Virus record (IMG/VR): IMGVR_UViG_3300003973_000001
Span: 64,001 to 127,323 of that record
Strand: one strand, 5' to 3'
DNA: 63,323 nucleotides
From: a virus
Taxonomy: Duplodnaviria > Heunggongvirae > Uroviricota > Caudoviricetes
Shown here: positions 1 through 63,323 of the stretch, piece after piece
How the letters are laid out: every line of letters starts with the position of its first letter
Numbering within the stretch: position 1 is the stretch's first letter
Program-made: the position numbers and the translations under genes
Notes under the pieces: generated by a model
Told to the model about the DNA's origin: nothing
What the model saw: only the letters and a program-made list of their open reading frames with translations
Databases searched by the model: none

Positions 1-420
1 CTCATGAGGGTATCATCAGACCAGTCATACCAAGGGTTTAAGCATCCGAGTTACGTTCATTCATCATCATCACTCATCACTAGTCATCATCACTTGTCTA
101 CTACCATACATCACTACTCATCATCATTACTCATCACTAGTCACATCAACGTTCATGCATACATACATCATCACTACTACATACACATAACATGTATAGA
201 AGTATGCAACTATACAACCATACTACATAGCTATACCATATGCAGGTATACCGAGCATACGCGCCCATATGGGGATATATGGAGACACTGCCTATATATG
301 GTACTATCCTAACAACCCTAGCAATACTAAACCATTACCCACTCCCCAAAGCGCTTAGAGAGGACGCTAGACACCTTAAGCGCTATATCATATATACGCA
401 ATATAGTTAGGGTTTATATG
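1..420. repeat. Low-complexity (TCA/ACT/CAT)-rich, G-poor tract; possible genome terminus or terminal-repeat region
   Basis: 26-bp direct repeat TCATCATCAT(C/T)ACTCATCACTAGTCA at 61-86 and 118-143 (1 mismatch); many CATCACTAC-like units; no credible gene. Confidence 0.6.
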
Positions 421-512
421 TAAATAAATACCAATAAACTAATTAACATTTAACTATTGACAAACCCTACATATGTATGTTATGTAACGCCACTTTGTAG
501 GGGTAACCACAT

Positions 513-541
513 ATCGTACCATACATATCACCACCTGTCAA
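513..541 (-). promoter_or_regulatory. Leftward sigmaA-type promoter
   Basis: Minus strand TTGACA (541-536), 17 bp, TG-n-TACGAT (518-513). Confidence 0.65.
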
Positions 542-555
542 CACCCTTTCTGTAT

Positions 556-608
556 TGTTACGATAGTGTTACACAAACCCATCTTATTGTTACAATCATG
601 TTACAATC
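556..608 (+). repeat. Four TGTTAC-core repeats in two 11-bp-period pairs
   Basis: TGTTACGATA 556, TGTTACACAA 567, TGTTACAATC 588 and 599. Confidence 0.6.
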
Positions 609-820
609 ACCACTTATTACCAATCCTTTCCAGTTATCCATCTATTACCACTTATTGCCAGTAAACACCACCTATGTAAGCCCTTTCACCTTACTCTCTC
701 TAAGGCTCGACCCACATTATCCCATATATCAACCTTTATCACCTTCAAATATTCAGAATTCTTTTTCTTTTTATTTTATCAAAACGCTCGAATCCCTTGC
801 AGTTCTAAGACTCACCCTAC

Positions 821-829
821 TTATCCACA
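821..829 (+). promoter_or_regulatory. DnaA box (perfect)
   Basis: TTATCCACA. Confidence 0.6.
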
Positions 830-1042
830 GGAAAATGAGAATCTTTTTGCAAATCTTTTTTTTAAAATCCCAAATCCCGATTGGCTCTAAGGCTCATCCC
901 TATTTTAAGCGAATTTAAAAAGTATTTTTTTCAATTTGTGAATCATTTTTTTGAAAAACGCTATAAACGTTGATATAACGCGGATTGTAGCTATTTTCAG
1001 TTTGTGAATTAAAGAAGCGGAATTATTAAGATTTTTTACTAT

Positions 1043-1051
1043 TGTGGATAA
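1043..1051 (-). promoter_or_regulatory. DnaA box (perfect, inverted relative to 821)
   Basis: TGTGGATAA on + strand; 8/9 matches also at 937-945 and 1003-1011 (minus strand). Confidence 0.6.
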
Positions 1052-1180
1052 CTCGATTAGTCCCTACAGCCACAAGGGATTTGCTACCCTCGATTCGTCA
1101 AAATTTGAGCAAGTTTCTCCTATTAAATATACGTGCGCGCATACACAAAGGGAATTGCCAAAAATCAATTTGAAATTTAT

Positions 1181-1223
1181 TTAAACAAAAGTATTGCAAA
1201 ATGTATTTACCCTATGTTACATT
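1181..1223 (+). promoter_or_regulatory. sigmaA promoter of early operon overlapped by motif A
   Basis: TTGCAA 1194-1199, TG-n-TACATT 1218-1223. Confidence 0.7.
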
Positions 1224-1265
1224 ATTGATGTGCCAGTGAGACACCAACTCACAAGACACAAACAA

Positions 1266-1335
1266 GTTATCTACAATGCCCAACTGGGGCGGATAACCTA
1301 CGAGCGACTATAATGCCCAACTGGGGCGGTTGCTC
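1266..1335 (+). ncRNA. Tandem structured-RNA hairpins in the early-operon leader
   Basis: 18-nt direct repeat AATGCCCAACTGGGGCGG (1275-1292, 1312-1329), each inside a different but fully pairing outer stem. Confidence 0.7.
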
Positions 1336-1605
1336 ATTGTTACATAAATAAGAAATTGAAGGGAAGTGAAGGCGCAACGCCAACATATCACCGAATACGT
1401 AACATGCAAGGTGGCTAAACAAATAGCATGAATCTTTGACAACTAAATGACAGGCTTTAAAGTTTTGGGCTAAATAGACTGGAATGCTCAAGGCGACTAA
1501 AGGGAACATGTCGAGAAGCTTTGCTTTAAATTGATGGGCTGAAAATTTCAGAATATGAATTTAAATCAAAATTAAACTATAAAACAATGAATTGGAGAGA
1601 TTAAA

Positions 1606-2703
1606 ATGAAAGAACTAAAAGTAGCAGAATTAAAACAAGAGGTAAAAGCATTTCGTAACATCATTAACATGAACTTATCAGCAAAGGAAGAACTTGCAAC
1701 GGAATTAACAGGCGCTGAAATTTCAGCTCTAAAATGTGGTTATAGCGCTATGAAAAAGGCTGAATTAGTAGAATTGTATCAAGCGCTTATCGCTTTACGT
1801 GACAGACTTGATAAAGTAGTTGCTGAAATTGCTGATGCTGAATTTAAGGCGGAGGAGCAAAGCGCTCCTTCTTGTCCTGCTGTTGAGAATATGCTTGCAA
1901 TGGCATTAGGAAAGAAACCAAAAGTGAAAAAAGAGCCAAAATATGGCACTGTTGAAAAACGTACAAAATTAGTAAATGATAAATTAGAGCTTGCAAAGCA
2001 AAATACGAAGGATGGGGAAATGAGATTATTCTTCGGAAATGGTAACAAGAAATTAAATGGAATTTTAACTTTCTCATTACCACCAGTTGCAACATGTCCA
2101 TACGCAACGGAAAATTGCATCATGAAATGTTATGCGCTGAAAGATTACTACAGAAATTGGGATAACGTTTCAAAATCTCAAAATATCAATTTCGAGATGA
2201 CAAAGCGCGCTGATTTCGTAGACATGGCAACAAAAATGCTAAAAATCGAAGCTTTAAAACATGAAGTAGAAAATACAGTAAACGGCACTGATGAGCCTTT
2301 AACAGTTCGAATTCATGTATCTGGTGATTTCTACTCTCAAGAATATTTTGACGCGTGGGTTCAAATTGCTGAGAATCTAAAAGGATTACCAATCCAATTT
2401 GGATGCTACACAAAATCAATTCCATTCATCAAAACTCACTTAAAACGCGAGGGAAAAAAATTATCTGACATCAACATCAATTTCATGTTCTCTTTATGGG
2501 ACGACACAAAAGAAAAATTCGTTGCAATGGCTGAAGAAATGGGAATGAACGTCTTCACTGCATACAACAAAAAAACTTCTGATGTACCTGCTGATTATGT
2601 AGCGTGTCCAGATGATGTTAAAAAAGGAGCATGCGGAACAACTTGCAACATGTGTTATGAAAAGTCACCACGCAGAAAAAAAATTGCTATCGCGATTCAC
2701 TAA
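1606..2703 (+). CDS. GP88-like (radical-SAM-related Cys-motif) protein with N-terminal Rho-N/HeH-like helical domain
   Basis: FSLPPVATCPYATENCIMKCYA, RIHVSGDFY, C-terminal CPxxxxxGACGTTCNMC; N-terminal LKVAELK...GYSAMKKAELVE. Confidence 0.65.
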   Translation: MKELKVAELKQEVKAFRNIINMNLSAKEELATELTGAEISALKCGYSAMKKAELVELYQALIALRDRLDKVVAEIADAEFKAEEQSAPSCPAVENMLAMALGKKPKVKKEPKYGTVEKRTKLVNDKLELAKQNTKDGEMRLFFGNGNKKLNGILTFSLPPVATCPYATENCIMKCYALKDYYRNWDNVSKSQNINFEMTKRADFVDMATKMLKIEALKHEVENTVNGTDEPLTVRIHVSGDFYSQEYFDAWVQIAENLKGLPIQFGCYTKSIPFIKTHLKREGKKLSDININFMFSLWDDTKEKFVAMAEEMGMNVFTAYNKKTSDVPADYVACPDDVKKGACGTTCNMCYEKSPRRKKIAIAIH

Positions 2704-2787
2704 AACTTATTAAACAAAAGATTTGCAGAGCGCTTGTATAAAGCAGGCGCTCAAAAAAATAATTCAACTATAGAGGAGAAATTAAAA

Positions 2788-3270
2788 ATGAAAAAATTTA
2801 TCAAAATGTTATTAGTGGTTATGGTTACAGCTATCAGTGTAGGGATGTTTACAAAAGAAGCGGAGCAAAAAAATATTTCAGTACAAGCGGAGCAAATGAG
2901 CGCTCAAGAAAAAGAATTGCAAGACGTAAAGAAAGAGTTAGCAGACGCAAAGGAAAAAAATTCTCAAGCAGAAAAAATTACTACAATCAATCACTTCATT
3001 ATTGACAAGGTGGACGAAAAATTTGCTTATGCACTTGCAATTGATGATTATGGAACGTTTGAAGAAAATTATGTAGTAATCGAAAAAGAAGATTATTACG
3101 GTGTAGCGTACAAACAAGGCGATATAGTAACAATTTCATTCGATGGGTTTGGAGAGTTAGGAGACCACGAGCGCACGACACAAGGACAACTAGAGATGTT
3201 AAACGATGGATTTGGTGGAATCATAGAGAGTTACAAGAAAGGTTTTGAGGTTGAAAAGCCTCAAGCCTAG
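2788..3270 (+). CDS. Secreted or membrane-anchored hypothetical protein
   Basis: RBS GAGGAG; MKKFIKMLLVVMVTAISVG signal-like N-terminus; coiled coil. Confidence 0.7.
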   Translation: MKKFIKMLLVVMVTAISVGMFTKEAEQKNISVQAEQMSAQEKELQDVKKELADAKEKNSQAEKITTINHFIIDKVDEKFAYALAIDDYGTFEENYVVIEKEDYYGVAYKQGDIVTISFDGFGELGDHERTTQGQLEMLNDGFGGIIESYKKGFEVEKPQA

Positions 3271-3308
3271 TAACAGGCGAGAAAAAAATTTTAAAGGAGA
3301 GAAATAAA

Positions 3309-3722
3309 ATGTTAAATTACTTCAAAAATAGAATGGTCGAAGAGAGTCAAAAGGTTAATTGTTTTTGGAATTTACATCTTAATGTATTCAGTTTAGAAGG
3401 TAGAACGATGGAAAACGGAGCGAAAAAAAATCTTGTGTTAGCTCATGGAAATGACATTATTCTATTAAATGTAAAATTTACGGTTCGCGAGTCAGGGAGA
3501 CAAAAGGTATTAAGAGAGCAAAAAAAGAATGTGCATGCATTTGTAAAAGGGAATTTTATGGGAATTGCAGGATACAATGAGAAATTGATTTTAGGCGCAG
3601 GGATGAGAGAGGCGTATTACAACCCATACAAACAAGATAGTTTCACAGATAAAGAGACAGGAAGGAAATTAGAAGGCGCTGAGATTGTAATTTTAGCTGA
3701 TAAAAGAATCTATTACAAATAA
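3309..3722 (+). CDS. Conserved phage hypothetical protein
   Basis: RBS AAGGAG; VRESGRQKVLREQKKNVHAFV is a familiar phage motif. Confidence 0.7.
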   Translation: MLNYFKNRMVEESQKVNCFWNLHLNVFSLEGRTMENGAKKNLVLAHGNDIILLNVKFTVRESGRQKVLREQKKNVHAFVKGNFMGIAGYNEKLILGAGMREAYYNPYKQDSFTDKETGRKLEGAEIVILADKRIYYK

Positions 3723-3834
3723 GGGTAGGTGTTTTATATGAAATGGATTAAAAGTCTATTTAAAAAGAAATTGACTATAGATGAACAGGTTAACGCGTGG
3801 GAAGAATTCAATAATAAATATGGAGGCGTGGAAA

Positions 3835-3993
3835 ATGAAATTAAATAAATATGTTGGGCTTGTTATAGATAGTATGGTTATTACTGGAGTTGAAAAGTAT
3901 TTTGACTTATCAACAGGCAGAGAAGAGAAATGCTTTATTGTAAATGATAAGTACGGTGTCAATTGCGAATTATTTATAAATCAATACATGTAA
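3835..3993 (+). CDS. Hypothetical protein
   Basis: GGAGG RBS before internal ATG. Confidence 0.55.
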   Translation: MKLNKYVGLVIDSMVITGVEKYFDLSTGREEKCFIVNDKYGVNCELFINQYM

Positions 3994-4024
3994 TCTAAAT
4001 TAACTTATAAAGGAGAAATAAAAT

Positions 4025-4381
4025 ATGAAAATTGTAAAATCTATTTTAAATGCATTAACTAAGAGAGCAGAAAAAGCAGGTGAAAAGAATTTGAAAAAGG
4101 TTTCTGCTACGATTCGTTACGATGTTGTTAAACGTGCTATTGAGCGTGGAGAATTTAAGAGCCTAGAGTGCGCGTACAGCTATACAGATGATTATTTATA
4201 TGATAATGCCACAAACTTCGGGAAACGCCTTGTAAGCGCTGAGGGACTGCTTAGAGAGTTTAGAATTTTAACGCCTTCATGTTGGGTTCGAATCAAAGAG
4301 AAAGACGGAAAAGAATATTATGAAATTAGTATCAGCTTTCATAGTAATTTAGCATATGACATGATAGTCCCTATGAATTAA
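4025..4381 (+). CDS. Hypothetical protein
   Basis: ORF with RBS. Confidence 0.7.
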   Translation: MKIVKSILNALTKRAEKAGEKNLKKVSATIRYDVVKRAIERGEFKSLECAYSYTDDYLYDNATNFGKRLVSAEGLLREFRILTPSCWVRIKEKDGKEYYEISISFHSNLAYDMIVPMN

Positions 4382-4440
4382 GATAGATATATATACATAC
4401 CAAACTAAAAAGAAATTTAACTATAGAGGAGAAATTTAAA

Positions 4441-4704
4441 ATGACTGCAACGGAAATTAAAAAACAAATTAAAAAGGCTATGCATGGAGTTTCTAAAATA
4501 ACTGTAACGATTGGCGAGCATGAAGATGGATATGATTTAAATGTTAATGTGTGGGGCTATGATAGATGGCACAACGAAGAATTCGAATGTTATACAGAAA
4601 CAATGGAAGACGAAAAGAAAGCTATTGCAAAGGCGAAGAGAATGGCAACAACGCTTGTAAATAATGGTTATAAAGCTAAATATACAGGATTCGAAAATTG
4701 CTAA
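4441..4704 (+). CDS. Hypothetical protein
   Basis: ORF with RBS. Confidence 0.7.
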   Translation: MTATEIKKQIKKAMHGVSKITVTIGEHEDGYDLNVNVWGYDRWHNEEFECYTETMEDEKKAIAKAKRMATTLVNNGYKAKYTGFENC

Positions 4705-4729
4705 TTAAAATATGAATGGAGTGATTTAA

Positions 4730-5113
4730 ATGTTAAATATTCAATGTACTGCATGCGATGGTTTTGGGAATCAAAAATTTATTGATGGCAAATTGGTTCA
4801 TGAATGTACAGAATGCACTGGAGGAGCTATACAAGCCCCAGAGGACATGAAAGTATATGTAAGTGTATACAAGGTTACTAGAGAGTTTGGAGGACATGAG
4901 GAAGGTGGGTGGTGGTTTAACTGGTATCAATTACTTGAGACAGTCCCATGTAAAAATAAATTTTCAGATGAAATTAAAAGCGATTTATTGGAAGAATATA
5001 AGAATGTTAAACATGGAAATATTTATTCTGTATTAGGTGGCGCGGATGTAGAAGTGTTTATCGAGCGTAGAGCAGGAGAAAATAAAACAACTGAAAAGCC
5101 TATATATGAATAA
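4730..5113 (+). CDS. Hypothetical protein with N-terminal Zn-ribbon
   Basis: CxxC...CxxC; FGGHEEGGWW motif. Confidence 0.7.
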   Translation: MLNIQCTACDGFGNQKFIDGKLVHECTECTGGAIQAPEDMKVYVSVYKVTREFGGHEEGGWWFNWYQLLETVPCKNKFSDEIKSDLLEEYKNVKHGNIYSVLGGADVEVFIERRAGENKTTEKPIYE

Positions 5114-5125
5114 GGAGAAAATAAG

Positions 5126-5350
5126 ATGAACTTAATAGAGAAACTCAGAAGGTTTAAGGATGACCAAAATGAATTAGAACTTTCTGGTCAAATAACTGCA
5201 AGAAGAAAATCTTGGTTCAAATTTGTCAAATATGAAAACAACGTCCACATACATGCATATGTGGGAGGGAATAAGGTGAAAATATTCGATACATGGGAAG
5301 AAGCGGAAAAGAAATTGAAAATGTGGATTAATATGTTATTTGGTCATTGA
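5126..5350 (+). CDS. Hypothetical protein
   Basis: ORF with RBS. Confidence 0.65.
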   Translation: MNLIEKLRRFKDDQNELELSGQITARRKSWFKFVKYENNVHIHAYVGGNKVKIFDTWEEAEKKLKMWINMLFGH

Positions 5351-5418
5351 GGCGAAACGCGTGGGAAATCACGCGTATATGGTAGAGTGGTAATCTTCAT
5401 ACTGATGAGCCAAACCAT
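5351..5418 (+). ncRNA. Hammerhead ribozyme, type II
   Basis: GGC-GAAA-stem III (ACGCGTG/CACGCGT)-GUA cleavage triplet (5375-5377)-stem I (TATGG.AGA/TCTTCATA)-CTGATGA (5402-5408)-GCC; possible loop I TGGT/ACCA pseudoknot. Confidence 0.9.
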
Positions 5419-5445
5419 AAATGAGAATAGGGGAGTTGTATACAG

Positions 5446-6126
5446 ATGAAAAATAATTTAAAAGAATATAAAAACAACGCTGATTTTATCGCGGAGATAG
5501 TTGAAACAAAAGAATTAAATAATGAAATCAGAATGACTGACGACAAACAATATCTTGTAACGCTCCAGAACACCCACGAGGACGTAAAGGCAGGCAGAGA
5601 TATATTATGTGGTGAAGGCGATGTAGAACGTTGTGTGCAAGCGCTGAAGGGTAGTAAAAACAATTGGGTTAAACATATGCAATGGAAAAAGCTACACAAA
5701 ACCGATTACAAATATTTTTACGCGGAGAAAAAAATTGATGATGTGGATTTAGCCAAGATTCAAAGGGTTAAAGAGAAGTTCTTTAACAACACTGGCAAAA
5801 ATGTTGTATTCATAGTTAGGGATAATGGAAGAGTGATAATAGCATTTCAGAACAAGGTAGTTTATGAAGAATTTTTACTTGTATCGATGCATGGGAAGCC
5901 TCAAGGCGAAAATTGGACTCAATATGGCGCGGAAAAAATTTTCTCGTGGTCGAATAAGATTGATAATTATAACGTGGTAGTTGCTGAATTCTGGACAGAT
6001 GAGAAGCTTGATTATGAGTTGCATGGAGATGCAGATGCGATGTATCGAGCGCACTGGGGAATCCAAGAGCCTACTGACAGACCACGCTCACCGTTTGATG
6101 TATATAGTCCTAGTGAATTGTTATAG
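5446..6126 (+). CDS. Hypothetical protein
   Basis: 226-aa ORF with RBS. Confidence 0.75.
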   Translation: MKNNLKEYKNNADFIAEIVETKELNNEIRMTDDKQYLVTLQNTHEDVKAGRDILCGEGDVERCVQALKGSKNNWVKHMQWKKLHKTDYKYFYAEKKIDDVDLAKIQRVKEKFFNNTGKNVVFIVRDNGRVIIAFQNKVVYEEFLLVSMHGKPQGENWTQYGAEKIFSWSNKIDNYNVVVAEFWTDEKLDYELHGDADAMYRAHWGIQEPTDRPRSPFDVYSPSELL

Positions 6127-6175
6127 GTTAGGTTAATAGGCGAGAAAAATTTTTATAGCATAGGAGAGATTCAAA

Positions 6176-6529
6176 ATGAATGAGAAACAACGTCAACGTT
6201 TAGAAAAGATTGTAACACTATATAAGGACAGCTATAAACGTTTTGATTATGTAACTGGTGAGTATGAAAATATGGAATGGTTAGCATGTTTTGAGCAGGG
6301 TAAAAAATTAATCATGAAAATGATTGGTGAAATGGATAAGCAAAAGATGGTGGCTGTAAATATATTCTATATGCTTGTAGAAAAAGAAAGTTGGATTCCT
6401 CATCCAGACAAGGAAATTAGAGGAAAGGACTTTGGAGAGTTATTTCATAGCGCTTTAAATAAGTTAGGATTGAAATATGATGTTGTAGAATATGGCTCTG
6501 GTGGGAAGAATTACACGTTAAAAGGCTGA
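6176..6529 (+). CDS. Hypothetical protein
   Basis: ORF with RBS. Confidence 0.7.
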   Translation: MNEKQRQRLEKIVTLYKDSYKRFDYVTGEYENMEWLACFEQGKKLIMKMIGEMDKQKMVAVNIFYMLVEKESWIPHPDKEIRGKDFGELFHSALNKLGLKYDVVEYGSGGKNYTLKG

Positions 6530-6611
6530 AAAAATTTTTTGGCACTTGACTGTTACGGTGTGACGGTGTAACATCGTATTATAAATTAATTAATGGACTG
6601 GAGAGATAAAT

Positions 6612-6983
6612 ATGAAACTTAGAAGATGGGTAAAGGTAGCGTTAGTATTAATGGCATTTGGAGCAATTGCAGGAATATTCAAAAGCATGGTATTTGCACA
6701 GACAATGGATGATAAGCCAGAATACAAGGTATATCATGGAGTAATTGAAATGAATTTAAATGGGAAATCAAAGCTTGTAATGTTAGATGGTAAAATAGGC
6801 GAGGATGTCGAAGTAAAGGTAAAAGAAGAATATAATAAAGGACAGATTATTACAGTAGTGTTTGAAGGTAATAGAGTAGTTGAGGATTATATTACAGAGG
6901 GTAAAGAGTTAGATAAGATTCTATATGAGAATCAAGTTTCGATTGAAGAGGTTAAAAGTAACAAAGTATACTTGATGCGATAG
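6612..6983 (+). CDS. Membrane-anchored hypothetical protein
   Basis: N-terminal hydrophobic helix. Confidence 0.7.
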   Translation: MKLRRWVKVALVLMAFGAIAGIFKSMVFAQTMDDKPEYKVYHGVIEMNLNGKSKLVMLDGKIGEDVEVKVKEEYNKGQIITVVFEGNRVVEDYITEGKELDKILYENQVSIEEVKSNKVYLMR

Positions 6984-7081
6984 CTTTTTTATTTGAATCT
7001 AAAGTGTGAAGGTGTCACACGTTAACATAAAAGGCGAAAAAAATTTTTTAACACATAAATAAATAAATGGAGGAATTTAAA

Positions 7082-7300
7082 ATGGAAAAATTATTAGCAT
7101 GGTTAGAACAGGGAGTATCATTAGGAAAGATTACAGGTTATGCATTAGCATTCCAAGAAGTTCGCGAACTAGGATTGAGAAGATATATGGTAGGCGTACA
7201 ACATGCAAGCATGGGAGAAATTGAGCTTAATGTAGCGATTCAAGGAACAACAGTATTAATCAGTCATGAGAATCGTACAATCGAAACTATTACTTGGTAA
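7082..7300 (+). CDS. Hypothetical protein
   Basis: GGAGG RBS. Confidence 0.65.
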   Translation: MEKLLAWLEQGVSLGKITGYALAFQEVRELGLRRYMVGVQHASMGEIELNVAIQGTTVLISHENRTIETITW

Positions 7301-7342
7301 TTAAATAATAAAATACGGGTTTTATTACGAGGAGAAAAAAAT

Positions 7343-7540
7343 ATGTTAGGCAAGATTAGATTTCATAAACCGAGTATTTGCATGACTCTGGAGGTCGAGA
7401 CAGGCAAGCAATTATCTTTCAAGAGTAATTGCATCAAAGAAGCGTCAGAGCGCTGTACGAAGCATTTACAGCGCTTAGGATTAAAGCATGGAGTTTTACG
7501 TGAGACAGTTACAAAAGAAATTTTAAAAACGTTCCATTAA
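7343..7540 (+). CDS. Hypothetical protein
   Basis: ORF with RBS. Confidence 0.6.
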   Translation: MLGKIRFHKPSICMTLEVETGKQLSFKSNCIKEASERCTKHLQRLGLKHGVLRETVTKEILKTFH

Positions 7541-7549
7541 ACAAAAGAT

Positions 7550-7578
7550 TTGCAATGTAATTAATTTAATGATATGAT
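7550..7578 (+). promoter_or_regulatory. sigmaA promoter overlapped by motif A
   Basis: TTGCAA-17-TATGAT with extended TG. Confidence 0.7.
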
Positions 7579-7621
7579 GTATCACAGGCACACAGACCAT
7601 AATAACGGAGGATGATTTTAA

Positions 7622-8176
7622 ATGGCAAAAAATAAACAGCAGTTAGTAGATGAGATTAAGGTTTTAGATGAGTGTATTACAAGCATGTCATTACAATTAG
7701 CTCATGCATCTGATAAGGAGATTAAAAAAGAAACTTATGCAGTTAATGATACAATTAACCACTGGGATAAAATTGTGAAGAAGGCTTGCGGTACTAAGAC
7801 TGGAGTAAATTCAATTAAGAAAGATATTCTAGTAGAAATCCAACAGGACTTTAGAAGAGTTTATATGGAACTTCTGGAGCTTAAAAAGAAAGTTCATACA
7901 TATGTATCACATGGGATTGAATTCATTGAACATCCATATCATATAGGCGTAACTATAGTACATGATAATCCAGACTGGAAAATGTTTCTGGCGAATGCAG
8001 TTGTAAAATTCAAGAAAGACATTGTGTTTATGGTTCGGAAGGGTAATCCAGTGGAAGAAAAAATTATGAATGATAATAATCTATTCATTGAGAAAGAACT
8101 TAGAAACTATCATCAATGCTTTATTGAATACAAGGAATCGGAAATGCTCAAGCATTGGCAGGTTCTCATGGGCTAA
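7622..8176 (+). CDS. Hypothetical protein
   Basis: ORF with RBS. Confidence 0.75.
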   Translation: MAKNKQQLVDEIKVLDECITSMSLQLAHASDKEIKKETYAVNDTINHWDKIVKKACGTKTGVNSIKKDILVEIQQDFRRVYMELLELKKKVHTYVSHGIEFIEHPYHIGVTIVHDNPDWKMFLANAVVKFKKDIVFMVRKGNPVEEKIMNDNNLFIEKELRNYHQCFIEYKESEMLKHWQVLMG

Positions 8177-8271
8177 CTCTATGAGAACTAATTTAATCTT
8201 AATTATAATTAATCTCATTCTATTAGTATTACTGCTGAAGAAAATTCTATTTGCCTAGAAGGGGATTTAAT

Positions 8272-8592
8272 TTGAATATTATAGAACTAACAGAATTTGT
8301 AGTACAACATATTAAGAACTCTAAGTTTAAGCTTCTTAATATTGACGATGTGAGCGGATTACTAAAAGAGAAGCTAGGAGACTCATATGATAGTCAAGTA
8401 GCGTACAGCGTAAAGCAGGCGCTTACAGAGCATGGAGAAATTGATTTCTTCAGAGAAGGTACATATAACAATCATCAAAAGTTTCATTATTGTATAGGTA
8501 CATGGCTCTGCTATAAAGGAGAATATGAAAACCCAGTGCAGGCAAAGATGACTGCAAATATATATGACTATGAAACATTTGGTGATGAATAG
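8272..8592 (+). CDS. Hypothetical protein
   Basis: TTG start after AAGGGGA. Confidence 0.6.
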   Translation: MNIIELTEFVVQHIKNSKFKLLNIDDVSGLLKEKLGDSYDSQVAYSVKQALTEHGEIDFFREGTYNNHQKFHYCIGTWLCYKGEYENPVQAKMTANIYDYETFGDE

Positions 8593-8633
8593 CATTTGAT
8601 TGCGAAAAATAAATTATGAAGGAGCTGTTTTAA

Positions 8634-9137
8634 ATGTTAACAAGAGCAGAGTGGAGCGATATTAAATTTAAGTTGGAAATGGTGGCTATTAAATTCTTGA
8701 AAGAGAATTATGATTTAAAATTAGAAGTCCCAATCGTTCTGAATGGTAGATTAAAAAGTAAGTTTGGTAGATTTATACATGCTCCTCATAATTCGAAAAA
8801 TAGGATTTCTTATAGTATTGAAATATCAAAAAACTACATAGAGTATCAGACTTGGGAGAACGTCATATCAACGCTTAAGCATGAGCTAATACATTATGCC
8901 TTGTATGAGCTAGGAAAGCCATACAGGGACGGAGAAAAAATATTTGAGAGTGAACTGGCTAAGCATGGCTCTCACAGCACTGGGACTCTTGAATTTAAAG
9001 GCGAGATGAATATATATAAATGTAAGGGATGCGGATTAGAATATAGAAGAGTTAGAAAGTACCCTAATAACGCTAAAGGATATACATGTGGAGATTGTGG
9101 AAGTGAAATTTATTACGATGGGAGGAAACTTGTGTAA
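8634..9137 (+). CDS. SprT-like zinc metalloprotease
   Basis: LKHELIHY (HExxH); C-terminal CxxC..CxxC ribbon. Confidence 0.85.
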   Translation: MLTRAEWSDIKFKLEMVAIKFLKENYDLKLEVPIVLNGRLKSKFGRFIHAPHNSKNRISYSIEISKNYIEYQTWENVISTLKHELIHYALYELGKPYRDGEKIFESELAKHGSHSTGTLEFKGEMNIYKCKGCGLEYRRVRKYPNNAKGYTCGDCGSEIYYDGRKLV

Positions 9138-9145
9138 ATTTTTAT

Positions 9146-9174
9146 TTGACTTCTTAGTGTGATGGTGTTACACT
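9146..9174 (+). promoter_or_regulatory. sigmaA promoter containing motif B
   Basis: TTGACT-17-TACACT. Confidence 0.7.
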
Positions 9175-9214
9175 TATACACAAGATAATAAACGAATAAG
9201 GGAGAGATTTTAAA

Positions 9215-10162
9215 ATGTCAAAAGTTGCTTATTTAGAAGATAAGATTGAGAAAGCGGAATTAAAAGTTGAAAAGTGTAACAGTACTATTGAAAGACACAA
9301 GAAGCAATTAGAAAAGAAAATTCAAGCTGTAATTAAGGCGGTAGGATTAGATTTAACTGGTAAGAGCAAGGAAGAAATTGAAGTAATTAGAGAGCCATAC
9401 AGAACTACTGATGACTCTTGGACAATTTATGAAGTTGTAAGTAAGCTTGATGATATTAAAGGCGCTAAAAAGAAATTGAGTGAAGCTGAGATAGTATTAT
9501 CAAACTGGCGTACAAAACTGGATGCGGAAATAAATAAAGAGAATTTCATTCGCGACAATGCTCCACAAGTAATCAAAGATTTTCTGGAGGAATGGAAAAC
9601 ACTGGCTTATGAGTGGCACATCAAGCGATACGAAGATTATCAAGACTTTAAAAAGAAGCTGAATCAGAAAGTATTTGAAGCTCAAATTGAGTGCATCAAA
9701 ACTACGCCAGAGTATGCTGAATATCTAGATGAAAACGGAGAAGTTCAAGAGCAATATAAAGGTGAATATAATATAACGAACATTCTTCCAAGAAATCCTA
9801 TGAAAAAGTATCTGGAGGAGCGTGACCTTGATTATAGCGGTGTCCAAGCTAGAAAGGCTTCGTATGCAGGAGCTGTAGTATTTAATATGGATACAATGAG
9901 AAGCGTATCCAAACGCCTAGAGTACCTAGAGAAAACACTTGAGCATGATAAGCAAATGAAAATGTTCGACTTAATCCAACGCATAACTAAAGCTGTAGGT
10001 GAGATTACAGACGCTTCTGGATTAAAGGTTAATCAAAAAGGATGCTTAGATGGTTTTATCATTGGCAACAAAGGTAAGGCGAGCTTAGAAACAATTGGAG
10101 CAGGTGGATGGAATATTGTTTGCTTCCATTACAGAACATTAATCAAGCCAGTTAAAGAGTAG
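9215..10162 (+). CDS. Conserved phage coiled-coil protein
   Basis: Long helical region; C-terminal ETIGAGGWNIVCFHYRTL motif. Confidence 0.75.
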   Translation: MSKVAYLEDKIEKAELKVEKCNSTIERHKKQLEKKIQAVIKAVGLDLTGKSKEEIEVIREPYRTTDDSWTIYEVVSKLDDIKGAKKKLSEAEIVLSNWRTKLDAEINKENFIRDNAPQVIKDFLEEWKTLAYEWHIKRYEDYQDFKKKLNQKVFEAQIECIKTTPEYAEYLDENGEVQEQYKGEYNITNILPRNPMKKYLEERDLDYSGVQARKASYAGAVVFNMDTMRSVSKRLEYLEKTLEHDKQMKMFDLIQRITKAVGEITDASGLKVNQKGCLDGFIIGNKGKASLETIGAGGWNIVCFHYRTLIKPVKE

Positions 10163-10365
10163 GAGTGGATTAGAATGTACAAGAGAGCAGAGCCTGTTTT
10201 AATTAATGAAAATACTTGGGTGGAAGTTAACGAGGGACACCTCGTTCTCTTCCAGATAAGTAGAGTAGATGGTCAAACGCGACATATTGTAATAGATGAT
10301 GAAGGCAAAGAGAAGTTGCGAGAAATTATAAAATAAACTTTTATACAAAAGATTTGCAGAGGGTG

Positions 10366-10394
10366 TTGACTTCTGGTGAAACATCCATTATAAT
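10366..10394 (+). promoter_or_regulatory. Consensus sigmaA promoter just downstream of motif A
   Basis: TTGACT-17-TATAAT. Confidence 0.8.
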
Positions 10395-10456
10395 TTTAAT
10401 TAACAAGTGATACGGTAACACAGTAACACATTAAAACATAAGGGAGAGATTTTAAA

Positions 10457-11251
10457 ATGAAATCAGATATCAAATTAATTAAAGAAGATAGCTTGGAAGT
10501 TGTAGCGGAATTTAGAGAAGGATATATAAACTTCATTAAAGAAGATAACGGTAAGACGAGCATTGTAACAATGAGTTATGGCGATTTAGAACATGCATTA
10601 AAAGGAATTAAAGAAGGTAAAGAGGATACGGATGAAGCTCGCAAAGGTTTGGAGATGGAATTCTTCAAAGGCGGAGTAACGATTCATAGACCAACAGAAT
10701 ATGTAACTCTGTTTAAAAGAGAAGTAGAAATCGTTTATAATGAAATTAGAAAGAGTGAGGGCATGCTAGAAGAAGATAATAAGCAAGATGAGTTTGAAAT
10801 TGCTAAACTCGAAGCTCAGAAAGAAATATTAGCAGAACAGATTCGATTAATGGATGCAAAACAGAGAGAGTTAGAAAAGAAGATTGTGGAGCATCAACAA
10901 AGCATCGAGCGCAGAAAATATAAAGGGAACACATTCCATGAATATTTTGGAAGCATTAAAGGAGAGCGCGCGGATGGAGATTTCAATATCACAATTGACG
11001 ATTGGGATAGAACAATCCATGTAGAAACTATGAATGGAGACTTTGAGGTCAGCATAGATGGCGACTACAAAGATAATCTACTTCCAAAATTACGAGTGTA
11101 TAGAGATACTGGTGTTAGAACTTACGAGAAAGAATATTATGGAGGGAAAGTTCCACAAAATCACGAAGCGCTATACAAGAGAATGGTTTCTATTAAGGAA
11201 AAGTATGGCAAGATGATTATAGATGGTACTCTTGAGCCGAAGGAGGCTTAG
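10457..11251 (+). CDS. Hypothetical protein with central coiled coil
   Basis: ORF with RBS. Confidence 0.75.
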   Translation: MKSDIKLIKEDSLEVVAEFREGYINFIKEDNGKTSIVTMSYGDLEHALKGIKEGKEDTDEARKGLEMEFFKGGVTIHRPTEYVTLFKREVEIVYNEIRKSEGMLEEDNKQDEFEIAKLEAQKEILAEQIRLMDAKQRELEKKIVEHQQSIERRKYKGNTFHEYFGSIKGERADGDFNITIDDWDRTIHVETMNGDFEVSIDGDYKDNLLPKLRVYRDTGVRTYEKEYYGGKVPQNHEALYKRMVSIKEKYGKMIIDGTLEPKEA

Positions 11252-11253
11252 GA

Positions 11254-11460
11254 ATGAGTAAGTCATGGGAAGTATTCTATAATGAAATAAGCCCTCGTAT
11301 CAAAGAAGTAGAGGGCTTAGAGTTTAAAATGACTTGCTACACGCCAAAAGACTGGGATGGTGTAGGAGTAAATACTAATAAAGGTATGATACATATCTTG
11401 AGTGATGGCACTGTGATTGATGAAAATAATTTACTAAAGGGAGAGATTCTAAATGATTAA
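11254..11460 (+). CDS. Hypothetical protein
   Basis: Operon-coupled ORF. Confidence 0.6.
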   Translation: MSKSWEVFYNEISPRIKEVEGLEFKMTCYTPKDWDGVGVNTNKGMIHILSDGTVIDENNLLKGEILND

Positions 11461-11857
11461 AGGATTACCGACATTATGCTATGGAACACTTGCTACAACA
11501 GGGGAAACAATTATTATCAGTCGAGGACAAAGCGGATATTGGAAATGTGAAGACCAGAGACCTGCTGATGAATTAAATAAAGGTATTGACGTAACTAAAG
11601 CAGTGGCGATGGCAATGGAATGGGGTTCTAAAAACGGATGGGATACTGATGGAGCAGACCCTGCTAACTGGAACGAAGACGGAACGTTTAAAAAGAAAGA
11701 AGAAAAGAAAGAGACTGTGAAAGCAAAAAAAGAATGTATGCTTTGCTACAATACAAATGAAGATGAAATTGAGAAAGTGCCATTATTCTCTGATGGTGAC
11801 GGAAACGAAGGTCACTATGAAGAGTGGATGTGTAAAGAAGGAAAAGGTTGTAGCTGA
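11453..11857 (+). CDS. Hypothetical protein with mobile-element-type AMxxGSxxGWDxxGADP motif and Cys-rich tail
   Basis: AMEWGSKNGWDTDGADP; CxxC...C...C. Confidence 0.65.
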   Translation: MIKGLPTLCYGTLATTGETIIISRGQSGYWKCEDQRPADELNKGIDVTKAVAMAMEWGSKNGWDTDGADPANWNEDGTFKKKEEKKETVKAKKECMLCYNTNEDEIEKVPLFSDGDGNEGHYEEWMCKEGKGCS

Positions 11858-11859
11858 TA

Positions 11860-12264
11860 ATGAATAGAGGCAATCTAGATGCACTTGAGGAGATAAGGGA
11901 TATGATAAAAAATATCCCTCCAGAAGTGCAAAGCGCAATGTTTATGATTGGCTTCATGTCTACATATGAAACGGAAGCAGTTGAGGATGAAAAAGTTGCA
12001 ACAAGAAGACTGAGGGAAGAATTGAAGAATAATATCAATGAATTATCTTTTGATAAACTTCTTGCCTTATATCCTCTTATACAGCTCCTTCTAGTCTCTC
12101 AGAGGCATTCTAAAACGTTTGATAGGGAAATACATCTGAGAACAAAAGAAGCCTATCAAAAGGGTTATAAGGACGCTCAAAAAGAAAAAGGTTCTTATGA
12201 AAAAGGATTTGAAGAAGGTAAGGCGTTGCGAATAAAAGAATTAAGAAAAATGAGGGACTGGTGA
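11860..12264 (+). CDS. Hypothetical protein
   Basis: Operon-coupled ORF. Confidence 0.65.
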   Translation: MNRGNLDALEEIRDMIKNIPPEVQSAMFMIGFMSTYETEAVEDEKVATRRLREELKNNINELSFDKLLALYPLIQLLLVSQRHSKTFDREIHLRTKEAYQKGYKDAQKEKGSYEKGFEEGKALRIKELRKMRDW

Positions 12265-12563
12265 GCCAGATGAAAAACAAAGAGCTGATTAAAGAAAGAG
12301 TTAGCAAATTAGAAGATGATTTAAAGCTAGGATGCTACGATGATAGAATTGAAAATGTATCAAAGAAGGGATTGGATGAAATCCTCTCATCTATTGAGGC
12401 GTATGACTGGGGAGATAAAGAGATTTCCATAAATAGAGCCAAGCATATCGTTGAAATTGAATGTGTTAACGGTGAAATAGACCTATATGTTCTAGCTAAA
12501 GCAGAGTATATGAATCGATATGGAATCACAGAAGAAGATTATGATGAGAAATTCGGAAAATAA
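12261..12563 (+). CDS. Hypothetical protein
   Basis: GTGA overlap with upstream stop. Confidence 0.65.
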   Translation: MSQMKNKELIKERVSKLEDDLKLGCYDDRIENVSKKGLDEILSSIEAYDWGDKEISINRAKHIVEIECVNGEIDLYVLAKAEYMNRYGITEEDYDEKFGK

Positions 12564-12577
12564 AAGAGAGATTTTAA

Positions 12578-12744
12578 ATGAAAGACGATAAAAAAATTAA
12601 AGTACATCCAATTATTGGCGGAGAGCCTCACACATGTATCCATTGTGATAAAAAAATGTAGAAGTTACAAACGTATATAACTATCCAAGTGGGAAGCATG
12701 CACATTTAAATTGTCATATAGAGAATAATGGAGGAAGAATATAA
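12578..12744 (+). pseudogene. Small Zn-finger gene interrupted by a frameshift in an A7 run
   Basis: MKDD...TCIHCDKK then TAG; one extra A gives ...KHAHLNCH...GGRI* ending in a TAATG overlap with the next gene. Confidence 0.6.
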
Positions 12745-12986
12745 TGAGCGAGAAATTGGCTTGGGATTTTTCAGACAGAGAAGAGATTAAAAGACTAATC
12801 GAAACAACGGAGAACGGTATGTATGAGTCTCACAATGAAGATGGTAATAAAGTTATAGTATTTGTACAGCAAGGTGCAGGATTGGATACACACACGTATC
12901 AGAGCAATGGATGGATTCGTGTAGATAGTTATGATGAAAATGGATTCTGGGAAGGCGATACATTTAGCGGTAGATGGGATAGATAA
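12744..12986 (+). CDS. Hypothetical protein
   Basis: GGAGG RBS. Confidence 0.7.
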   Translation: MSEKLAWDFSDREEIKRLIETTENGMYESHNEDGNKVIVFVQQGAGLDTHTYQSNGWIRVDSYDENGFWEGDTFSGRWDR

Positions 12987-13013
12987 TATCCTATCTCTGA
13001 AAGGGAGAGCGAA

Positions 13014-13250
13014 ATGGAAAACGTGACTAGAGTGTATATTAAATCAGAATTAATAAGATTAGACAGCGGAGAAGTAAAAAATCTCACGCTTAAAGGAGTA
13101 TATCCGAGCGTATTGGAAGGTGTTCTAGGAAGCTTTGAGGATGTGGAGACAAACGGTTGGCAAGGTGATTATTGGACGAAGACAGATAAATATGAAATTA
13201 GTGGATGTATGTATTATGGAAAGGCAACAATCTCGCTTAGAGGGGAATGA
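13014..13250 (+). CDS. Hypothetical protein
   Basis: ORF with RBS. Confidence 0.65.
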   Translation: MENVTRVYIKSELIRLDSGEVKNLTLKGVYPSVLEGVLGSFEDVETNGWQGDYWTKTDKYEISGCMYYGKATISLRGE

Positions 13251-13257
13251 TAAACCT

Positions 13258-13413
13258 ATGGATATATACACGGCTACAGCTATTAAAAATCAGATGCTGA
13301 AACAGCTCGAAGAAAAGTTGGAGCGCAAACTTACCGAGGGCGAAATGGAAGTATTTTACGCTACCTCAAATATGGCGCTCTTAAAAGGCGAGAGATACGG
13401 TAGGTGTAATTAA
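13258..13413 (+). CDS. Hypothetical protein
   Basis: AGGGG RBS before internal ATG. Confidence 0.5.
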   Translation: MDIYTATAIKNQMLKQLEEKLERKLTEGEMEVFYATSNMALLKGERYGRCN

Positions 13414-13823
13414 TAATATCGGACTTTTATTAGGAGGCAGAGGTATAAATGGTCAGCGTTTTAGGAATGGATAAGTTAGATGAAATATGGGACTCAGCAA
13501 GTCCATGTAAGTGTGGCAATGATGATAAGTGGGCGCAAGATATATTTGGTGGAATAACTTGTACATTGTGTAAGCAGGAAGTTGCTGAGAATGTAATAAA
13601 ATATTAATCACGAGATAAAGGGATGTAGGAAATGTTTGTAAAATTCAAGATTAAATCAGAGGCGCAAAGTGATTTACCGCATATGTCATTCTTGCCTCAT
13701 ATAAGCGAGGTAATTGTAACAGGTGGAGAGGGTAGAGACGTTGTGGACGTGGTAGATATTCACGATGGGATTGAGTTTAGAATCCATAAAAAATATTTAG
13801 AAATGGTATAGGAGGTATGTAAA

Positions 13824-14159
13824 ATGACTAATACGCACGATTCGAAAAGACGACCAGAAGTAGGCGTTAAAGATATGGATAAATACGAAAATGGTGGACT
13901 TGAGATTGAGGAACGATTAACAAATGGATATTTAATGTATGTACCATATGGTATTCATTGTGATATTTTTGAGTCAATTGAAGTTGGTATTCGTTTGATG
14001 TCTAAAAGAATTGAAGAGTTAAACAAAACTCTTAATGAGATTACAGATGACACAGGCATCAATCCCTCTGTTAAGAGAATGCTTAAAGAGCAGATAGATG
14101 ACATGAAGAAGCATCTACATGTATTAGAGAAGATATCCCCAATCAAGCACGAGATTTAA
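13824..14159 (+). CDS. Hypothetical protein
   Basis: GGAGG RBS. Confidence 0.7.
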   Translation: MTNTHDSKRRPEVGVKDMDKYENGGLEIEERLTNGYLMYVPYGIHCDIFESIEVGIRLMSKRIEELNKTLNEITDDTGINPSVKRMLKEQIDDMKKHLHVLEKISPIKHEI

Positions 14160-14238
14160 ACAAATTTATTGCAATACATATTAAAAACTATTAAACTGTA
14201 TGAATGGATTAATAAATTTAAAAATGCGGAGGAACAGA

Positions 14239-14550
14239 ATGAAGAAGTGGACAATTTGGGGAATTATCTTTTACATCCATTCAGCAGTATTACTTTTCTT
14301 AGGATTTGATAGACTCGGAGGATATCAAAATTCTGAAGTATATACCGATACGAATAAATATGCCTACGTAGGCGGAGATGCGTACAATTATATTATCAAT
14401 ACTAATGTGCTTACAGGTTATCTTGTGCTTAGTGCATCATTCTTTGTGGCAGGTACATTGTTAATCTCAACTGGTTCAATTCTAAGAGCCATCAAAGGCA
14501 GTCAAGAGAACGTTAAACAAGTATCAAGTACTGTAAGCTTAGAGAAGTAA
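14239..14550 (+). CDS. Two-TM membrane protein (moron-like)
   Basis: Two hydrophobic helices flanking YAYVGGDAYNYII; own promoter TTGCAA-17-TAAACT (14169-14197). Confidence 0.75.
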   Translation: MKKWTIWGIIFYIHSAVLLFLGFDRLGGYQNSEVYTDTNKYAYVGGDAYNYIINTNVLTGYLVLSASFFVAGTLLISTGSILRAIKGSQENVKQVSSTVSLEK

Positions 14551-14559
14551 TAAAACGTT

Positions 14560-14597
14560 GCAATGGGGCTAATAGAAGGCTCATTGCGATTCTTATT
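14560..14597 (+). terminator. Hairpin, possible intrinsic terminator
   Basis: GCAATGGG/CTCATTGC stem, weak U tract. Confidence 0.5.
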
Positions 14598-14653
14598 CAA
14601 ACAAAAGATTTGCATAAAAAGAAGTTAAATGCTACAATAATCTCTAATGAGAG

Positions 14654-14920
14654 GTGTTAGTGGCTATGCACATAAACGAAGATAAGGAAGATTTTCGTAA
14701 TAGCAGAAGAAACATAGACACAGCAGATTACGTTCAGTTTAAAGGGATGTATGATGTTGTGGCAGGGATAAGAGCAATCGTTGCTCTAGCATTAATACTA
14801 GGAATCCCATTCTTACTATTTGCATTTACAGAATCTATCAAAGGTATGCTTATCTTGGGAGGAATCTTTGCTGTATTACATCTTACATGTAAAGCGATGA
14901 AGAGAAGCTTCTTTGGATAG
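14654..14920 (+). CDS. Membrane protein
   Basis: Two hydrophobic helices; promoter TTGCAT-17-TACAAT at 14610-14638. Confidence 0.65.
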   Translation: MLVAMHINEDKEDFRNSRRNIDTADYVQFKGMYDVVAGIRAIVALALILGIPFLLFAFTESIKGMLILGGIFAVLHLTCKAMKRSFFG

Positions 14921-14954
14921 TAGGTAAAGCTTGAAATAAAATCAGGCTTTTCTA

Positions 14955-14983
14955 TTGACTGTCTAGTGTTATGGTGTTACACT
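14955..14983 (+). promoter_or_regulatory. Promoter of the recombinase-like gene, containing motif B
   Basis: TTGACT-17-TACACT. Confidence 0.7.
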
Positions 14984-15016
14984 AATACACGTAGTAATCA
15001 AAAGGAGATGATTTAT

Positions 15017-16036
15017 ATGATAGCACAAGTAATTGAATTGAATGATTCTGAAGCAGTAGATTTACATAATTTTAAAATCTACAATATTTTTCAATCTTTT
15101 ATAGGAGCGCATGCGATGAACTCAGAGCGAACAGCAGGGGAGTATCAGAGTAGAATCACAGAGTTCTTTCAAATTGTATTAAATAAACCGATTCAACTAG
15201 TAAAGGAAGAGGATGTTATAAATATTGAAAGATTAGATATTCAGAACTATGTTAGCAAGTTACTGGAAAATAAGAATTCTAAAAAGACTATAAAGACTAA
15301 ACTCAATAGCGTATCTAGTTTTTATAATGAAATGATGAAGAATAAGATATCGTTGAATCAATCGATTCTAAGAGTCAGTATGAAGACGACAACAAAGCAT
15401 CATGATTCACTATCATTTCATGAGTTAGAAGACCTGTATGAGTTTATGAGAGGCGAAAAGGAATTATCTTTAGAAAAGCGTCTCGTAACGAAGTTCTTTG
15501 CTACGACAGCAAATCGTAGGAGTGTTACATTCAATATGACTTGGAATAACATCACACAAAAGACAGACGTTGTGACAGGTAGAAAAGTGTGGGTAGTAAC
15601 AGTAATAGCAAAAGGTGTGAAAGAATCAGAGAAGCCAATCTCAGATGAATTCTATGAGGAGTTGCAACAGTTGAATAATGGACAAGATAAAGTATTCAAC
15701 CTATCCTCTAGGACGTATGAGAGAGCCTTAGAGAGATTTTCTAAGCAGTTGGGCAGGAAGGTCACTATCCATGGATTAAAGGCTACAGCAGTTACTATAG
15801 GATATCAGATGACAAAAGATATTAACCTTTGTAAGCAGTTAGCAGACCATGAAGATATTTCAACTACAGGAATCTATCTGAAAGAAGAGAAGTCTTATAC
15901 GAATCAGCTTAGCTACAATATGAGCAGAAAGTTAGATGATTCTATTTTAAAAGATATGAGCAAAGAAGATTTATTGAAGTTTCTAGAAGATAATGAGGAT
16001 ATTAAGAATTCAATCTTAATGAGATTGGGTGTATAG
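15017..16036 (+). CDS. Tyrosine recombinase/integrase-family protein (SPbeta YopP-like?)
   Basis: SAM-like N-domain; ANRRS (R), HGLK (K replaces R of HxxR), LADHEDISTTGIY (H, Y). Confidence 0.8.
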   Translation: MIAQVIELNDSEAVDLHNFKIYNIFQSFIGAHAMNSERTAGEYQSRITEFFQIVLNKPIQLVKEEDVINIERLDIQNYVSKLLENKNSKKTIKTKLNSVSSFYNEMMKNKISLNQSILRVSMKTTTKHHDSLSFHELEDLYEFMRGEKELSLEKRLVTKFFATTANRRSVTFNMTWNNITQKTDVVTGRKVWVVTVIAKGVKESEKPISDEFYEELQQLNNGQDKVFNLSSRTYERALERFSKQLGRKVTIHGLKATAVTIGYQMTKDINLCKQLADHEDISTTGIYLKEEKSYTNQLSYNMSRKLDDSILKDMSKEDLLKFLEDNEDIKNSILMRLGV

Positions 16037-16049
16037 CCTAATCTCTGGG

Positions 16050-16078
16050 TTGACACCATTAAGCAAAAGTATTACAAT
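16050..16078 (+). promoter_or_regulatory. sigmaA promoter with motif A in the spacer
   Basis: TTGACA-17-TACAAT; 29 of 30 bp identical to 31610-31639. Confidence 0.8.
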
Positions 16079-16115
16079 GTTAATCGTTAAGTATTTTGTT
16101 AGAGGAGATGAGATT

Positions 16116-16373
16116 ATGTATTTATTAGAATTTCACTTCCCTTATACGAAGGAGACTGTTCCAAAAACTCTTGTCGAGTCGCAGAAACTTCTAAATCACC
16201 TCGTCCACTTTTTGCAGATAGAACTGTGTAGAGGTAGGCTAGACAATCATATAATCATCGTTACATCCGCCTCAGGTTATCGAGATGATATTCCTATTAT
16301 TGGCAGAGAAATTGAAGTAATTATGTTTATTCATCAATTTAAGAAGCAATATTGCCTGCAGATGCCACACTAG
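16116..16373 (+). CDS. Hypothetical protein
   Basis: GAGGAG RBS. Confidence 0.6.
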   Translation: MYLLEFHFPYTKETVPKTLVESQKLLNHLVHFLQIELCRGRLDNHIIIVTSASGYRDDIPIIGREIEVIMFIHQFKKQYCLQMPH

Positions 16374-16554
16374 GTAACATGATTGAAAATGGTTGATATA
16401 ATAACTGTTTTCGCTTATAATTTATTTAAGCAAAAGATTTGCAGAATTTTAGTAGTTAAATTAAGCGAATTAACCAATCGCTTCAAAACTTAGGAGGTTT
16501 TTACATTGAATCAATCTATTACAAAGCACATAATAAGGAAGGAAGTAATTAAAA

Positions 16555-16983
16555 ATGAGAGATATTTTAAATTTACAGGCTTTAAAACATAGCAAGAATA
16601 GGAAACATAATAAGATTTATGAGAAAGCACATCGCATTATGTCAGAAGGATATGAGACTCCAGAACTTACTGATGAAGAAGTTATGGAGATTGCAAAAGG
16701 CTTCACAATGCTTGATACGACAGTATTAATCAATGGAGATATAAGAGTAATTAGCAAGAAAGATACTTGGATGATTCGAGATGAAGGCAGATTTTATACT
16801 CTATACCATAAAGGATTCACTTTTACAAAAGAGAGAATGAAAGAGTCTTATCACGTTCAAGATGTGTTCTATGACATAAACTATATTTTTGCAAGCATCG
16901 TAAGCCATGATGACTATGCACTGGGAATCAAATGTCGAAAGCCATCCGAATTAAAGAAAATTGTCGAATCATGTCGAAATTGA
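16555..16983 (+). CDS. Hypothetical protein
   Basis: ORF with RBS. Confidence 0.7.
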   Translation: MRDILNLQALKHSKNRKHNKIYEKAHRIMSEGYETPELTDEEVMEIAKGFTMLDTTVLINGDIRVISKKDTWMIRDEGRFYTLYHKGFTFTKERMKESYHVQDVFYDINYIFASIVSHDDYALGIKCRKPSELKKIVESCRN

Positions 16984-17030
16984 TGTGATTCGTAAGTTTT
17001 AACTGTAATTAACTTGAAAAATTTGTCGAA
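16933..17030 (+). promoter_or_regulatory. Cluster of four perfect Spo0A boxes (TGTCGAA)
   Basis: 16933, 16962, 16972, 17024. Confidence 0.7.
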
Positions 17031-17081
17031 ATTAACTGGTTAAATAAACCAAAATTCTTAAAAGAAATTATTGAAAAACCC

Positions 17082-17110
17082 TTGCATTCCTTAAGCTAAT
17101 GTATTACAAT
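17082..17110 (+). promoter_or_regulatory. Promoter of the MrpR-like gene with a motif A variant in the spacer
   Basis: TTGCAT-17-TACAAT; TTAAGCTAATGTATTACA 17091-17108. Confidence 0.7.
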
Positions 17111-17195
17111 TTATTTGTAAGGTTAACAAACTAATAAATGGAAATTATTATAAACATTAAATAAATTGGATATAATAATGAAGGGGAGTTCTAAA

Positions 17196-18389
17196 ATGAC
17201 TAAAATTATAATTTCAGACAAACTAAGACAGGAATTGGATGGACTGTTCGATGCTATAAATCACCCTATGTTAAAGGAATCTAGAAATCATTTTGAAACT
17301 AAACTATCTAAAAGTGTTGATTCTAATAAAGTTAAGTCTATCTTAGATAAGGAAGAAACTATTGATATTCTAGATAAAGATGAGGCAATTGCTTTCTTTG
17401 AAAGTCTAAGAATCCATTTTAAAAAGAATGAGTTTAGTTCAGATAATATTAAATTTGCTGAAGATGCTTCAGATACTAAAAAAGGTTTATATAATGAAGA
17501 TTTTAAAGAAGAATATTTAAGCAAGTATAAGGATAACACAAGAAGAGTTAAAAGAATTATTTTTGAAAAATCTAGAACTTTAGAATTAACTTATGGTAAA
17601 GATTTATATGATTTCAACTTTGAACAATTAGAAGAAGTTTTACGCAGTCTTAAAGCTAGTACTGTTAGGAGTTTACAAAATAGCGTAGCTACTATCGCTC
17701 AATATACTAAGTTTGCTATAAAGAATAAAAAGAAAAGCGACAAGATTAATTATATCGATGGATTCACTAAAGATAAGATTGAAGAATACTTAGATAAAGA
17801 ACGAGAAGAGAATATGATTTTCCCTAAACAGGAGATTATGAATATTGCAAATGAGGCAGAGAATCCTCAAGATGGAGTTATCCTAGCATTAATCTTTGAT
17901 GGAGTTAGCAATAAGAATGAGTTTGAAGAATTAATCAATCTATCTGAAGATGATATTGATTTTGATGATAAAGTAATCAAACTTGAAGATAGGGAAGTTC
18001 CTATGAGCGAAGATACTTACACTTTAGTAAAAGGTGCTATCAACGAGCCTAAGTATAGCAGTACTTCTGGAGATGTATCTCGTGAATATAAATTAGCTGA
18101 GAGCGAGTTTGTTCTTCGTGGATTAAGAAATAATAAACAAATCAAATGGCAGAACATTAGTCAACGTATTATCCGCCTTTCTGAGCAGTCTGGTTGGGAG
18201 AAAACTCTAACAGCGACAAATGTTGCTTATAGTGGTCAGCTTTATATGGCAGAGCAATTAATCAGTCAAGGAATGGATGTCGAACAAGCAATTGGAGTAA
18301 TAATTAAAAGATTTGGAATAAATGACAATCCTTCAGCTCAATTTTACTTAAGAGAAAGAATTGAAAAGTATCTTAAAATGAATAAATAA
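17196..18389 (+). CDS. mrpR: MrpR/YopR-family lytic-cycle repressor (catalytically degenerate tyrosine-recombinase fold) with N-terminal extension
   Basis: YLSKY..NTRRV..IIFEKS..LE..YGKDLYDFNFEQLEEVL..L; ILALIFDGV lacking catalytic R; TATNVAYSG lacking HxxR. Confidence 0.7.
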   Translation: MTKIIISDKLRQELDGLFDAINHPMLKESRNHFETKLSKSVDSNKVKSILDKEETIDILDKDEAIAFFESLRIHFKKNEFSSDNIKFAEDASDTKKGLYNEDFKEEYLSKYKDNTRRVKRIIFEKSRTLELTYGKDLYDFNFEQLEEVLRSLKASTVRSLQNSVATIAQYTKFAIKNKKKSDKINYIDGFTKDKIEEYLDKEREENMIFPKQEIMNIANEAENPQDGVILALIFDGVSNKNEFEELINLSEDDIDFDDKVIKLEDREVPMSEDTYTLVKGAINEPKYSSTSGDVSREYKLAESEFVLRGLRNNKQIKWQNISQRIIRLSEQSGWEKTLTATNVAYSGQLYMAEQLISQGMDVEQAIGVIIKRFGINDNPSAQFYLRERIEKYLKMNK

Positions 18390-18561
18390 TCTTATATAAA
18401 GTATCCATATTTAAAAATAATCTAATTCATATAAAAAATAGTCGTAATATAAAATAAAACATATATATAATAGAAGATATTGATTTTAATTAAAATATAA
18501 TATAAGGATATATCTAAAACAGAATGTAATTTTTAACAATTGACTTTTTTAAGAAAAGGTA

Positions 18562-18591
18562 TTGCAAAGAATGTAACATTAATGTTATATT
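18562..18591 (+). promoter_or_regulatory. sigmaA promoter with motif A at -35 and palindrome TAACATTAATGTTA in the spacer
   Basis: TTGCAA-18-TATATT with extended TG. Confidence 0.65.
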
Positions 18592-18624
18592 CAATACCTG
18601 CTACACATCTTCATTCCAATAAAA

Positions 18625-18788
18625 TGCAAAGAGGTTAAGCTATATCAAACTTTTATCTATAATGAGAATTTTCTACAATCAGCTTGAACGCCAATATATA
18701 TATACGAGGCGAACTTCAAGCTGATTGAAAAATGAATTCTAAAGAGAAAGTATTACAAAATTCCATAAAGGTTCACAATCTCTTTGCA
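18625..18788 (+). ncRNA. Candidate rod-like structured RNA or leader
   Basis: 13-bp perfect stem 18676-18688/18715-18727; outer stem 18625-18636/18777-18788. Confidence 0.5.
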
Positions 18789-18864
18789 ATAACTTCACAT
18801 TTACTATCCAAGGTAAATAAAATGGAAACCAAACAACTTCACACATTCTAGGAGGAATAGAAAA

Positions 18865-19350
18865 ATGCGACTATGTCATACAGCCATTACAATTAAAAGC
18901 CTGTCAACGATGAAGGGATTTAACGAGCTTACTCAAGGAGAGGAGCGCATTGAAGGCATGTTGCTACATAACTGCCTAGAGCTTCGAGGTCAGAGCGTTG
19001 GTTTCACAAAAACAAGAATAGACGTTGTTACTAACGAGTTTAGTAGAAACACTTTAGAAGAGTTTGTGAATATGTCTATTACTAACAGCCACTTAAACAG
19101 CTTCATGTTAACAATTATGCGAGCGCAAGCGGAAAGAATCCTACGCTATTGCGTACCCATAAACTACGTCACTGATTTTGCTGAAGCTTCGAAAAAAGCT
19201 GTCGATGAATTTGGATTCGATAGAACGTGCGATGGTATCGAAAAATACTTCACATGCGGAACGGTAGAAGCAGTAAAGAGTACATACAAGCATGCACTAA
19301 AATATTTGGAAGAAGGAGTGACTCCTGTTGAATCAAGAACGATTAATTAA
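18865..19350 (+). CDS. Hypothetical protein
   Basis: GGAGG RBS. Confidence 0.7.
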   Translation: MRLCHTAITIKSLSTMKGFNELTQGEERIEGMLLHNCLELRGQSVGFTKTRIDVVTNEFSRNTLEEFVNMSITNSHLNSFMLTIMRAQAERILRYCVPINYVTDFAEASKKAVDEFGFDRTCDGIEKYFTCGTVEAVKSTYKHALKYLEEGVTPVESRTIN

Positions 19351-19600
19351 TGGTGAAGACATCAAGAAGCTTGATGAACTTCAAGAGCTAATCGAGGAGA
19401 GCGAGCTTAAAATTCAAGAAGTAATCTCACTCAAGATGCTAGAGGTCAGAAGACCAGATGAGGCTAATGCTCTGTTGGAAAACCTTGACAAGATGATTGA
19501 AATTACTAAATCAATTGAAAGTCTCGACATCAAGACAATGGCAGAGGATTACATTAAAATTTACAACAATAAGTTTCATGAAAAAATGAAACAAATATAA
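19328..19600 (+). CDS. Hypothetical helical protein
   Basis: Coupled TTG-start ORF. Confidence 0.6.
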   Translation: MNQERLINGEDIKKLDELQELIEESELKIQEVISLKMLEVRRPDEANALLENLDKMIEITKSIESLDIKTMAEDYIKIYNNKFHEKMKQI

Positions 19601-19603
19601 AAT

Positions 19604-20968
19604 ATGGAGGCAATGACTATGTTGGAAGTAGCAAGTATTTTAAAAGACATTGGAGCAACAACGAAGAAGAAGGAAAAGGAAGCGATTCTCTCTCGAAATA
19701 GAGGGAATCAGCTTTTACGAGATGTATTACAATTCATATACAATCCTTATATCAAGACGAATATCGCGCAGAAAAAGCTTTCTAAGAAGATAGCGGTGAA
19801 AGAAGATTCTATCATCATGTATTCTTCAAATATCAACGTGTATGAGTTTATGAAGCGACTTGAAGAGGGTAGCGGTAGAGATGAGGATATTTTATTTGCT
19901 CAACATGTAATAGAGAATAGCTTGGAAGAAGTTAAGTGGCTATTAACAGCTATGGCAATTAAAAATCTGAAGATTGGCATAACTGGAGTTACAATTAACA
20001 AAGCATTTGAAGAAAACTTTATTCCTCAATTCGATATTATGCTTGCTGATAAGTGGGTAGATGAGAAGCGTACAACAGATAAGCAAACTGGTGAAAAAAT
20101 TGTAAAGGTCATTGAAAACTGGAGACAGTATATAGGGAAACGGATTATCGCAACGAAGAAGCTTGATGGTAATAGATGTACCGTTTTCACTAGAGAAGAG
20201 GGAGTAAAAATTTATTCTCGTGAAGGTCATCCTATGGTTGGATTTATTGAGATAGAAAAAGCTTTTGAACAGTTCCCAGTTGAACAAGTATATGATGGTG
20301 AATTATTGGCGACAAATGAAGAGGGACTCAATTCACAAGACTTGTTCAAGAAAACATCTAAGATTGTCAAGAAGAAGGGTGACAAGGTTGGTCTTGAGTT
20401 CCATGCATTCGATGTATTGCCGATTGAAAAGTTTAATGAAGGTGGATTTAGTATTGAATGTGAAAAGCGTAAAGCTGTTTTAAAATCTCTGATTGAAAAA
20501 GAAAACCATCCTCTAGTTGAATACGTAGAGCCATTATATATTGGAAAATTCGACAAGGAGCTAATTGATAAACTTGCGGATGAGGCAAAGAATAACGGTG
20601 AAGAAGGTATTATGGTTCAGCTTGCAGATGCTCCGTATCAGTGCAAACGTACCAAGGATATTCTGAAGGTTAAAGCATTCCATTCGGCAGATATCAAATG
20701 TATCGGTATGTATGAAGGTAAGGAAGAAAGCACGAAAAATAAACTTGGTGGACTTGTGCTTGAGTTTAAAGGATATCCAGTAAATGTTGGCGGTGGATAC
20801 TCAGAACCAGAGCGAGAAAAATATTGGAAAAATCCAGATTTAGTGTTAGGCAAAATTATCGAAATTAAGTATTTTGAAGAGTTTGAAGATGAAGATGGAA
20901 GCCTAGACTTACGATTTGCTACATTCAAAACTGTACGAGAAGACAAGACAGAGCCTAGCTATTATTGA
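19604..20968 (+). CDS. lig: ATP-dependent DNA ligase
   Basis: KKLDGNR (KxDG), YDGEL, EEGIMV, KRTKDILKVK, C-terminal OB fold. Confidence 0.95.
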   Translation: MEAMTMLEVASILKDIGATTKKKEKEAILSRNRGNQLLRDVLQFIYNPYIKTNIAQKKLSKKIAVKEDSIIMYSSNINVYEFMKRLEEGSGRDEDILFAQHVIENSLEEVKWLLTAMAIKNLKIGITGVTINKAFEENFIPQFDIMLADKWVDEKRTTDKQTGEKIVKVIENWRQYIGKRIIATKKLDGNRCTVFTREEGVKIYSREGHPMVGFIEIEKAFEQFPVEQVYDGELLATNEEGLNSQDLFKKTSKIVKKKGDKVGLEFHAFDVLPIEKFNEGGFSIECEKRKAVLKSLIEKENHPLVEYVEPLYIGKFDKELIDKLADEAKNNGEEGIMVQLADAPYQCKRTKDILKVKAFHSADIKCIGMYEGKEESTKNKLGGLVLEFKGYPVNVGGGYSEPEREKYWKNPDLVLGKIIEIKYFEEFEDEDGSLDLRFATFKTVREDKTEPSYY

Positions 20969-21079
20969 GAATAGAGGGAAGATATTTCCTGTCTCAATTT
21001 GTAACATTAATGTAATACAAAAGTTTTGCAGAGTGTGATACAATTCAATGGTAGCAAAAAATCGAAGGGATTTGGTATT

Positions 21080-21841
21080 ATGGTAAAAAATTCATCATCA
21101 AAGAGAGGTGTTAGTGGCAGGCGTATTGCGCTTGTGGGTACTTTATCAGCATTAGTTATGGCGAGCAGTGGAATGTGGTACAACAGTGAAGTAGATTACG
21201 ATAAGCTAGAAAATAGTTACAGCGTAACAAAAGCTCAGTTGCTAAAGCAAGAAGATAAAGTTTCTCAACAGGAGAAGGAGATAGAAAATCTTAACTCAAA
21301 TTTTAAAGCAGTAACTAAGGAAAAAGATTTAATCGATAGTGAAAATGAAAACTTGATGCATGAAAAGGATTCTCTAGCACAAGAAAGAGATGCTTTGATT
21401 CAAGAGAAACAAAATCTTGAGGCAGAGCTTCAATCAGAGCGAGAAAAAAAATCAGCAAAAAAGACTGAAGAGTATCCAGAGGCTAAAGAACCAGAAGTAC
21501 AAAACGCGCCACAGGCAAAGAAAGATAGTGGTGGCAATGGGTATCAAGGTTGGAATAAATTAAATGTAGAAGCAACTGGATACTCGAATGTAGATGATGA
21601 ACTTGGTGGTGGAGATTTAACTGCCATTGGAACAGGTGTTAGATGGGGAGTAATTGCGGTAGACCCAAACGTTATTCCTCTAGGCTCTACGGTTTACATA
21701 CCTGCATTTGGTCAAACGTTTATAGCTGAAGATACTGGTGGCATGATTAAAGGTAATCGAATCGATGTATTCTTTAATCATGGAGACCAAGCTAGAACGT
21801 GGGGAAGAAAAAATATCGAAGTATATGTACAGCCGAAATAA
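21080..21841 (+). CDS. 3D-domain (MltA-like) cell-wall protein with TM anchor and coiled coil
   Basis: ATGYS, IAVDPNVIPLGS, AEDTGGMIKGNRIDVF. Confidence 0.9.
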   Translation: MVKNSSSKRGVSGRRIALVGTLSALVMASSGMWYNSEVDYDKLENSYSVTKAQLLKQEDKVSQQEKEIENLNSNFKAVTKEKDLIDSENENLMHEKDSLAQERDALIQEKQNLEAELQSEREKKSAKKTEEYPEAKEPEVQNAPQAKKDSGGNGYQGWNKLNVEATGYSNVDDELGGGDLTAIGTGVRWGVIAVDPNVIPLGSTVYIPAFGQTFIAEDTGGMIKGNRIDVFFNHGDQARTWGRKNIEVYVQPK

Positions 21842-21940
21842 TTTTTTATAACTTTGCCTTAAGCAAAAGATTTGCAATGAAAGGGGAGATAAATCCATGG
21901 CTCTGTAAGAGGGGCGAAAAAATTTTTTGGAGGAAATGTT

Positions 21941-22465
21941 ATGAAACTTATGATTTGCAATTATATCGCAGGAGCAGGAAAGAGTACGGTTGCCGATTAT
22001 CTGGAGCAGAAGCATGGATTTAAGCAATATGCTCTTTCAGATGGAGTATATAAGGTTGCTGAAGACGTATTCGGTATGGATGTAAAGAATAGACCATTAT
22101 TACAGGATATCGGAGAATTGATGAAGCAAATTGACCCTGCGGTATGGATTAAAGAAACTCTTCGTAGAATCGAAAAGGATGGTCACAAAAAGGTTCTTAT
22201 CACAGACGTTAGATTCCTTTTAGAGTACTCATATTTGAAGTACAAGGGCTTTGACGAGTTCATGTTGTATTGTGAGCCAGAAGTGGCTATAAAACGCCTT
22301 GAGGAGAGAGATGGAGAGGCTCATGCAGATAATGTCGTAAACAACATGATTGAAAATCAATTGCGTCCATTAAAAGATAGTATGAAACTTATCGATGGCA
22401 CACAAGACTTTGAAGATGTGAAAAAAGAACTAGACGCGTATATACGCGTATTAGGAAGGAAGTAA
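21941..22465 (+). CDS. Deoxynucleoside monophosphate kinase-like P-loop protein
   Basis: IAGAGKST, RPLLQDIG, ITDVRF. Confidence 0.75.
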   Translation: MKLMICNYIAGAGKSTVADYLEQKHGFKQYALSDGVYKVAEDVFGMDVKNRPLLQDIGELMKQIDPAVWIKETLRRIEKDGHKKVLITDVRFLLEYSYLKYKGFDEFMLYCEPEVAIKRLEERDGEAHADNVVNNMIENQLRPLKDSMKLIDGTQDFEDVKKELDAYIRVLGRK

Positions 22466-22467
22466 CT

Positions 22468-22581
22468 ATGAAAAAGATGACTAAAATTTTCATAGCAGGA
22501 TGTTTTGGTATTTTAATGACGAATCTAGTTTTCTGGGGAGTAATTATCTGGGTAATTAGTATGATGGTGGGGGCGCTCTGA
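22468..22581 (+). CDS. 37-aa hydrophobic microprotein
   Basis: MKKMTKIFIAGCFGILMTNLVFWGVIIWVISMMVGAL; RBS AGGAAGG. Confidence 0.6.
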   Translation: MKKMTKIFIAGCFGILMTNLVFWGVIIWVISMMVGAL

Positions 22582-22685
22582 TGACTACATTAGACTTCTT
22601 AGCGAACATTGTATTGGCATTCTGTCTAAAAGGAGCATATAAATTGGCTGTAAGGATGGCAGAATACTTTGATAAAAAGAGTTAA
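22581..22685 (+). CDS. 34-aa microprotein
   Basis: TGATG coupling; MTTLDFLANIVLAFCLKGAYKLAVRMAEYFDKKS. Confidence 0.55.
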   Translation: MTTLDFLANIVLAFCLKGAYKLAVRMAEYFDKKS

Positions 22686-22697
22686 GGAGGATTCTTT

Positions 22698-22796
22698 ATG
22701 AAGGAATTCGTACTTGGAGTAACTGCATGCGCTATAGGATTTTGTTTATATGATTTATTTGAATATAGCGTGAAAAAATTTTTTAAAAAATATTAA
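22698..22796 (+). CDS. 32-aa hydrophobic microprotein
   Basis: AAGGAGG RBS; MKEFVLGVTACAIGFCLYDLFEYSVKKFFKKY. Confidence 0.6.
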   Translation: MKEFVLGVTACAIGFCLYDLFEYSVKKFFKKY

Positions 22797-22812
22797 GCAA
22801 AGGTATTGCAAA

Positions 22813-22863
22813 AGAACAAATGTTCTGGTAAGATGGAAACATCAACCAACGAACAAGCGTTCG
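22813..22863. promoter_or_regulatory. Two LexA (DinR/Cheo) boxes in a motif-A promoter
   Basis: AGAACAAATGTTCT 22813-22826 between TTGCAA and TAAGAT; CGAACAAGCGTTCG 22850-22863. Confidence 0.85.
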
Positions 22864-22881
22864 CAAAAGGAGAACATACCA

Positions 22882-23127
22882 ATGCTAATTAAAAAACACT
22901 TAAATAAACAAGCAACTTACTTTACTAAATCACTATTATTCTACCGCGAGAAAAAGTTAGCTTTAGCAATAGGATTTTCTTGGTCGGTAAACGGTGCGAA
23001 ATGGCACGATGAAAATAAAGTGGCTCACACATTTGGATTATTTAAACAAGTAGCTCCATCGACAATTATGAGAGCGTTAGTACTTGGCAGATTACGATTA
23101 AACTTTGTAACAGCAAATAAAAACTAA
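22882..23127 (+). CDS. Hypothetical protein, predicted SOS-inducible
   Basis: AAGGAG RBS; directly downstream of LexA boxes. Confidence 0.7.
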   Translation: MLIKKHLNKQATYFTKSLLFYREKKLALAIGFSWSVNGAKWHDENKVAHTFGLFKQVAPSTIMRALVLGRLRLNFVTANKN

Positions 23128-23147
23128 AAAACTTGGAGGAAACAATT

Positions 23148-23501
23148 ATGACAACAGCAATTATTATTTTAGTAGAAGAAGAGAAAGTAGCAGTACCTAC
23201 AACACGAGTTTACCCAATGGAAGATATGTTTGTAAGCGATGATAGAGAGCTTATCCGAGATGCTAAAATGGTATCTCTAATGTCTGAACTTAAGGATTCT
23301 CCGCGCGTGGATTACATTAGAAAACAATTTCATAATGCAGTTCGAAGAAGCCTTGGAATTAATAATGTAATAGCTGTAGCGCCTCATAAAGATGGAACAA
23401 CAGTAGATATTGTAGTCTTTGATGTAGAAGCCACTGTAGACAATCAATTTACTACTGGATGGGATGCAGAAAAGCAACTACCATACATTGAATTAAACTA
23501 A
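23148..23501 (+). CDS. Hypothetical protein
   Basis: GGAGG RBS. Confidence 0.7.
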   Translation: MTTAIIILVEEEKVAVPTTRVYPMEDMFVSDDRELIRDAKMVSLMSELKDSPRVDYIRKQFHNAVRRSLGINNVIAVAPHKDGTTVDIVVFDVEATVDNQFTTGWDAEKQLPYIELN

Positions 23502-23611
23502 TAAAAGATGAGTTTTATTATGAAAGGGGAGATGATACATGACGAAAGGCGAAGTGTTATAAGTAGAGAAAATATCTAAACAAACGTTTGATTAACTGGG
23601 AGGAAATTATA

Positions 23612-24442
23612 ATGTTAGCAAAGCAAACTACTGAATATATGGAGCAAATGAATAGGAATATCGATGATAAATTACGCATCATGGACTGGATTACTGGAGA
23701 CCGAGTCTTAGATGCAGGATGTGGTGGAGGAGAGTTTTTGCTTCGCTTACATCAAAGCGGATATGATGCATACGGATTAGATTTCTCACTACTATCGTTC
23801 AAGGAGCTACATAAGAAAGGCTTAAACAAATGGTTTATCCATGGAGATATCTTGAACATGAAAACGTATCTAGAAGGTATGAACATTGATACAATCGTAT
23901 TCTCATCAGTATTGCATGAAGTATATTCATATAATGGATTTGATATTACAAAGGTATCTGAAACTCTAAAGAATGCCTATGATGCATTGCCAGTAGGTGG
24001 TAGAATTATCATTCGTGACGGTATCAAGATGAGGGATGGACATAAGAAAGTTCTTGTCAGATTCAAAGATGTCAATGATGTACTATTCCTTACAGAGTAC
24101 TGCAAGAGATTTAAAGGCAGAAAAGTAACCTTTGAACCAGTAGACAAACTTACTTACAAGATGAAATTAGATGATGCTATGGAATTCCTATACACTTACA
24201 CATGGGGATGGGAATCATTTGATAGAGAAGTACAAGAACAATTCGGCATCGCAACACCTAATGACTATGTAAATCTTGTCAAATTTAATCTACCTAAAGC
24301 AAAAGTATTGCACAAAGAAAGCTATCTTCAGCATGGATATGTAGACCACTTAACAAATAAAGCTTGGGTTCTACATGAAGATAAGAGTCTTGCAAAATAT
24401 CCAGATTCAACATTCTTAATGGTCATTGAAAAAGGAGAGTAA
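23612..24442 (+). CDS. Class I SAM-dependent methyltransferase
   Basis: VLDAGCGGG, FSSVLHE, GGRIIIRD. Confidence 0.85.
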   Translation: MLAKQTTEYMEQMNRNIDDKLRIMDWITGDRVLDAGCGGGEFLLRLHQSGYDAYGLDFSLLSFKELHKKGLNKWFIHGDILNMKTYLEGMNIDTIVFSSVLHEVYSYNGFDITKVSETLKNAYDALPVGGRIIIRDGIKMRDGHKKVLVRFKDVNDVLFLTEYCKRFKGRKVTFEPVDKLTYKMKLDDAMEFLYTYTWGWESFDREVQEQFGIATPNDYVNLVKFNLPKAKVLHKESYLQHGYVDHLTNKAWVLHEDKSLAKYPDSTFLMVIEKGE

Positions 24443-24488
24443 CACTCTCTTAAATATAAAAAACAAACACAAGAGGAGATTTTAAATC

Positions 24489-25145
24489 ATGACAACAGAA
24501 ATTTTAATGGCATTACTTTCAATCATTCTAATCGACATCGTATTGAGCGGTGACAACGCAGTAGTTATTGCACTAGCCTGTCGTAACCTACCAGAGAAAA
24601 TGCGTAAGAAGGCAGTAATTATCGGATGTGCAGGAGCAATTGGATTGCGAATCGCACTTACATTCCTAGCAGTTTACTTACTGGAAATTCCTTATGTTCA
24701 ATTCATTGGCGGTCTAATGTTATTGTGGATTGCAGTTAAGCTTCTGAAAGGCGAAGAAGAGAGTCAACTTGAGGGTGGCAATACAATCTTATCAGCAATT
24801 AAAACAATCATCGTAGCAGACTTCGTGATGAGCTTAGACAATGTTGTAGCAGTAGCAGGAGTAGCAAATGGTCATACAGGACTATTAGTAATTGGATTAT
24901 TAGTAAGCATCCCATTAATCATCTGGGGTAGCCAAATCTTAATTAAACTTATGGAACGATTCCCAATCATTGTAGCATTTGGTTCAGCTCTATTAGGATA
25001 CACAGCAGGAACAATGATGATGCACGATAAGGTTATTGGTGGATGGATTACTGAAAACTTTGCAAACACACAATTCTTACCAATATTAATGGCAGTAGCA
25101 GTAGTTGTAATTGGAAAGTTAGAAAACAAGCGCTCTTCTAAATAA
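24489..25145 (+). CDS. terC: TerC/YjbE-family membrane protein
   Basis: IDIVLSGDNAVVIALA, ADFVMSLDNVVAVAG. Confidence 0.9.
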   Translation: MTTEILMALLSIILIDIVLSGDNAVVIALACRNLPEKMRKKAVIIGCAGAIGLRIALTFLAVYLLEIPYVQFIGGLMLLWIAVKLLKGEEESQLEGGNTILSAIKTIIVADFVMSLDNVVAVAGVANGHTGLLVIGLLVSIPLIIWGSQILIKLMERFPIIVAFGSALLGYTAGTMMMHDKVIGGWITENFANTQFLPILMAVAVVVIGKLENKRSSK

Positions 25146-25349
25146 GAGCCTTGCGAACATTTAGGAGGAGTAGCAATGAGACGAGAGTATTATGGGTTCG
25201 TATTTGATGGAGTAGAACTAGATACGCCAATATTAAACTACCACTTTAAAAGAGTATCTGTAGACTGCTTCTTGTACTACAGAATTAATAAGGCTAGAAG
25301 AAAAATGGGATTCTTGAAATAACAAATTACATATCTAGGAGGATTAACC

Positions 25350-25559
25350 ATGTTAATTGCAGGATTTTTTCAAGCACATAATGAGATGAGAAAGGAGATG
25401 AATAGCCAATTCAAAGTCAAGGGGATTACTGGGATTAAAAAGAAGAGATTTATTTTCGGAAAGGCTCTAGGATACGCTCCAAACATCACGGATATGACTA
25501 TTAGCGAGATGGAGCAGGTTATTCATTATCTAAAAAATACACAATTAGGAGATTCTTAA
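25350..25559 (+). CDS. Hypothetical protein
   Basis: GGAGG RBS. Confidence 0.6.
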   Translation: MLIAGFFQAHNEMRKEMNSQFKVKGITGIKKKRFIFGKALGYAPNITDMTISEMEQVIHYLKNTQLGDS

Positions 25560-25560
25560 T

Positions 25561-25797
25561 ATGATGAAATGCACAGATGGAACTAGATTCAACGGAGTAC
25601 TAAAAGAAGGTCAAATCTGGGTAAAAGGCAGAACTGTCCGAGTTATAGTTCGATTCGATGAGGACGTTATGGTCTATAAGTCAAAGAAGGATTTTGAAAA
25701 TGGTACGGTTACAACGGTTCGTAGAGGTGTATTCCGTAGATGGTTGAAGAGTGGAGAAAAAGCGATGTTACAAGTGGGAGGTAGACAAATTGATTAA
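25561..25797 (+). CDS. Hypothetical protein
   Basis: Coupled ORF. Confidence 0.6.
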   Translation: MMKCTDGTRFNGVLKEGQIWVKGRTVRVIVRFDEDVMVYKSKKDFENGTVTTVRRGVFRRWLKSGEKAMLQVGGRQID

Positions 25798-26023
25798 ATC
25801 AATAGTAGTAGGGGATAAGATTAAACCAAATTGCAGTTCAAGTTACATGGAGATTTATAACATCTTTAAATATAAAGGGGTAAAGTATGTTGCTTATATA
25901 TGGCATAACAAAGATGGTAGTCAGTCAGTATCTATACCAAATTCCAATTATTTCTCAAGTCATGTTTCTGAGTTAGAAGACTACTTATCGACAATTGGAG
26001 AAGGAAGACATAGCAAGATTTAG
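25790..26023 (+). CDS. Hypothetical protein
   Basis: TTG after GGGAGG. Confidence 0.55.
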   Translation: MIKSIVVGDKIKPNCSSSYMEIYNIFKYKGVKYVAYIWHNKDGSQSVSIPNSNYFSSHVSELEDYLSTIGEGRHSKI

Positions 26024-26159
26024 AGTGAAAATTAATAGAATCCAGAAGAGAGGGAAGTCGTATGCAAGAAGCAAATGTAACAGAGGTTCTAATTGGAATA
26101 ATATGTTTTATAGCAGGAGTTATCGTTAGCAAGATTACGAAACAATAGGAGGAATAGTC

Positions 26160-26369
26160 ATGGCAAGAAAGATTAAGAAAGAAGTATTTCTAACAACGGA
26201 TGGTACACCAGTATATGTAGATGAGTTTAGCGTTAAGAGATTGATGCAGATGGTCACAAGAGCAGATATTGTCAATATGTCTACAAACGTAACTAAAGAG
26301 GGGGTATGGTTTACGTATTCAACTAACTACAGCCATGGCTCTATGTTCTTAAACAATCTAGGGAAGTAG
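26160..26369 (+). CDS. Hypothetical protein
   Basis: GGAGG RBS. Confidence 0.65.
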   Translation: MARKIKKEVFLTTDGTPVYVDEFSVKRLMQMVTRADIVNMSTNVTKEGVWFTYSTNYSHGSMFLNNLGK

Positions 26370-26379
26370 GAGGAGTACT

Positions 26380-26712
26380 ATGTTTAATAGTGTTGAAGAG
26401 GTAAAGAAATGGATTGAAGAAAATAGAGATAACTATCCTAAAGAGGTTGGGAAGGCAATAGATTTCCTAATTAAAAAATCCGAAGTAGTGAGAAGTGATG
26501 AGTTTGTAGGTATGGAGATTAAAGATTTCTATTGCAATGGCTTCTTTGGTAGAACTTACGATTTAGAGGGTGCGATAGTCGTTAGCAATGGAAGTGACTG
26601 GGTAAATGTTAGGACTAGATACGGAGACCTGTATACCGCTCATTTTACAGATGGATGGGAGACGGAAATGAGGAACTACATGGAAGAGTGGACGAAAGAG
26701 AGGGAACTCTAA
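26380..26712 (+). CDS. Hypothetical protein
   Basis: GGAGG RBS. Confidence 0.7.
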   Translation: MFNSVEEVKKWIEENRDNYPKEVGKAIDFLIKKSEVVRSDEFVGMEIKDFYCNGFFGRTYDLEGAIVVSNGSDWVNVRTRYGDLYTAHFTDGWETEMRNYMEEWTKEREL

Positions 26713-26827
26713 TGTATATTTGTAAACTGTGTAATAAGATACTAGGATGGTCAAATGGATTGTTACTCTATATTACTTGTGAGACATATTACAACGGAAA
26801 GAAATGTAATTAATAGGAGGCAACGTT

Positions 26828-27025
26828 ATGAATGAAAAAGAAAAGGTTGAATCATTCTTTAAAGAGCTAAACGCTCTATCTGAAAAGTATGGGTTCGAAA
26901 TCACATCAGAGGGCAATTCTCCTTTGTTATACGATGCCAATAAGCAAGAATATATAGGCGAATTCTGGATGTCGATATTTACAGGTAAGTATGAAATAGG
27001 TGGAGACGGAATATCTTGTGATTAA
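26828..27025 (+). CDS. Hypothetical protein
   Basis: GGAGG RBS. Confidence 0.65.
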   Translation: MNEKEKVESFFKELNALSEKYGFEITSEGNSPLLYDANKQEYIGEFWMSIFTGKYEIGGDGISCD

Positions 27026-27047
27026 AATACATTTATGAGGTGATAAT

Positions 27048-27269
27048 ATGGCATTTGAAAAACAATTCGCCTGCAAAGGTGATGGAGATGAAAGCGATAT
27101 TCTTATAGTTGAGCAACAGAAATACCCAAATCGAGGTCTGATATGGTTTGAGGCAAGAACCAAGGAAGAAGATGGGGAAGTAAGTGAGACTTGCGTAGCT
27201 ATAACAAGAAGAGAATTTATGGAGATATATAACTCCATAGACTGGGAAGGCGTAGAATACGATTATTAA
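27048..27269 (+). CDS. Hypothetical protein
   Basis: GAGGTG RBS. Confidence 0.65.
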   Translation: MAFEKQFACKGDGDESDILIVEQQKYPNRGLIWFEARTKEEDGEVSETCVAITRREFMEIYNSIDWEGVEYDY

Positions 27270-27658
27270 AAACTACATTTTATGAAGAGGTGACAATATG
27301 ACATTAAACGATTTTATTAAAAGAATTACCACAGAAGATTTAGATAAAATGATTGTTTTTAGAGATGAAGACGGTAGTTGGAGCAATATAAATATTGAAG
27401 TTAAAAAGCATGAGATATCTATTACTTGTGATACTAATGAATTATTTTCAAGCGACAAATAGATAAAATGACATTTTTATGAGGTGGAATATGAATAAGG
27501 AAAATAAGAAAGAATGTTGGAACTGCAAGGGGAAGGGTAAGAGTTCGCAAGTTAGAGTTATTGGAGCATTAGTAACAACTATCAATGTAAGTTGTCATTA
27601 TTGTAATGGAACAGGATATAAAAATAGATAAAACTACATTTACAAAGGAGATATATTA

Positions 27659-28372
27659 ATGAGCAAATTAATCGATTTAAATAAGAAGGCACAGATTGTA
27701 TTAGAAAAGAAAGCTATTTTTGGTGAGAAGGCACAGGTTGTATTTATTACCGACATTTCAGGTTCTATGGGAAGCCTTTATAGAAATGGAACAATGCAAG
27801 AACTAACCGACAGAACACTTGGAATTGGCATGAACTTAGATATTGATAAAAGTATTGATATGTTCGCATTCGGAAGACATGCACACGAGATTGGCTCTGT
27901 AACAGAAGGTAATCACCAAGGATTCGTAGACAATGTCTTGTTACAAAAAACATCATTAGAAAGCTCAACTTATTACGCAGAAGTAATGGATATGGTTGTA
28001 AGGAGATATGGACAACCTGTTAAAAAGGGATTGCTATCACGAATAATGGGGAGTAAAAATACTGAAAAGCCTACTATACCTACGTTAGTTTTCTTCATCA
28101 CAGATGGTGATAACTTTGATAAAAAAGAGGCGGAAGATATTATTCGTAAATCATCTATCCAACCAATCTTCTGGCAATTTGTCGGTATCGGTGGGGCGAA
28201 TTTTGAGTTTTTAAGAAAGCTTGATGATATGTCTGGTAGATTTCTAGACAATGCTGACTTCTTTAACATTAATGACCTGCGAAGAATCAGTGATGAAGAG
28301 TTTATGGAGAGGGTTTTAAATGAGTTCCCACAGTGGATTAAGGAAGCAAGAGCGAAAGGGGTATTAGCATGA
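27659..28372 (+). CDS. vWA domain protein, TerF-associated type
   Basis: DISGSM MIDAS, FFITDG, FWQFVGIG, LDDMSGRFLDNADFF. Confidence 0.85.
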   Translation: MSKLIDLNKKAQIVLEKKAIFGEKAQVVFITDISGSMGSLYRNGTMQELTDRTLGIGMNLDIDKSIDMFAFGRHAHEIGSVTEGNHQGFVDNVLLQKTSLESSTYYAEVMDMVVRRYGQPVKKGLLSRIMGSKNTEKPTIPTLVFFITDGDNFDKKEAEDIIRKSSIQPIFWQFVGIGGANFEFLRKLDDMSGRFLDNADFFNINDLRRISDEEFMERVLNEFPQWIKEARAKGVLA

Positions 28373-29079
28373 GCGAAAAACAAAGAGAATTAAGACCAAT
28401 TAGAGTTAACTATACTTGCGATGAGTGTAAGGATACAGAGCTAAAATTTACAGGGATGATAAAGCCAATAAGTCCTCCTCTATACGTCCATAAATGCACT
28501 AAATGTAAGAAGATATTTAATTTAAACAAGCAATATCCATCAGTAGAATATAAGGAGATTGATAAAGTTGGAAAAACACTATTTAAAGTTCCTATAGGAG
28601 ATTGGTCAAACGATGGGCATAATCAGTCAGAAGATTATTATGTATACTGCAATTACCCTGTAGAAGCGATGAGGCAAGCATACAAGGATACGTGTAAAAA
28701 GATTGGGTTACAAATGAATCACAATGAAAATTATACAGGGATTGAAGGCTTAGGATATCGTACATGGAGATACTTATTAACGGAATATGAAGAATCAAGC
28801 ATTAGTGTGGATGCGGTTGAAATCCTACTAAACCATGGGTTCAAGTTTAGCGAAGATGAATTGCCTAGTGGTGAATTTGAATATCATGATGGAAGATTTA
28901 TAGCTGTCAGTTCAGTTAGCGCATCAACAGAAACAGCATTTAAACTATTTATGTGGTTCATTTCTTATAGTATGCCGAAGGATTTTGAGTGGGAAGAACT
29001 AAACCTTGAAGCAGAACCAATTGTTGGGTATTGGAACAAGGGGTTAAATCAACAAATTGGATATGGAGTATTTTCTTAA
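28369..29079 (+). CDS. Hypothetical protein with N-terminal Zn ribbon
   Basis: CDEC...HKCTKC. Confidence 0.7.
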   Translation: MSEKQRELRPIRVNYTCDECKDTELKFTGMIKPISPPLYVHKCTKCKKIFNLNKQYPSVEYKEIDKVGKTLFKVPIGDWSNDGHNQSEDYYVYCNYPVEAMRQAYKDTCKKIGLQMNHNENYTGIEGLGYRTWRYLLTEYEESSISVDAVEILLNHGFKFSEDELPSGEFEYHDGRFIAVSSVSASTETAFKLFMWFISYSMPKDFEWEELNLEAEPIVGYWNKGLNQQIGYGVFS

Positions 29080-29111
29080 TACGAAATAAACAATTAATTT
29101 GGAGGGCTATT

Positions 29112-29486
29112 ATGGTCAAAGTTATTGTAGCAGGTAGCAGAGAGTTCAATGATTACAAGAAATTAGCTACGAATCTTGTAGCCTACTTTATGAGAAAAGG
29201 ATATTATCCTAAAGATGTTGAGATTATTAGTGGTACAGCAGGCGGTGCAGATAAGCTTGGAGAGAGATTTGCAGAAAAGGCAGGTTGCAAGCTTACTAGA
29301 ATGCCTGCAGATTGGGATGGGTTAGGAAAGAAGGCAGGGTATATTAGAAACTGGGATATGGCAAAATATGCAGGCTCAGATGGTGTTTGCTTCTGTTTCT
29401 GGGATGGAAAGAGTAAGGGAACTAAGCATATGATTGACCTTGCACGTAAAGAGGGATTAGAAGTACACGTTATTATTTTTTCTTAA
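29112..29486 (+). CDS. SLOG-superfamily (DUF2493/YspA-like) protein
   Basis: VAGSREF, ISGTAGGAD, AGYIRN, FWDGKSKGT. Confidence 0.85.
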   Translation: MVKVIVAGSREFNDYKKLATNLVAYFMRKGYYPKDVEIISGTAGGADKLGERFAEKAGCKLTRMPADWDGLGKKAGYIRNWDMAKYAGSDGVCFCFWDGKSKGTKHMIDLARKEGLEVHVIIFS

Positions 29487-29505
29487 AAAACATTAAACGA
29501 AAGTA

Positions 29506-29534
29506 TTGCATAAAATCAAAAAGAGATATATAAT
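29506..29534 (+). promoter_or_regulatory. sigmaA promoter overlapped by motif A
   Basis: TTGCAT-17-TATAAT. Confidence 0.75.
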
Positions 29535-29562
29535 TAGGAGGAATCTTAAAGCAAACTAAGGG

Positions 29563-29751
29563 GTGTTGCTAATGCAATATGCACTGGAAGTATTGCAAGA
29601 AAGAAGAGATGTCATTGAAAAAATGGTTAAATTATCTAAAGCAGAAGATAATTGGTACGAATTCGATGGTATTGAAGGAAAGCTTCGAGACCTCGATGAA
29701 GCAGTCTACTGCATTAAAATGGGAGGATGTAAGTATGGGAAGCATGATTAG
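29563..29751 (+). CDS. Hypothetical protein
   Basis: ORF with GGGG RBS. Confidence 0.55.
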   Translation: MLLMQYALEVLQERRDVIEKMVKLSKAEDNWYEFDGIEGKLRDLDEAVYCIKMGGCKYGKHD

Positions 29752-30100
29752 TATTGGTGGAGTAACTTATACTGGAAGAAACATTACCGTTAATAACGGT
29801 CAAGTCATTGTTGATGGGGTTATCCAAGGACAGAAATTGGAAGAGAAGAATATCATTATTAACGCTGATAATTTTCAAGGCACTTTAAAATGTGGCTATA
29901 GTACAGTTGTCAATGGTAACGTCGGTGGCGATGTCGATTCGAATGGTTCAGTAACATGTGATAAAATTGGCGGTTCTGTAAGCGCAGGTGGCTCTGTAAG
30001 ATGCGATGATGTTAAAGGAAATGTATCAGCAGGTGGAAGTGTTAATTGTGGTAATATTGGTGGCTCTGTAATGGCAGGCGGTTCAATTAAACATCGATAA
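29735..30100 (+). CDS. Gly-rich beta-helix repeat protein (bactofilin-like repeats)
   Basis: Repeated GGSVSAGGSVxC units. Confidence 0.65.
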   Translation: MGSMISIGGVTYTGRNITVNNGQVIVDGVIQGQKLEEKNIIINADNFQGTLKCGYSTVVNGNVGGDVDSNGSVTCDKIGGSVSAGGSVRCDDVKGNVSAGGSVNCGNIGGSVMAGGSIKHR

Positions 30101-30162
30101 AATAATTAAACAAAAGTATTGCAGAAAAACAAAAAGTAGTGTAAGCTAAGGTAAGTGAGGTA

Positions 30163-30345
30163 ATGAAAGTGTTTGATGAATCTCAAGAAGCATTAAAGAG
30201 AATTGAAGCGCAAAGAATGCGAAACATTGTTGATGTCGTATGCGATGGCGATAGAGACAATATCGGCTCTCAACTATCAATCGATATTAGAGGAATATAT
30301 ACAATCAACGACATGCAGGAAATGCATGAGAAAGGCGGTTTTTAA
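30163..30345 (+). CDS. Hypothetical protein
   Basis: GAGG RBS. Confidence 0.6.
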   Translation: MKVFDESQEALKRIEAQRMRNIVDVVCDGDRDNIGSQLSIDIRGIYTINDMQEMHEKGGF

Positions 30346-30977
30346 TGAAGGGTGTAGTAAGATTAACAGTAGTAGTTGATTACGAAAAAATGTTAAAAGC
30401 AGAAAACATTAAAGCGATTCAAGATTTTACTGGTGCAGAAACAGAAGAGGAAATGATGAAGCTACATATGAGTCAGCTAAGTGAGAGCATTGTAAGCATC
30501 GTTCAGAAACCTCTTATGGAATACGAATTAGATGGTAAGTTTGTAGATGACAAGCCAGTTCAACAACAATCTCCTAAAGAATGGACTCCTTCAGAAGAGG
30601 ATTATAAAGTTGTAGAACATGAAGCTGAGAACGTGCAAATTCCAGTAGAAGTAGCCAAGGAGTTTCGTGAAAAGATGAATATGACTACTGAGAAAGGGAT
30701 ATATGAAGAGAACTTGTCTCTTGTAAAAGATTTTGAAGACGATATTGAGCATGTGTCCACTGAGCTAGGGATTCCTAAATCGATTCGTATCAATGGAGAG
30801 ATGTTACAGGCTATCCAGTCTGGAGTAGATTATCTAGCAAAATCTCAAACAGAGAATGGTACATTGACAAGATACAATGGCTTTCCTGTTACGATTGAAG
30901 GGATGGAAGAGAAGTATCACATTATTTATCAAGAGTATAACGGTCAAGTTATGGGAGCTTACACTCATAATAAATAA
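30345..30977 (+). CDS. Hypothetical protein
   Basis: TAATG coupling. Confidence 0.7.
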   Translation: MKGVVRLTVVVDYEKMLKAENIKAIQDFTGAETEEEMMKLHMSQLSESIVSIVQKPLMEYELDGKFVDDKPVQQQSPKEWTPSEEDYKVVEHEAENVQIPVEVAKEFREKMNMTTEKGIYEENLSLVKDFEDDIEHVSTELGIPKSIRINGEMLQAIQSGVDYLAKSQTENGTLTRYNGFPVTIEGMEEKYHIIYQEYNGQVMGAYTHNK

Positions 30978-31042
30978 CATTTTAAATCGGCTATATTAAA
31001 AAAAGTATTGCGGATAGCCGATAATAAAGAAAGGAAGTTAAA

Positions 31043-31324
31043 ATGGGGATTGGAATGATTTTGCAAGTAGCAGGAACAGCATTGCTACTAGGTGGTTATA
31101 TGCCACAAATTATCAAGCTTCGTAAGACAAAGAATCCAACTGGAATTAGTACTCTGTTCTGGGTGTTAATCGCAGTAGGAGCGACATGTATCTTAGTCAA
31201 TATGCATCTTGGAGGAACTCCTATAGAGATTCGTATGACTCAAGTATTTAATGCAGGATTCGCTTGGTACACTCTATTTCTAGTAATGGGATGTAAGAAG
31301 GATTGGAAAGGGGATAGCGAGTGA
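31043..31324 (+). CDS. PQ-loop (SemiSWEET-like) 3-TM protein
   Basis: GYMPQIIKLRKTK..GIS. Confidence 0.8.
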   Translation: MGIGMILQVAGTALLLGGYMPQIIKLRKTKNPTGISTLFWVLIAVGATCILVNMHLGGTPIEIRMTQVFNAGFAWYTLFLVMGCKKDWKGDSE

Positions 31325-31614
31325 TGACAGCACAAGAGATTGGTTACATCTTTCAAACTATCGGAACGATTTGTTTGTTAGGAGCTTACGTACCGCAAAT
31401 CGTTCATCTATTAAAGGTGAAAGAGGCTGAGGGTGTAAGTCGTGGTTTATGGGTTGTATTAGGAAGCGGACTATTCTTAATCTTAATCAATATGATTATC
31501 GGTGAAACTCCGATTGATGTAGTAATTACTGAAGCAATTAACGTACTATTAATCTTCTATCTATATTGTTTAACGGTTTATTACCAAAATAAAAAGCTTA
31601 AAAATAAGCGTTGA
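31321..31614 (+). CDS. PQ-loop (SemiSWEET-like) 3-TM protein, tandem paralog
   Basis: AYVPQIVHLLKVK..GVS. Confidence 0.8.
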   Translation: MMTAQEIGYIFQTIGTICLLGAYVPQIVHLLKVKEAEGVSRGLWVVLGSGLFLILINMIIGETPIDVVITEAINVLLIFYLYCLTVYYQNKKLKNKR

Positions 31615-31639
31615 CACCATTAAACAAAAGTATTACAAT
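31611..31639 (+). promoter_or_regulatory. sigmaA promoter of the replication operon with motif A in the spacer
   Basis: TTGACA-17-TACAAT. Confidence 0.8.
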
Positions 31640-31796
31640 TGAATATGTGACGAGAGATTTTCTTCTCTCTCACATTTCAAAAGTGGCAAAGTAATTAAGC
31701 TAATATCTTAAACAAAAGTATTGCAGATATTGGTTTAAAGAGGGTGACCACTTCTGAAAAGAAGATAAAATAAATAGACGAAAGAGGTAATCAATT

Positions 31797-32966
31797 ATGA
31801 CAGAATTAAAAAAGCGTATTTCAAGTATCACAGTGGTAGGGAAAGCTAAAATCAATGACAAAACATTTAGCGGTGAAACAACTAGCCCAACTACTGGATT
31901 CAAATACTGCAACATTAACTTAGGTATCGAAACTTCAGAAGGTAACGTAATTTACGGTAAAATGATGGGCGGATATTCTCCTAAGAAGCCAGTATTATAC
32001 GGAATGGACAAAGATAGCAATCAAATGCTAATCAACTGGAATGACCGTTTCAATGAGAAGATTATCGATTCAAGCGCAGACTTTAAATTACATAAGATTG
32101 GCGTAGAGAAGGACGATAACGATAAAACGATTGTAAAACGATTCTTATCTCCATTAGACGTACACAACTATCTGCAAGAACACTTAAAAGAAGGTATGAT
32201 GATTTGCGTTAAAGGTGAATACGAATTCAGCGAATACAACGGAAATGACAAGCGTGAGTTCAAAATCAAGGATATTTACTTAAGCAACCAAGAAGAAGGA
32301 TTCGCTAACTTCCGTCAAACAATCTTGTTAGATGAGTACGCTATCAGCAAAGAAGCATTAAAGGCTTCAAAGGAAAGCGGAGAAGTTGTTATCCAAGCTA
32401 AAGTTGCTCAATACGTAGGTAAGCGTGATGGTAAAGAGTTCAAAAAGACAATTCCATTCACGATGCCAGTAGTTGTAAAGGTGAACCAAGAGAAGCCAGA
32501 GATGACTCAAAAAGTCCTTACAGCATTATTCAAAGTTAAGAAAGGCAAGATTCGTGAATTAACAATTGAGGGTCAAATCATCGAAGGATTCGAGAAGCAA
32601 GAAATCTCTGCTAAAGATATTAAGATTTCACCAGAGGTTCAAGAGTTAATCGACATGGGGCTATACGATGAAGAAGAAGCTCTTAAGAAGATGACTGTTC
32701 AAGGGAATAAGACTCGTAAGTTAGTATTCGCTAAGCCATTCTTAAAGAAAGATGCTAATGATGAAACGAAACTTGTAATCGACTTAGACGATGTAAAGTA
32801 CACTCCTGCTGACCTAGTTGTGCCAGAAATAGAAGAGAAAGAAGAAGAGAAGAAGGAAGAAATTGATTTAAACAAAATCGCTGAAGATGCTTCAAATGAA
32901 AAGGCTAATGACATCCAGAATGATGATATGGGTTGGATGAGCGCTATGGGCTTAGGTAGCAACTAA
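31797..32966 (+). CDS. Putative ssDNA-binding replication protein
   Basis: OB-like beta-rich body, acidic C-terminal tail, first gene of the replication module. Confidence 0.5.
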   Translation: MTELKKRISSITVVGKAKINDKTFSGETTSPTTGFKYCNINLGIETSEGNVIYGKMMGGYSPKKPVLYGMDKDSNQMLINWNDRFNEKIIDSSADFKLHKIGVEKDDNDKTIVKRFLSPLDVHNYLQEHLKEGMMICVKGEYEFSEYNGNDKREFKIKDIYLSNQEEGFANFRQTILLDEYAISKEALKASKESGEVVIQAKVAQYVGKRDGKEFKKTIPFTMPVVVKVNQEKPEMTQKVLTALFKVKKGKIRELTIEGQIIEGFEKQEISAKDIKISPEVQELIDMGLYDEEEALKKMTVQGNKTRKLVFAKPFLKKDANDETKLVIDLDDVKYTPADLVVPEIEEKEEEKKEEIDLNKIAEDASNEKANDIQNDDMGWMSAMGLGSN

Positions 32967-33065
32967 TAAACTTAATATAGGGAGTAGTTTTAATCTGCTC
33001 CCTTAAACAAAAGATTTGCAGTAAAACTAAAAAACTATAAAACAAACGAAAGAGGTAACTATATT

Positions 33066-34040
33066 ATGTCATTATTCCGTAAACCATCTACTAAACGCAT
33101 TGGATTAAAAGCTCTTATCATGGGAGAAACAGGTTCTGGTAAATCTGTATTCGCATTATCATTCCCAAAAGTATACGCATTAGATGCTGAGACTGGTATG
33201 TCTTGGTATGAAAACGACAAGAAGTGGGGTACTAACTTACTAGGTGTAGCTAATACTCAAAGTCACGGAGAAATGTCAGAGGCTATTGATGAGATTTCAG
33301 AAATGGTATCGTTTGACGAAGGTGCGGTTGGTACATTAGCAATTGACTCTGAAACTAAATTCTATCAAAACTTAACTGACTCTGCTCTTACAGTAGAAGA
33401 GAAGAAGGCAATCGCCAAAGGTAAGGACGTTATGGATTCAGCAGTTTCTATGCGAGGCTATGGACGCATTAAGGCTGTAGCAACTAGATTACAAAACTTA
33501 AAGATTGACGTATCTGCTAAAGGTGTAAACGTAGTATCTATTGCACAGATTGATGATATTAAAACTAAAGTTGGCGAGCAGTTCGTTAAAATTGGTGAGA
33601 AGCCTGTAATGCAGAAGAATTCAGAATATGACTATGATTTAGTTGTTAAGCTATTTACTGAAATAGATTCAAAAGGGAAGACAATTTACAAAGGTGAAAT
33701 CAAGAAAGACCGTACTGGAGTTACTCAAGTTGGTCAAATCATTGAGAACCCAAGCTACAAAATTTGGCAGGCATATGTTGAAAGTCGTGACGGTGCGGAT
33801 AAGATTGAATCTAAATTAGCTCAAGATGCAGGCAAATCTATGAAAGTTCTTGAAAAAGAAGATGCTGAAAAAGAGAAGAGTTTATCAGATATCTTTAAAG
33901 AGCTTATGAGTAAATCAGAAGCTCATCAAAAACGAGGAATTGAGCTAGTCAGAGAAAAGGGTATCAAGAACCCAATGAAACCAGAAGCTAACGAACATGA
34001 TGCTTTGGAGGCAATTGTAAAAGAATTGCAAGCTATCTAA
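33066..34040 (+). CDS. AAA-family ATPase (Sak4/AAA_24-like recombination protein)
   Basis: GETGSGKS Walker A; LAIDSET; EYDYD. Confidence 0.75.
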   Translation: MSLFRKPSTKRIGLKALIMGETGSGKSVFALSFPKVYALDAETGMSWYENDKKWGTNLLGVANTQSHGEMSEAIDEISEMVSFDEGAVGTLAIDSETKFYQNLTDSALTVEEKKAIAKGKDVMDSAVSMRGYGRIKAVATRLQNLKIDVSAKGVNVVSIAQIDDIKTKVGEQFVKIGEKPVMQKNSEYDYDLVVKLFTEIDSKGKTIYKGEIKKDRTGVTQVGQIIENPSYKIWQAYVESRDGADKIESKLAQDAGKSMKVLEKEDAEKEKSLSDIFKELMSKSEAHQKRGIELVREKGIKNPMKPEANEHDALEAIVKELQAI

Positions 34041-34092
34041 ATACAGAAAGTTTAAAGGGGAATCTTAATTGATTTCCCTTTAAACAAAAGTA

Positions 34093-34299
34093 TTGCAGAA
34101 GGGGATGTTTTCATATATGATGAGAAGGCAGAGACAAAGGAAGCGAATTAAGAAGAGATTCATATTCTTAATTGGAAGCATATCTCTGGCAGTTATATTG
34201 CCATTATTACTATGGCTAATTTTAAAATTATTTGAATTTGCATTTATGGCGATAATCGTCTTAGTTGATATATTAATGTTCATCTACAGATTGTTCTAG
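34093..34299 (+). CDS. Small membrane protein
   Basis: Basic N-terminus plus hydrophobic helices; start uncertain. Confidence 0.5.
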   Translation: MQKGMFSYMMRRQRQRKRIKKRFIFLIGSISLAVILPLLLWLILKLFEFAFMAIIVLVDILMFIYRLF

Positions 34300-34312
34300 G
34301 AGGAGATTTACA

Positions 34313-34996
34313 GTGACAAAACCAAAAGCGAAGAAGCAGGAGAAGCCAATTAAATGTTATTACTGCGGAAAGATTATTGAGAGAAGCAGTGAACATGTTA
34401 TCAAGAAAGTTCCATTGGCTACGAAGGCAGGCATCAGAAACTATAAGAGACAGCTTCATCTGAGTTGTGTTCCAAAATACAATGAGAAACTTGAAGATAC
34501 GGATTTAAGAGTAAAAGAGAACTCTGACTGGGATGCTGTATATCAATACTTCAGAAACAATATCTTAGGATTGGATTCGACAATCCCATTAGATGACCAT
34601 ACAATTCGTAGATTACAAGGTCTTCGCCTCGGTCAATTCTATCCATCTGGGAACAATACTAGGCTACTACCGCGAGGATATGACTTTAAAACGATTCTCG
34701 TTGCTATGAAAGTGGCTAACTTAAAGATTCAACCACATCTAAAGACGGCTAGTTTTAAGGATGGGAAACATCGCGTCAACGCCATTATGAAATTTGTAAC
34801 GGATGAAATCAACGATGTGGCAATGCGATTAGAATCACAACGTAAGGCTGTTGAGAAGCTTGAAAAGGATGAGGTTACAGAAACATTTGATTATGTAACT
34901 AAGCTGAAAGAGAAGAAAGAAGCCGAAGTAAAACAAGCTAAAGAGAAAACGGAAACGCAAAGCAATATTGAAGCATTATTTGGAGGGCTATTATGA
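34313..34996 (+). CDS. Zn-finger protein upstream of helicase (possible loader or initiator)
   Basis: CYYC...HLSC; position. Confidence 0.6.
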   Translation: MTKPKAKKQEKPIKCYYCGKIIERSSEHVIKKVPLATKAGIRNYKRQLHLSCVPKYNEKLEDTDLRVKENSDWDAVYQYFRNNILGLDSTIPLDDHTIRRLQGLRLGQFYPSGNNTRLLPRGYDFKTILVAMKVANLKIQPHLKTASFKDGKHRVNAIMKFVTDEINDVAMRLESQRKAVEKLEKDEVTETFDYVTKLKEKKEAEVKQAKEKTETQSNIEALFGGLL

Positions 34997-36444
34997 GTAC
35001 AACAGAACAACGCAATGAATTTAGAGAGATGTTAAAGAAAACTAAGAATACAGCAGAGAGCTATATCGTACTTAGCATCTATAAGAAGCCAGATTTATAC
35101 TTTGATAGTAATCTATCAGCAGATGATTTTCATGAGAATGAGTGGAAGATGTATTTTGCGGTGGCAGAGAAGCTTATTAAGCAAGAGAAGAAGGCTTTGG
35201 ATGATATTGTAGTAGGATTATACGTATCAGAAAATGAGCTGTTACAGAAGATGTATGATGATTGTGGTGGGTATCAGACAATCGCAAATGGGATTACATT
35301 TGTAAAAGAAGAGAACTTCCCAAGTTATCTAACTGATATCAAGAAGACAAACGCATTAATCAAGCTACATGACTTAGGATTTCCTATCATGGAGAGATTC
35401 GAACACTATAAGGTTATGAGTGTCGATAAGATTCAAGAGGCGTTAGAAGGCGTATTAGCAACTATTTTTGCTGATGTAGACGTAGATGAAAAAGTAGAAG
35501 ATTTAAGTAGTGGGTTATTACAAGTCGTTAAAGATGCTCATGAAGGTAAAATGAGAGGATTCCCATATGCATCTCCATCACTTACAGAAACTGTGAATGG
35601 ACAGGTTTTAGGGAATATTACAATGTTATCTGCCAACTCTGGTGTTGGTAAAACGTTCTTTACTCTAGCTCAAATTCTACCAAATATGATTGAGTTCCAA
35701 GAGAAACTATTAATCTTGGCAAACGAGGAAGATAGTGTGAAATGGAAACGTGAAATCATAGTTTGGGCGATTAATAATATGACAGACGGAGACTTCCAGA
35801 AATCTAGATTTAACCGAGGCGAATTCTCTAGTGAAGAGATGGCTATCCTTAAGGCAGGCGTAGATTGGCTAGACGACCACATGAAGAAGGGTCTTATTAA
35901 TTTCGTAAACTTTAATTCATTCAACATGAACAAGGCTATTAAAACAATTAAAAAGCATTCTGCTATTCATGATGTTAAGTATTATGTACTAGATACATTG
36001 AAACTAGATAGCGATGATACAAATGTAAATGTGCAGGCATGGCTTCAATTACAGCAGAACATGGTTAAGCTACACGATGTTGTAAAGCCATCTGCGCTTA
36101 ATAGACATGTGTGGGTAACTTATCAGCTTGGAAAATCTGCTATGCTAACACGCTACCTATCTCAAAATAGTTTAGGTGTTTCTAAGAACGTAGTAGATGT
36201 AGTAGCGACATTAATGTTAGTACGTAAAGCACTAGACTCTGAGAAAGAGGGAGGGAAGAATGAAGTCCCTGTCAAAACTAAGAATGGTGCAATCGTAAAG
36301 ATGAATCCAGATAAAGAGTACTTCATTGTCTTCCTTGGCAAAAACCGTAATGGTGAGACTCATAGACAGCTAGTATTAGAGGTTGATATTGGTCGTAATA
36401 CATTTATAGACTTTGGTACATGTAACATTCCTCAAGATATTTAA
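34993..36444 (+). CDS. dnaB: DnaB-like replicative helicase
   Basis: SANSGVGKT, ANEE, VLDTLK, KNRNG. Confidence 0.85.
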   Translation: MSTTEQRNEFREMLKKTKNTAESYIVLSIYKKPDLYFDSNLSADDFHENEWKMYFAVAEKLIKQEKKALDDIVVGLYVSENELLQKMYDDCGGYQTIANGITFVKEENFPSYLTDIKKTNALIKLHDLGFPIMERFEHYKVMSVDKIQEALEGVLATIFADVDVDEKVEDLSSGLLQVVKDAHEGKMRGFPYASPSLTETVNGQVLGNITMLSANSGVGKTFFTLAQILPNMIEFQEKLLILANEEDSVKWKREIIVWAINNMTDGDFQKSRFNRGEFSSEEMAILKAGVDWLDDHMKKGLINFVNFNSFNMNKAIKTIKKHSAIHDVKYYVLDTLKLDSDDTNVNVQAWLQLQQNMVKLHDVVKPSALNRHVWVTYQLGKSAMLTRYLSQNSLGVSKNVVDVVATLMLVRKALDSEKEGGKNEVPVKTKNGAIVKMNPDKEYFIVFLGKNRNGETHRQLVLEVDIGRNTFIDFGTCNIPQDI

Positions 36445-36530
36445 AATTTATTAAACAAAAGTATTGCAGAGGTGCTGTTAGTGTGATAGTATTACATTAA
36501 CAGCAAAGCAGTACAAAAGGAGAGAATGAT

Positions 36531-36920
36531 ATGGATGTCAAGGTATCAGCAAGTGTATTAGTGCAAGCTGAAGAGATTGGCTTAATCGGAAGGAAAGAGT
36601 TAAGGATTAATGTAAAATACAATATATTAAACAAAAGTATTGCTAGAGTGATAGGGAAAAGGCATAAGGTATTAAGAACATTATTGAGCTTTGACTTTAT
36701 AAGTGATTTATCATTCTACAAAGATTGCATAGAAACTCTCAATTCTATGGATAATCAGGAGGCTGTCATTGATATGATACAAAAGGATATCAATAGCAAA
36801 ATATCTAAGCATAAAGACTCCATTCTTGCGGATGAGATGCTTAAGGAGTTACACAAGGTTGCCAGTGACTTTTCTAATAATGGGAAGCAAATGAGTATTA
36901 ACATTGAAATCAAAATGTAA
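36531..36920 (+). CDS. Hypothetical protein containing an internal motif A copy
   Basis: AAGGAG RBS. Confidence 0.65.
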   Translation: MDVKVSASVLVQAEEIGLIGRKELRINVKYNILNKSIARVIGKRHKVLRTLLSFDFISDLSFYKDCIETLNSMDNQEAVIDMIQKDINSKISKHKDSILADEMLKELHKVASDFSNNGKQMSINIEIKM

Positions 36921-37069
36921 AAGGAGATGTTTTAATGGATAGTTGGGAACTAGCAGTTAAAATTCTTGCAAAGATTGAGGATAAGCTCAAATGCGATAAG
37001 GATGAGTTGACTGAAGAAGTTTACGAAACAATTAATAAGTATCTATCAGAGTACTAGGAGGTAAATAAA

Positions 37070-37327
37070 ATGATTTTAGAAGACATTCTTATTGAAAAAC
37101 TTGGTTCAGACGTATTGAGATTTAAGAAAAACACCGATGAAAGACCTAGAATACAGCATGTGGATGAAGATATGTTCCACCTATGTGCAGGCAGACAGAG
37201 CATTTCCATTAACTCCAGTCAAATTGATGACATAATTAATCTCTTAACATCTGTAAAAGTAGAAGGATATGTTATCGATGAAGACTTGAGAGAGACATTT
37301 ATACTTAAGCCAAAGGAGAATAAATGA
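37070..37327 (+). CDS. Hypothetical protein
   Basis: GGAGG RBS. Confidence 0.65.
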   Translation: MILEDILIEKLGSDVLRFKKNTDERPRIQHVDEDMFHLCAGRQSISINSSQIDDIINLLTSVKVEGYVIDEDLRETFILKPKENK

Positions 37328-37704
37328 TGTTAGATAAAAAGAAAGAGCGAGAAGAATGGATTTCAACTCTTAAGGTTGGCGATGAAGTAGCAATGTCGAA
37401 TAGTAGATTTTCTCATTGCCGATGGTCTCTTTATAAGATTATTAAAATTACACCTTCTGGTCGCCTTAACTTAGAGCATGGTATTGTAATCAATCCAGAT
37501 GGAAGCATTCGCGGAAACAAGTATTCTTACATCCATGAAGCAACAGATGAGATTAGAAATCATATCTGGAGAAGCAAGGCTGAAATTTTGGTTTCCAAGA
37601 TAGATGTGAAAAAGCTATCGCATAAGCAACTAATGATAATGCTAGATATATATAAAGAACAGAAGTGGATGGAGAGCAATGACAATGATAAAACGATTAC
37701 TTAA
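37324..37704 (+). CDS. Hypothetical protein
   Basis: Coupled ORF. Confidence 0.7.
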   Translation: MMLDKKKEREEWISTLKVGDEVAMSNSRFSHCRWSLYKIIKITPSGRLNLEHGIVINPDGSIRGNKYSYIHEATDEIRNHIWRSKAEILVSKIDVKKLSHKQLMIMLDIYKEQKWMESNDNDKTIT

Positions 37705-37891
37705 AAATGACTTTAGAACAGCTTTTGTTCTTGGAATGGTGCAATACACAATTGTTAACTTAGTGCGTGGGAGCAACGTTGAAACTACATGGTATATATG
37801 GCTCACTGCGAATGCTATAAGCGCAATTGTTAGTATAACTCTTGTCTTTGTCTCCATTAAAGTAGCAAGGAAGTTAATCAGCTTTATCTAA
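37679..37891 (+). CDS. Membrane protein
   Basis: Two hydrophobic helices. Confidence 0.6.
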   Translation: MTMIKRLLKNDFRTAFVLGMVQYTIVNLVRGSNVETTWYIWLTANAISAIVSITLVFVSIKVARKLISFI

Positions 37892-38092
37892 TAAAATCAT
37901 CATTTTATGAAGTATTGGAGGGTAACATTATGAAGAAAATCGAGTACAGAGAAATTGGATTTCATAAGCTAACAAGACCGCATTATCAAGAGCTTGATAT
38001 AGACAAACTAAACCATCTTGGGAAGGACGGTTGGGAGCTTGTGGTAGTCGTTAGTGGGAATTGTATATTTAAAAGAGAAGTGACAGTATAAA

Positions 38093-38281
38093 ATGAAAAT
38101 TATCTGTGTAGACAATCTTAATAGAGAAACCTATGATGATAAATTGGTATGCGAGAACATCGATAAGTTCTATGGGGAAATTATTGTAAAGTCCCTTAAT
38201 GACAAGCTGTCTGGCGAGTATAGCGGTTCTTACTTCAGACTAGTTGAAGACGATTATAAGTTATATAAATATGAGTGGTGA
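38093..38281 (+). CDS. Hypothetical protein
   Basis: Familiar small phage protein (KIICVDN..RE...LVCEN). Confidence 0.6.
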   Translation: MKIICVDNLNRETYDDKLVCENIDKFYGEIIVKSLNDKLSGEYSGSYFRLVEDDYKLYKYEW

Positions 38282-38496
38282 CGGAAGGGGATAATCAATA
38301 TGGAGTTAATCGAAGTTGTAAAGAATCTCGCCACAATACGTCCTTATCCTACGGAGAACACCTTAGTTAATGAAGCGTATTATAGGGGTTTTCCAACTCT
38401 AGAAATAGTCAAAGCATATGAGAAGTTGACCAAAGAAGAATTACCCTATGGGCATCAATACAAAAGAAGAGGTTATTAGAAAGGGAGTTAATTAAT

Positions 38497-38718
38497 ATGA
38501 GTGAAATCTATCAGTATCATGCATATAACGAACATATGAATTTTATAGTTTCTGTTCCAGTTAAAGAAGACGAATACGCAAAAGGATTTGCTAGACGAGT
38601 AGCAATAGACTTTTACGAATATACAGAAGAGCAGGTTCAAAATGTAAATGTTGAATTTATCGTAGGATTCTGGGGAGAGTCAGCAATTAATTTAAAAAAG
38701 TTAAATTCAACAAAATAG
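38497..38718 (+). CDS. Hypothetical protein
   Basis: ORF with RBS. Confidence 0.6.
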   Translation: MSEIYQYHAYNEHMNFIVSVPVKEDEYAKGFARRVAIDFYEYTEEQVQNVNVEFIVGFWGESAINLKKLNSTK

Positions 38719-38749
38719 TTCTTTGAATAGGAAAGGAGAGTTAATTAAT

Positions 38750-38965
38750 ATGAAAATGGCAATCTCAAAAGAGACAAACGAAGTATTAACTGGCAAGGCA
38801 GGCGTAATGGGAGTAGAGAGAACGTTTGGTCAAAAGCTTAGTACACAAGGTCATTATGCAAAAGATTTGCACCTTGTAGATGTTGATACGTCTAAAATGA
38901 ATGGTGAAGATGAATATGTAATAGTAAGCAAATCATATCTTGCATCGCTTGAGGCAGACCGATGA
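38750..38965 (+). CDS. Hypothetical protein
   Basis: AAGGAG RBS. Confidence 0.6.
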   Translation: MKMAISKETNEVLTGKAGVMGVERTFGQKLSTQGHYAKDLHLVDVDTSKMNGEDEYVIVSKSYLASLEADR

Positions 38966-39270
38966 AAGCATATCAAGTAGGCGATGGTGAGTATTCACGA
39001 ATATTCTTTGCCAAAACAGCAGGACAAGCTAGGCAATGGGGAATGAGCGAGTTTGGTATAGACTTCATTGCAGTAGAAGTTAGAAGAGCGAAGTGGGCTG
39101 ACGAGTATGGTAACGAGAGTCAAGTACCGAAATGGGCTTATCTTTCAAATGGTTGGTGGTGGGAATGCCAATGTGGGCATCCACAATATGATGAAACAGC
39201 AGTTGTAATTGATGATATGGTTTACTGCGAAGATTGTAGACCTAAAGAGGGGATAAATAATGAAATATAA
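38962..39270 (+). CDS. Hypothetical Zn-binding phage protein
   Basis: FAKTAGQAR...GWWWECQCG...CEDC. Confidence 0.7.
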   Translation: MKAYQVGDGEYSRIFFAKTAGQARQWGMSEFGIDFIAVEVRRAKWADEYGNESQVPKWAYLSNGWWWECQCGHPQYDETAVVIDDMVYCEDCRPKEGINNEI

Positions 39271-39499
39271 ACATGGACTAAGTCAATATCGGATTAATCA
39301 TGCAAGAGATTATGCAAGATACATAGCAGAATGCGTTGCTAAAATCGAGCTGTTATTCCACTTGTCAGAGGAGGGTCATATTGAAGAAGAGAAGGCTGAA
39401 AATGGCATAGCAAACTTAAATGAAGAAATTGAACGAAGCACAAAGCAATTATTAGGATACGTAGAACAGCGAGACGATATGAGAGGAGAAGGCAAATGA
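39260..39499 (+). CDS. Hypothetical protein
   Basis: Coupled ORF. Confidence 0.6.
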   Translation: MKYKHGLSQYRINHARDYARYIAECVAKIELLFHLSEEGHIEEEKAENGIANLNEEIERSTKQLLGYVEQRDDMRGEGK

Positions 39500-40065
39500 C
39501 AATTTATTTTACAAGTGATACACACGCTTGGCATAAGAACATCTTAAACTTCGAAAACAGACCATATTCTTCTGTTGAAGAAATGACAAAAGATATGATT
39601 AAGAAGTGGAATGAGCAGGTTAACGATGATGACATCATCTATCATCTAGGAGATTTATGTTTAGGAAACTTCGAACAAACAGAAGACGTATTGAAGCAAC
39701 TTAAGGGTAAAATCATTTTAATAAAAGGTAATCATGACCTTTCTAAGCATTATAAGAAAATCAATGAAATGGGATTACTTCATGAATATCATGAAGTTGG
39801 AATTACATTGAAGTACAAAAAACAACAAATGTGGTTAACACACTATCCTCTTGAGATTGGCTTGAGACCTCGAAAGTGGTCGATTCATGGTCATATCCAT
39901 AGTGAAGAATCAGCATGGGGAAATCAGATTAATGTGGGAGTAGATAGCCCCCATTTCAAACACAAGCCATTTGGAGAATTAATCACAATCGATGAGCTGT
40001 TTGAAGTGATGGAGCAGAGACTTCCTTCAATAATAAGAAAATATGAGGCTCAGAGAGGTGCGTAA
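39496..40065 (+). CDS. Calcineurin-like metallophosphoesterase
   Basis: SDTH, HLGD, GNHD, HGHIH motifs. Confidence 0.9.
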   Translation: MTIYFTSDTHAWHKNILNFENRPYSSVEEMTKDMIKKWNEQVNDDDIIYHLGDLCLGNFEQTEDVLKQLKGKIILIKGNHDLSKHYKKINEMGLLHEYHEVGITLKYKKQQMWLTHYPLEIGLRPRKWSIHGHIHSEESAWGNQINVGVDSPHFKHKPFGELITIDELFEVMEQRLPSIIRKYEAQRGA

Positions 40066-40367
40066 ATGTATATAACACAAGTTGCTGAATTTAATTATGC
40101 AGATATGGCAAATGAATGGATAAGAGAAAATAACGAAAACATATCGATAACTGATTTTAAATATGTAGGGAATCGCCATTATGGAACTTCCATTCTAATT
40201 ATCTATAGATTGAAAGAAGATGTGATAGAGGAGGATTAATATGTGGAATTTTGCAAAAGAATATCCATTCTTTTTCACAATAATAGTGCTACTAGTTCTA
40301 TTCACAGTTGACAATATGGTCACTAATATTTGTAAAGCTTTATCAAACTAATCGAGGAGGAATCGTA

Positions 40368-40613
40368 ATGAAGAAACGTAATATTGAATTTTTAGCTAAG
40401 AAGAATGAGGTAAAAAAGGTGAAACGTATCTTTGAAGGATTAGAGGCAGGACAGGGAGTTATCATCGGTTGTACACGAGATATTCACTGCTTTAAGAATA
40501 ATGATGTGGTAGATGTAAAGTTGGAAGACAATGGTGAGTGGGCATCTTGTCGTAGGTTAAAAGATAATCATCATCAATTTGTACGCGTTGAAGATATCTT
40601 AATTAAGGAGTAA
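40368..40613 (+). CDS. Hypothetical protein
   Basis: GAGGAGG RBS. Confidence 0.6.
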   Translation: MKKRNIEFLAKKNEVKKVKRIFEGLEAGQGVIIGCTRDIHCFKNNDVVDVKLEDNGEWASCRRLKDNHHQFVRVEDILIKE

Positions 40614-40617
40614 TTAT

Positions 40618-40803
40618 ATGAAAGAATGGCTTTATAACTCATATTTTGGACATGAACTAAGCCAAATGAAATGGTTTAGAAGATGGTATGGTGGCACATG
40701 GTGTAAAATTATACCAAGACCATTCCCATATCTGCACTTTTGGTCAAGAGAATACTACGTTGATAGAGATATAGAAATTATAACAAACACAGAAGAATAC
40801 TAA
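40618..40803 (+). CDS. Hypothetical protein
   Basis: AAGGAG RBS. Confidence 0.55.
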   Translation: MKEWLYNSYFGHELSQMKWFRRWYGGTWCKIIPRPFPYLHFWSREYYVDRDIEIITNTEEY

Positions 40804-40819
40804 ATCGGAGGAATTAATT

Positions 40820-41239
40820 ATGAAAACTATTAAAAATGACATGATTACAGCTATGAAACTTAGAGACAAAGTAAAGGTTGTAGCATTACGTATGCTGTTA
40901 GCTACATTTGAGAAAGAGCGTATTGCATTAAAAGTACCAGAGTTAAATGAAGACCAAATTATCACTTGCATCAATCGTGAAATCAAAGCAATTGACCAAG
41001 AAATTGAAGGCTTGGTAAATGCAGGTCGCTCAACAATAGACCAAGAATATCAAAAGACTGTACTACAAGCTTACTTACCAAAGCAATTAACTCAAGATGA
41101 GGTCGTAGTATTAGTTACAGAAGTAGTTGGTCGCACAGCTAATATGGGTATGGCTATGAAAGAATTAACGCCTCAATTAAAAGGTAAAGCTGATATGAAG
41201 CAAGTATCGCAATTGGTTAAAGAAGCATTTTCAAAATAA
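40820..41239 (+). CDS. GatB/YqeY domain protein
   Basis: IKNDMITAMK.RDK.....LRML...YLPKQL...GMAMKEL..QLKGKAD. Confidence 0.9.
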   Translation: MKTIKNDMITAMKLRDKVKVVALRMLLATFEKERIALKVPELNEDQIITCINREIKAIDQEIEGLVNAGRSTIDQEYQKTVLQAYLPKQLTQDEVVVLVTEVVGRTANMGMAMKELTPQLKGKADMKQVSQLVKEAFSK

Positions 41240-41323
41240 ACCATTAAACAAAAGATTTGCAGAATTGCTGATATTGTGATAAGATTACAGTATCAGCAAT
41301 TTTCTTGTATAGGTGATGAAATT

Positions 41324-42397
41324 ATGAATGCATATGAAGTGAAAGAGTATTTAAAAGAAGACCTACAGAGAGTAGAGAAGCTTCTTGAAGAGGTTGGATG
41401 CCATGGTATGTGGCGTACTGGTGATGAGATTCGTTGCGCCCCACCAGATTCTCAAAGTCATACAGCTATCGCAGTGAATATAGACACTATGTATTGCTGT
41501 TGGTATAAGCAGGATGACACATTTAGAGGAGACATCTTATCCCTTATTCAATTGTTGCGAAAAGAGCCATTTACAGAGAGTTTTAGATTTGTAAGAGGGT
41601 TATTCGGACTAGGCGGTTCATTTAAGAAGGAAGATAAGAAAGACCTTTTGGCAATGTTTAAAGAGATTAGAAGGCAACATAGAGTAATTGAAAACATTGA
41701 TGAGATTGAGATTCCTAAGTTTGGTATGGAAACTCTAAGAGATTTCATTATGTTACCTCACATGAGCTTATTCTATGAGGGGATTATGCCACAAACAGCA
41801 GAGTTATTTAATGTTTGCTATGACCCAATGTTAGATAGAGTTCTATTCCCACATTCGAATTATGACGATAAGAATGCAATCGTAGGATTAACAGGGAGAA
41901 CAACGCTTGATACAAAGGTTCTAAAAGAGATGAAGATACCAAAATACTGGAATTACATAAAAGGTTACAAGAAGATGTATAACCTGTATGGATTAAGTCA
42001 CTCAATAGAGTTCCTTCCAGAACATAAGAAGCTTATCATATTTGAGGCAGAGAAGTCAGTGCTAAAGAACTTCACTCAAACCAGAAACAAAGGATATAGT
42101 TGCGCTGTTGGTGGTCATGAGATTAGTGATGTACAGGTTCAAATCATCTTGCAGAACGTTCCTATGGATGTTGAAATCATTATAGCGTTCGACAAAGATG
42201 TTATGACAATGGTTAATAAAGATACTCAAGAGCATATTGGGGAGAAGTATCTTATTAATACAGCCAAGCGTTTTTCTAAATTCAGAAAGACTAGTTACAT
42301 TTATGATGATAACGATGTATTAGGTGAGAAGGATTCACCAATCGATTTAGGCTATAAGGTATTTCACGAACTATTGGAGAATAGGAGAGTTGTATGA
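41324..42397 (+). CDS. dnaG: DNA primase (Zn-binding plus Toprim)
   Basis: GLTGR, IFEAEKS, IIAFDKD. Confidence 0.8.
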   Translation: MNAYEVKEYLKEDLQRVEKLLEEVGCHGMWRTGDEIRCAPPDSQSHTAIAVNIDTMYCCWYKQDDTFRGDILSLIQLLRKEPFTESFRFVRGLFGLGGSFKKEDKKDLLAMFKEIRRQHRVIENIDEIEIPKFGMETLRDFIMLPHMSLFYEGIMPQTAELFNVCYDPMLDRVLFPHSNYDDKNAIVGLTGRTTLDTKVLKEMKIPKYWNYIKGYKKMYNLYGLSHSIEFLPEHKKLIIFEAEKSVLKNFTQTRNKGYSCAVGGHEISDVQVQIILQNVPMDVEIIIAFDKDVMTMVNKDTQEHIGEKYLINTAKRFSKFRKTSYIYDDNDVLGEKDSPIDLGYKVFHELLENRRVV

Positions 42398-42606
42398 TGA
42401 AGAAGATTTATGTTATCAAATACACACATATTATGACAGGACTAGGAAAAGATGAGGAGAGAACTCATTACTTTGACGAGTCTCAAAAGGCTCAATTTCT
42501 ATCAAAATATACGATATTAAAAGAGGCTTGGTACTGTTTTAATCTAGAGGCTTACAAGGCAGACAGTGTTTCAAAATTAGATGTAGATTCATTATTAGAC
42601 TTTTAA
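42394..42606 (+). CDS. Hypothetical protein
   Basis: Coupled ORF. Confidence 0.6.
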   Translation: MMKKIYVIKYTHIMTGLGKDEERTHYFDESQKAQFLSKYTILKEAWYCFNLEAYKADSVSKLDVDSLLDF

Positions 42607-42635
42607 ACAAAAGTATTGCAGAAAGAAGGAATAGA

Positions 42636-43268
42636 ATGGCAAAGGTTTATTTTAGATATGGGACGATGGATTCGTCTAAAACAGCAAGATTAATTATGGA
42701 TGCATATGATTATACGTCCAGAGGTGAGTTTGTACTGCCTATTAAACCAGTAGCAGATTCTCGCTCTAAGAAAGGGAAGATTGAGAGTAGAACAGGATTG
42801 TCAGTTGACTGTCTTGATGTAGAAAAAGACTATCACATCTATGGTCATATTGGAATGTTGCTGAAGAATGATATAAACATTTCTTGCGTATTAGTTGATG
42901 AGGCGCAATTCTTAACGTCTGCACAAGTGTTACAGCTTCGTCTTGTAGCAAATCATTTTGATATTCCAGTTATGTGCTATGGCTTAAAAACAGATTTCAG
43001 AGGGAATATGTTTGAGGGTTCACAGTCATTATTCATACATGCGAATCGATTAGAGGAAGTTAAGACGATTTGTCGTGAAATAGGATGTAAACATAAAGCG
43101 ATGTTCAATGTTCGATACTTTGATGGTCAACCAACATTTAATGGTGACCAAGTCCAAGTAGGGGATACAAAAGCAGAAGAAAAGGCTTATTATTATGTAC
43201 CTAAATGTTCGGCTCATTTCCTTGAGAACTTTGAAGCACATTTAAAAGAGGAAGGTGTCGTACAGTGA
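42636..43268 (+). CDS. tdk: Thymidine kinase
   Basis: YGTMDSSKT, VLVDEAQFL, YGLKTDF. Confidence 0.95.
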   Translation: MAKVYFRYGTMDSSKTARLIMDAYDYTSRGEFVLPIKPVADSRSKKGKIESRTGLSVDCLDVEKDYHIYGHIGMLLKNDINISCVLVDEAQFLTSAQVLQLRLVANHFDIPVMCYGLKTDFRGNMFEGSQSLFIHANRLEEVKTICREIGCKHKAMFNVRYFDGQPTFNGDQVQVGDTKAEEKAYYYVPKCSAHFLENFEAHLKEEGVVQ

Positions 43269-44539
43269 GATTAACTTATGAACAATTAAATATGATTAAA
43301 GAGAAAATGGGAGTAGACATGCTATGGTCATTCTCAAAAATGAGTACTTATCTACAATGTTCTTGGCTGTATAAGCTTAAATATATTGATAAGATTAGAA
43401 TAAAAGGAGATAACTGTTACACGCATTTCGGTACAGTATCGCATGATGTTATCCAAGGATTATATGATGAAGTTCATACATATGAACAGATGCTTGAGAA
43501 GTTTAACGATGAGGTTATCAAATGGCAAATCAAGGATGACCCTGCACTAAAATTCAATTCTGATAAAGAGCGCGATGGTTATATTGAAAACCTTCGTCAC
43601 TACTTTACTCATACAGAGCAGATTCCTTATAAAGTAATCAATGAGAAAGCTGTTCTAGCTGTATTTGAGGGCGCTAAGAAGTACGTATTCCAAGGTTATA
43701 TCGATTCCCAGTACACAGATGATGATGGAATCTTTTATATTCTTGACTACAAAACTTCTAGTAAGAGCGGATTCACTGGCAAAGACTTATTAAAGAAGGC
43801 TCAGCAGTTAATGATTTATGCAGTCGGTATCAATATGTTCCATAAGATTCCTATTGATAAGATTCGCCTTCGTTACGATATGATGAAGTACTGTAACGTA
43901 TCATTCATGCAGAAGAATGGTAAAATGAAGACGACTAAAGCAGAACGTAGCTTGTGGGTTGCTCATATAGCTAATCAGTTACGCAAAGACTTTGAAGATG
44001 TCGAGAAGAGTATCGAGAAGCATCAAAAGGAAATTACAAAGATTGAGAAGAAAATCAAGCAGAAGAAGACTACTCCAGAAATGGCAGAGGAATATCTAGC
44101 TATGATTAAGGTTGAAGAAGAGTCTATTAAAGAGCTAGAGAAGTTCGTATTTAATCCTCTTGAAATCAATGAGATGATGGACACAGCTATGAATAACAAT
44201 ACACTTGAAAATCTACCTCAGTTTATTCAAGATAAGTATACAGTTGAGAACTGCTATATCGATATCGAGTTGACAGAGGAGATTGTAGAGGAATTCAAGG
44301 CTGAACTAGTTTCTGTATTAGACAAAATTATTGCAAAGACAGAGGAAGACAATCTAGATGAGGCGTTTGACCGTAGTAGAATCGATAACTCAAATTCATT
44401 CTATTGTAATACTTTATGCGATATGAAGAGCAAATGTAAATTCTATGAGGAATATAAAGAGAATAGTTCTATGTTTATAGATAAGAAGGTTGACCAACCT
44501 AGCGATGAAGAGATAATGGCTATGTTTGGATTGAGTTAA
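43265..44539 (+). CDS. PD-(D/E)XK nuclease (Cas4/AddB-like) with coiled-coil insertion
   Basis: SFSK...C; GYID; LDYKT; QLMIYA; C-terminal CxxxC...C. Confidence 0.85.
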   Translation: MRLTYEQLNMIKEKMGVDMLWSFSKMSTYLQCSWLYKLKYIDKIRIKGDNCYTHFGTVSHDVIQGLYDEVHTYEQMLEKFNDEVIKWQIKDDPALKFNSDKERDGYIENLRHYFTHTEQIPYKVINEKAVLAVFEGAKKYVFQGYIDSQYTDDDGIFYILDYKTSSKSGFTGKDLLKKAQQLMIYAVGINMFHKIPIDKIRLRYDMMKYCNVSFMQKNGKMKTTKAERSLWVAHIANQLRKDFEDVEKSIEKHQKEITKIEKKIKQKKTTPEMAEEYLAMIKVEEESIKELEKFVFNPLEINEMMDTAMNNNTLENLPQFIQDKYTVENCYIDIELTEEIVEEFKAELVSVLDKIIAKTEEDNLDEAFDRSRIDNSNSFYCNTLCDMKSKCKFYEEYKENSSMFIDKKVDQPSDEEIMAMFGLS

Positions 44540-44569
44540 GACGCGGAGAAATCTGCGTTTTTCTTTTTT
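44538..44569 (+). terminator. Intrinsic terminator
   Basis: AAGACGCGGA-GAAA-TCTGCGTTTT plus U tract. Confidence 0.8.
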
Positions 44570-44590
44570 AAAATTTATTAAACAAAAGTA

Positions 44591-44619
44591 TTGCAAAGAA
44601 TTTAAGGCTATGCTAATAT
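44591..44619 (+). promoter_or_regulatory. sigmaA promoter overlapped by motif A
   Basis: TTGCAA-17-TAATAT with extended TG. Confidence 0.7.
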
Positions 44620-44648
44620 TAACTTATCGAAAAGAGGGGGAAACAAAA

Positions 44649-44954
44649 ATGAAACAAGTTATCGATGCAACGAATTTCGTATTATTCATGAAACCATCAG
44701 ATGTTATTGGAAGTAATGCAACTTATATTGGAAGCGCAACTACAGGAGTTGAGCCTGTACGCGAAAACAAGCTTCCAGATATCGATGAAGATTTCATTAA
44801 CATGTCAGTTAGTGAAGTTATTTTAAAATACATTAAACTGAAGTATTGCAAAGAGTTTACTTGGGAACAAATTGTTTTGGCTACTTATGGAGAGGCGGTT
44901 CTAATCGCACCTTTATATTGGACAGCAATTGAATACTTAAAGGAACATAAATAG
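44649..44954 (+). CDS. Hypothetical protein
   Basis: GAGGGG RBS. Confidence 0.65.
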   Translation: MKQVIDATNFVLFMKPSDVIGSNATYIGSATTGVEPVRENKLPDIDEDFINMSVSEVILKYIKLKYCKEFTWEQIVLATYGEAVLIAPLYWTAIEYLKEHK

Positions 44955-44964
44955 GAGGAATACG

Positions 44965-47900
44965 ATGTACGATACACTAACAGCAGTAGAGAAAACATAT
45001 ACACCGATACACTTACATGACCATCATAGTAATATTAATATGGTTGAGGTAGTAACGAAATTTGAACAGTATGTAGAAAGAGCAATTGAACTTGGGCTTC
45101 CTACGATTGTATGTACGAATCATGGAGTTCTTACAGGTTGGTATAACCGTAAAAAGCTTCTCGAATCGAAAAATATGAAGTATGTTCACGCTGTAGAAGC
45201 TTATGTCACTTGGGATTTAGAAAACAAGGCTCGTGATAATTTTCACTTATCATTATTCGCCAAGAACTTTGAAGGATTCAAGGAGTTGAATAAGCTAGTA
45301 TCAAACTCATTTAACAGAAGCGACAATCACTTCTATTACAATCCTCGTATCGCATGGAAAGACATTAAGAATACGAGCGACAACATCTTAGTATCAACTG
45401 CATGTTTAGGAAGCTTTATTTGGAAACTTAAGGATGATGATGAGAAGTACGCTGAAATCCTACAATGGATTGATAGTAATAAGCATCGAGTATTCTTAGA
45501 AGTTCAGCCTCATCGACATTTAGAGCAGGCTAAGCTGAATAGACATCTAATCAATTTAGCTAGAAATAACGGATGGAGAATCATTGCAGGCGGTGACGTT
45601 CATGCATTAAACAAAGAGCATGATGAAGCTCGTAAGATTCTTCAGAAGTCAAAACGAGTTGAATTCGCGGATGAAGATAGCTTTGACTTAACATTAAAGA
45701 GCTACGATGAAATCTTCGAACAGTTCCAAGCTCAAGGAGTATTAACAGGCGATGAAATTGCAGAAGCATTAAACAATACAAACGTATTATTAGATATGGT
45801 AGAGCCATTTAAGCTTGATTATTCTAAGAAGTATCCTAAGTTGCATGCTAATCCAGACAGAGTGCTTCAAGAGAAGATTGCAGAGGGTATTAAGTTTCGT
45901 GGTATTGATAAGATACCGCATCATGAGAAGCTTGTCTACGCACAGAGAATTCAGCACGAACTAGATACTTATAGAGCGAATGAAGCTGAGAACTATCTGC
46001 TACTAGAGGATATGGTTAAGACATATGCTAGGGAAAATGATATAGCATACGGATATGGTCGAGGCTCTGTAAGCGGAAGTATCATCGCATATCTAATGCA
46101 AATTACAGAAATGAACTCAATCAAGCGAGGTTTAAACTTCGAGCGATTTATGAATAAAGAACGTATCAGTCTAGCCGATGTTGATTCGGACTACGACCCA
46201 CAAAAACGTTACATGATTCAAGATTTCTTAATGAATCATCCAGAGCTGTACTGCGCTCCAATCATGACATCTAATACAATCGCTATGAAAGGCGCTATCC
46301 GAGATATTGGTCGAGGCTTAGGCATGCCACTTAACGAGGTAGATGACATTGCTAAAGGTGTAGAGGAAGCAGAGCATTACTATCGTGATAGATATCCAGA
46401 GCTGTTTAAATATGTTGATATCGTATTGGGAACAATCACATCAATTGGACAACATGCATGCGGTATCTGCGTATCTCCAATTCCACTAGATGAGAATATG
46501 GGATTAATCACAACTAAAGATTCTCCTTATCCATTAACAATGCTTAATATGAAGGAAATCGATGACCAAAACTATGTAAAACTTGATATCTTAGGCTTAG
46601 ATACTACGTCTGTAATCAGCGAGGTTTGTAGATTAGCAGGGATAGACTTTGTAACTCCTCAGAACCTAGATTCGGAAGATGAGAAGGTTTGGAATAGTAT
46701 TCTAGATAGCAATGTTGGTATTTTCCAGTGGGAAAGTGACTTCTCGCATCAGATATACAAAGACCTATTCAGCAAAGAAACAATCGCTAAGATTAAAGCG
46801 CAGAACCCTAACTTCTCATACATAGACCTATTCTCATTAGGAAACGCGATTCTGAGACCATCTGGTGCATCGTATCGCGAAAGTGTATGCCAAGGTGAAT
46901 TCTACGATAACGGACATCCTGCATTGAACGAGTTCCTAGCATCAACACTTGGAAGATTAGTATATCAAGAGCAATTAATGGAGTTTCTGGTGAAATTCTG
47001 TGGATACACAATGGGACAGGCGGACTTAGTCAGACGCGGTATAGGTAAGAAGATTAAGACTATTATAGATACAGAAGTTCCTAAGATTGAAGCTAAATTC
47101 ATTGAAACAATGACAAGAGACTATGGATTATCTTATGAAGAGGCAGAGCGAATCGCTAAGCCATTCATGCAGGTATTCTTAGATAGTGCTGACTATGGCT
47201 TCTCTGTAAACCACTCAGATGCTTATTCTTGGATGGGATATGCTATGGCATGGCTAAGATATTATTATCCAATTGAATTCCTTACAGCATCGTTAAACGT
47301 GAACATAGGGAAGGAAGATAAGACTAATAAACTAGTTGAATATGCGAAAGATAAAGGCATTAAACTAGACGGTATTAAGTTCCGCTATTCTCGTGACGGT
47401 TATATGTTTAATAAGGAAACAAACTCTATCTATCAAGGTGTAGAGCCTATTAAATTCCTTAATGCTCAAGTGGCAGAAGGATTGTATGAACTGCGTAATA
47501 AAGAGTATAAATGTTTTACAGATTTACTTGTTGACATTAAAGATGGTATGGTGTTACACTGTAACAGTAGCTCACAAGTGATTGATGTTAAAGACTTGCT
47601 TAAGATATACGAGCCAAAAGAACTACAGCGAATGGTTAAAGCAGAAGAGGTTGTAACTGTCGGCTCTAATGAAGTTCAAATTAACTCTCGTCAAATGGCA
47701 ATCTTAATATCTCTAAATTACTTCTCAGAGTTTGGGCAAAATAAGAAGCTATTACAACTATTTGAGTTCTTCGAGAAGACTTATAAAAAGACTCTCACAC
47801 TCAAATCTAAAGCAGAACGTTATGCAAAAGTATTGCAGAGAGAACAAGAATTAGAAGATGATAAGCTTTCATTAGTAGAGCAATACGAAAGAGAGCTAGA

Positions 47901-48210
47901 GTTCTTAGGACATATTGAATCGAAAGATGAATCAATGCCACCTAATATCATGTTTATCACCGAAGTTACGAAGACTAAGACTTATATTCGTGCTAAAGCT
48001 CAGCAGTTCCATACTGGAGAGTCTAGAGAGTTTAAGATTGGTACAAGAACATATGCTTATGTACCATTCGAAGAAAAAGATGTAATTCAAATCATTAATG
48101 CACAAGTTAAACCAAAAAAGAAGAAAATCAACGGAGTGTGGGCAGACAGCAACGAGAAAGAGCTATGGCTTAAAGACGTTAAGTTTGTTCGCAAGGGAGG
48201 AAATGAATAA
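44965..48210 (+). CDS. dnaE: DNA polymerase III alpha subunit (family C)
   Basis: PHP HLHDH; GRGSVSGS; FERF; ADVDSD; KLDILGL; YQEQLM; FSVNHS. Confidence 0.95.
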   Translation: MYDTLTAVEKTYTPIHLHDHHSNINMVEVVTKFEQYVERAIELGLPTIVCTNHGVLTGWYNRKKLLESKNMKYVHAVEAYVTWDLENKARDNFHLSLFAKNFEGFKELNKLVSNSFNRSDNHFYYNPRIAWKDIKNTSDNILVSTACLGSFIWKLKDDDEKYAEILQWIDSNKHRVFLEVQPHRHLEQAKLNRHLINLARNNGWRIIAGGDVHALNKEHDEARKILQKSKRVEFADEDSFDLTLKSYDEIFEQFQAQGVLTGDEIAEALNNTNVLLDMVEPFKLDYSKKYPKLHANPDRVLQEKIAEGIKFRGIDKIPHHEKLVYAQRIQHELDTYRANEAENYLLLEDMVKTYARENDIAYGYGRGSVSGSIIAYLMQITEMNSIKRGLNFERFMNKERISLADVDSDYDPQKRYMIQDFLMNHPELYCAPIMTSNTIAMKGAIRDIGRGLGMPLNEVDDIAKGVEEAEHYYRDRYPELFKYVDIVLGTITSIGQHACGICVSPIPLDENMGLITTKDSPYPLTMLNMKEIDDQNYVKLDILGLDTTSVISEVCRLAGIDFVTPQNLDSEDEKVWNSILDSNVGIFQWESDFSHQIYKDLFSKETIAKIKAQNPNFSYIDLFSLGNAILRPSGASYRESVCQGEFYDNGHPALNEFLASTLGRLVYQEQLMEFLVKFCGYTMGQADLVRRGIGKKIKTIIDTEVPKIEAKFIETMTRDYGLSYEEAERIAKPFMQVFLDSADYGFSVNHSDAYSWMGYAMAWLRYYYPIEFLTASLNVNIGKEDKTNKLVEYAKDKGIKLDGIKFRYSRDGYMFNKETNSIYQGVEPIKFLNAQVAEGLYELRNKEYKCFTDLLVDIKDGMVLHCNSSSQVIDVKDLLKIYEPKELQRMVKAEEVVTVGSNEVQINSRQMAILISLNYFSEFGQNKKLLQLFEFFEKTYKKTLTLKSKAERYAKVLQREQELEDDKLSLVEQYERELEFLGHIESKDESMPPNIMFITEVTKTKTYIRAKAQQFHTGESREFKIGTRTYAYVPFEEKDVIQIINAQVKPKKKKINGVWADSNEKELWLKDVKFVRKGGNE

Positions 48211-48575
48211 TGACTAAGACAACTATCAAAACAATTGAGAACAACGTAACATTTATCAAAAAAGGTGACAAGGTTAAGAAGAATGGAGATATGTTCGTAA
48301 TCTCATCAATGGGTAAACAGAATCCAAGTAGCGCTTTTGAAGGAAGAAATATTGTGAGAAACGAAGCAATTAACGGTGCATTATTTGGAGTAGATTCAAC
48401 GCCAATGCATCCACCAGTATATGCAAGTCAAGCAATTGAAGTATATGCATTAGTGAGTATCACTACTGGGGAAAGATATTACCCTAACCCTTGTTCTTTA
48501 GATGAGCTTGTCCATAAGATTTCAAAAGATGGCTTTAAAAAAGTAAATGAAGTAGAGATTATTGAAAAATCCTAA
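48210..48575 (+). CDS. Hypothetical protein
   Basis: TAATG coupling. Confidence 0.65.
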   Translation: MTKTTIKTIENNVTFIKKGDKVKKNGDMFVISSMGKQNPSSAFEGRNIVRNEAINGALFGVDSTPMHPPVYASQAIEVYALVSITTGERYYPNPCSLDELVHKISKDGFKKVNEVEIIEKS

Positions 48576-48800
48576 AACAAAAGTATTGCAGAGGTGAATG
48601 AAAGATGAGTCCAACATCATTAGTAATATTATCATTTGGAATTACATGCATTTCACCGTTCGTGGGAATAGCAATTGGAGCAATGTTAGATTCCGATGGG
48701 ATAGAAATGGCATTGCTCGCCTTTCTTACAACGATACTAGGGTTCTTTATCACAATAGGAATAATAGCAGTTAACTACTAAAACATAAAACAAGAGGAGA

Positions 48801-49376
48801 ATGACAATTATGAAAAAGGTTTATATTGCAGGAGATATGTTAACGAAGGGTTCACAAATGTTACGAGCGCAGGAGCGTGAGCAAATCAAGGATATTGGAT
48901 TACCTTTCTACAATCCAATGGACAACAAAGAAATCAATGACAAAGCTAATCTAGATAACAATGAAGGTCTTGCTGAGAAGATTGTTCGTCTAGATACGGA
49001 TGCAATCAAAGAGAGTGATGTAATCATTATCGAACCGCAACCATTCGCTATGGGTACAATGACTGAACTTGGTCAAATCAAAGGTATGAAAGATATGGCT
49101 AAGATGATTCTTGGATTAGCAGAAGAGGGTAATAATCCTTTAGTTATGTTAGGAGAAATCCTTCAATTAGCAGAGAAGGTTAATAGCCAAAAAGTTCTAC
49201 CACACTTTGAAGATATTCGTAGATTTGCAGGTGTAACTGAATCTGGAGACCGTAGAAGTCTTGGAATCAATCAATATGTGTACGGTGTCTGCTTAGATTT
49301 AACAGATGGCAGAGGGTTTTATGAATGGGATGAAATCCTAGAAGAATTACAAAAAATCAAAAACGAAGAGTTTTAA
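48801..49376 (+). CDS. Nucleoside 2-deoxyribosyltransferase-family protein
   Basis: VYIAG, FYNP, D..AI.ESDVII, GTMTELG. Confidence 0.8.
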   Translation: MTIMKKVYIAGDMLTKGSQMLRAQEREQIKDIGLPFYNPMDNKEINDKANLDNNEGLAEKIVRLDTDAIKESDVIIIEPQPFAMGTMTELGQIKGMKDMAKMILGLAEEGNNPLVMLGEILQLAEKVNSQKVLPHFEDIRRFAGVTESGDRRSLGINQYVYGVCLDLTDGRGFYEWDEILEELQKIKNEEF

Positions 49377-49398
49377 TAGAAGAGGAGACTAGATAATT

Positions 49399-50160
49399 AT
49401 GGTAACTACAACTAAAAAGACAACTACAGCTAAAAAAGCAACAGTAGCTAAGAATGAAGCTAAGGCTAAGGATATTGTTAAAGCAATTAATGAAGCTCCA
49501 GTGGAAACTAAGCCTACTGGAACAAAGATTGATTTAGGTGGAAAGATTACAACTGATGACCTTAAGGATAAAGTGGATATAAAAGTCAGAGCAGGATTAG
49601 AAATTGGCGGAGGTAGCATTACTACTGGCACAATCAAGGCTACTAGTATTAAAATTCGTGGTTTTGAAGTAGCAAAAGGATTCGAAGACAAAGGAATTAA
49701 CCTTCCAGAACGTCAAACAGCTAACTCAGCAGGATATGATTTTGAAGCATCTGAAGATGTTATAATCGAGCCTCTATGGAAGAGCTTATGGAAACTATTT
49801 CGTAAGAACGCATATGGTCAAGATATGAATGAGAAGATTTTGAAACCAACTCTTGTTCCAACTGGAGTTAAGTCTTATATGACATTAAATGAGTCACTAG
49901 ATTTATATAATCGCTCAAGCAATCCATTAAAACGATTCTTACTGCTAGGTAATGGCGTAGGGCTAATCGATTCGGATTACTACAACAATCCAGATAATGA
50001 TGGTCATATAATGTTCCAATTCATTAACTTCGGGTTCTTCTCTCAAACGATTAAGAAGGGTGAAAGAATTGGTCAAGGCGTATTCCGTCCATTCCTTAAA
50101 GCTGATGGAGACAATGCTACTGGTACACGTACTGGCGGTCATGGTTCTACAAAGAACTAA
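49399..50160 (+). CDS. dut: Trimeric dUTPase with Lys/Thr-rich N-terminal extension
   Basis: SAGYD, NRSS, GLIDSDY, GERIGQG, RTGGHGST. Confidence 0.95.
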   Translation: MVTTTKKTTTAKKATVAKNEAKAKDIVKAINEAPVETKPTGTKIDLGGKITTDDLKDKVDIKVRAGLEIGGGSITTGTIKATSIKIRGFEVAKGFEDKGINLPERQTANSAGYDFEASEDVIIEPLWKSLWKLFRKNAYGQDMNEKILKPTLVPTGVKSYMTLNESLDLYNRSSNPLKRFLLLGNGVGLIDSDYYNNPDNDGHIMFQFINFGFFSQTIKKGERIGQGVFRPFLKADGDNATGTRTGGHGSTKN

Positions 50161-50168
50161 TTGAAAGA

Positions 50169-50202
50169 GGGGAGATTTTTTCTCCCTAAACTTTCTTTTT
50201 TT
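50169..50202 (+). terminator. Hairpin, probable terminator
   Basis: GGGAGA/TCTCCC stem followed by U-rich tract. Confidence 0.5.
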
Positions 50203-50262
50203 ATTGACCTCTAGTGTGACGGTGTGTTACTATATAATTAACGAAAGGGAGATGATGAACAA

Positions 50263-50856
50263 ATGAAGCGTTGGTATGAATATAGATTAAGAGGATTTAG
50301 CCTTGGATGTCAGCCAAAGGGTTTCGTAGACGTTGATAATGCATATGGTAAATGGGGAGCAGTTGCTTATAATCGTGAGCTAACGGATGAAGAAATGAAT
50401 GAATATGAGTTAAACAAGATTGAGCTGAATGTGACAGATGAGTTGAAAGAGAAGTATCCATTGCACATAATTGAGTTCGTTAGACAGCGTTGCGGTCTAG
50501 AGTCAGATGATACGTCAATGGATGGACAGATTTTAAATATGACAGCATCACAAGTGTTTAAAGATGTTTTAAATTGGAATGGCTTATTGGGTGGATACGA
50601 CGAAACGATTAAAGGGTGGATAAATAGTATCTACGGTGTAGACTTAGATAAGGAGAGGCAAGGAATGATTGAATTGCCAAGTAAATCAGATGATATGGGA
50701 AAAGTGGTTGCAACAATGACTACTAAATCAGAATATGGCGAGGTGACTCGTAACATATACGATAGCCAAGCCTTTCGCAAACCTTTAGAAGAAGGAACGA
50801 GTGAAAGTTATATAGCAGGAATTCATGTTACAACGACTATAAAATTTGTTGATTAG
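50263..50856 (+). CDS. Protein with N-terminal DarA C-terminal-like domain
   Basis: YEYRLRGFSLGCQPKGF...WGAVAYNRELTDEEMNEYEL. Confidence 0.6.
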   Translation: MKRWYEYRLRGFSLGCQPKGFVDVDNAYGKWGAVAYNRELTDEEMNEYELNKIELNVTDELKEKYPLHIIEFVRQRCGLESDDTSMDGQILNMTASQVFKDVLNWNGLLGGYDETIKGWINSIYGVDLDKERQGMIELPSKSDDMGKVVATMTTKSEYGEVTRNIYDSQAFRKPLEEGTSESYIAGIHVTTTIKFVD

Positions 50857-50858
50857 GA

Positions 50859-51107
50859 GTGAATACAATGAATGAAATGAATACAATGAATCCATTAAAG
50901 AAGCTTGCAAAGGAAGCTGTATGGTATCAAGACGAACTCGACAAGGAAACTCTTCGAGGTTGGGAACGTGAATCCGTAAAAGAACAATATGATAAGCACT
51001 TTATGAAAGTAATCAAAGGCGGATACAGCGTGGACTTATTCATTCAGTACATGGAAGAGTATAGAAATGTTTCTGTTGCTGATTATAAAGATTGGATTAA
51101 TAGTTAG
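50859..51107 (+). CDS. Hypothetical protein
   Basis: Coupled ORF. Confidence 0.6.
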   Translation: MNTMNEMNTMNPLKKLAKEAVWYQDELDKETLRGWERESVKEQYDKHFMKVIKGGYSVDLFIQYMEEYRNVSVADYKDWINS

Positions 51108-51151
51108 TACATACATTATAAAAGCGCTGTTTTATTAGGAGGTGGTAGACT

Positions 51152-51409
51152 TTGGAATCTACAAAAATAGTACAAGACCATAAGAAGAAATCTGACATAG
51201 TAAGAACATTAAAGAAGAAACTTAAAAACAGAATCGCTATTTCAAAGCTTGAAGAGATGTTGGCTCATGAAAAGCGTAATGATGTAGACCCAAATCATTA
51301 TACTGGAATTTATGAGTTTGATGATGAAGGGTACGGGAAAGCTGTTGCAAAAAAGGAAGCTCGTATTGAGCTATTGGAAGATATTATAAGAAACAGAAGG
51401 ATGGGATAA
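51152..51409 (+). CDS. Hypothetical protein
   Basis: TTG after GGAGG. Confidence 0.6.
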   Translation: MESTKIVQDHKKKSDIVRTLKKKLKNRIAISKLEEMLAHEKRNDVDPNHYTGIYEFDDEGYGKAVAKKEARIELLEDIIRNRRMG

Positions 51410-51410
51410 T

Positions 51411-51626
51411 ATGGGGGCTTTAGAAATCACTATGACAATTAAATGTGGGGAATGTATTACGCATAGTAACTATTCATTGAAGCGTGATGATATGGATAAT
51501 ATATTGCAATTGGCAGACACAATTAATGAGCATCATATGGGGCGCTTTGAAGCTATACAAACGTATCCAGATGCTATTCAAATTACATGTACTCAATGTG
51601 GTCATGAAGACGAGCTAAGTCTTTAA
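51411..51626 (+). CDS. Small Zn-ribbon protein
   Basis: CxxC...CxxC. Confidence 0.65.
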   Translation: MGALEITMTIKCGECITHSNYSLKRDDMDNILQLADTINEHHMGRFEAIQTYPDAIQITCTQCGHEDELSL

Positions 51627-51649
51627 TTATAAATAGGAGGATGAGTTAA

Positions 51650-51898
51650 ATGGGAATGCGTAAATGTGATTCATGTAACGGTTGGTATAATCAGCAGGAT
51701 AAAGAGAAGCACTGTTGGACATGTCAAGAACTTAAGAAGGATAAGCCAGAAATGGTACATTTAGTTTATGAAGAGGAAAGCATTGGACATGCAAAAGTAG
51801 TCTTTGTTAGAAGGAATGAAGTTGATGCAAAGGCTGATGTTGATTTTCGAGTAAAGCAAAATATTAAATCTTGGTATGAAACGCATTTCTTGCGATAG
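51650..51898 (+). CDS. Small Zn-finger protein
   Basis: CDSC...CWTC. Confidence 0.65.
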   Translation: MGMRKCDSCNGWYNQQDKEKHCWTCQELKKDKPEMVHLVYEEESIGHAKVVFVRRNEVDAKADVDFRVKQNIKSWYETHFLR

Positions 51899-51908
51899 GA
51901 GGGCTTAT

Positions 51909-52100
51909 ATGCCAGTGCCATTCAGTAATATGGAAGACATTATATATTGTCATAATGAAGAGTTAGCAAATGAAGTATTCGAGTTTCTCAGACAAAGGGG
52001 TTATCCAGTTGGTCTATCTGTTTCTATGATAAATACCGGTACACATGGAGAACAAGTCGTGAAACGATTAGATGTATATAAGAAGAAAGATAGTGAATAA
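51909..52100 (+). CDS. Hypothetical protein
   Basis: GGAGGG RBS. Confidence 0.55.
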   Translation: MPVPFSNMEDIIYCHNEELANEVFEFLRQRGYPVGLSVSMINTGTHGEQVVKRLDVYKKKDSE

Positions 52101-52125
52101 GGATTGTATTTGACTTAAAGAAAGG

Positions 52126-52329
52126 ATGAGCAATATGTGTAAAGTCATTATTGAACTAATCAATGGAGATTCTTATGAAAATGACCCATCATTAGGCATG
52201 AACTTAGAAAATATAGATGAAATTAAAGATTGTCTAAATGAGTCTGGGAAATATGAATTGATTACAAAAGAGAAAAAATGGGTTACCTTAAGACCAAGAG
52301 ATATAAAAGATATTAAAATGGTTAAATAA
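52126..52329 (+). CDS. Hypothetical protein
   Basis: ORF with RBS. Confidence 0.55.
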   Translation: MSNMCKVIIELINGDSYENDPSLGMNLENIDEIKDCLNESGKYELITKEKKWVTLRPRDIKDIKMVK

Positions 52330-52658
52330 AGTCTGATTGTCTTTAAATAGAAAGGATGTAACAATATGGAAGAGCCGAAGCAAGAGAAGTTCTGGTGGGA
52401 AGATACTCTATATGATGCAGATGAGAACTGCGAACATGACACAAAGCCTGTAAGTGGCGGTGGCGTTAAATGTATGAAATGTAATGGTTGGTTTTGTTTT
52501 TAACATTTGACTAGGGGGATTTTCATATGGATGATAAAATGAAGAAGACAATCATAACAAAGCTTAGAAACGGAAATCAGTTAGTTCCAATAGAAAGAAC
52601 TGAGCTTATTAATTTACTAAAGGGAAAAGACTAAACCAGAGAAAGAGGTTACTAGAAA

Positions 52659-52967
52659 ATGGAGCTAAAAATCAATCCATTAATCAAGGAATATATTGAA
52701 TCAATGAATTTTGAGCAAGTAGAAGGCTCTTCGTTAACAGTTAAACAACTTGAGAATCTAGAGTCTAAAAGAGGGTTTGTATGCTCAACAGGTTCAGTAA
52801 CAGACTTATGGATTCACCGTCAATTAGCAGTGATAGATGTTTTGGGGATTCCAACAGTAATGGAAAGCGCAAGAGGAGAATATGTGATTATGGATTCATT
52901 TGGTCTTACACTATGGGTAGACAAAGCAGAGGGAACTCTAGAATATATCCAAGGATTTATCGAATAG
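52659..52967 (+). CDS. Hypothetical protein
   Basis: GAGG RBS. Confidence 0.65.
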   Translation: MELKINPLIKEYIESMNFEQVEGSSLTVKQLENLESKRGFVCSTGSVTDLWIHRQLAVIDVLGIPTVMESARGEYVIMDSFGLTLWVDKAEGTLEYIQGFIE

Positions 52968-53033
52968 GAGAGATGGTTAACACTGTCTCTCTGTATAATC
53001 GAATAAATAAATCATCTTAAGCAAAATTATTGC

Positions 53034-53063
53034 TTGACGTAACATACGAACGGATGTTACTAT
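53034..53063 (+). promoter_or_regulatory. sigmaA promoter with a LexA-like box in the spacer and motif A upstream
   Basis: TTGACG-18-TACTAT; CGAACGGATGTTAC 53047-53060. Confidence 0.65.
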
Positions 53064-53119
53064 AAAGAAGTCGTAAAGACGAAGATTTGCAACACATACA
53101 TAATGGGGGAATTTACACG

Positions 53120-53356
53120 ATGAAAACAGTTGAATTAAACAAAGCAGAAGCAATTATGATTACACAGTCATTATTAAATACATTGAAGAAAACTTCACCA
53201 CACAAAATCAAAGAATATATTAGCATAGAGCAGTTCCAACAGTTCCAAGATGCTATGGTTGAGCAGATTCCACAACTTGGCACTGAAAAAGAGCAAGACG
53301 TAGTAATGAAGCAATTATTCAACAACATGTTTGATGCTATCGGTATTTCCAGATAG
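53120..53356 (+). CDS. Hypothetical protein
   Basis: GGGGGA RBS. Confidence 0.65.
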   Translation: MKTVELNKAEAIMITQSLLNTLKKTSPHKIKEYISIEQFQQFQDAMVEQIPQLGTEKEQDVVMKQLFNNMFDAIGISR

Positions 53357-53401
53357 TTTTTCAACTGCACTTAAGCAAAAGTATTGCAAAGGAGGAAATT
53401 T

Positions 53402-55648
53402 ATGACAACAATTAAAGGTATTGCCACATTTAAAAGAGCTATATTTTCAAAAGGCGACTTCGTTATTGGAGCATTTGAGCCAGTGTCAATAGAGGAAGGC
53501 AAGGTGGAAGTTAATGCATCATTTGGCACTTTCTCAATGAAAGGTGAAATGCCTGCCATGCAGAAAGATGCTGAGTATCACTTTATTGCTGAAGAGGGGC
53601 AGAGACATCCTCAGTATGGTATGTCTTACGACTGTTGCTTCATTAGACAGGATGTTAATCTTGAAAGTGGAGACAGTAAAGATATTAGAAGCTTCCTAGA
53701 AGTAATACTAACGAAGAGACAAGTAGATTCGCTGTATGAGGTATTTGAGAATCCACTTGAGGTAATCAAGGAGAACGACCCAGAAAAGCTTACACAGGCA
53801 AATGGGATAGGTTTAAAGACAGCTAATCGCATTCTTAAACATTATGATTCTCAAAAGGACTATACAGTAGCCTATGTGGAGCTTGGTAAGTTTGGAATCA
53901 CACCGAACACTATCCGTAAAATCGTTGGCTTCTATGGCAGTCCAGAGTTAGCAGTTCAGAAGATTAATAACAATCCATATGAACTTATGAAGATTGATGG
54001 TTACGGATTCAAGACATGTGATGAGATATTCTTTAAAATGGGCGGAGACCCTAACGATAAGATTCGTATTAAATCATTCCTGCTATTTGCATTACAAGAG
54101 GAAGCAGGGAAAGGTCATACATGGTCTGCTCCTTCAGATTTAATTCATACAGCATTAGAGTTTATCCCAACTGCAGACCAAACTTTAATTGGTCGTATCC
54201 TATTAGATAATGAAGATGATGAGTTTTATCTAACACAAGATAAGAAGCGTATCTCATTAAAGCCATTCCAAATGTTAGAGGAGCTTGTAGCAGGACAATT
54301 ATATCGCGTTCTTACAGCCAATAACACATTCGAATATGACGGATGGGAAGATGAAGTTGCCAAGGCTGAAGAAGAACAGGGTTGGAACTTTACAGACCAA
54401 CAGAAGGAAGCAATGCAGATGATGTTAGAGAATAACGTTTCTATCTTACAGGGTTATGGCGGTACAGGTAAAACAACAAGCTTGAAAGCTGTTGCAGATA
54501 TCTTAGAAATGGTTGGATACATTTATGCACAATGCGCTCTAAGTGGTAAAGCATCAAATAACTTGGCTTTGGTAACAGGTCGAGAAAGTAGCACTATTCA
54601 TAGATTATTAGGATTCGATGTTGGTAGTGGCGGATTCCATTACAATCATAAGAATCCATTACCATATGACATTATTATTGTCGATGAGGTGTCTATGGTG
54701 GACGCTCGACTATTTGGTCATTTATTACTAGCAATTCGCTCTGGTGCAAAACTGATTATGCTAGGAGATAGTCAACAATTAGAATCTATTGGCATTCCAG
54801 TTATGATGCCGATGCTAGATAGTCATATGATTCCTACAATGACATTAACTCAGATTCATAGACAAGCACAAAAATCTGCTGTCGTGACGGATTCTATTGC
54901 GATTCGACAAGGTAAACAGGTTGTAAAAGAGTCTATAGGACGTATAATTCATGGGGAATTACAAGATTTAGAGTATGAGTTAGTACAATCAGATGATGAT
55001 ATCTTCCTTAATGTTGTAAGAGAGTTCCATAAACATATTCAAGTGGAAGATATTAAGGATATCCAAATCCTTTCTCAGACTCGTAATAAGGGCAAGAATT
55101 CATGCTTAGCAATCAATAAAGCATGTCAAAAGATGTATAACCCAGAATCGCCAGATAAAGATGAAATTCAAGTAGGTAAAGAAGATACTGGCTACGTATT
55201 ACGACAAGGGGATAAGGTTATCAATATCAGAAACAATTATCAAGCTGTTGATGAGCATGATATGAGCTGTCCTGTATTCAATGGTAATATCGGTATCTTA
55301 GAAGGATTCTATACAGATGACGATGGAGATAACTATATGCTTATCGACTTCGAGGGTATTGGACGATTAAAGATTTATGAAGATAAGTACAGCACAATCG
55401 AATTAGCGTACTGTATCACTGTACATAAGAGCCAAGGTTCTGCTTCTAAGATTATTATCGTAGCATTCCCATATCATTTCTTATTAAATAGTCGCCAATT
55501 AATTTATACAGCAATTACTCGTACACGAAAACACTGTGTAGTTATTGCTACTAAGAAGACTCTTGTGAAAGCAATTCAGAAAGATGATGTGTCAAATAAG
55601 CGCACATACCTTGCCGAATACCTTCATAAGCTTGACAATTCCGCTTAA
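53402..55648 (+). CDS. recD2: RecD2-like SF1B helicase
   Basis: HhH repeats, GYGGTGKT, IVDEVSM, LGDSQQL, AYCITVHKSQG. Confidence 0.95.
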   Translation: MTTIKGIATFKRAIFSKGDFVIGAFEPVSIEEGKVEVNASFGTFSMKGEMPAMQKDAEYHFIAEEGQRHPQYGMSYDCCFIRQDVNLESGDSKDIRSFLEVILTKRQVDSLYEVFENPLEVIKENDPEKLTQANGIGLKTANRILKHYDSQKDYTVAYVELGKFGITPNTIRKIVGFYGSPELAVQKINNNPYELMKIDGYGFKTCDEIFFKMGGDPNDKIRIKSFLLFALQEEAGKGHTWSAPSDLIHTALEFIPTADQTLIGRILLDNEDDEFYLTQDKKRISLKPFQMLEELVAGQLYRVLTANNTFEYDGWEDEVAKAEEEQGWNFTDQQKEAMQMMLENNVSILQGYGGTGKTTSLKAVADILEMVGYIYAQCALSGKASNNLALVTGRESSTIHRLLGFDVGSGGFHYNHKNPLPYDIIIVDEVSMVDARLFGHLLLAIRSGAKLIMLGDSQQLESIGIPVMMPMLDSHMIPTMTLTQIHRQAQKSAVVTDSIAIRQGKQVVKESIGRIIHGELQDLEYELVQSDDDIFLNVVREFHKHIQVEDIKDIQILSQTRNKGKNSCLAINKACQKMYNPESPDKDEIQVGKEDTGYVLRQGDKVINIRNNYQAVDEHDMSCPVFNGNIGILEGFYTDDDGDNYMLIDFEGIGRLKIYEDKYSTIELAYCITVHKSQGSASKIIIVAFPYHFLLNSRQLIYTAITRTRKHCVVIATKKTLVKAIQKDDVSNKRTYLAEYLHKLDNSA

Positions 55649-55770
55649 ACAAAAATATTGCACAAAATTGTTTACAAGATGTATGTATGGATGGTATAAT
55701 TGATTTTGTAGTGATGCAGAGGTGTCGCTTTCAATTATACCGTTAAACAAAAGTATTGCAGAGGTGTAAA

Positions 55771-56172
55771 ATGATAACAATAGCTTATGCGTCATTAACA
55801 AATAACGTTAAGAGTTTCGTAGAAAGACTGCAGGAAGAGCTACCAGAAGTAAAGGTAGTTAAGATTGACAAGGATACAGTTATCAATGAGAAGTTTGTTC
55901 TTATTACATATACAACTGGATTTGGTCAAGTCCCTAAAGAAGTCGTATCTATGCTCAAAAAGAATAGAGAGAACATCGTTGCTGTAGCAGGTAGTGGCAA
56001 TCGGAACTGGGGTTCAGATAACTTCTGCAGGGCAACTGATATTATATCACAGCAGTACAACGTTCCATTGCTTCATAAGTTTGAAGTAAGAGGGCTTAAG
56101 AGCGATGTGAATATTGTAGCAACAGAGATTAAGAAAGGAATGAAGCAAGATTGGCAAAATATATCGAATTAA
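55771..56172 (+). CDS. nrdI: Class Ib RNR flavodoxin NrdI
   Basis: YASLTNNVKSFV, YTTGFG, GSGNRNWG. Confidence 0.95.
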   Translation: MITIAYASLTNNVKSFVERLQEELPEVKVVKIDKDTVINEKFVLITYTTGFGQVPKEVVSMLKKNRENIVAVAGSGNRNWGSDNFCRATDIISQQYNVPLLHKFEVRGLKSDVNIVATEIKKGMKQDWQNISN

Positions 56173-58262
56173 ATAATGAGGTCAAAATTCCAGATGAGAA
56201 TGGTAGACTTCAGTATCACAAAGACAAAGAGGCAGTTCACTCATACTTCCTAGACCATGTAAATGAAAAGATGCGTTACTTCCACGATAGAGAAGAACAA
56301 CTTGATTACATGTTTAAAAATGACTACTATGATAAGGCTATTTTCGACCAGTATTCATCAGCAGAGGTTAATGAAATCTTCAGCATGATTTATGGAGAGA
56401 AATTCCGATTCCAGTCATTTATGAGTGCTTATAAATTCTATAACAACTATGCTTTAAAAGACAATAAGGGCATTAAGTATCTAGAGCGATACGAAGACCG
56501 ATTGGCGGTAGTAGCATTATTCTTAGCAAGAGGTAACTTTGAAAAAGCACAAGAGTTTGCTGAAGTACTTGTTAAACAAGGGTATCAACCTGCTACACCA
56601 ACATTCTTAAATGCAGGACGCTCAAGAGCAGGGGAATTAGTATCATGTTTCCTAATCGAAGTTCCAGATAGCACAGAAGGTATTATGTATGCAACTGAAG
56701 CATCTGCTCAACTTAGTCGTATGGGTGGCGGAGTAGCACTTAACCTATCTAAACTGCGCGGTGCAGGAGATTCAATTAAGGATATCGAAGACGTATCTAC
56801 TTCAATCGTTGGTATTGCTAAGATTCTAGAAGGTGTATTCAATAAGTTTAATCAGCTTGGACAGCGACAAGGTAGCGGTGCTGTGTACTTAAACGTATTC
56901 CATAGTGACGTTATGGACTTACTAGATACAAAGAAAATCAATGTCGATGACAATATTCGTCTTAAAACGTTGTCTGTAGGATTAATCATGCCAGATAAGT
57001 TCTATGAATTAGCAGAGAAGAATGAGCCATACTTTACGTTCTATCCTTACAGCGTGTTTAAGGAATATGGCATTCACTTAGACGACATGGATATGAGTGT
57101 TATGTACGATGTGCTATTAAACAATCCTAACGTTCGTAAAAAGCAGATGATGAATCCTCGTAAGTTCTTAACAGAGATTGCTAAGACTCAAATTGAGAGT
57201 GGCTATCCATACCTTATGAACCGAGACAACGTTAAGAAAGCTCACTTGCTGAATGATATTGGCGAAGTAAAAATGTCAAATTTATGCGTAGAAATCCTTC
57301 AACTTCAGCTTCCAAGTGATATTCAAAGCTACAAAGGTGTAGATACATTTGGTAGAGATATATCTTGCAACTTAGGCTCATTAAACATTGTAAGTGTTAT
57401 GGAATCTGGTATCTTTGCAAAAACTGTACGAGCATCAATGGATATGCTTAACGCGGTAGCGGATATGACTTCTATTAATGAAGTTCCTACTGTTAAAGAA
57501 GCTAATGACGACTTCCATTCTGTTGGATTGGGTGCAATGAACCTACATGGTTACCTTGCTAAGAACTCTATCTCATATGAATCTGAAGAGGCGAAAGATT
57601 TTGCAAATACATTCTTTATGATGGTTCGATTCTATGCCTTACAGCGCTCTATGGAGATTGCTAGAGAGAAAGGTACTGAAAAGAAGAGTAAGCCATTTAA
57701 AGGATTCGAAAAGTCGGATTACGCAAAAGGTACTGCATTAACAAAGTATATCAAGAATAGTTATGCTCCTAAAACAGCTAAAGTAGCTCAGTTATTTGAA
57801 GGAATCTATATTCCAAATCAAACTGACTGGAGCAACCTAAATCATGACATTATGACTCATGGTATCTATAATGCTTATATTATGGCAATCGCTCCAACTG
57901 GCTCAATTTCATACGTACACAACGCTACTCCATCGGTCATGCCGATTGTAGAGAAGATTGAGACAAGAACATATGGAGATTCAACAACGCATTATCCAAT
58001 GCCATATCTATCTCCTAAGACATTCTGGTTCTACAAATCAGCTTATGACATGGATATGTTCAAGGTAATCGACCTTATTGCAACGATTCAAGAACACGTT
58101 GACCAAGGTATTTCATTCACATTATTCGTAGATGGAGATGAGATTACTACTGGTAAACTCGCTAGAAATTACATTTACGCTCATAAGAAGGGTATTAAAA
58201 CACTGTACTACACTCGTACTAAGAAGTCTTCAAATGAAGAATGCTTATCTTGCGTAGTCTGA
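56151..58262 (+). CDS. nrdE: Class Ib ribonucleotide reductase alpha subunit
   Basis: PATPTFLN, SCFL, SNLCVE, APTGSIS, TLYY, C-terminal CxxC. Confidence 0.97.
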   Translation: MAKYIELNNEVKIPDENGRLQYHKDKEAVHSYFLDHVNEKMRYFHDREEQLDYMFKNDYYDKAIFDQYSSAEVNEIFSMIYGEKFRFQSFMSAYKFYNNYALKDNKGIKYLERYEDRLAVVALFLARGNFEKAQEFAEVLVKQGYQPATPTFLNAGRSRAGELVSCFLIEVPDSTEGIMYATEASAQLSRMGGGVALNLSKLRGAGDSIKDIEDVSTSIVGIAKILEGVFNKFNQLGQRQGSGAVYLNVFHSDVMDLLDTKKINVDDNIRLKTLSVGLIMPDKFYELAEKNEPYFTFYPYSVFKEYGIHLDDMDMSVMYDVLLNNPNVRKKQMMNPRKFLTEIAKTQIESGYPYLMNRDNVKKAHLLNDIGEVKMSNLCVEILQLQLPSDIQSYKGVDTFGRDISCNLGSLNIVSVMESGIFAKTVRASMDMLNAVADMTSINEVPTVKEANDDFHSVGLGAMNLHGYLAKNSISYESEEAKDFANTFFMMVRFYALQRSMEIAREKGTEKKSKPFKGFEKSDYAKGTALTKYIKNSYAPKTAKVAQLFEGIYIPNQTDWSNLNHDIMTHGIYNAYIMAIAPTGSISYVHNATPSVMPIVEKIETRTYGDSTTHYPMPYLSPKTFWFYKSAYDMDMFKVIDLIATIQEHVDQGISFTLFVDGDEITTGKLARNYIYAHKKGIKTLYYTRTKKSSNEECLSCVV

Positions 58263-58325
58263 TAAAAGAGGGGATTACTTTTAATCCCCTTAAACTAAAG
58301 TATTGCAGAGGGGTAATTAATAAAC

Positions 58326-59297
58326 ATGACAAAACGAATTCATAAGGCAGTAAATTGGAATAAGAAAACAGATGACTTTACATTGATGTTCTGGAAGCAG
58401 AATATTGCTCAAATGTGGACGGACGAAGAGTTCTCTCCTGCAAAGGATGAATCAGATTGGGCGAAGCTATCTCCACAGCAACAGGATGTTTACAAGAAAG
58501 TATTGGCAGGGTTAACTCTATTAGATACAAAGCAATCTGAAGTAGGTATGCCATGTATCAAGCGACATATTGAAGATTCACAGCGTAAAGGTGTTCTATC
58601 ATTTATGGAGTTTATGGAAGCGATGCATGCAAAATCGTATTCTACTATCTTTACAACATTGCTACCAGACCACGAGATTTCCGATATCTTAGAAGAGTTT
58701 GTAGAGAGTAACCAATACCTGCAATACAAAGCAGAACATATCTCTCATTACTATGAAAATATCACATCTAAGAAGTCTCTATATCTAGCTATGGTGGCAT
58801 CAGTATTCCTAGAAAGCTTCTTATTCTATAGTGGATTCTTCTATCCATTATATCTAGCAGGACAAGGACGTATGGTGGCTTCTGGGGAGATTATCAATCT
58901 TATTTTACGTGATGAGTCAATTCATGGGGTTTATATCTCAATGTTAGCGCAAGAGTTGTATCAAGAACTGTCTCCACAAGAGCAAGAGGAAGTAGATTAT
59001 GAGACTAAAGCATTGCTAGAAGAATTAATGGAGAATGAACTGAAGTATACAGAAGAGATTTACGCTCCAATTAACCTTGACCATGATGTGAAGAACTTCC
59101 TTTACTACAATGCGAACAAAGCAATGATGAACTTAGGAAAAGAGCCTCAGTATGAAGAGAAGAAAATCAACCCAATCGTAATGAACGGATTAAGCACAGA
59201 AGGTAAGAACCATGACTTCTTCTCAGTAAAAGGTAACAGCTATGTTAAGGCTGTACATGAAGATTTAACAGACGCAGATTTCGTATTCGCTATCTAG
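58326..59297 (+). CDS. nrdF: Class Ib ribonucleotide reductase beta subunit
   Basis: EAMHAKSY, ESFLFYSGF, RDESIHG, NHDFFS. Confidence 0.97.
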   Translation: MTKRIHKAVNWNKKTDDFTLMFWKQNIAQMWTDEEFSPAKDESDWAKLSPQQQDVYKKVLAGLTLLDTKQSEVGMPCIKRHIEDSQRKGVLSFMEFMEAMHAKSYSTIFTTLLPDHEISDILEEFVESNQYLQYKAEHISHYYENITSKKSLYLAMVASVFLESFLFYSGFFYPLYLAGQGRMVASGEIINLILRDESIHGVYISMLAQELYQELSPQEQEEVDYETKALLEELMENELKYTEEIYAPINLDHDVKNFLYYNANKAMMNLGKEPQYEEKKINPIVMNGLSTEGKNHDFFSVKGNSYVKAVHEDLTDADFVFAI

Positions 59298-59314
59298 AGG
59301 TATGGAGGTATGAG

Positions 59315-59530
59315 ATGAACAAGAAATTATTGATTCATATAAGAAATGAATTCTTTAAAGAATTAGGAGCGATGCGTTGGAAGAGAGCTTTATTTTGCTC
59401 CTTCTGTATTGCTTGCATATGGAGCTTCGCAGATTTCTTAAGTGGAAGCTTGTCACCTAATCTATGGCACGATTTACTATGCCTCATACTTGGAATAGTA
59501 GTTGAAAGACTGCTTCCTTGGGGCAAATAA
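59315..59530 (+). CDS. Small membrane protein
   Basis: Two hydrophobic helices. Confidence 0.55.
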   Translation: MNKKLLIHIRNEFFKELGAMRWKRALFCSFCIACIWSFADFLSGSLSPNLWHDLLCLILGIVVERLLPWGK

Positions 59531-59595
59531 TACGCGATTTAATATGTAATTTTTATATAACTAACAAAACAATCGAAAAGGGGATTTATCCAACT

Positions 59596-59868
59596 ATGAA
59601 ACTAATTAAATTTGAACAAGACAACTGTACACCATGCAAAATGTTAGCAAAGGCTCTTAAGGAAGACTTTGGAAAAGTAATCGAAGTAGATGAGGTTCAC
59701 AACCTTACTACAGGTAATGATGATACGTTTATGTTAGCAGGAGAATTTGGTATTGAGAAAACACCTGTATTACTATTACTTGATGACAATGGTAAGGAAA
59801 TTGACCGTCATAAAGGCGTAGGCATTACTGGAGTATCACGAGTATTATCTCAGCGAGGACTAATTTAA
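59596..59868 (+). CDS. Thioredoxin/NrdH-like redoxin
   Basis: CTPC; TPV cis-Pro motif; follows nrdF. Confidence 0.85.
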   Translation: MKLIKFEQDNCTPCKMLAKALKEDFGKVIEVDEVHNLTTGNDDTFMLAGEFGIEKTPVLLLLDDNGKEIDRHKGVGITGVSRVLSQRGLI

Positions 59869-60116
59869 TGAATAAGCATATCAATATCAAATTCCAAGAA
59901 GGCACAGTTCAAGAGCATGGTGTAAATGGCGCACAAATTGAGGATGTAATTGATACATTAGTAGAACGACTAGAAGGATTCCAGAAGGGTGGACATCCTT
60001 GTAGAGAGAATGCATTGGCTATTACTAAGCTAGAAGAGGCTAGAATGTGGCTAAATGAGCGCACACGTAAGCGTCAAGAGCAAGGTGTAGAAGGCAAGTA
60101 TAAGAATCACAAGTAA
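59868..60116 (+). CDS. tad1: Tad1-family signal-sponge-like protein
   Basis: IKFQ.G......G....D......RL..FQ.G...RENA.A.T..EEA.MW.N.R...R...V.G pattern. Confidence 0.65.
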   Translation: MNKHINIKFQEGTVQEHGVNGAQIEDVIDTLVERLEGFQKGGHPCRENALAITKLEEARMWLNERTRKRQEQGVEGKYKNHK

Positions 60117-60120
60117 CTTA

Positions 60121-60149
60121 ATAGGGAGATTCAGTTCTCCCTATTTTTT
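60121..60149 (+). terminator. Intrinsic terminator
   Basis: ATAGGGAGA/TCTCCCTAT plus U tract. Confidence 0.8.
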
Positions 60150-60176
60150 ATACCTATAAGAAGAGGAGAAATCGAT

Positions 60177-60578
60177 ATGAAAAAGGGATTAGAATTATTT
60201 GAGGAAGTATTTGGAGAAGAAATTACGATTGAAGAGGTTCGAGGAGAAGAGGTAGAGGGAGTTGAAATCTCGTATGAGAATGAATTCCATAATGGATGGT
60301 GGATTTATCAAGATGTAATCGTAGATTATAAGGGCAAGAAATACTCATTTGAATATAGAGAGCATTCATCAGACAATTGCTGTGACAACGACTGCTACAT
60401 TAATACGTTTATGGAGATTAAGAAGTCTTATAAGTTAGAATTAAGCGAAGATGAGTATAACTTAATTCGTTGGATGTGTGAGGGGTCTTATTATTCAGCA
60501 AAAGACGATGGAAATGAAGAAAAGATGAAGGATGTAAATAGGCTAGAAAACAAGCTAATTGAGCTATATTTAAAATAA
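60177..60578 (+). CDS. Hypothetical acidic protein
   Basis: GAGGAG RBS. Confidence 0.7.
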   Translation: MKKGLELFEEVFGEEITIEEVRGEEVEGVEISYENEFHNGWWIYQDVIVDYKGKKYSFEYREHSSDNCCDNDCYINTFMEIKKSYKLELSEDEYNLIRWMCEGSYYSAKDDGNEEKMKDVNRLENKLIELYLK

Positions 60579-60600
60579 AACAAAAGATTTGCGAAAAGTG

Positions 60601-60629
60601 TTGACCTGTCTCACTATCATGTGTATAAT
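60601..60629 (+). promoter_or_regulatory. sigmaA promoter flanked by two motif A copies
   Basis: TTGACC-17-TATAAT; motif A at 60576 and 60645. Confidence 0.8.
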
Positions 60630-60691
60630 CAAGTTATAAGTTACTTAAACAAAAGTATTGCAAAATAGATGAACTTACAGGAGGAAATATA

Positions 60692-61789
60692 ATGTCTAAA
60701 ACAGTAGATATATTAAAGGATACAGGAGTATCAGCAGATTGGAAGACGGTAATGGGTACGGAAGAAGCATTGGTGGCGAAGGAATTTGCTGATGAGAAGG
60801 TTAAGGAGTTCTCCCACAACGATTTAGATGGAGTAGGGTGCGGTGTCGTAACTTTAATGGCACATCCAACAGCAGACATCGAATATTGTGCTTATCACGA
60901 TATTAACGATAGAGTTAAAGCGTTTATTATGACTAAGGGTTACGAGATGTACGACAGAATCTTCATCACAGATATCTCAGTAAACGAAGAGGTTGCAGAA
61001 CTAATTCAAGTATACTGTCCAGACAAGGTTATCTTACTAGACCATCATGGAACTGCAAAATGGCTAAATAAGTACGATTGGGCATCAGTTCAAGAAGAAG
61101 GCGTTTACGGTATTAATAGTGGAACAAACATGATATTCGATTATCTAGTATCTCAAGGACACTTCAAAGGTGAACGATATCAAGATGCATTAACTATCTT
61201 CGTAGAGATGGTAAGACGTTATGATTCATGGGAATGGAAGAACGTATATAATGACCAAAATCCAATGCAGTTGAACAATCTATTCTTCTTAGTTGGTGTC
61301 AATAAATTTGTAAAAAGATATGTAGACCGATTCAATACACTTGATTTATTCACTGTTTGCGAAGGATATTGGATGGAAATGTTCGATGAGACAGATGTTG
61401 CAGTATTAACAATCGATAACAATAAGAAGGAAGCCTACATTAAGCGTAAAGAGAAGCAAATGATTAAGGCTAATCTGATTGGATATGATGTTGGCGTGGT
61501 ATTCGCAGAGCAATATATCAGTGAATTAGGGAACGAGCTATCTGAGAGAAATCAAGACTTAGAGTTTATTGTTATCATAGATATGGGAGCTAAGAAAGTG
61601 TCTTATCGTACAATTCATGCCCATATCAATCTAGGTACAGATGTAGCAGGATTCTATGGCGGTGGCGGTCACCCTAAAGCATCTGGAAGCATGTTTGATG
61701 AGCGAGCATTGAAATGGGTGTACAAAATCATATTCGGTCTAGGGTTTATCGGAAAATTCAAAAAGATTGTTGACAGATTTAAAAAGTAG
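60692..61789 (+). CDS. DHH/DHHA1 phosphoesterase (NrnA/NrnB-like)
   Basis: HNDLDG, ITD, LDHH, GGGGHPKASG. Confidence 0.9.
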   Translation: MSKTVDILKDTGVSADWKTVMGTEEALVAKEFADEKVKEFSHNDLDGVGCGVVTLMAHPTADIEYCAYHDINDRVKAFIMTKGYEMYDRIFITDISVNEEVAELIQVYCPDKVILLDHHGTAKWLNKYDWASVQEEGVYGINSGTNMIFDYLVSQGHFKGERYQDALTIFVEMVRRYDSWEWKNVYNDQNPMQLNNLFFLVGVNKFVKRYVDRFNTLDLFTVCEGYWMEMFDETDVAVLTIDNNKKEAYIKRKEKQMIKANLIGYDVGVVFAEQYISELGNELSERNQDLEFIVIIDMGAKKVSYRTIHAHINLGTDVAGFYGGGGHPKASGSMFDERALKWVYKIIFGLGFIGKFKKIVDRFKK

Positions 61790-62076
61790 TAGTACAATAG
61801 GAGGTGAGGTTAATAATTAATTTTTAATCTCACCTTAAGCAAAAGATTTGCAAGAGGAGGTGGAAGGAATACTAATAGAAAAGGAGATTCATTATGAAAG
61901 AAATGATTAAACAATGGGAAACAAGCGAGATTGTAGATTTCCTAAATTCATATAATAGAGTTTTAGAAGTACATAAAGAGGTATCAGAGCCTTGGAAGGC
62001 ATGGTACGAAGTAGCAAAACAAGAACTTGATAGCAGAAGCTCGTTAATGGCAATGCTATATAAATAGGAGGTCGCT

Positions 62077-62355
62077 ATGAAGCTAGATATCTTAAACAAC
62101 ATACTACATCAGAATCTTACTTTAGAAGAAGGCGATGTAATTATCACCCATGAAAGTAATAGATATAGACATTATCAGCTTATCAAGGATTTAGAGACAG
62201 ATAAGTATAGACTGCTTCGACTTGAAACGTTTGTGGTATTAGCAACGTTCACATCTGAAGAGCCAGAGGATGCAATTAAATACTTAAAAGAGGCATTGTC
62301 AATGAATATAGTAGCGGTCATTCGCTCCAAGAATATTAAAATGGGGTTAGTATAA
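62077..62355 (+). CDS. Hypothetical protein
   Basis: GGAGG RBS. Confidence 0.65.
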   Translation: MKLDILNNILHQNLTLEEGDVIITHESNRYRHYQLIKDLETDKYRLLRLETFVVLATFTSEEPEDAIKYLKEALSMNIVAVIRSKNIKMGLV

Positions 62356-62687
62356 TGGTAGTTGACTATAAGCAGATTATCGTAAACGTAATAGTTAAGG
62401 ACGACAGACAGATGAATCATTACTTTAAACTATTTAAATTCATGATAGGCGAAGACAAGGTTACTAAAGTAGTAAAGCATAGTGGTTTAGGTTGCAGTAG
62501 CATAGATATGCATACGGACAAGATTATAATGAGGTTTTTTGTTGGAACTCAGGGATTAAGAGGTTATAGAGCGCACTACGTAATCAATTTTATTCAAAAC
62601 GAGCAATTTCATCATGAAGTGGCTTTACCAATGACTAATATATGGAGCTTGTTAGACCCAGAGCAGTATCCAGAATTAGTAGATTAA
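62355..62687 (+). CDS. Hypothetical protein
   Basis: TAATG coupling. Confidence 0.65.
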   Translation: MVVDYKQIIVNVIVKDDRQMNHYFKLFKFMIGEDKVTKVVKHSGLGCSSIDMHTDKIIMRFFVGTQGLRGYRAHYVINFIQNEQFHHEVALPMTNIWSLLDPEQYPELVD

Positions 62688-62706
62688 GCACTAGGAGGCA
62701 ATTATT

Positions 62707-63087
62707 ATGACAGCATCAATCGAACCAGTATTACTAGGAGAGTTTTACGGATGGGACGAAGGCAGAACTGGAGCAGATTTAATCGCACATCAATTCCAAG
62801 AGAAGGAAGAGTATATCGGAAGCCTGCAAATCTTATTAGCATCATATGAGACTGACCTCAGTGACGGAGAAGCGTTTGTACTCTTCTTGGAGGATGGAAA
62901 GATGTATGAAGTTCATGGAAGTCACTGTTCATGCTATGGGCTAGAAAGTCAATGGAATCCAGAAGAGACTACGATTGAGGAACTAGAGTTTCGATTAAAC
63001 AATGGTGGCGGTTCTGACGCTTGGAGAATTGAGTTATTACTGATGTTAGAAAAGCTGAAAGAGATTGAGGCAGGAGCAATTAACTAA
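62707..63087 (+). CDS. Conserved phage hypothetical protein
   Basis: EVHGSHCSCYGLE motif; GGAGG RBS. Confidence 0.75.
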   Translation: MTASIEPVLLGEFYGWDEGRTGADLIAHQFQEKEEYIGSLQILLASYETDLSDGEAFVLFLEDGKMYEVHGSHCSCYGLESQWNPEETTIEELEFRLNNGGGSDAWRIELLLMLEKLKEIEAGAIN

Positions 63088-63155
63088 ACACCTATAATTT
63101 CATTTACCGTAAGGGTAATAATAGAAAAATAGTTATAAAATAGGAGGATTTAACG

Positions 63156-63197
63156 ATGATGGGTGTTTTTGCCCATCCCCTCGAAAAGGGGGAATAG
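63156..63197 (+). CDS. Candidate 13-aa leader peptide
   Basis: AGGAGG RBS; MMGVFAHPLEKGE. Confidence 0.35.
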   Translation: MMGVFAHPLEKGE

Positions 63198-63277
63198 CAA
63201 AAAAATAGTGGCAAAACCCTTATAGGGGTCACACGACCCAAAAAAGAAAATTGTACGTTAAGGAATATTTTTACATA

Positions 63278-63315
63278 AAAAGACGATTCTTTTCTATATT
63301 AAAGAGTCGTCTTTT
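63278..63315. terminator. Strong, possibly bidirectional terminator
   Basis: AAAAGACGATTCTTT/AAAGAGTCGTCTTTT stem. Confidence 0.8.
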
Positions 63316-63323
63316 CATCTTTT

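Follow-up and report, generated by a model that had tools for sequence, protein, structure and literature searches.

The phage genome examined here carries a scattered 18-bp box, TTAAACAAAAG(TA/AT)TTGCA, which is most likely the 'repeated element' of this phage-plasmid. With a probability of about 0.6 a master repressor with an integrase fold, a member of the MrpR/YopR/SroF family, docks on this asymmetric site as a monomer; the protein encoded at 17196-18389 (+) is the most probable candidate. This kind of switch is already known from the Bacillus phages SPbeta and phi3T, and the array is most likely another example of it. The evidence comes from the array itself, its orientation and registers, its conservation and variation in relatives, as well as the family and (modelled) fold of the protein.

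The box array

The window is the whole stretch of DNA that was analysed (63,323 nucleotides); boxes lie on its + strand unless stated otherwise. Copies were counted at up to two mismatches to the 18-bp box, with dinucleotide shuffles as the null. The window contains 19 exact copies of TTAARCAAAAGWWTTRCA, and 42 when up to two mismatches are allowed, compared with 0.00 and 0.31 expected from the shuffles. The + strand carries 41 of the 42 copies, in agreement with the preliminary description, which had all but one copy co-oriented. The sole exception (848-865, − strand, one mismatch) runs against the arm and has no phased −10 or SD sequence downstream. The mean spacing is about 1.5 kb; leaving aside six weak intragenic copies with two mismatches it becomes 1.8 kb, and the roughly 36 copies at 1.8 kb reported earlier are recovered. 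The array had been presented as a feature of this arm. It does cover the arm within the window, but a motif scan of the full genome (127,323 bp, a phage-plasmid) yielded 67 copies; the other half accounts for 25, which are predominantly − strand copies alongside late genes.

Box orientation equals the local direction of transcription in 66 of the 67 genome copies, and the commonest 11-mers of the genome are, by far, those derived from the box. Lytic genes carry the box; the plasmid-maintenance genes (Rep and ParM-like) are free of it. The flanks of the 18-bp box carry no information, and the box itself lacks dyad symmetry. Both features suit a monomer bound to an asymmetric site, the arrangement seen in the solved SroF structure of phi3T.

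Forty-nine of the 67 copies (73%) lie in the non-coding 12.8% of the genome (p ~1e-29). This concentration in the intergenic 13%, together with the fixed registers to −10 boxes and SD sequences, argues against a KOPS- or Chi-like polar motif, oriented by replichore, that would serve in DNA replication, segregation, packaging or recombination. Such a motif would agree with the orientation switch at roughly 55-57 kb in genome coordinates, close to the Rep/iteron region; however, the second switch (4-10 kb) follows the gene strand and not the point opposite the origin, and this explanation is hardly credible.

Registers relative to promoters and ribosome-binding sites

The box occurs in three registers: as −35, in the spacer and −10, and without a promoter next to a ribosome-binding site. 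In the −35 register the TTGCA end supplies the hexamer in 18-22 of the 67 copies. Across the genome TAnnnT peaks sharply 17 bp downstream of the box (18 of 67 copies versus 1.8 expected), and TGnTAnnnT follows in 11 of the 67. The eight promoters for which TTGCA had been proposed as −35 (at 1194, 7550, 14169, 14610, 18562, 22806, 29506 and 44591) were all found with TAnnnT 17-18 bp after TTGCAN, and six have the TG extension. They belong to the boxes at 1181-1198 (exact; TG-extended TACATT, spacer 18), 7537-7554 (exact; TG-TATGAT, spacer 17), 14156-14173 (two mismatches; TAAACT, spacer 17), 14597-14614 (one mismatch; TG-TACAAT, before the YopP-like gene), 18549-18566 (two mismatches; TG-TATATT, spacer 18), 22793-22810 (one mismatch; TG-TAAGAT, an SOS-type promoter), 29493-29510 (one mismatch; TATAAT, spacer 17) and 44578-44595 (exact; TG-TAATAT). 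The exact copies at 30106-30123 (TAAGCT), 36451-36468 (TG-TAGTAT) and 41244-41261 (TG-TAAGAT) have the same register.

Three copies have the spacer/−10 register, one of them in the promoter of the MrpR-like gene. TTGACA or TTGCAT is followed by 3 nt and the box; its final four bases, together with AT, make up the −10 TACAAT at a 17-bp spacer. The three copies previously assigned to spacers all have this layout: 16059-16076 (exact, TTACA form; TTGACA 16050-16055, TACAAT 16073-16078), 31620-31637 (exact, TTACA form; TTGACA 31611-31616, TACAAT 31634-31639) and the variant box at 17091-17108 (CTAATG, two mismatches; TTGCAT 17082-17087, TACAAT 17105-17110). Two further boxes are situated directly upstream of separate promoters, at 10341-10358 (one mismatch; TTGACT/TATAAT) and 60576-60593 (two mismatches; TTGACC/TATAAT).

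The link to promoters drawn earlier holds for both of these registers, but about 40% of copies lie away from promoters, so that a roadblock ('stoperator') or another role is needed for them. About 15 exact or near-exact copies without a promoter adjoin a ribosome-binding site, and about a quarter of copies have no promoter and a start codon 10-30 nt downstream. SD-like 4-mers number 6-8 per offset at 0-8 nt after the box (1.1 expected), a hairpin directly precedes the box in seven copies, and the SD-adjoining copies are as well conserved as those at promoters. An SD sequence adjoins the exact boxes at 42603-42620 (thymidine kinase ATG 15 nt downstream; the upstream gene stops at the TAA of the box), 53371-53388 (AAGGAGG; ATG of a RecD2-like helicase 13 nt downstream) and 55743-55760 (NrdI ATG 10 nt downstream), as well as the one-mismatch box at 48573-48590 (TAAAAC, its TAA again an upstream stop codon; ATG 14 nt downstream). 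Hairpins adjoin the boxes at 34080-34097 (exact; SD and ATG 19 nt downstream), 58290-58307 (one mismatch; NrdF ATG 18 nt downstream) and 61835-61852 (exact; start 41 nt downstream), and at 33003-33020 (exact) a GC hairpin ends on the first box base, 45 nt before a Sak4-like gene.

Some boxes come in tandem. The exact copy at 31708-31725 follows the 31620 copy by 88 bp in the leader of the same operon, the one at 60645-60662 is a leader copy 69 bp after the 60576 copy (ATG 29 nt downstream), and 55645-55662 (one mismatch) is the upstream member of a 98-bp pair with the NrdI copy. Further exact copies are placed at 2710-2727 (no phased −10, then a hairpin; next start 60 nt downstream), 16426-16443 (111 nt before a conserved 142-aa ORF) and 21859-21876 (64 nt before a kinase-like gene). 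The box at 21013-21030 (two mismatches) marks the 5' end of a YorM-like 3D-domain gene. Those at 24295-24312 (3' part of a methyltransferase gene, TerC gene 176 nt downstream), 36627-36644 (within a small ORF), 38854-38871 (intragenic) and 47820-47837 (within the DNA polymerase gene) have one mismatch each.

An operator for a DNA-binding protein is the sole reading that explains all three registers; a fixed promoter element should stay in a single register, whereas a protein site need not do so. A positive promoter element (MotA-box-like or UP/−35), read by a phage activator or the host sigma-A polymerase and with decayed or incidental promoterless copies, is an unlikely alternative. It would account for the phasing of TTGCA as −35 in 18-22 of 67 copies and the 11 TG-extended −10 boxes, and it is consistent with four copies in the relative G002 that end in consensus TTGAC, with the TTGAA(A) end in W01, nearer to TTGACA, and with the activator-like position of the L097 box, often directly upstream of a separate −35. 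However, promoters with a TG-extended −10 need neither a −35 nor an activator, and this independence speaks against such an element. Moreover, an activator bound to the three copies in the spacer/−10 of otherwise consensus promoters would block the polymerase, and the equally conserved SD-adjoining copies are too close to the SD sequence to accommodate a −10 or transcription start. In addition, no sigma or MotA-like gene was found in the genes examined, which also counts against it.

The sense orientation throughout, the SD-like 4-mers at 0-8 nt and the seven preceding hairpins would also suit a leader element that acts in RNA, beside the ribosome-binding site, for a translational regulator or nuclease, like the targets of T4 RegA/RegB. 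This is very improbable: about 25 copies in the −35 and spacer registers lie upstream of the transcription start of their own promoter, so the box is absent from that RNA, and the box has neither a conserved structure of its own nor a covarying partner.

The MrpR-like protein and its relatives

The preferred reader of this operator is the 397-aa protein at 17196-18389. It matches Pfam PF22822 (MrpR_N_CB) at 1.7e-21 and YopR/MrpR/SroF entries of the PDB at 1e-17. Its structural model has a pLDDT of 86.6; SroF/YopR/MrpR structures fill the first seven places among the Foldseek matches, and the highest TM-score (0.73) is that to 9rd5, 'Phi3T SroF bound to DNA'. Both its sequence and its fold thus make it a true MrpR/SroF-family member, with an additional helical N-terminus of about 95 aa. 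That it binds the box and represses is predicted from its homology to the SPbeta and phi3T proteins. The earlier proposal that the box is its operator is thus supported in part, by family, fold and registers, and the assignment of box to protein is one by homology.

As had been noted, the promoter of the gene itself carries a variant box, an arrangement kept in six relatives. G001, W01 and L098 share the architecture at 17091, and L097 and L092 have variants of it. The repressors of G001, G002 and G003 are 87, 45 and 42% identical, and these genomes have the same box in 63, 65 and 54 copies. Before homologous genes it is conserved in 13 of 20 cases in G002 and G003, versus a background of about 27%. 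W01 (a B. wiedmannii plasmid) and L098 have about 63 copies of a box ending in TATTGAA, and that of L097 ends in AAAACCATTAA. Helix 13 begins with W-x-N in all five phages with the TTGCA box and with G-x-I in the two TTGAA phages; the helix-2 motif of the CB domain, T-R/K-R-V, is replaced by S-I-K-N in the CCATTAA phage. In these alignments, residues at the base-reading positions of SroF change with the box.

Some observations count against the assignment. Within 21 kb, no box array accompanies a homologue from Heyndrickxia sporothermodurans (43% identical) whose helix 13 is similar, and repressors just 42-48% identical share the same box, a constancy unusual for immunity specificities. The neighbouring YopP-like recombinase-fold protein (14966-16036; 49-94% identical) and the 142-aa ORF (16555-16983; 45-96%) are found in the same module as the MrpR-like gene in every relative with the array. 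The choice of reader therefore depends on homology and on correlated changes that, at two or three, are too few for statistics. It is conceivable, though improbable, that one of these two or an unrecognised regulator reads the operator. The conservation of these two exceeds that of the MrpR-like protein (39-88%), which would fit the near-constant box, and many small ORFs have no Pfam family. However, the MrpR/SroF family alone has experimental precedent for genome-wide binding of an asymmetric element, the residues aligned to SroF base contacts track the box variants, and the variant box is conserved in the promoter of the MrpR-like gene.

Proposed mode of action

In lysogeny the MrpR-like repressor would be present and may act in three modes. 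At about 20 promoters the last five box bases are the −35, and the bound repressor would exclude RNA polymerase since the −35 lies within its site. The same exclusion is expected at the three promoters where the box takes up the spacer and contributes the −10; among these, the conserved and weaker variant at the repressor's own promoter would provide negative autoregulation. At about 15-25 operon junctions without a promoter, the box follows the upstream stop codon, often past a GC hairpin, and precedes the next ribosome-binding site; there it may form an orientation-dependent roadblock to read-through transcription, by analogy with the 'stoperators' of mycobacteriophage L5.

Downstream of the box at 22793, two LexA-type boxes (22813-22863, +) are found: AGAACAAATGTTCT in the promoter spacer and CGAACAAGCGTTCG at about +10, the latter being the sole exact CGAACN4GTTCG in the window. 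Both are kept in G001, W01, L097 and L098. The second gene of this SOS operon is an acidic 117-aa ORF (23148-23501, +) in which no Pfam family was found; it may be a candidate for a Sar-like antirepressor.

Comparison with known systems

[quoted passage not shown] Our scan of SPbeta gave 11-12 SPBRE copies, all co-oriented and mostly in the spacer/−10 register; three adjoin an SD sequence (yonX, yopM, yopV), one tandem pair consists of a promoter copy and a leader copy, and in yorM the SPBRE stands at the gene start like the box of the YorM-like gene here. The two systems share an integrase-fold repressor of the same Pfam family, an asymmetric, scattered and co-oriented element with spacer/−10, SD-adjoining and tandem promoter-plus-leader copies, a syntenic module (yopP-like ... 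mrpR-like) and matching targets that carry the element (yorE/Sak4 operon, yorM). The likeness to SPBRE suggested before thus applies to the layout but not to the sequence, which is unrelated (roughly CAAATACAAAwAATATGTATA). Furthermore, the phage described here has 67 copies, most commonly in the −35 register, a covered late (structural) arm, no YonO polymerase, a repressor only 26-27% identical with the extra N-terminal domain of about 95 aa, and no aimR/aimP was found in it; it is probably a plasmid prophage (Rep, iterons, ParM-like).

In phi3T, SroF binds the Phi3TRE and the antirepressor Sar is under SOS control (bioRxiv 10.1101/2025.11.27.690993; PDB 9rd5, 9rgl). The best superposition of the 17196 model is on this DNA-bound SroF (TM 0.73), with the same logic of a monomer on an asymmetric box, and the promoter with two LexA boxes drives small ORFs here, one of them acidic and of Sar-like size. 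In contrast, the box has 18 bp and another sequence than the 26-bp Phi3TRE (SroF reads 24-26 bp), and for the predicted Sar candidate no sequence similarity to a known family was detected. A convincing sequence match of the box to either SPBRE or Phi3TRE is lacking, and the box is shorter than the stretch read by SroF; both points count against the MrpR/SroF assignment.

The gp71 repressor of mycobacteriophage L5 and Cluster A, with its operators and 'stoperators' (PMC9283540; PMC6550527), has an unrelated fold (HTH plus 'stirrup' domain), actinobacterial hosts and 13-bp sites, and many more copies are true promoter operators here. It is nevertheless a monomer with dozens of short, asymmetric binding sites. 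One or a few promoters have them, as do narrow gaps between genes on both arms, and they are strictly oriented by transcription; the L5 stoperators therefore provide a functional model for the box copies without a promoter.

Number, orientation and placement of the box

The 18-bp word TTAARCAAAAGWWTTRCA, whose copies are named here by their window start, is found 19 times without mismatch in the window, always on the + strand. At ≤2 mismatches there are 42 matches, 41 of which lie on the + strand, while dinucleotide-preserving shuffles of the window, which served as control, give 0.00 exact matches and 0.31 at ≤2 mismatches. The preliminary description of a recurring word with all but one copy co-oriented is therefore borne out. 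The array does run over this arm, as had been stated, but it is not restricted to it: the window makes up the latter half of one virus record of 127,323 bp, and the whole genome contains 67 copies at ≤2 mismatches (31 exact). Of the 25 copies outside the window, 19 are on the - strand, which carries the structural genes there. Based on a simple gene set, with 87 % of the genome coding, 49 of the 67 copies are intergenic (binomial p ~1e-29) and 66 are co-oriented with the local genes.

The commonest 11-mers of the genome all derive from this word, and after masking of the box no comparable highly repeated word was found, only iterons and one 3-copy word. Since the 30 nt 5' and the 60 nt 3' of the box carry essentially no information, the box is a discrete, asymmetric 18-mer, of which two sub-variants exist (GTATTG and GATTTG). 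Only the copy at 848-865 (- strand, one mismatch) points against the arm, and by chance almost no such copy would be expected; it is contained in the 3' end of a + strand ORF (457-918), and neither a -10 element nor a Shine-Dalgarno (SD) sequence follows.

Position of the box relative to promoters and translation starts

Three registers can be distinguished. In the -35 register the motif TAnnnT peaks 18 nt past the last box base (18 of 67 copies versus 1.8 expected per offset), so that, with TTGCAN as the -35 element, the spacer measures 17 bp; at this offset 11 of the 67 copies in the genome show TGnTAnnnT. All eight promoters for which TTGCA had been proposed as -35 element fit this register. 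The spacer/-10 register comprises the copies at 16059, 17091 and 31620, for which a position of the box in the spacer had been claimed correctly: a consensus-like -35 element (TTGACA/TTGCAT) lies 3 nt 5' of the box, and the TTACA-form box together with AT makes up the -10 element TACAAT. A third group of about 15 copies is promoter-less. Here the distance from the box is 0-8 nt for the beginning of the SD sequence and 10-30 nt for the start codon, which leaves insufficient space for a -10 element plus a transcription start; SD-like 4-mers are enriched six-fold at offsets 0-8 nt. Examples with an SD adjoining the box are the + strand copies at 42603, 48573, 53371, 55743 and 58290. At some junctions the upstream gene ends with the TAA that the box contains (TTAAAC or TAAAAC; window 42603-42606 and 48573-48575, genome 1546 and 59848), so that these consist of stop, box, SD and start with nothing between. 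Furthermore, a promoter copy and a leader copy are combined in the tandem pairs 31620/31708, 55645/55743 and 60576/60645 of the window, and the other arm has three tandem pairs with a spacing of exactly 78 bp. A promoter and terminator consensus scan of 1-3000 performed no better than shuffles.

Because the box functions in three registers relative to the polymerase signals, and even where these are missing, a DNA site bound by a protein is the best explanation. A role in RNA is not general, because in the -35 and the spacer/-10 registers the box lies upstream of the start of its own promoter. At the copies in the -35 register the box may also have a positive role as an activator site. However, TG-extended promoters do not require an activator element, which speaks against this role.

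Two further candidates were rejected. A promoter for a phage RNA polymerase is removed from consideration because no homologue of the SPbeta polymerase YonO was found by blastp against the SPbeta ORFs and no large ORF is left unassigned, those of more than 400 aa being all accounted for or tail-like. As for a sigma-54, ECF or other alternative-sigma promoter, inspection revealed no GG at -24 and no conserved downstream -10 block.

Hairpins in front of promoter-less copies

In seven copies a GC-rich hairpin without a U-tract is located directly 5' of the box and ends exactly at its first base (window 33003, 34080, 58290 and 61835; genome 18013, 25586 and 40576); all seven are promoter-less. A hairpin end ≤4 nt from the box occurs in 9 of 67 copies, compared to 3 % at random positions. 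The same arrangement is visible in the plasmid W01 and in locus L092.

With the stoperators of mycobacteriophage L5 as precedent (PMC9283540), the promoter-less copies can be read by analogy as an orientation-dependent roadblock to the elongating polymerase, and hairpin plus box may form a repressor-dependent terminator module. With a repressor bound to the box, the polymerase would be halted as soon as the hairpin has been synthesised, and a hairpin that is no terminator by itself would become one depending on the repressor. Operon junctions would thus be shut during lysogeny and passable during the lytic cycle.

The MrpR-like protein as candidate reader of the box

The 397-aa ORF at 17196-18389 (+ strand) matches the Pfam family MrpR_N_CB (PF22822) with 1.7e-21, above the family cut-off, and a phmmer search against the PDB gives 1e-17 to the YopR/MrpR/SroF chains 8bj6, 8a0a and 9rd5. 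Its AlphaFold (AF2) model, for which seven relatives were used, reaches a pLDDT of 86.6, and the Foldseek ranks 1-7 are all SroF, YopR or MrpR, with a top TM-score of 0.73 to 9rd5, 'Phi3T SroF bound to DNA'. The protein has a MrpR-type core-binding (CB) domain within an integrase-like two-domain fold. As to a possible loss of the recombinase catalytic residues, the Pfam Phage_integrase score is 19.7 bits, under the cut-off of 27.1 bits, and the stretch presumed to correspond to the HxxR box reads L-T-A-T-N in all relatives. Residues 1-95 (17196-17480) form an extra helical N-terminal domain which is confidently modelled, has no Pfam family and is moderately conserved in all close relatives; it is absent from MrpR of SPbeta and SroF of phi3T. 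The MrpR-like gene is accompanied in each relative by a YopP-like protein (14966-16036) and a 142-aa ORF (16555-16983), both of which are less probable candidates for the reader. Among 25 small ORFs in the vicinity of the switch regions, Pfam scans detected no helix-turn-helix (HTH)-type repressor.

MrpR binds the repeated element of SPbeta at about ten promoters according to ChAP-seq (PMC10516654). In phi3T, a SroF monomer occupies an asymmetric box of 26 bp, of which 24 bp are read by CB helix 2 and the CAT helices 13 and 18 (bioRxiv 10.1101/2025.11.27.690993).

The promoter of the MrpR-like gene itself carries a variant box, as the preliminary description had it: TTGCAx and 3 nt are followed by a variant with AATGTATTACAAT in the genome under study (G000), in its relative G001, and in W01 and the related locus L098. 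Related forms occur in L097 and L092, and the relatives G002 and G003 have a degenerate box in the -35 register. As judged from these sequences, the variant fits a negative autoregulation via a weaker site. At 16933-17030, 5' of this promoter, TGTCGAA words are repeated, and they are present at the same place in G001.

Box variants and repressor variants among relatives

A scan of viral contigs with the exact word led to three complete relatives, G001, G002 and G003, in which the same box occurs 63, 65 and 54 times and whose MrpR-like proteins are 87, 45-51 and 42-45 % identical, respectively. In SPbeta-type proviruses (27 % identical) the box was not found. Its position before homologous genes is kept in 13 of 20 testable cases. 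W01 (NZ_CP032366.1, loci L084-L090) is a circular plasmid of 137.6 kb from Bacillus wiedmannii, whose repressor is 45 % identical; it possesses about 63 copies of the variant box AAACAAAA[G/T]TATTGAA, which ends with TTGAA instead of TTGCA. The G form tends to occur at promoters and the T form at SDs, a weak association (Fisher p = 0.047). The box of L098 is like that of W01, the box of L097 is AAACAAAACCATTAA, and L092 has kept GTATTGCA with a different 5' half.

The contact residues of SroF were mapped onto the repressor alignment. Helix 13 starts with W-x-N in L097 and all five phages with a TTGCA box, whereas both phages with a TTGAA box have G-x-I; in CB helix 2, the motif T-(R/K)-R-V is replaced by S-I-K-N in the CCATTAA phage. 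Residues at positions of SroF base contacts thus appear to follow the box variants, which is suggestive rather than statistical because the events are few. Together with the conserved variant box in the promoter of its own gene, this provides indirect evidence for the 17196 protein as candidate reader, which is proposed to bind the box and to repress its promoters.

A more far-reaching possibility combines these observations with the hairpins. In this phage-plasmid lineage a MrpR/SroF-type repressor would be a genome-wide silencer of elongation, acting through hairpin-box conditional terminators, as well as a repressor of promoters. From the natural box series TTGCA, TTGAA and CCATTAA and the matching changes of helix 13 and CB helix 2, one could then read a code for the specificity of integrase-fold repressors. 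We consider this doubtful and give it a chance of about one in four.

When 8 kb were compared with the phage collection by megablast, nothing matched, although the record of this genome itself may be masked there. Scanning contigs with the repressor alignment resulted in one match, in Heyndrickxia sporothermodurans. This chromosomal homologue of strain J6TS2 (L076:9530-10915) is 43-50 % identical to the MrpR-like protein and has an N-terminal extension that looks GIY-YIG-like by eye; no box array exists within 21 kb, which is uninformative.

Plasmid traits, cargo and an SOS-type promoter

The genome encodes a plasmid-type initiator (HTH_36) and a ParM/Alp7A-like actin. Considering also the circular plasmid W01, the element is probably a plasmid prophage. 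No box is present in front of the genes of the initiator (genome 55396-56445, L007:5396-6445) and the ParM/Alp7A-like protein (genome 60712-61878, L007:10712-11878), as expected for genes which must stay on in a plasmid prophage. A KilAC/Bro antirepressor-like gene (genome 57021-57818) has a box in front. According to Pfam, cargo-like genes of the arm (23588-25145 and 27659-28372) code for a SAM-methyltransferase, a TerC-family membrane protein and a vWA/TerF-like protein.

The sole exact LexA-type box of the window (CGAACN4GTTCG, 22850-22863) is located at about +10 of a promoter whose -35 element is supplied by the box copy 22793; a second LexA-like palindrome (22813-22826) lies in its spacer. 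The first ORF behind this SOS-type promoter encodes a basic protein of 81 aa (22882-23127), followed by an acidic one of 117 aa (23148-23501). The arrangement is kept in G001, W01, L097 and L098, while an exact LexA box was not detected in G002 and G003. By analogy with Sar of phi3T, the 117-aa protein might be a Sar-like antirepressor under LexA control, through which induction would proceed.

Comparison with known systems

The genome has the architecture of SPbeta, with a terminase of 47 % identity and HU-like, YopP-like, MrpR-like, DnaB, polymerase and NrdIEF proteins. The repeated element of SPbeta (SPBRE), derived here from ten ChAP-seq promoters, reads approximately CAAATACAAAwAATATGTATA, a sequence unrelated to that of the box; neither the published SPBRE nor its phi3T counterpart Phi3TRE (bioRxiv 10.1101/2025.11.27.690993) resembles it. 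The suggested parallel to SPBRE accordingly fails for the sequence but holds for the layout. A scan of SPbeta finds 11-12 SPBRE copies, all co-oriented with transcription and mostly in the spacer/-10 register; three adjoin an SD (yonX, yopM and yopV), and two copies form a tandem pair at a distance of 64 bp. The unusual layout of the box is therefore that of a proven MrpR operator set. Boxes of the MrpR/SroF family are phage-specific, so the sequence mismatch is compatible with membership. A long asymmetric element, repeated at distant promoters and co-oriented with transcription, is likewise what such systems have in common with the present one.

In contrast to SPbeta, the copy number is five to six times higher and reaches into the late arm, and the YonO polymerase is absent. 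Blastp of all ORFs against the SPbeta ORFs, a weak test in this case, revealed no AimR; a 389-aa ORF behind the box promoter 31620 belongs to no Pfam family. Arbitrium is not needed for the repressor-box system itself.

The L5-type stoperators of Cluster A mycobacteriophages are also asymmetric, lie in short intergenic gaps, are oriented with transcription and occur in both arms. However, the L5 repressor gp71 consists of an HTH and a stirrup domain, whereas the candidate reader here has an integrase fold, and the resemblance is functional and not one of membership.

The kind of switch, a MrpR/SroF repressor with a repeated element, is already known, and the set of this phage adds a new case. 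It would extend the switch past the SPbeta-like prophages of B. subtilis to a distant lineage, the large phage-plasmids of the Bacillus cereus group and Heyndrickxia type, which apparently have no arbitrium and lack the YonO polymerase. In the annotation of such phages, the box serves as a marker of where transcription units start, and the natural pairs of box and repressor variants could guide work on the recognition of long asymmetric sites by an integrase fold. The switch would operate here at a much larger scale, with about 65 sites, one per 2 kb, covering the late genes too.

Follow-up and report, generated by a model that had tools for sequence, protein, structure and literature searches.

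Twin hairpins in an early phage leader

The leader of the early arm of this large Caudoviricetes phage carries twin hairpins that are two copies of a previously uncatalogued family of 32–34-nt RNA hairpins. Our preferred reading, to which we give a probability of about 0.5, is that they form part of a nut-like antitermination or anti-Rho site, in which a host-type boxA would be combined with a new boxB-like hairpin, duplicated in this phage. Given that the hairpin and an rrn-type boxA stand at the head of a long early arm, they would most likely help RNA polymerase to read through that arm.

The stretch of DNA analysed here (the window, 63,323 nt) is the second half (64001–127323) of a viral record of 127,323 bp and 36% GC (IMGVR_UViG_3300003973_000001). 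Structural genes occupy the minus strand of the record between 8 and 55 kb, and a plus-strand arm extends from 55 kb to the record end and continues into the first 8 kb. At the level of DnaE the phage is related to large Bacillus and Clostridioides siphophages. Positions 1–1605 of the window are non-coding, and the twin lies within this region.

Unit 1 (1266..1297, + strand, 45.8 bits with our covariance model R1) reads GTTATC / T / ACAAT / GCCC / AACTG / GGGC / G / GATAAC and folds into a 6-bp outer stem, a U.G pair, a 5-nt bulge (ACAAU), a GCCC/GGGC inner stem and the loop AACUG. It is followed by a 4-nt spacer, CUAC (1298..1301, + strand), and by unit 2 (1302..1335, + strand, 47.2 bits), GAGCGAC / T / ATAAT / GCCC / AACTG / GGGC / G / GTTGCTC, which has a 7-bp outer stem unrelated in sequence, the U.G pair and a bulge AUAAU, its inner stem and loop being those of unit 1. 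A 22-nt core is common to both units; the outer stems differ and yet are complementary in each. The anatomy given in the initial annotation, that of two bulged hairpins 4 nt apart with the same loop and different but paired outer stems, can thus be read directly from the sequence. On the + strand, positions 1255–1345 fold at −30.1 kcal/mol (z = −4.28), with 0/200 shuffles folding as well, and the reverse strand of the twin folds about as well as its shuffles do (z = −0.65). The window contains exactly two copies of the 18-nt core, against 0 expected by chance, and the rest of the 127-kb genome has none. An enclosing helix (AACAA/UUGUU) predicted around the twin was dropped, as it is not kept in the close relative L005 described below.

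Promoter and leader

A promoter-like site read from the sequence (1181..1223, + strand) lies upstream of the twin and consists of the operator-like motif TTAAACAAAAGTATTGCAA, a −35 element TTGCAA (1194–1199), an 18-nt spacer and an extended −10 element TGtTACATT (1215–1223), that is, TACATT (1218–1223) with a preceding TG. The placement of the twin just after the first promoter of the arm, as initially proposed, is plausible in that the upstream motif is common to seven other promoter-like sites, but the sequence itself is modest, scoring 8/12 and falling under the threshold of 9/12 of our simple promoter scan. The motif recurs with a correctly spaced −10 element at 7550, 14169, 14610, 18562, 22806, 29506 and 44591, which makes eight sites in the window in all. 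These form a promoter family with the common upstream motif TTAAACAAAAG(T/A)(A/T)TTGCAA (1181–1199, 7537–7555, 14156–14174 and five more), which we take to be probably a multi-copy operator of the SPbeta MrpR/SPBRE kind. Upstream of the early promoter, positions 1–720 of the window hold ~700 nt of C/A-rich, G-poor low-complexity DNA with TCATCA and ACATAC runs, and the GC skew of the window is negative there only. The word TGTTAC(A), which may be a regulator site, is found five times within 60 nt (551–610), again in the −10 region of the promoter (1216–1222) and once more directly after unit 2 (1339–1345).

From ~1230 to the ATG at 1606 the leader measures ~375 nt, in agreement with the ~380 nt estimated at first, and the hairpins begin ~36 nt into it. 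The leader fold places a small 5' hairpin, GUGAG-ACACCAA-CUCAC (1236..1252, + strand), ahead of the twin, followed by an A-rich tail, ACAAGACACAAACAA, weakly resembling the sequence 3' of boxA in Bacillus rrn leaders. Further downstream, leader comparison revealed a short block, ACAGGCTTTAAAG (1450..1462, + strand), common to the leaders of the related elements L140/L141 and L145. A consensus scan of the window found no convincing intrinsic terminator, either in the leader or within the first 14 kb; a terminator-like hairpin is present in L140, 115 nt downstream of its hairpin.

A hairpin family in phages of two phyla

Relatives were sought with sequence patterns (twin and single-unit) and with R1, which defines the family by C-G and U.G pairs that close the outer stem, a bulge of 5 nt on the 5' side with U as its last base, the GCCC/GGGC stem and a 4–5-nt loop ending in UG. 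Both window units conform to this definition, and the family comprises 17 aligned units together with L200. One relative is L005, a 126-kb phage whose GP88 protein (see below) is 96% identical; it keeps both units, with bulges AGAAU in each and loops shortened to 4 nt (ACUG and AUUG). With a relaxed twin pattern we found this architecture again in two Streptomyces proviruses of 66% GC, L021 (also L076, S. catenulae) and L026 (also L049, Streptomyces sp. MspMP-M5), whose outer stems differ from one another by compensatory and G.U substitutions. The single-unit patterns and R1 added the high-GC member L142, and single-hairpin low-GC members were found on contigs of 50–157 kb (L139, L140/L141/L147, L143, L144, L145/L146/L148 and L149). 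A fourth Streptomyces-type element, L200, came from a boxA-based scan and is a twin with bulges GAGAU and GGAUU. The family is thus spread over the 96% relative, about six other low-GC large phage lineages and four Streptomyces proviruses (L021, L026, L142 and L200).

Every genome examined has one site, single or twin, and the unit is single in 10 of the 14 distinct elements. Since most relatives have a single hairpin, the twin is not the basic unit but copies of one design, and the two-hairpin, put-like device with which it was first compared is not the design of the family.

Several further matches were rejected. Exact 18-mer matches in two viral contigs (L003 and L004) fall in high-GC coding regions and are due to chance; nearly all of the 94 matches of the twin pattern in genome and metagenome contigs code for Gly-Met-Pro repeats, only Streptomyces L049 and L076 being real; L008 is a proline-rich coding repeat; and L111, L150, L151 and L158 are without outer stem or without context. 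Following GP88 synteny led to the early region of mycobacteriophage Trixie, which is without the hairpin. The hairpin is not a host element: R1 found no copy beyond the provirus site in two Streptomyces host genomes and none at all in the rrn operons of Bacillus or Priestia, and of 151 Streptomyces genomes 2 gave hits.

That the element belongs to no named RNA family, as noted at the outset, was borne out by Rfam 15, which gave no match in the whole window at gathering score, nothing overlapping 1230–1450 at E up to 10, and no match at the hairpins of L005, L021 and L026. BLAST searches of GenBank phages with the leaders of the window and of its relatives returned no match over the hairpin, and no paper in the literature searched reports the core sequence.

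Covariation supports the drawn structure in related and unrelated elements alike. Over the 17 aligned units 88.7% of it is paired, compared to 39–57% in slid controls, and RNAalifold predicts it independently. The outer stem covaries freely, with 5–6 pair types per position, and the alignment contains 44 double-changed cells against 16.8 in shuffles, six pairs changing on both sides. Invariant in the alignment are the closing C-G, the U.G pair, the AAU at the bulge end, GCCC/GGGC and the UG at the loop end, an invariance that is partly imposed by the search patterns for the pattern-found members, L200 showing that the AAU can vary. Loops seen were AACUG, ACUG, AUUG, AUGUG, GUGUG, AAGUG and AUAUG. 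Its U.G and G.U pairs (C.A if read from the opposite strand), a bulge present on one side only and folding confined to one strand suggest that the element functions as RNA rather than as duplex DNA.

Position in the genomes and candidate binders

The site heads a long, co-oriented non-structural arm in G000, G003, G004, G005 and G156–G160, and in G000, G004 and G156–G159 the arm and the structural genes are divergent. The evidence thus supports an RNA structure that is both conserved and specific to one strand, placed in an untranslated leader at the head of a long co-oriented arm. Near-consensus promoters lie 30–250 nt upstream of the hairpin in L140, L143 and L146.

The first gene of the arm (1606..2703, + strand) encodes a protein with a GP88 domain (Pfam PF17338, residues 145–350). 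It had been proposed as a Rho-N-like protein that might bind the twin. This proposal found no support, as the N-terminus matches SAP at E = 0.053 only, under the cut-off, the remainder is the GP88 domain, and the other hairpin-bearing lineages have no homologue close to the hairpin. More generally, no ORF near the hairpin was found to be common to different lineages. The genes that come first after the hairpin are not the same from lineage to lineage and gave no informative Pfam hits, and small fast-evolving proteins would escape BLAST. A tblastn comparison of the window's phage with the Streptomyces proviruses (E up to 0.01) revealed no common protein. In an all-against-all BLASTP of eight carrier genomes, tyrosine recombinases were present in 7/8, with otherwise no near-universal protein; the low-GC carriers have in common structural genes, an HU-like protein, an antirepressor and a dUTPase. 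Neither an N-like protein nor any other was found in all carriers. With no common ORF and a hairpin that is not a host element, the partner would be a conserved component of the host or else a small, fast-evolving protein of the phage.

Two other features of these regions were recorded. A divergent gene for a DUF3825 protein (PF12873, E = 1e-56 to 1e-65) lies 1–2 kb upstream of the hairpin leader in L141 (12685–13755) and L146 (3533–4501). A candidate type II hammerhead ribozyme is located in the window's own arm, directly after a stop codon (5350–5415); it scores 27.8 bits, below the Rfam gathering score of 37 (E = 8.7e-5 in the genome), with the CUGAUGA and GAAA core aligned. The S. catenulae provirus L021 has five type II hammerheads above the Rfam threshold (3206–3282, 4355–4417, 4981–5043, 6528–6591 and 7553–7619), located between early genes downstream of its boxA and twin hairpin. 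A general link between hammerheads and the hairpin was rejected, as none were found in the other hairpin-bearing phages scanned.

Association with boxA

A boxA-like element, ATGAATCTTTGACAACTAAA (1428..1447, + strand), mimicking the boxA of rrn leaders, is located 97 nt downstream of the twin. It resembles Bacillus rrn boxA: it agrees at 12/13 positions with TCTTTGAAAACTA, a word common to the leader and spacer boxA of B. subtilis, and is close to GTTCTTTGAAAACTGAA of B. thuringiensis, the Bacillus rrn leaders having been taken from records filed as plasmids. The published B. subtilis boxA consensus, AUGAUCUUUGAAA, binds NusB (PMC13753749). ATGAATCTTTGACAACTAAA is unique in the genome and mostly unpaired in the centroid fold, and it is the best local alignment of the rrn boxA segments against the whole phage, by a narrow margin (31 vs 30 for the leader and 27 vs 26 for the spacer).

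The association is strong in the Streptomyces elements. Proviruses L021, L026, L142 and L200 each have a unique copy of the host rrn leader boxA (18–19/21 matches) 27–47 nt upstream of the hairpins, and a near-identical sequence precedes the 16S and 23S rRNA genes in the same host genomes. In the low-GC group it is suggestive, since most boxA-like words there are not individually significant against the B. subtilis 13-mer (p = 0.1–0.97). L140/L141 have GTTCCTTGCCAATTT 2 nt after the hairpin; L143, L145, L146 and L148 have TTGACAACT 17–35 nt upstream of it; and L149 has TCTTTCAAAACTT, also upstream. The order in L140/L141 is that of Bacillus rrn leaders: in B. subtilis a promoter and a small hairpin are followed by ATGATCTTTGAAAACTAAACAAGAC (the spacer having GTTCTTTGAAAACTAGATAA), and in B. 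thuringiensis a hairpin is followed by GTTCTTTGAAAACTGAACGAAAC. Overall, boxA and hairpin vary in order and spacing, with boxA 17–47 nt upstream, 2 nt downstream or 97 nt downstream.

Phage use of rrn-type boxA extends beyond this family. About 80 viral contigs of actinophages and prophages (L169–L245, e.g. L175, L193, L209 and L219) carry an rrn-type boxA, CTTGAGAACTCAACAG, in non-coding leaders or tRNA arrays; 24 of these contigs copy the host rrn leader over the preceding 19 nt as well, agreeing at 10 or more of the 19 positions (background 0.7%). In phage arrays of 18–31 tRNA genes the boxA comes just after the first tRNA gene (L191 2043–2060, L207 3775–3792 and L239 6274–6291), and the hairpins 3' of boxA in actinophage contigs differ by lineage. 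This distribution fits a boxA that protects long or untranslated transcripts with lineage-specific hairpin partners. The actinophage leaders look like widespread mimicry of the host rRNA antitermination leader, and the hairpin under study would be one lineage-specific, boxB-like partner of boxA.

A nut-like site as the preferred explanation

We compared the element with known antitermination signals. In lambdoid nut sites, boxA and boxB act with the N protein and NusA, NusB, NusE and NusG. Our site is similar in that a short rrn-related boxA stands beside a small hairpin in an early-operon leader, just after an early promoter, and in that the phage boxA is slightly off the host consensus, as it is in lambda. 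The hairpin itself is different: the likeness to lambda boxB drawn earlier from the GCCC stem fails, because boxB is a 5-bp stem with a GNRA-like pentaloop, whereas here a one-sided 5-nt bulge interrupts the stem and the 4–5-nt loop ends in UG. There is one site per genome instead of nutL and nutR, the hosts are Gram-positive, and no N-like gene was identified. The rRNA leader signal (hairpin, boxA and boxC, with NusB/S10, NusA and NusG) is matched by the boxA sequence at 18–19/21 positions in Streptomyces and 12/13 in the window, as well as by the hairpin-then-boxA order of Bacillus reproduced in L140/L141. Unlike in that signal, protein-coding phage genes follow rather than rRNA, and the 5' hairpins of the B. 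subtilis and B. thuringiensis rrn leaders are bulge-free and unrelated in sequence. Leader RNA elements of long operons are also known from Bacillus and its relatives, namely EAR, the LoaP leader hairpins and pLS20 conAn. EAR is in Rfam and does not match the window element, LoaP and conAn require dedicated proteins, and none of the three systems is known to have an rrn-type boxA.

The mechanism that we favour would start at boxA, where RNA polymerase would be loaded with NusB/S10 and with NusA/NusG. By way of its fixed bulge, its inner stem and the end of its loop, the hairpin would bring in or stabilise one more factor, perhaps an N-like protein of the phage, perhaps NusA or the polymerase itself. 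So modified, the polymerase would withstand Rho and terminators both in the untranslated leader of ~375 nt and along the early arm, which is long. The antitermination analogy of the initial annotation thus gains real support from the rrn-type boxA association but loses the resemblance to lambda boxB, and no conserved binder was found. Internal promoters along the arm, which lessen the need for processivity, also count against a nut-like site, as does the hairpin's departure from boxB. So do the absence of a convincing intrinsic terminator from the scanned part of the window, the changing order and spacing of boxA and hairpin, the narrow margin of the window's own boxA match and the weak boxA words of most low-GC relatives. 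The strong promoters upstream of the hairpin in relatives and the terminator-like hairpin of L140 count in its favour.

Alternative explanations

The hairpin could be an operator for a phage or host RNA-binding protein that governs stability, processing or translation of the early transcript, with boxA as a separate anti-Rho or incidental element; we regard this as unlikely, if the best of the alternatives. A fixed bulge and loop within a freely varying outer stem is the pattern of protein-binding hairpins such as the MS2/PP7 coat-protein operators, which are likewise bulged hairpins with fixed bulge and loop bases and a covarying stem, and in which tandem copies raise avidity. The analogy is limited to structure: neither the size of the bulge nor the sequences agree, and no coat protein is part of the setting here. 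Twins arose in two lineages, as would fit a dimeric binder, and the variable distance to boxA speaks against one rigid composite site. On the other hand, ~270 nt separate the twin from the first start codon, which makes direct translational control unlikely; the 240–250 nt between promoter and hairpin in L143 and L146 do not suit an element that simply protects the 5' end; RNase III would need longer stems; and a conserved candidate protein was found neither near the hairpin nor among the carrier genomes.

Less probable still is that the hairpin acts alone and in cis on RNA polymerase, with boxA unneeded, in the manner of HK022 put, an RNA that acts protein-independently on the zinc-binding domain of RNA polymerase beta'. 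The ~70-nt twin just after a promoter resembles put in its two-hairpin layout and could have a conserved host target, and a core kept in phages of two phyla whose sole common proteins are integrases favours a universally conserved target. Put, however, is made of two distinct stem-loops, both of which are required, in place of the near-identical copies seen here; most members of our family have a single hairpin; and a boxA-like element is near every well-resolved case.

A DNA-level site, either an operator for a DNA-binding regulator or a replication-origin hairpin, is very improbable. Each unit is an imperfect palindrome, a large non-coding region lies directly upstream, and in low-GC phages the bulge reads TAnAAT, resembling a −10 box. 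Against this, the two arms lose their symmetry on duplex DNA through the U.G/G.U pairs and a bulge on one side only, the + strand alone folds better than its shuffles, the hairpin is in every case oriented like the genes downstream of it, and the stems covary with no half-site kept. In Streptomyces the bulge reads TGAAAT or TGGAAT, without the key A of the −10 box, which also rules out the bulge as a sigma −10-like pause element.

We give the least credence to a ligand-sensing or catalytic module, such as a tandem riboswitch aptamer or a ribozyme part, which tandem near-identical small hairpins (known from some riboswitch classes), the hammerhead-like element in this operon and the five hammerheads in the Streptomyces provirus might suggest. 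Rfam has no match for the element, up to an E of 10; neither an expression platform nor an alternative pairing was seen; members with a single copy are common; and the other carriers scanned are without hammerheads.

Implications

A further reading, which we consider unlikely, is that what recognises the hairpin is no phage protein but a part of the transcription machinery that different phyla have in common, be it RNA polymerase, NusA or the NusB/S10-NusG assembly. If this is true, it would be a portable, host-independent antitermination hairpin working with the local host's boxA, and would represent a new antitermination RNA class, intermediate between put and nut, in phages of Bacillota and Actinomycetota.

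Processive antitermination in Gram-positive phages is poorly known. The possible use of boxA-based complexes in Bacillus has been addressed only recently (PMC13753749). A near-fixed hairpin core with a host-matched boxA in phages of two phyla offers an easily mutated experimental handle on whether Nus-factor complexes form on phage operons in Bacillus and Streptomyces, on what binds the hairpin, and on whether boxA mimicry is a general phage strategy for transcripts that are long or untranslated. Genome annotation would gain a new RNA family as well.

Follow-up and report, generated by a model that had tools for sequence, protein, structure and literature searches.

Positions 5351–5418 on the plus strand of the window (the whole 63,323-nucleotide stretch of DNA analysed, bases 64001–127323 of a 127,323-bp virus record, 35% G+C) very probably encode a functional type II hammerhead ribozyme of the pseudoknot-stabilised subclass common in phage genomes. 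The identification draws on the sequence and fold of the site, on covariation across the viral family, on orthologues in related Bacillus elements, and on conservation. We infer that the RNA cleaves itself, that it does so within a polycistronic transcript, and that stability or translation differs between the two products.

Structure and gene context of the ribozyme

The 68-nt site had been described in the first-pass annotation as a complete type II hammerhead, and direct reading of the sequence finds every element that was listed (Table 1). The elements follow one another in the order GGC-GAAA-hairpin III-UA-hairpin I-CUGAUGA-GCC, and 19 of the 19 secondary-structure pairs are confirmed by script. 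Loops close stems I and III, and stem II, which is 3 bp long, is open and holds the 5′ and 3′ ends; this is the type II topology. The pairs adjacent to the core are Watson–Crick in all three stems (G5409–C5353, U5378–A5401, and A5357–U5376), in line with the rule of Perreault et al. In keeping with the rule for H17, A5377 is not a G, and U16.1 (U5376) stands directly before it.

Stem III starts with the pair A15.1 (5357)–U16.1 (5376) and continues with CGCGUGG/UCACGCG. The 7-bp stem with a G·U-closed GAAA loop that had been described is present, the loop-closing pair being G5364·U5369, and stem III comprises 8 bp in total when A15.1–U16.1 is counted. Stem I is A/U-rich and carries a bulge. The pseudoknot between loop I UGGU and a 3′ ACCA, previously noted as a possibility, extends to 5 bp (GUGGU 5387–5391 with ACCAU 5414–5418); a loop I–tail pseudoknot of at least 4 bp is typical of type II hammerheads, not obligatory.

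Table 1 Features of the ribozyme site and its neighbours in the window, and locations of the subtype B hammerheads in related elements
Feature	Position	Strand	Basis or remark
Upstream 74-aa ORF	5126–5350	+	ORF list; TGA stop directly abuts the ribozyme
Stem II 5′ strand GGC, positions 11.3–11.1	5351–5353	+	Pairs with 5409–5411; includes the conserved C11.1–G10.1
Core G12 A13 A14	5354–5356	+	Sequence and model alignment
Stem III hairpin	5357–5376	+	GAAA tetraloop 5365–5368; pairs verified by script; paired in orthologues
Predicted scissile bond A17 (5377)/U1.1 (5378)	5377–5378	+	GUA triplet; core alignment
Stem I hairpin	5378–5401	+	5 bp, bulged U5383, 3 bp; loop I GUGGUAA 5387–5393
Core C3–A9, CUGAUGA	5402–5408	+	Sequence and model alignment
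Stem II 3′ strand GCC, positions 10.1–10.3	5409–5411	+	Pairs with 5351–5353
3′ tail ACCAU	5414–5418	+	5-bp pseudoknot with loop I
Ribosome-binding site of downstream gene, GGGGAG-type	about 5431–5437	+	8–9 nt before ATG 5446; read from sequence
Downstream 226-aa ORF	5446–6126	+	ORF list; G001 homologue 88% identical, same place
Subtype B hammerhead, G004	L024:10350–10418, L012:1501–1569		
Subtype B hammerhead, SR52	L132:9042–9111		
Subtype B hammerhead, G003	L013:1501–1572		

The minimum-free-energy structure of RNA 5351–5411 is exactly the hammerhead (−16.9 kcal/mol). When the tail is included, an alternative fold of −22.6 kcal/mol appears, in which UAUGGU 5378–5383 pairs with ACCAUA 5414–5419 in competition with stem I and the pseudoknot. 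This is roughly equal to the hammerhead, for which −18.6 kcal/mol is calculated plus about −3.9 kcal/mol for the pseudoknot. The idea of a conserved riboswitch-like pairing of the tail with 5378–5383 was rejected, as the pairing is not conserved in the orthologue from the related genome G004 (see below).

Two orphan genes flank the ribozyme, which takes up the whole gap between them, beginning 0 nt after a stop codon and ending 27 nt before an ATG. As had been annotated, it starts immediately after the stop at 5350: the TGA of the 74-aa ORF occupies 5348–5350 and the ribozyme begins at 5351. The 74-aa ORF has no PHROG match, and the 226-aa ORF has neither a Pfam nor a PHROG match. In the inspected part of the window, all plausible genes lie on the plus strand. 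A minus-strand ORF at 5397–5699 was set aside as spurious, because it overlaps the 226-aa gene and every other gene is on the plus strand. No promoter or terminator signal above chance is found near the site; stem III was also considered as an intrinsic terminator and rejected, because it has no U-run and is absent from the terminator scan.

The window encodes integrase-fold proteins, an ATP-dependent ligase, DnaE, a RecD2-type helicase, and ribonucleotide reductase. Its relatives are elements of 120–137 kb. One of them, G003, matches a 120-kb scaffold of Bacillus gaemokensis KCTC 13318, and another is the circular 137.6-kb plasmid of Bacillus wiedmannii SR52 (NZ_CP032366.1). Judged by these two relatives, the window's genome is classed as a Bacillus cereus-group phage-plasmid.

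Orthologues and further hammerheads in related Bacillus elements

The closest relative, G001, in which the 127-aa protein is 99% identical, carries the identical 68 nt at the same place. The surrounding identical run (5247–5424) is the longest between the window and G001 within 3000–9000, a region in which the two differ by 15% overall. Because 4.2% of the 68-nt windows in this comparison are likewise free of differences, the identity taken alone is only suggestive.

A more distant orthologue, missed by Rfam, is found with a structural descriptor in G004 (L006:3392–3462, the same as L024:7482–7552), and the SR52 plasmid carries the same orthologue (L132:6423–6499). Compared with the window, the base of stem I, the loop UGGUAA, CUGAUGAGCC, and the AAACCA tail are unchanged. 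Stem III has an entirely different sequence and, at 10–12 bp, is longer than that of the window, but it still pairs. In stem I, an A–U pair is replaced by G·U and a G·U pair by A–U, and the pseudoknot (UUGGU/ACCAA) shows a compensatory change from G·U to U–A. The G004 orthologue has one A·C mismatch, in upper stem I. These comparisons cover the three distinct sequences that make up the true orthologues.

A second type II hammerhead, of subtype B, lies 2.8 kb further on in both G004 and SR52 and occurs once in G003 (Table 1). It is characterised by an extra U between A9 and G10.1 and by a pseudoknot that has co-varied to GUGAU/GUCAC. Its Rfam scores are 40.2 bits in G004 and 33.7 bits. The G003 copy has U·G at 11.1–10.1, and in the SR52 copy one U of the loop has become C, so that the loop now pairs best with the adjacent tail sequence GUCG. 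A comparison of G004 with SR52 shows differences at only 3 of 77 positions in one hammerhead and 1 of 69 in the other, versus 12% and 23% in the respective flanks. In both elements, about 2.8 kb of small genes lies between these two distinct type II hammerheads, which share a strand, and both SR52 hammerheads lie in gaps between annotated CDSs of the plasmid record.

No hammerhead is found in the syntenic region of another close relative, G002, so the element is dispensable. A blastn search of the locus against the phage collection returned no match, and an 81-nt query returned only matches at chance level. Locus searches with single proteins (the 226-aa protein, DnaE, and a 123-aa protein) returned only the two closest relatives.

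The genes on either side of the orthologous hammerheads are not homologous from one relative to the next. In the window, the variable stretch extends from 4730 to 6983, between a conserved gene for a 127-aa Cys-rich protein and a gene for a membrane protein of about 130 aa. In the relatives, the syntenic stretch (L022, L023, and L024) holds differing sets of orphan genes, ranging from 2 to about 9 ORFs, and 0, 1, or 2 hammerheads. Outside this stretch, window positions 4000–4500 differ by 74% from G001 (L021), whereas the two are 85–97% identical elsewhere; replacement of a small gene cassette is the apparent cause. In relatives with direct terminal repeats, the syntenic region lies 5–10 kb from the left end, and Bacillus phages Mater and P59 have homologues of the 127-aa gene inside their terminal repeats. 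On account of these positions, early expression of the ribozyme region is likely.

Model scores, family covariation, and chance expectation

The first-pass annotation had proposed a search with Rfam Hammerhead_II (RF02276), and here the outcome falls short. The match is full-length (model positions 1–66) but scores 27.8 bits, under the gathering cut-off of 37 bits, which is an operational rule and not a structural one. The E-value is 7.7e-4 on 270 nt and 8.7e-5 per genome. At the gathering threshold, RF02276 returns no match in the whole window, and in larger scans with this model (38-kb and 16-kb E-value scans) the speed filters of Infernal drop the site. Standard scans therefore miss the window hammerhead, its score being under the cut-off. 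The low score is due to the A/U-rich, bulged stem I and to the tail spacing; the core is not the cause. We thus class the site as a hammerhead by structural rules, not as a member by Rfam threshold.

An independent covariance model, R1, was built from seven unrelated viral hammerheads and includes no Bacillus-group sequences. With R1 the window site scores 38.2 bits (E = 8.6e-8 over 314 kb, or 5.5e-9 with filters off over 20 kb) and is the sole match in the window. All 16 of the model pairs are standard in the window sequence, including 7 of 7 in stem I. The G004 orthologue scores 30.4 bits. Genus-wide scans of 71 genomes with R1 and RF02276 gave no matches, and the same scans also missed the hammerhead that is present in genome G023, so their negative outcome is given no weight here; of the genus-wide searches, the exact-pattern one described below serves as evidence. 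The claim that this is a complete type II hammerhead is thus borne out by the core and stem rules, by the independent model, by orthologues with compensatory changes, and by conservation.

The window sequence belongs to a wide viral family. A scan of IMG/VR with a pattern that describes the 3′ half only (loop UGGU, CUGAUGAGCC, and ACCA) gives 83 matches. In 36 of them the upstream sequence completes a type II hammerhead, and in each of these GGCGAAAC is present and stem III pairs. In a model-guided alignment of 93 family sequences, 92 of them distinct, pairing is seen in 99% of the cells, compared with about 40% in controls with slid partners, and double-sided changes occur in 14 of the 16 pairs; fitting to the model biases this alignment in favour of the structure. 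The stem II pairs are kept in 92 of 92 sequences. The core columns are nearly without exception (G12 92/92, A13 92/92, and A14 91/92 among distinct sequences), and C3–A9 are invariant across the 92 apart from N7. H17 is C in 88 of the 92, giving GUC, whereas just 2 have A. Pseudoknots of 4 bp or more are present in 87% of the members, compared with 46% when the tails are shuffled. On single viral contigs (loci L071, L085, L049, L063, and L057), about 7 to 17 type II hammerheads lie on the same strand, spaced by a few hundred bases; these arrays are far denser than the Bacillus elements.

A chance origin of the motif is unlikely. The window contains a single instance of the pattern CGAAA..CTGATGAG, where 0.05 would be expected. 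A structural descriptor that specifies the core, a stem II of at least 2 bp, and stems III and I of at least 4 bp each finds exactly one site in the whole 127-kb genome. Among 1500 Markov shuffles of this genome, 89 contain some minimal match to the descriptor, but stems as long as those of the window arise in only 1 of the 1500, even when no pseudoknot is required. A search of both strands of 71 representative genomes from the host genus gives no match to the 18-base pattern of core plus stem II in its form without insertion (subtype A); B. gaemokensis, which is among the 71, has the variant hammerhead with the inserted U.

Proposed function, alternative readings, and significance

According to the proposed mechanism, a tightly packed block of small same-strand genes would be transcribed, and the RNA would fold into the three-stem hammerhead once the 3′ strand of stem II (5409–5411) emerges. 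The ACCAU tail would then dock onto loop I and hold stems I and II parallel, and the RNA would cut itself between A5377 and U5378. The upstream product would end in the stable stem III hairpin and carry a 2′,3′-cyclic phosphate. The downstream product would start 68 nt ahead of the ATG, its 5′-OH nucleotide held in a base pair of the stem I hairpin, and would have the 226-aa gene as its first gene. A GUA triplet is cleavable but often cleaved more slowly. RNase J1 degrades the 5′-OH products of glmS cleavage. Because a 5′-OH end can attract RNase J1 in Bacillus, as with glmS, the downstream message could be destabilised. The direction of any stability effect in Bacillus is therefore uncertain. 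Cutting of a polycistronic mRNA, which would uncouple the stability of the flanking genes, is plausible and in line with what has been proposed for phage hammerheads (PMC3088659, PMC6765202).

Type II hammerheads are well documented in phages, and their function is still open (PMC6765202). Those with a loop I–tail pseudoknot are common in phages and prophages, where the identity of the flanking genes varies (PMC3088659), and they have been proposed to cut long transcripts into shorter, gene-length mRNAs (Perreault et al. 2011, PMC3088659; review PMC6765202). In phage-like contexts, type II hammerheads cleave both in vitro and in vivo (PMC3088659; PMC8782182). The window hammerhead shares with the type II consensus (RF02276; PMC3088659) the catalytic core, the capped stems I and III, and the short open stem II, and with the class as a whole (PMC3088659) a loop I–tail pseudoknot of at least 4 bp and a location in an intergenic gap of a phage. 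It differs from the consensus in its score (27.8 versus 37 bits), in its A/U-rich and bulged stem I where the consensus is G/C-rich, in GUA in place of the usual GUC, and in a 2-nt AA linker before the ACCA tail. Its host group, a Bacillus cereus-group phage-plasmid, also differs from those of known type II hammerheads.

Among the closest known counterparts are the hammerheads of the Agrobacterium tumefaciens ardA locus and of the Clostridium scindens and Azorhizobium caulinodans prophages, which likewise lie on the same strand between varying small phage genes (PMC3088659). There several copies flank genes, as in the pairs of G004 and SR52, whereas the window's genome has a single copy. Cleavage of the prophage examples has been demonstrated in vitro and in E. 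coli (PMC3088659), whereas the window hammerhead is known from its sequence. The three type II hammerheads of Desulfovibrio vulgaris, which are active in vivo by cyPhyRNA-seq (PMC8782182), are similarly located near hypothetical or phage-like genes, but they belong to another host phylum and pass standard prediction. HHphage of haloviruses HF1 and HF2 (PMC3088659) resembles the window hammerhead in its placement just upstream of a start codon; it lies in an early polycistronic transcript, and a mapped 5′ end falls within 3 nt of its cleavage site (PMC3088659). However, HHphage comes from an archaeal virus, has a variant core, and needs high salt, whereas the core of the window hammerhead is canonical. 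The glmS ribozyme of Bacillus (PMC6765202) is also a self-cleaving RNA within a Bacillus mRNA whose 5′-OH downstream product determines the fate of the message, but it has another fold, depends on a metabolite, and is located in a 5′ UTR. Since its cleavage destabilises the message, downstream stabilisation by the window hammerhead should not be assumed.

The position of the ribozyme against the stop codon recurs. In the Bacillus elements, the ribozymes start 0–4 nt past a stop codon or overlap it, and the gap on the 3′ side is 26–29 nt. Among 89 distinct viral type II hammerheads, 54% start between −2 and +5 nt from the point where an ORF of 60 aa or more on the same strand ends, whereas 2.3% of random positions drawn from these loci do so. 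The next ORF start is considerably further away, at a median of about 90 nt by a crude estimate. In the hammerhead papers and reviews searched, we found no mention of stop codons. It could mean that the hammerhead is real and its cleavage conditional: termination on the upstream gene would leave a ribosome sitting over stem II, the GAAA core, and the 5′ half of stem III, and cutting would occur mainly when the upstream gene is untranslated or before the first ribosome. Besides the two placement statistics, the existence of an alternative fold that uses the tail fits this reading, and regulated cutting of phage hammerheads has been raised by Perreault et al. (PMC3088659). We nevertheless consider it unlikely, for the abutment may simply reflect the tight packing of phage genes, the 3′ side in the Bacillus elements is nearly as tight as the ribosome-binding site allows, and the alternative tail pairing is lost in the orthologue. 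That phage type II hammerheads are placed against the upstream stop on purpose, as a translation-gated cut that reports translation of the upstream gene, is likewise improbable; if true, an RNA cut would set the ratio of neighbouring gene products.

It is also conceivable, with a quite low probability, that the site is a chance or decayed hammerhead-like sequence that does not cleave and is passively carried along with the neighbouring genes. The score under the Rfam cut-off, the minority GUA site, the absence of the element from G002, and the share of equally difference-free 68-nt windows in the comparison with G001 all fit such a sequence. Against it, the core is perfect and all helices are intact, an equal motif arises in a single shuffled genome, and the core pattern is absent from the 71 genus genomes. 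Moreover, pairing in the orthologue has been kept through a complete change of the stem III sequence, and the hammerheads of G004 and SR52 are far better conserved than their flanks. The exchange of genes around the ribozyme brings up a further reading, in which its main role would be that of a boundary element of exchangeable gene cassettes and control of mRNA stability would be secondary. The element would then serve as a conserved recombination sequence, or paired hammerheads would release an RNA segment that could be ligated into a circle. The non-homologous genes around orthologous hammerheads, the variable content between the 127-aa gene and the membrane-protein gene, and the hammerhead pairs that flank 2.8 kb in G004 and SR52 point in this direction. 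However, the window's genome has one hammerhead, so no segment could be excised here; a search by Perreault et al. for spliced or circular products was negative (PMC3088659); and 68 nt is short for homologous recombination. We regard a boundary role as very improbable. The preferred reading remains a functional type II hammerhead that would cut the message between the 74-aa and 226-aa genes.

The window hammerhead is a further example of a kind that has been described since 2011, with its function inferred, and it leaves the general picture of hammerheads unchanged. It exposes a blind spot of annotation: a ribozyme that looks bona fide is missed by standard Rfam searches, as is its G004 orthologue. 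The relatives with 0, 1, or 2 hammerheads in the same variable region form a natural comparison set. Two of the hosts, B. gaemokensis KCTC 13318 and B. wiedmannii SR52, are cultivable and tractable, making cleavage, its dependence on RNase J1, and effects on neighbouring genes testable. If the abutment to the stop codon is not mere gene packing, it would bear on how these ribozymes are used.

Follow-up and report, generated by a model that had tools for sequence, protein, structure and literature searches.

Introduction

The closest described relatives of the locus considered here are the sro repression operons of the phages SPbeta and Phi3T. The master repressor of SPbeta is MrpR, and mutations that give clear plaques lie in yopR; SroE acts as a second repressor, Sar is controlled by LexA, and integration is carried out by the serine recombinase SprA. 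We take SroF, YopR and MrpR to be names of one repressor and the antirepressor Sar to be YopT; SroD and SroE are YopP and YopQ according to Brady and colleagues, who in 2023 reportedly described the roles of the sro genes, SroD among them as an auxiliary repressor. To our knowledge, the SroF/MrpR integrase-fold repressor has been studied only in arbitrium phages of B. subtilis, together with SroE, SroD, arbitrium and Sar. It acts as a monomer on a long asymmetric motif present at many sites (PMC10516654; bioRxiv 10.1101/2025.11.27.690993). The sites read by SroF-type proteins contain A-tracts, and ten SPBRE peaks are known for MrpR.

The stretch of DNA analysed here (63,323 nt, hereafter the window) belongs to a complete phage genome of 127,323 bp and carries a related module at positions 14955-18389. 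We consider it likely that the lysogeny of a ~127-kb, SPbeta-like temperate phage of the Bacillus cereus group is controlled from this region, that the 17196 gene encodes the master repressor, and that the module descends from the SPbeta sro operon. Since that operon is already known as a circuit, the locus is regarded as a variant and not as a new type of switch. What the analysis itself establishes is homology, fold, which catalytic residues are lost and which are kept, synteny, the statistics of the motifs and their concerted change between phages, conserved LexA boxes, and the absence of arbitrium, SroE and S24.

Gene order and origin of the module

The features of the module and of its immediate surroundings are the following.

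14955..14983, + strand: promoter of the YopP-like gene (TTGACT, 17 nt, TACACT), with motif B spanning the spacer and the -10
15017..16036, + strand: YopP/SroD-like tyrosine-recombinase-family protein, 339 aa, with R167, K199, H252xxK255, H278 and Y287
16050..16078, + strand: strong sigmaA-type promoter (TTGACA, 17 nt, TACAAT), with a motif A copy (16059-16076) as its spacer
16116..16373, + strand: 85-aa ORF, found only in close B. cereus-group relatives (64-65% identical)
16393..16443, + strand: promoter ahead of the 142-aa gene (TTGATA, 17 nt, TATAAT), with motif A (16426-16443) at about +1
16555..16983, + strand: conserved 142-aa protein with invariant H85, H100 and H118 plus W72, Q102 and D119
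16933..17030, + strand: four perfect TGTCGAA copies (Spo0A 0A-box), upstream of the repressor promoter
17058..17110, + strand: promoter of the repressor gene (-35 TTGCAT 17082-17087, 17 nt, -10 TACAAT 17105-17110)
17196..18389, + strand: MrpR/SroF-family integrase-fold protein, 397 aa, candidate master repressor (Pfam, phmmer, AF2/Foldseek)
18549..18591, + strand: promoter of the gene after the repressor (TTGCAA, 18 nt, TATATT), its -35 supplied by a motif A copy, followed by a ~270-nt leader
18865..19350, + strand: 161-aa gene, the immediate downstream neighbour of the repressor gene in all relatives

The order YopP-like gene, 142-aa gene, MrpR-like gene and 161-aa gene is common to nine related loci, in which a ligase gene comes next wherever that position falls inside the locus and the gene itself is intact. 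The module shares with SPbeta and Phi3T sro a YopP-like gene with HxxK lying upstream of, and on the same strand as, an MrpR/SroF-family gene; unlike there, each gene has its own promoter instead of belonging to a single operon. The slot of the DndB-like SroE/YopQ of SPbeta, Geobacillus E3 and Perkons is occupied by the 142-aa His-rich protein together with the 85-aa ORF, and DndB-like SroE (PF14072) has no match at E<=1 in the complete genome. The 142-aa family displays no profile similarity to YopQ, E3 gp147 or Perkons ORF65, and a fold search with this protein gave no clear match. A previous reading of this DNA from sequence only (the sequence-only reading) had described these two ORFs as orphans; both exist, but they are conserved in relatives, one of them being the best-conserved member of the module. 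The 161-aa gene evolves fast, with 32-40% identity in distant relatives, and no equivalents of sroA-C were recognised.

Homologues are found on contigs of 115-140 kb in bacterial assemblies and on one record labelled as a plasmid, and the phage genome encodes an Alp7A-like actin, Rap-Phr and a Xer-like recombinase with relatives in c-st and phiCD211, all of which points to a temperate, plasmid-like lifestyle. The phage probably persists as a plasmid prophage, which, together with its B. cereus-group host, sets it apart from SPbeta and Phi3T.

The 17196 protein as candidate master repressor

The comparison of the recombinase-like pair with SPbeta YopP and YopR/MrpR, drawn in the sequence-only reading, is upheld: reciprocal best hits, Pfam and the best fold match identify the pair as their counterpart. 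The 17196 protein matches PF22822 (MrpR_N_CB) with 77.2 bits against a cut-off of 27, and PF22823 (MrpR_C_cat) is also listed among the precomputed database hits of its homologues; in their sources, close homologues bear the label 'phage lytic cycle repressor MrpR family protein'. With phmmer, the YopR/MrpR and Phi3T SroF chains (8bj6/8a0a/9rd5) are found at E ~1e-17, residues 98-366 aligning with residues 2-280 of MrpR/YopR (E 1e-17). The AF2 model (pLDDT 87.5) has the Phi3T SroF-DNA structure 9rd5 as its top Foldseek match (E 4e-16, TM by target 0.71), followed by YopR/MrpR, ahead of Xer, Cre and Int.

In agreement with the sequence-only reading, the catalytic Arg and the HxxR are gone: S238 occupies the position of the first Arg, within a GVS context that YopR also has, and the HxxR position reads N342-V-A-Y345. 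Both are missing in all relatives, and in one of them (L015/G004) the equivalent of the Tyr has disappeared as well; SPbeta and Phi3T likewise have an integrase-fold repressor devoid of the first Arg and the HxxR. The extra N-terminus of about 100 aa is real and measures ~97 aa (residues 1-97, 17196-17486); it is absent from MrpR and SroF and is predicted, with a confident fold (pLDDT 75-88), to form a small helical domain. Judged by its sequence, the 17196 protein belongs to a known repressor family and has an integrase fold that is catalytically dead; the maintenance of lysogeny is a candidate role for it.

The 15017 protein and motif B

The 15017 protein matches Pfam Phage_integrase (E 6e-12) and SAM-like N-domains, and it is the reciprocal best hit of SPbeta YopP and E3 gp148. 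Like XerC/D, Cre and lambda Int, both proteins of the pair have the two-domain fold made of a core-binding and a catalytic part; unlike in these enzymes, a K takes the place of the second Arg in 15017, and in 17196 the first Arg, the His and the second Arg are all missing. When 15017 is aligned with archaeal XerA and with the canonical recombinase of the phage itself, its residues fall at R167, K199, H252-G-L-K255, H278 and Y287, which bears out the earlier description of a protein with R, H and Y and with HGLK for HxxR, and adds K199 and the second H to the residues kept. K255 departs from the complete R-K-HxxR-H/W-Y active site, a change that may still be compatible with residual recombinase activity. 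HxxK is a family trait and is not peculiar to 15017: 65 of the 66 YopP-like family members, SPbeta YopP included, show the pattern RKHKHY, E3 gp148 having R in place of the second K. R, K, H, H and Y are found without exception in the 66 members; the active site is under selection, and the previous qualification of this protein as 'domesticated' is unfitting.

It is possible, if not the explanation that we favour, that 15017 is an active site-specific recombinase and no transcription factor, serving multimer resolution of the plasmid prophage or acting on the motif B repeats, with its place in the module being inherited synteny. The invariant residues and the conservative nature of the change at K255 speak for such an enzyme, as do the contrasting loss of catalytic residues in the MrpR-like family, the plasmid-type partition and replication genes of the phage, and motif B itself, a near-palindrome of about 20-21 bp (14964-14983) that forms an inverted repeat with arms of 7-8 bp. 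SPbeta YopP/SroD, however, has the same HxxK and is said to be an auxiliary repressor in a phage that integrates by another, serine-type enzyme. The genome also contains, outside the window, a third tyrosine recombinase of canonical Xer-like type with an intact HxxR (G000:C1:25613-26644), so that 15017 need not be the integrase. Moreover, motif B is, with 21 bp, short for a recombination core, and its three to four copies lie inside promoters, where an active enzyme would delete or invert essential DNA. Three copies with <=3 mismatches occur in the window against 0.00 expected. The motif is present in the 15017 promoter as previously noted, and one relative (L014) has a comparable inverted repeat at the same place, changed on both arms (ACTGTAA/TTACAGT); its suggested function as the operator of the 15017 protein is not supported. 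We regard 15017 as the counterpart of SroD/YopP, and it would be an auxiliary factor with an almost complete recombinase active site.

The motif A network

Motif A is an asymmetric, oriented 18-bp sequence, TTAAACAAAAGTATTGCA, with 61 copies genome-wide, all but one co-oriented with the transcription of their own arm (41:1 in the + arm and 17:0 in the - arm); the window has 37 copies, where 0.2 would be expected. At 22 copies a correctly spaced -10 follows and TTGCA doubles as the -35, while 15 copies abut a Shine-Dalgarno sequence and start codon. The remaining 24 lack both a -10 and a neighbouring start codon, an observation that counts against the main explanation. Motif A is present in the 17196 promoter, as proposed earlier: a copy with 4 mismatches fills the spacer (17091-17108), and upstream lies another, degenerate one (17058-17075); the motif-in-spacer layout is kept in every relative examined.

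Related phages each have their own variant of motif A in tens of copies, with GT, CC or TT at positions 11-12 and GCA, GAA or AAA at the end, such that the motif changes in concert between phages. The residues at the base-reading positions of Phi3T SroF are identical in phages with the same motif and different in phages with another one, a match confounded by overall divergence (88% vs ~40% identity), the YopP-like and 142-aa proteins diverging in parallel. We propose that motif A is most likely the operator of the 17196 protein, a candidate assignment based on these sequence patterns. An asymmetric AT-rich motif repeated across the genome is shared with SPbeta and Phi3T, but the number of oriented sites is ~61 here and ~10 there, and this excess over the SPBRE peaks of MrpR weighs against the main explanation. 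In its way of working, although not in family membership, the network resembles the stoperators of Cluster A mycobacteriophages (L5 gp71), which likewise comprise tens of asymmetric sites, all oriented with transcription and of lineage-specific consensus, some of them located at promoters, many others in the short gaps between the genes of an operon; the L5 reader is a small HTH protein with a 13-bp site, as opposed to a presumed 397-aa integrase-fold reader and at least 18 bp here.

Alternatively, motif A could be a phage-specific promoter or activator element (a MotA-box-like -35 replacement) or an RNA-level signal, with 17196 acting at few sites, which seems to us rather doubtful. The strict co-orientation, the use of TTGCA as -35, the copies next to ribosome-binding sites and a number of sites six times that of SPBRE would all fit such an element, as would a motif core that stays alike between phages even where the identity of their MrpR-like proteins is only ~40%. 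On the other hand, a non-exhaustive scan found no phage RNA polymerase or sigma factor among the proteins scanned, and an activator site is not expected in the spacers of consensus sigmaA promoters (16050, 31610) or at +1 (16426). The position of motif A within the repressor gene's own promoter in relatives, and the known ability of SroF-type proteins to read sites of this kind, also favour the repressor as its reader.

Putative regulatory inputs

The following features lie downstream of the module.

22793..22863, + strand: promoter with motif A at the -35, a LexA box GAACAAATGTTC (22814) in the spacer and a perfect box downstream
22882..23501, + strand: two-gene operon behind the LexA boxes, encoding a basic 81-aa protein (22882-23127) and an acidic 117-aa protein (23148-23501)

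The perfect box, CGAACnnnnGTTCG at 22850, is the only one in the genome. In L008 the homologue is preceded by the double box too, a perfect box is found in L021 and L022, and a relative whose protein is 40% identical retains the arrangement. A small-gene operon with a LexA box in front of it, lying downstream of the repressor gene, recalls the layout of SPbeta and Phi3T, and the 22882/23148 products are candidate SOS-induced antirepressors. No LexA box adjoins 17196. The operon lies 4.5 kb downstream of the repressor gene, whereas sar is only one ORF away in SPbeta, and its first product is strongly basic; both points count against the main explanation. Unlike in SPbeta and Phi3T, four Spo0A boxes are found upstream of the repressor promoter, two of which lie inside a hairpin with a 12-bp stem (16965-16992) that, from its sequence, could also terminate the 142-aa gene. 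Regarding the earlier proposal that the circuit reads host LexA and Spo0A, the LexA part is strengthened by the conservation of the double box, and the Spo0A part is weakened by boxes that are kept only in the closest relatives.

The sequence-only reading had seen neither a CI-like S24 peptidase nor aimR/aimP in the window, and this holds for the complete genome. Peptidase_S24 (PF00717) has no match in the 127,323 bp, in keeping with the lack of an S24 autocleavage domain in SPbeta and Phi3T; AimR gave no match with NCBIfam lysogeny_AimR or SPbeta AimR in the whole genome and four related complete genomes, from all of which arbitrium and CI/S24 are absent. The lack of aimR/aimP differs from SPbeta and Phi3T; a Rap-Phr cassette is carried instead of arbitrium, outside the window.

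An Xre-type HTH gene, also outside the window (HTH_3, 117 aa, G000:C1:6242-6595), could be a conventional repressor, which counts against the main explanation. That this protein at the left end of the genome sets lysis-lysogeny, with the recombinase-like pair being accessory or temporal, is nevertheless very unlikely: it weakly resembles RstR-type phage repressors (54.6 bits, cut-off 80), adjoins the RRNPP-type Rap-Phr signalling pair and has an HTH_3 counterpart on the opposite strand right after the MrpR-like gene in L008, but the clear-plaque precedent of yopR in SPbeta, the capture of the MrpR-like gene with its promoter as a stand-alone gene by large B. cereus plasmids, and the lack of any repeated palindromic operator for an HTH dimer around lytic promoters other than motif B all argue against it.

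Discussion

We propose a scheme without arbitrium input, in which the binder of motif A, the roles of the 15017 and 142-aa proteins and the antirepressor step are the inferred elements. By analogy with SroF, the 17196 protein would clamp as a monomer around a long asymmetric site, most likely motif A. Where motif A is the -35 of the many early and late promoters, the bound protein would occlude the promoter; at or after other promoters, or before intra-operon ribosome-binding sites, it could block elongation in a 'stoperator' manner. The weaker variant in the spacer of the repressor's own promoter may provide negative autoregulation. The 142-aa His-rich protein would replace SroE and, with the N-domain of the repressor, may supply the part played by SroE in SPbeta. 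Induction would probably proceed via host LexA: after DNA damage the 22882/23148 operon would be derepressed, and one or both of its products would then inactivate the repressor, a role that Sar has in Phi3T and SPbeta.

A more elaborate form of this scheme can be put forward only tentatively, and we regard it as improbable in its entirety: an SroF-type repressor functioning without arbitrium or SroE could police the whole 127-kb genome through ~60 oriented operator and stoperator sites, the 142-aa protein and the added N-domain could assume the role of second repressor, and the phage Rap-Phr might tune Spo0A~P, which would be read by the four 0A boxes at the repressor promoter. If true, the Rap-Phr/Spo0A route would be a functional stand-in for arbitrium, beside an SOS input through the LexA-controlled antirepressor operon.

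The analysis extends the SroF/MrpR repressor family to a large clade of B. cereus-group phage-plasmids that are devoid of arbitrium and SroE, and in which the conserved partner protein is new, the repressor has an additional domain and the sites form a much denser network of strict orientation. The module makes the function of SroD directly testable, given the conserved active site, as well as the contribution of SroE, as this clade manages without it. It also allows a test of whether an SroF-type monomer blocks elongation at stoperator-like sites, and the concerted motif change between related phages offers a natural series for mapping how the integrase fold reads DNA. Phages described as virulent also carry these genes, a YopP-like gene in the lactococcal 949 group and both the YopP-like and the MrpR-like gene in E3, so the pair need not serve lysogeny everywhere.

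Two recombinase-like proteins in a module of the SPbeta sro kind

The module described here belongs to the known SPbeta sro kind, with a distinct architecture that is free of arbitrium and of SroE and contains new parts. Its genes, named by start coordinate in the window, are:

15017-16036: YopP/SroD-like recombinase-family gene, 339 aa
16116: 85-aa ORF
16555: gene of a 142-aa protein
17196-18389: MrpR/SroF-family candidate repressor gene, 397 aa
22882: first gene of a LexA-boxed operon, 81 aa, basic
23148-23501: second gene of that operon, 117 aa, acidic

[quoted passage not shown] SroF of Phi3T is a monomer that encircles DNA at a 26-bp asymmetric A-tract box, and it is removed by Sar (YopT in SPbeta), a LexA-controlled DNA-mimic dimer (bioRxiv 10.1101/2025.11.27.690993); SroE is a second repressor. 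The sequence-only reading had proposed a switch built from two domesticated tyrosine recombinases. Its observations on the pair are borne out by the catalytic-residue alignments and the promoter motifs, but pairing such recombinase-like proteins within one repression operon is a design already known from SPbeta sro. Unlike in SPbeta, each gene of this phage has a separate promoter. Arbitrium, which is present in SPbeta, was not found, in line with the arbitrium-independent circuit of that reading: neither AimR of SPbeta nor the AimR model of NCBIfam, which reaches its cut-off in a B. subtilis control, has a hit in this genome or in any of four complete genomes of relatives. DndB-family proteins lie between the YopP-like and MrpR-like genes in the systems compared (SPbeta YopQ, E3 gp147, Perkons ORF65), whereas no DndB/SroE was found in this genome, the slot being filled by the 85-aa ORF and the 142-aa protein.

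Reciprocal best hits pair the 15017 protein, which matches the Phage_integrase and SAM-like N-domains, with SPbeta YopP (28% identity) and with Geobacillus E3 gp148; SroD (YopP) is reportedly an auxiliary repressor. When it is aligned to XerA of archaea and to the canonical recombinase that this phage encodes, its catalytic positions fall on R167, H252-G-L-K255, H278 and Y287. The HGLK in place of HxxR, noted in the sequence-only reading, is real but constitutes a family hallmark, since position 255 is K in 65 of 66 family members, SPbeta YopP (HSFK) included, and HxxR is kept only in E3 gp148; R167, K199, H252, H278 and Y287 are invariant across all 66, which argues that the remaining pocket is under purifying selection. 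With so conserved an active site, the 15017 protein may have an enzymatic role.

The 17196 protein scores well over the cut-off of Pfam MrpR_N_CB, its residues 98-366 match the YopR/MrpR and Phi3T SroF chains (E ~1e-17), and the best structural match of its AF2 model (pLDDT 87.5) is the Phi3T SroF-DNA complex. Because comparing the YopP-like and MrpR-like families profile to profile revealed no similarity, its catalytic positions were mapped through MrpR/SroF alignments, which place S238 at the first-Arg position (in a GVS context, as in YopR) and N342..Y345 in place of HxxR. The MrpR-like protein of the related complete genome G004 (locus L015) carries Thr at the equivalent of the Tyr nucleophile (FYL to FTL), which is Tyr in the others; this residue is therefore dispensable in the MrpR-like family. 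In the AF2 model, residues 1-97, which are extra relative to MrpR and SroF, fold into four helices and two short strands (pLDDT 75-88); this small domain is common, at low identity, to about thirty homologues of ~400 aa. Searches of this domain in Pfam, PHROGs and NCBIfam were blank, and Atlas feature searches gave nothing usable. In six other members of the MrpR family (P0042, P0046, P0050, P0061, P0068, P0075), GIY-YIG or HNH nuclease domains replace the extension, which suggests that the N-terminus is a swappable module. In the distant relative L008 (9260-10200, - strand), the MrpR-like gene is directly followed, on the opposite strand, by two genes, one of HTH_3 type and one of 186 aa, placed like SPbeta yopS; the equivalent stretch of the window, 18390-18864, is only a 475-nt AT-rich gap.

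A conserved protein between the two recombinase-like genes

The two ORFs of the middle slot had been called orphans, a description that does not hold: the 142-aa protein occupies the same position in 9/9 related loci examined, and the 85-aa ORF (64-65% identity) is retained in the B. cereus-group subclade, and only there. Among relatives the 142-aa protein is more conserved (57-65% identity) than the YopP-like (46-54%) and MrpR-like (38-46%) proteins. Its family comprises 26 representative clusters, all of 87-165 aa and with zero fusions, in which H85, H100 and H118 are invariant. The model is very confident (pLDDT 95), but comparison with PDB, BFVD and AFDB clusters (Foldseek), a wide VIA-align search and the Atlas gave no convincing fold match, the top one (Z 6.1) weakly resembling YbjN and alpha/beta domains like those of secretion chaperones; Atlas feature searches gave nothing usable. 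The idea of a DndB-like SroE remnant was rejected, as hhalign against YopQ, E3 gp147 and Perkons ORF65 returned a probability of 0.1% and blastp nil. The products of 16116, 16555, 18865, 22882 and 23148 have no match in Pfam, PHROGs or NCBIfam.

Motif A, motif B and their candidate readers

Motif A, the 18-bp oriented repeat TTAAACAAAAGTATTGCA, occurs in 61 copies genome-wide with up to 3 mismatches, and 37 copies are observed in the window against 0.2 expected. With one exception it is co-oriented with transcription (41:1 in the + arm, 17:0 in the - arm). In 22 copies its TTGCA serves as the -35 element of a promoter with correct spacing, and in 15 the motif directly abuts a Shine-Dalgarno sequence and start codon. 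We infer that this repeat and motif B, a 20-bp near-palindrome, are operators, with the following placements in addition:

16059: motif A filling the spacer of a sigmaA promoter
17091: the same arrangement, degenerate
31620: the same arrangement
16426: motif A at about +1
9155: motif B over the spacer and -10 of a promoter
14964: motif B over the spacer and -10 of a promoter
G000:C1:53351 (whole-genome coordinate, - strand): motif B over the spacer and -10 of a promoter
7002, 36479, 50212: weaker copies of motif B

Each phage carries tens of copies of its own version of motif A: ...AAAAGTATTGCA in this phage and in the related complete genome G001, ...AAAACCATTGCA/AAA in G003 and ...AAAA(T/G)TATTGAA in G004. 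Because the motif changes in concert between related phages, the comparison points to a phage-encoded protein as its reader. In the alignment to Phi3T SroF, the residues opposite those that read bases (CB helix 2, helix 13) are identical in phages with the same motif and different in those with another, a match that is confounded by overall divergence. The repressor promoter keeps the motif-in-spacer layout in the relatives examined, as would be expected of an autoregulated repressor gene. In the closer relatives L021 and L022, the MrpR-like, YopP-like and 142-aa proteins are conserved jointly with motif A, and the candidate readers are not told apart. The SPBRE copies and the Phi3T box were considered as kin of motif A and set aside, the likeness being limited to the A-tract core and too weak to use. 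As for motif B, the YopP-like gene of L014 has upstream of it a similar inverted repeat in which both arms are altered, and none was found there in other relatives.

Putative inputs from LexA and Spo0A

The proposal that the circuit reads both host LexA and Spo0A fared unequally. The sole perfect CGAACnnnnGTTCG of the genome lies at 22850 and, together with a second LexA box at 22814, flanks the -10 of the motif A promoter ahead of 22882/23148. A matching double-box promoter precedes a 40%-identical homologue in L008, and a perfect box is present in L021 and L022; the putative LexA wiring of the module is well supported by this conservation. Homologues of 23148-23501 (P0167-P0171) fall into two length classes, 115-117 aa and 190-193 aa, and this protein evolves faster than the repressor: on one contig it is 73% identical, against 99% for the MrpR-like protein.

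Any Spo0A input would be lineage-restricted. Four copies of the Spo0A box TGTCGAA, a heptamer observed 20 times in the genome against 15.5 expected, cluster in a 98-bp stretch located 50-150 bp before the repressor -35. They are intact in L012 and L021 despite intervening substitutions, partly kept in L022 and absent from the five more distant relatives. Two of the four lie in a hairpin at 16965-16992 (12-bp stem, T-rich tail) that overlaps the stop codon of the 142-aa gene; this hairpin may terminate that gene, in which case Spo0A boxes and terminator may share one sequence. Outside the window, the genome codes for Rap and for a secreted prepeptide of Phr type (44 aa); Rap is found in 4/5 complete genomes of the clade.

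Genome setting and lifestyle

The record, a single virus of 127,323 bp judged 100% complete, contributes its right half (64001-127323) as the window. Its layout is SPbeta-like, with a short + left end, a long - structural arm and a 72-kb + early/replication arm. A megablast search with the region had no hits in the phage collection, near relatives being found solely via protein and contig searches, and the closest homologues lie in Bacillus cereus-group assemblies, mostly contigs of 115-140 kb. Features outside the window are, in whole-genome coordinates:

G000:C1:5223-8297: left-end cassette of an ORF judged by eye to be PemK/MazF-like, a 117-aa HTH protein of Xre type (weakly RstR-like), the Rap phosphatase (RapH_N and TPR) and the 44-aa Phr-type secreted prepeptide
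G000:C1:25613-26644 (- strand): third tyrosine recombinase, HxxR intact, within the tail-gene arm
G000:C1:57021-57818 and 60712-61878: Bro-N/KilAC antirepressor-type protein and Alp7A-like actin (plasmid segregation), where the + strand arm begins

Genes akin to the third recombinase occur in two plasmid prophages, c-st and phiCD211, where they are Xer-like, and in phage Sundance; the protein is a candidate multimer resolvase or integrase. Since this Xer-like recombinase and the Alp7A-like actin are present and no serine recombinase was found in the genome, a plasmid prophage lifestyle is favoured, for which 15017 would be unnecessary as an integrase. On large B. cereus plasmids, a lone MrpR-like gene and its promoter are found flanked by IS elements, without remaining phage genes (L005-L007, B. 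cereus-group plasmids of 212-229 kb, and plasmid hits H63-H66). The plasmid copy is 84% identical to 17043-18404, in both DNA and protein, and may be a captured immunity gene.
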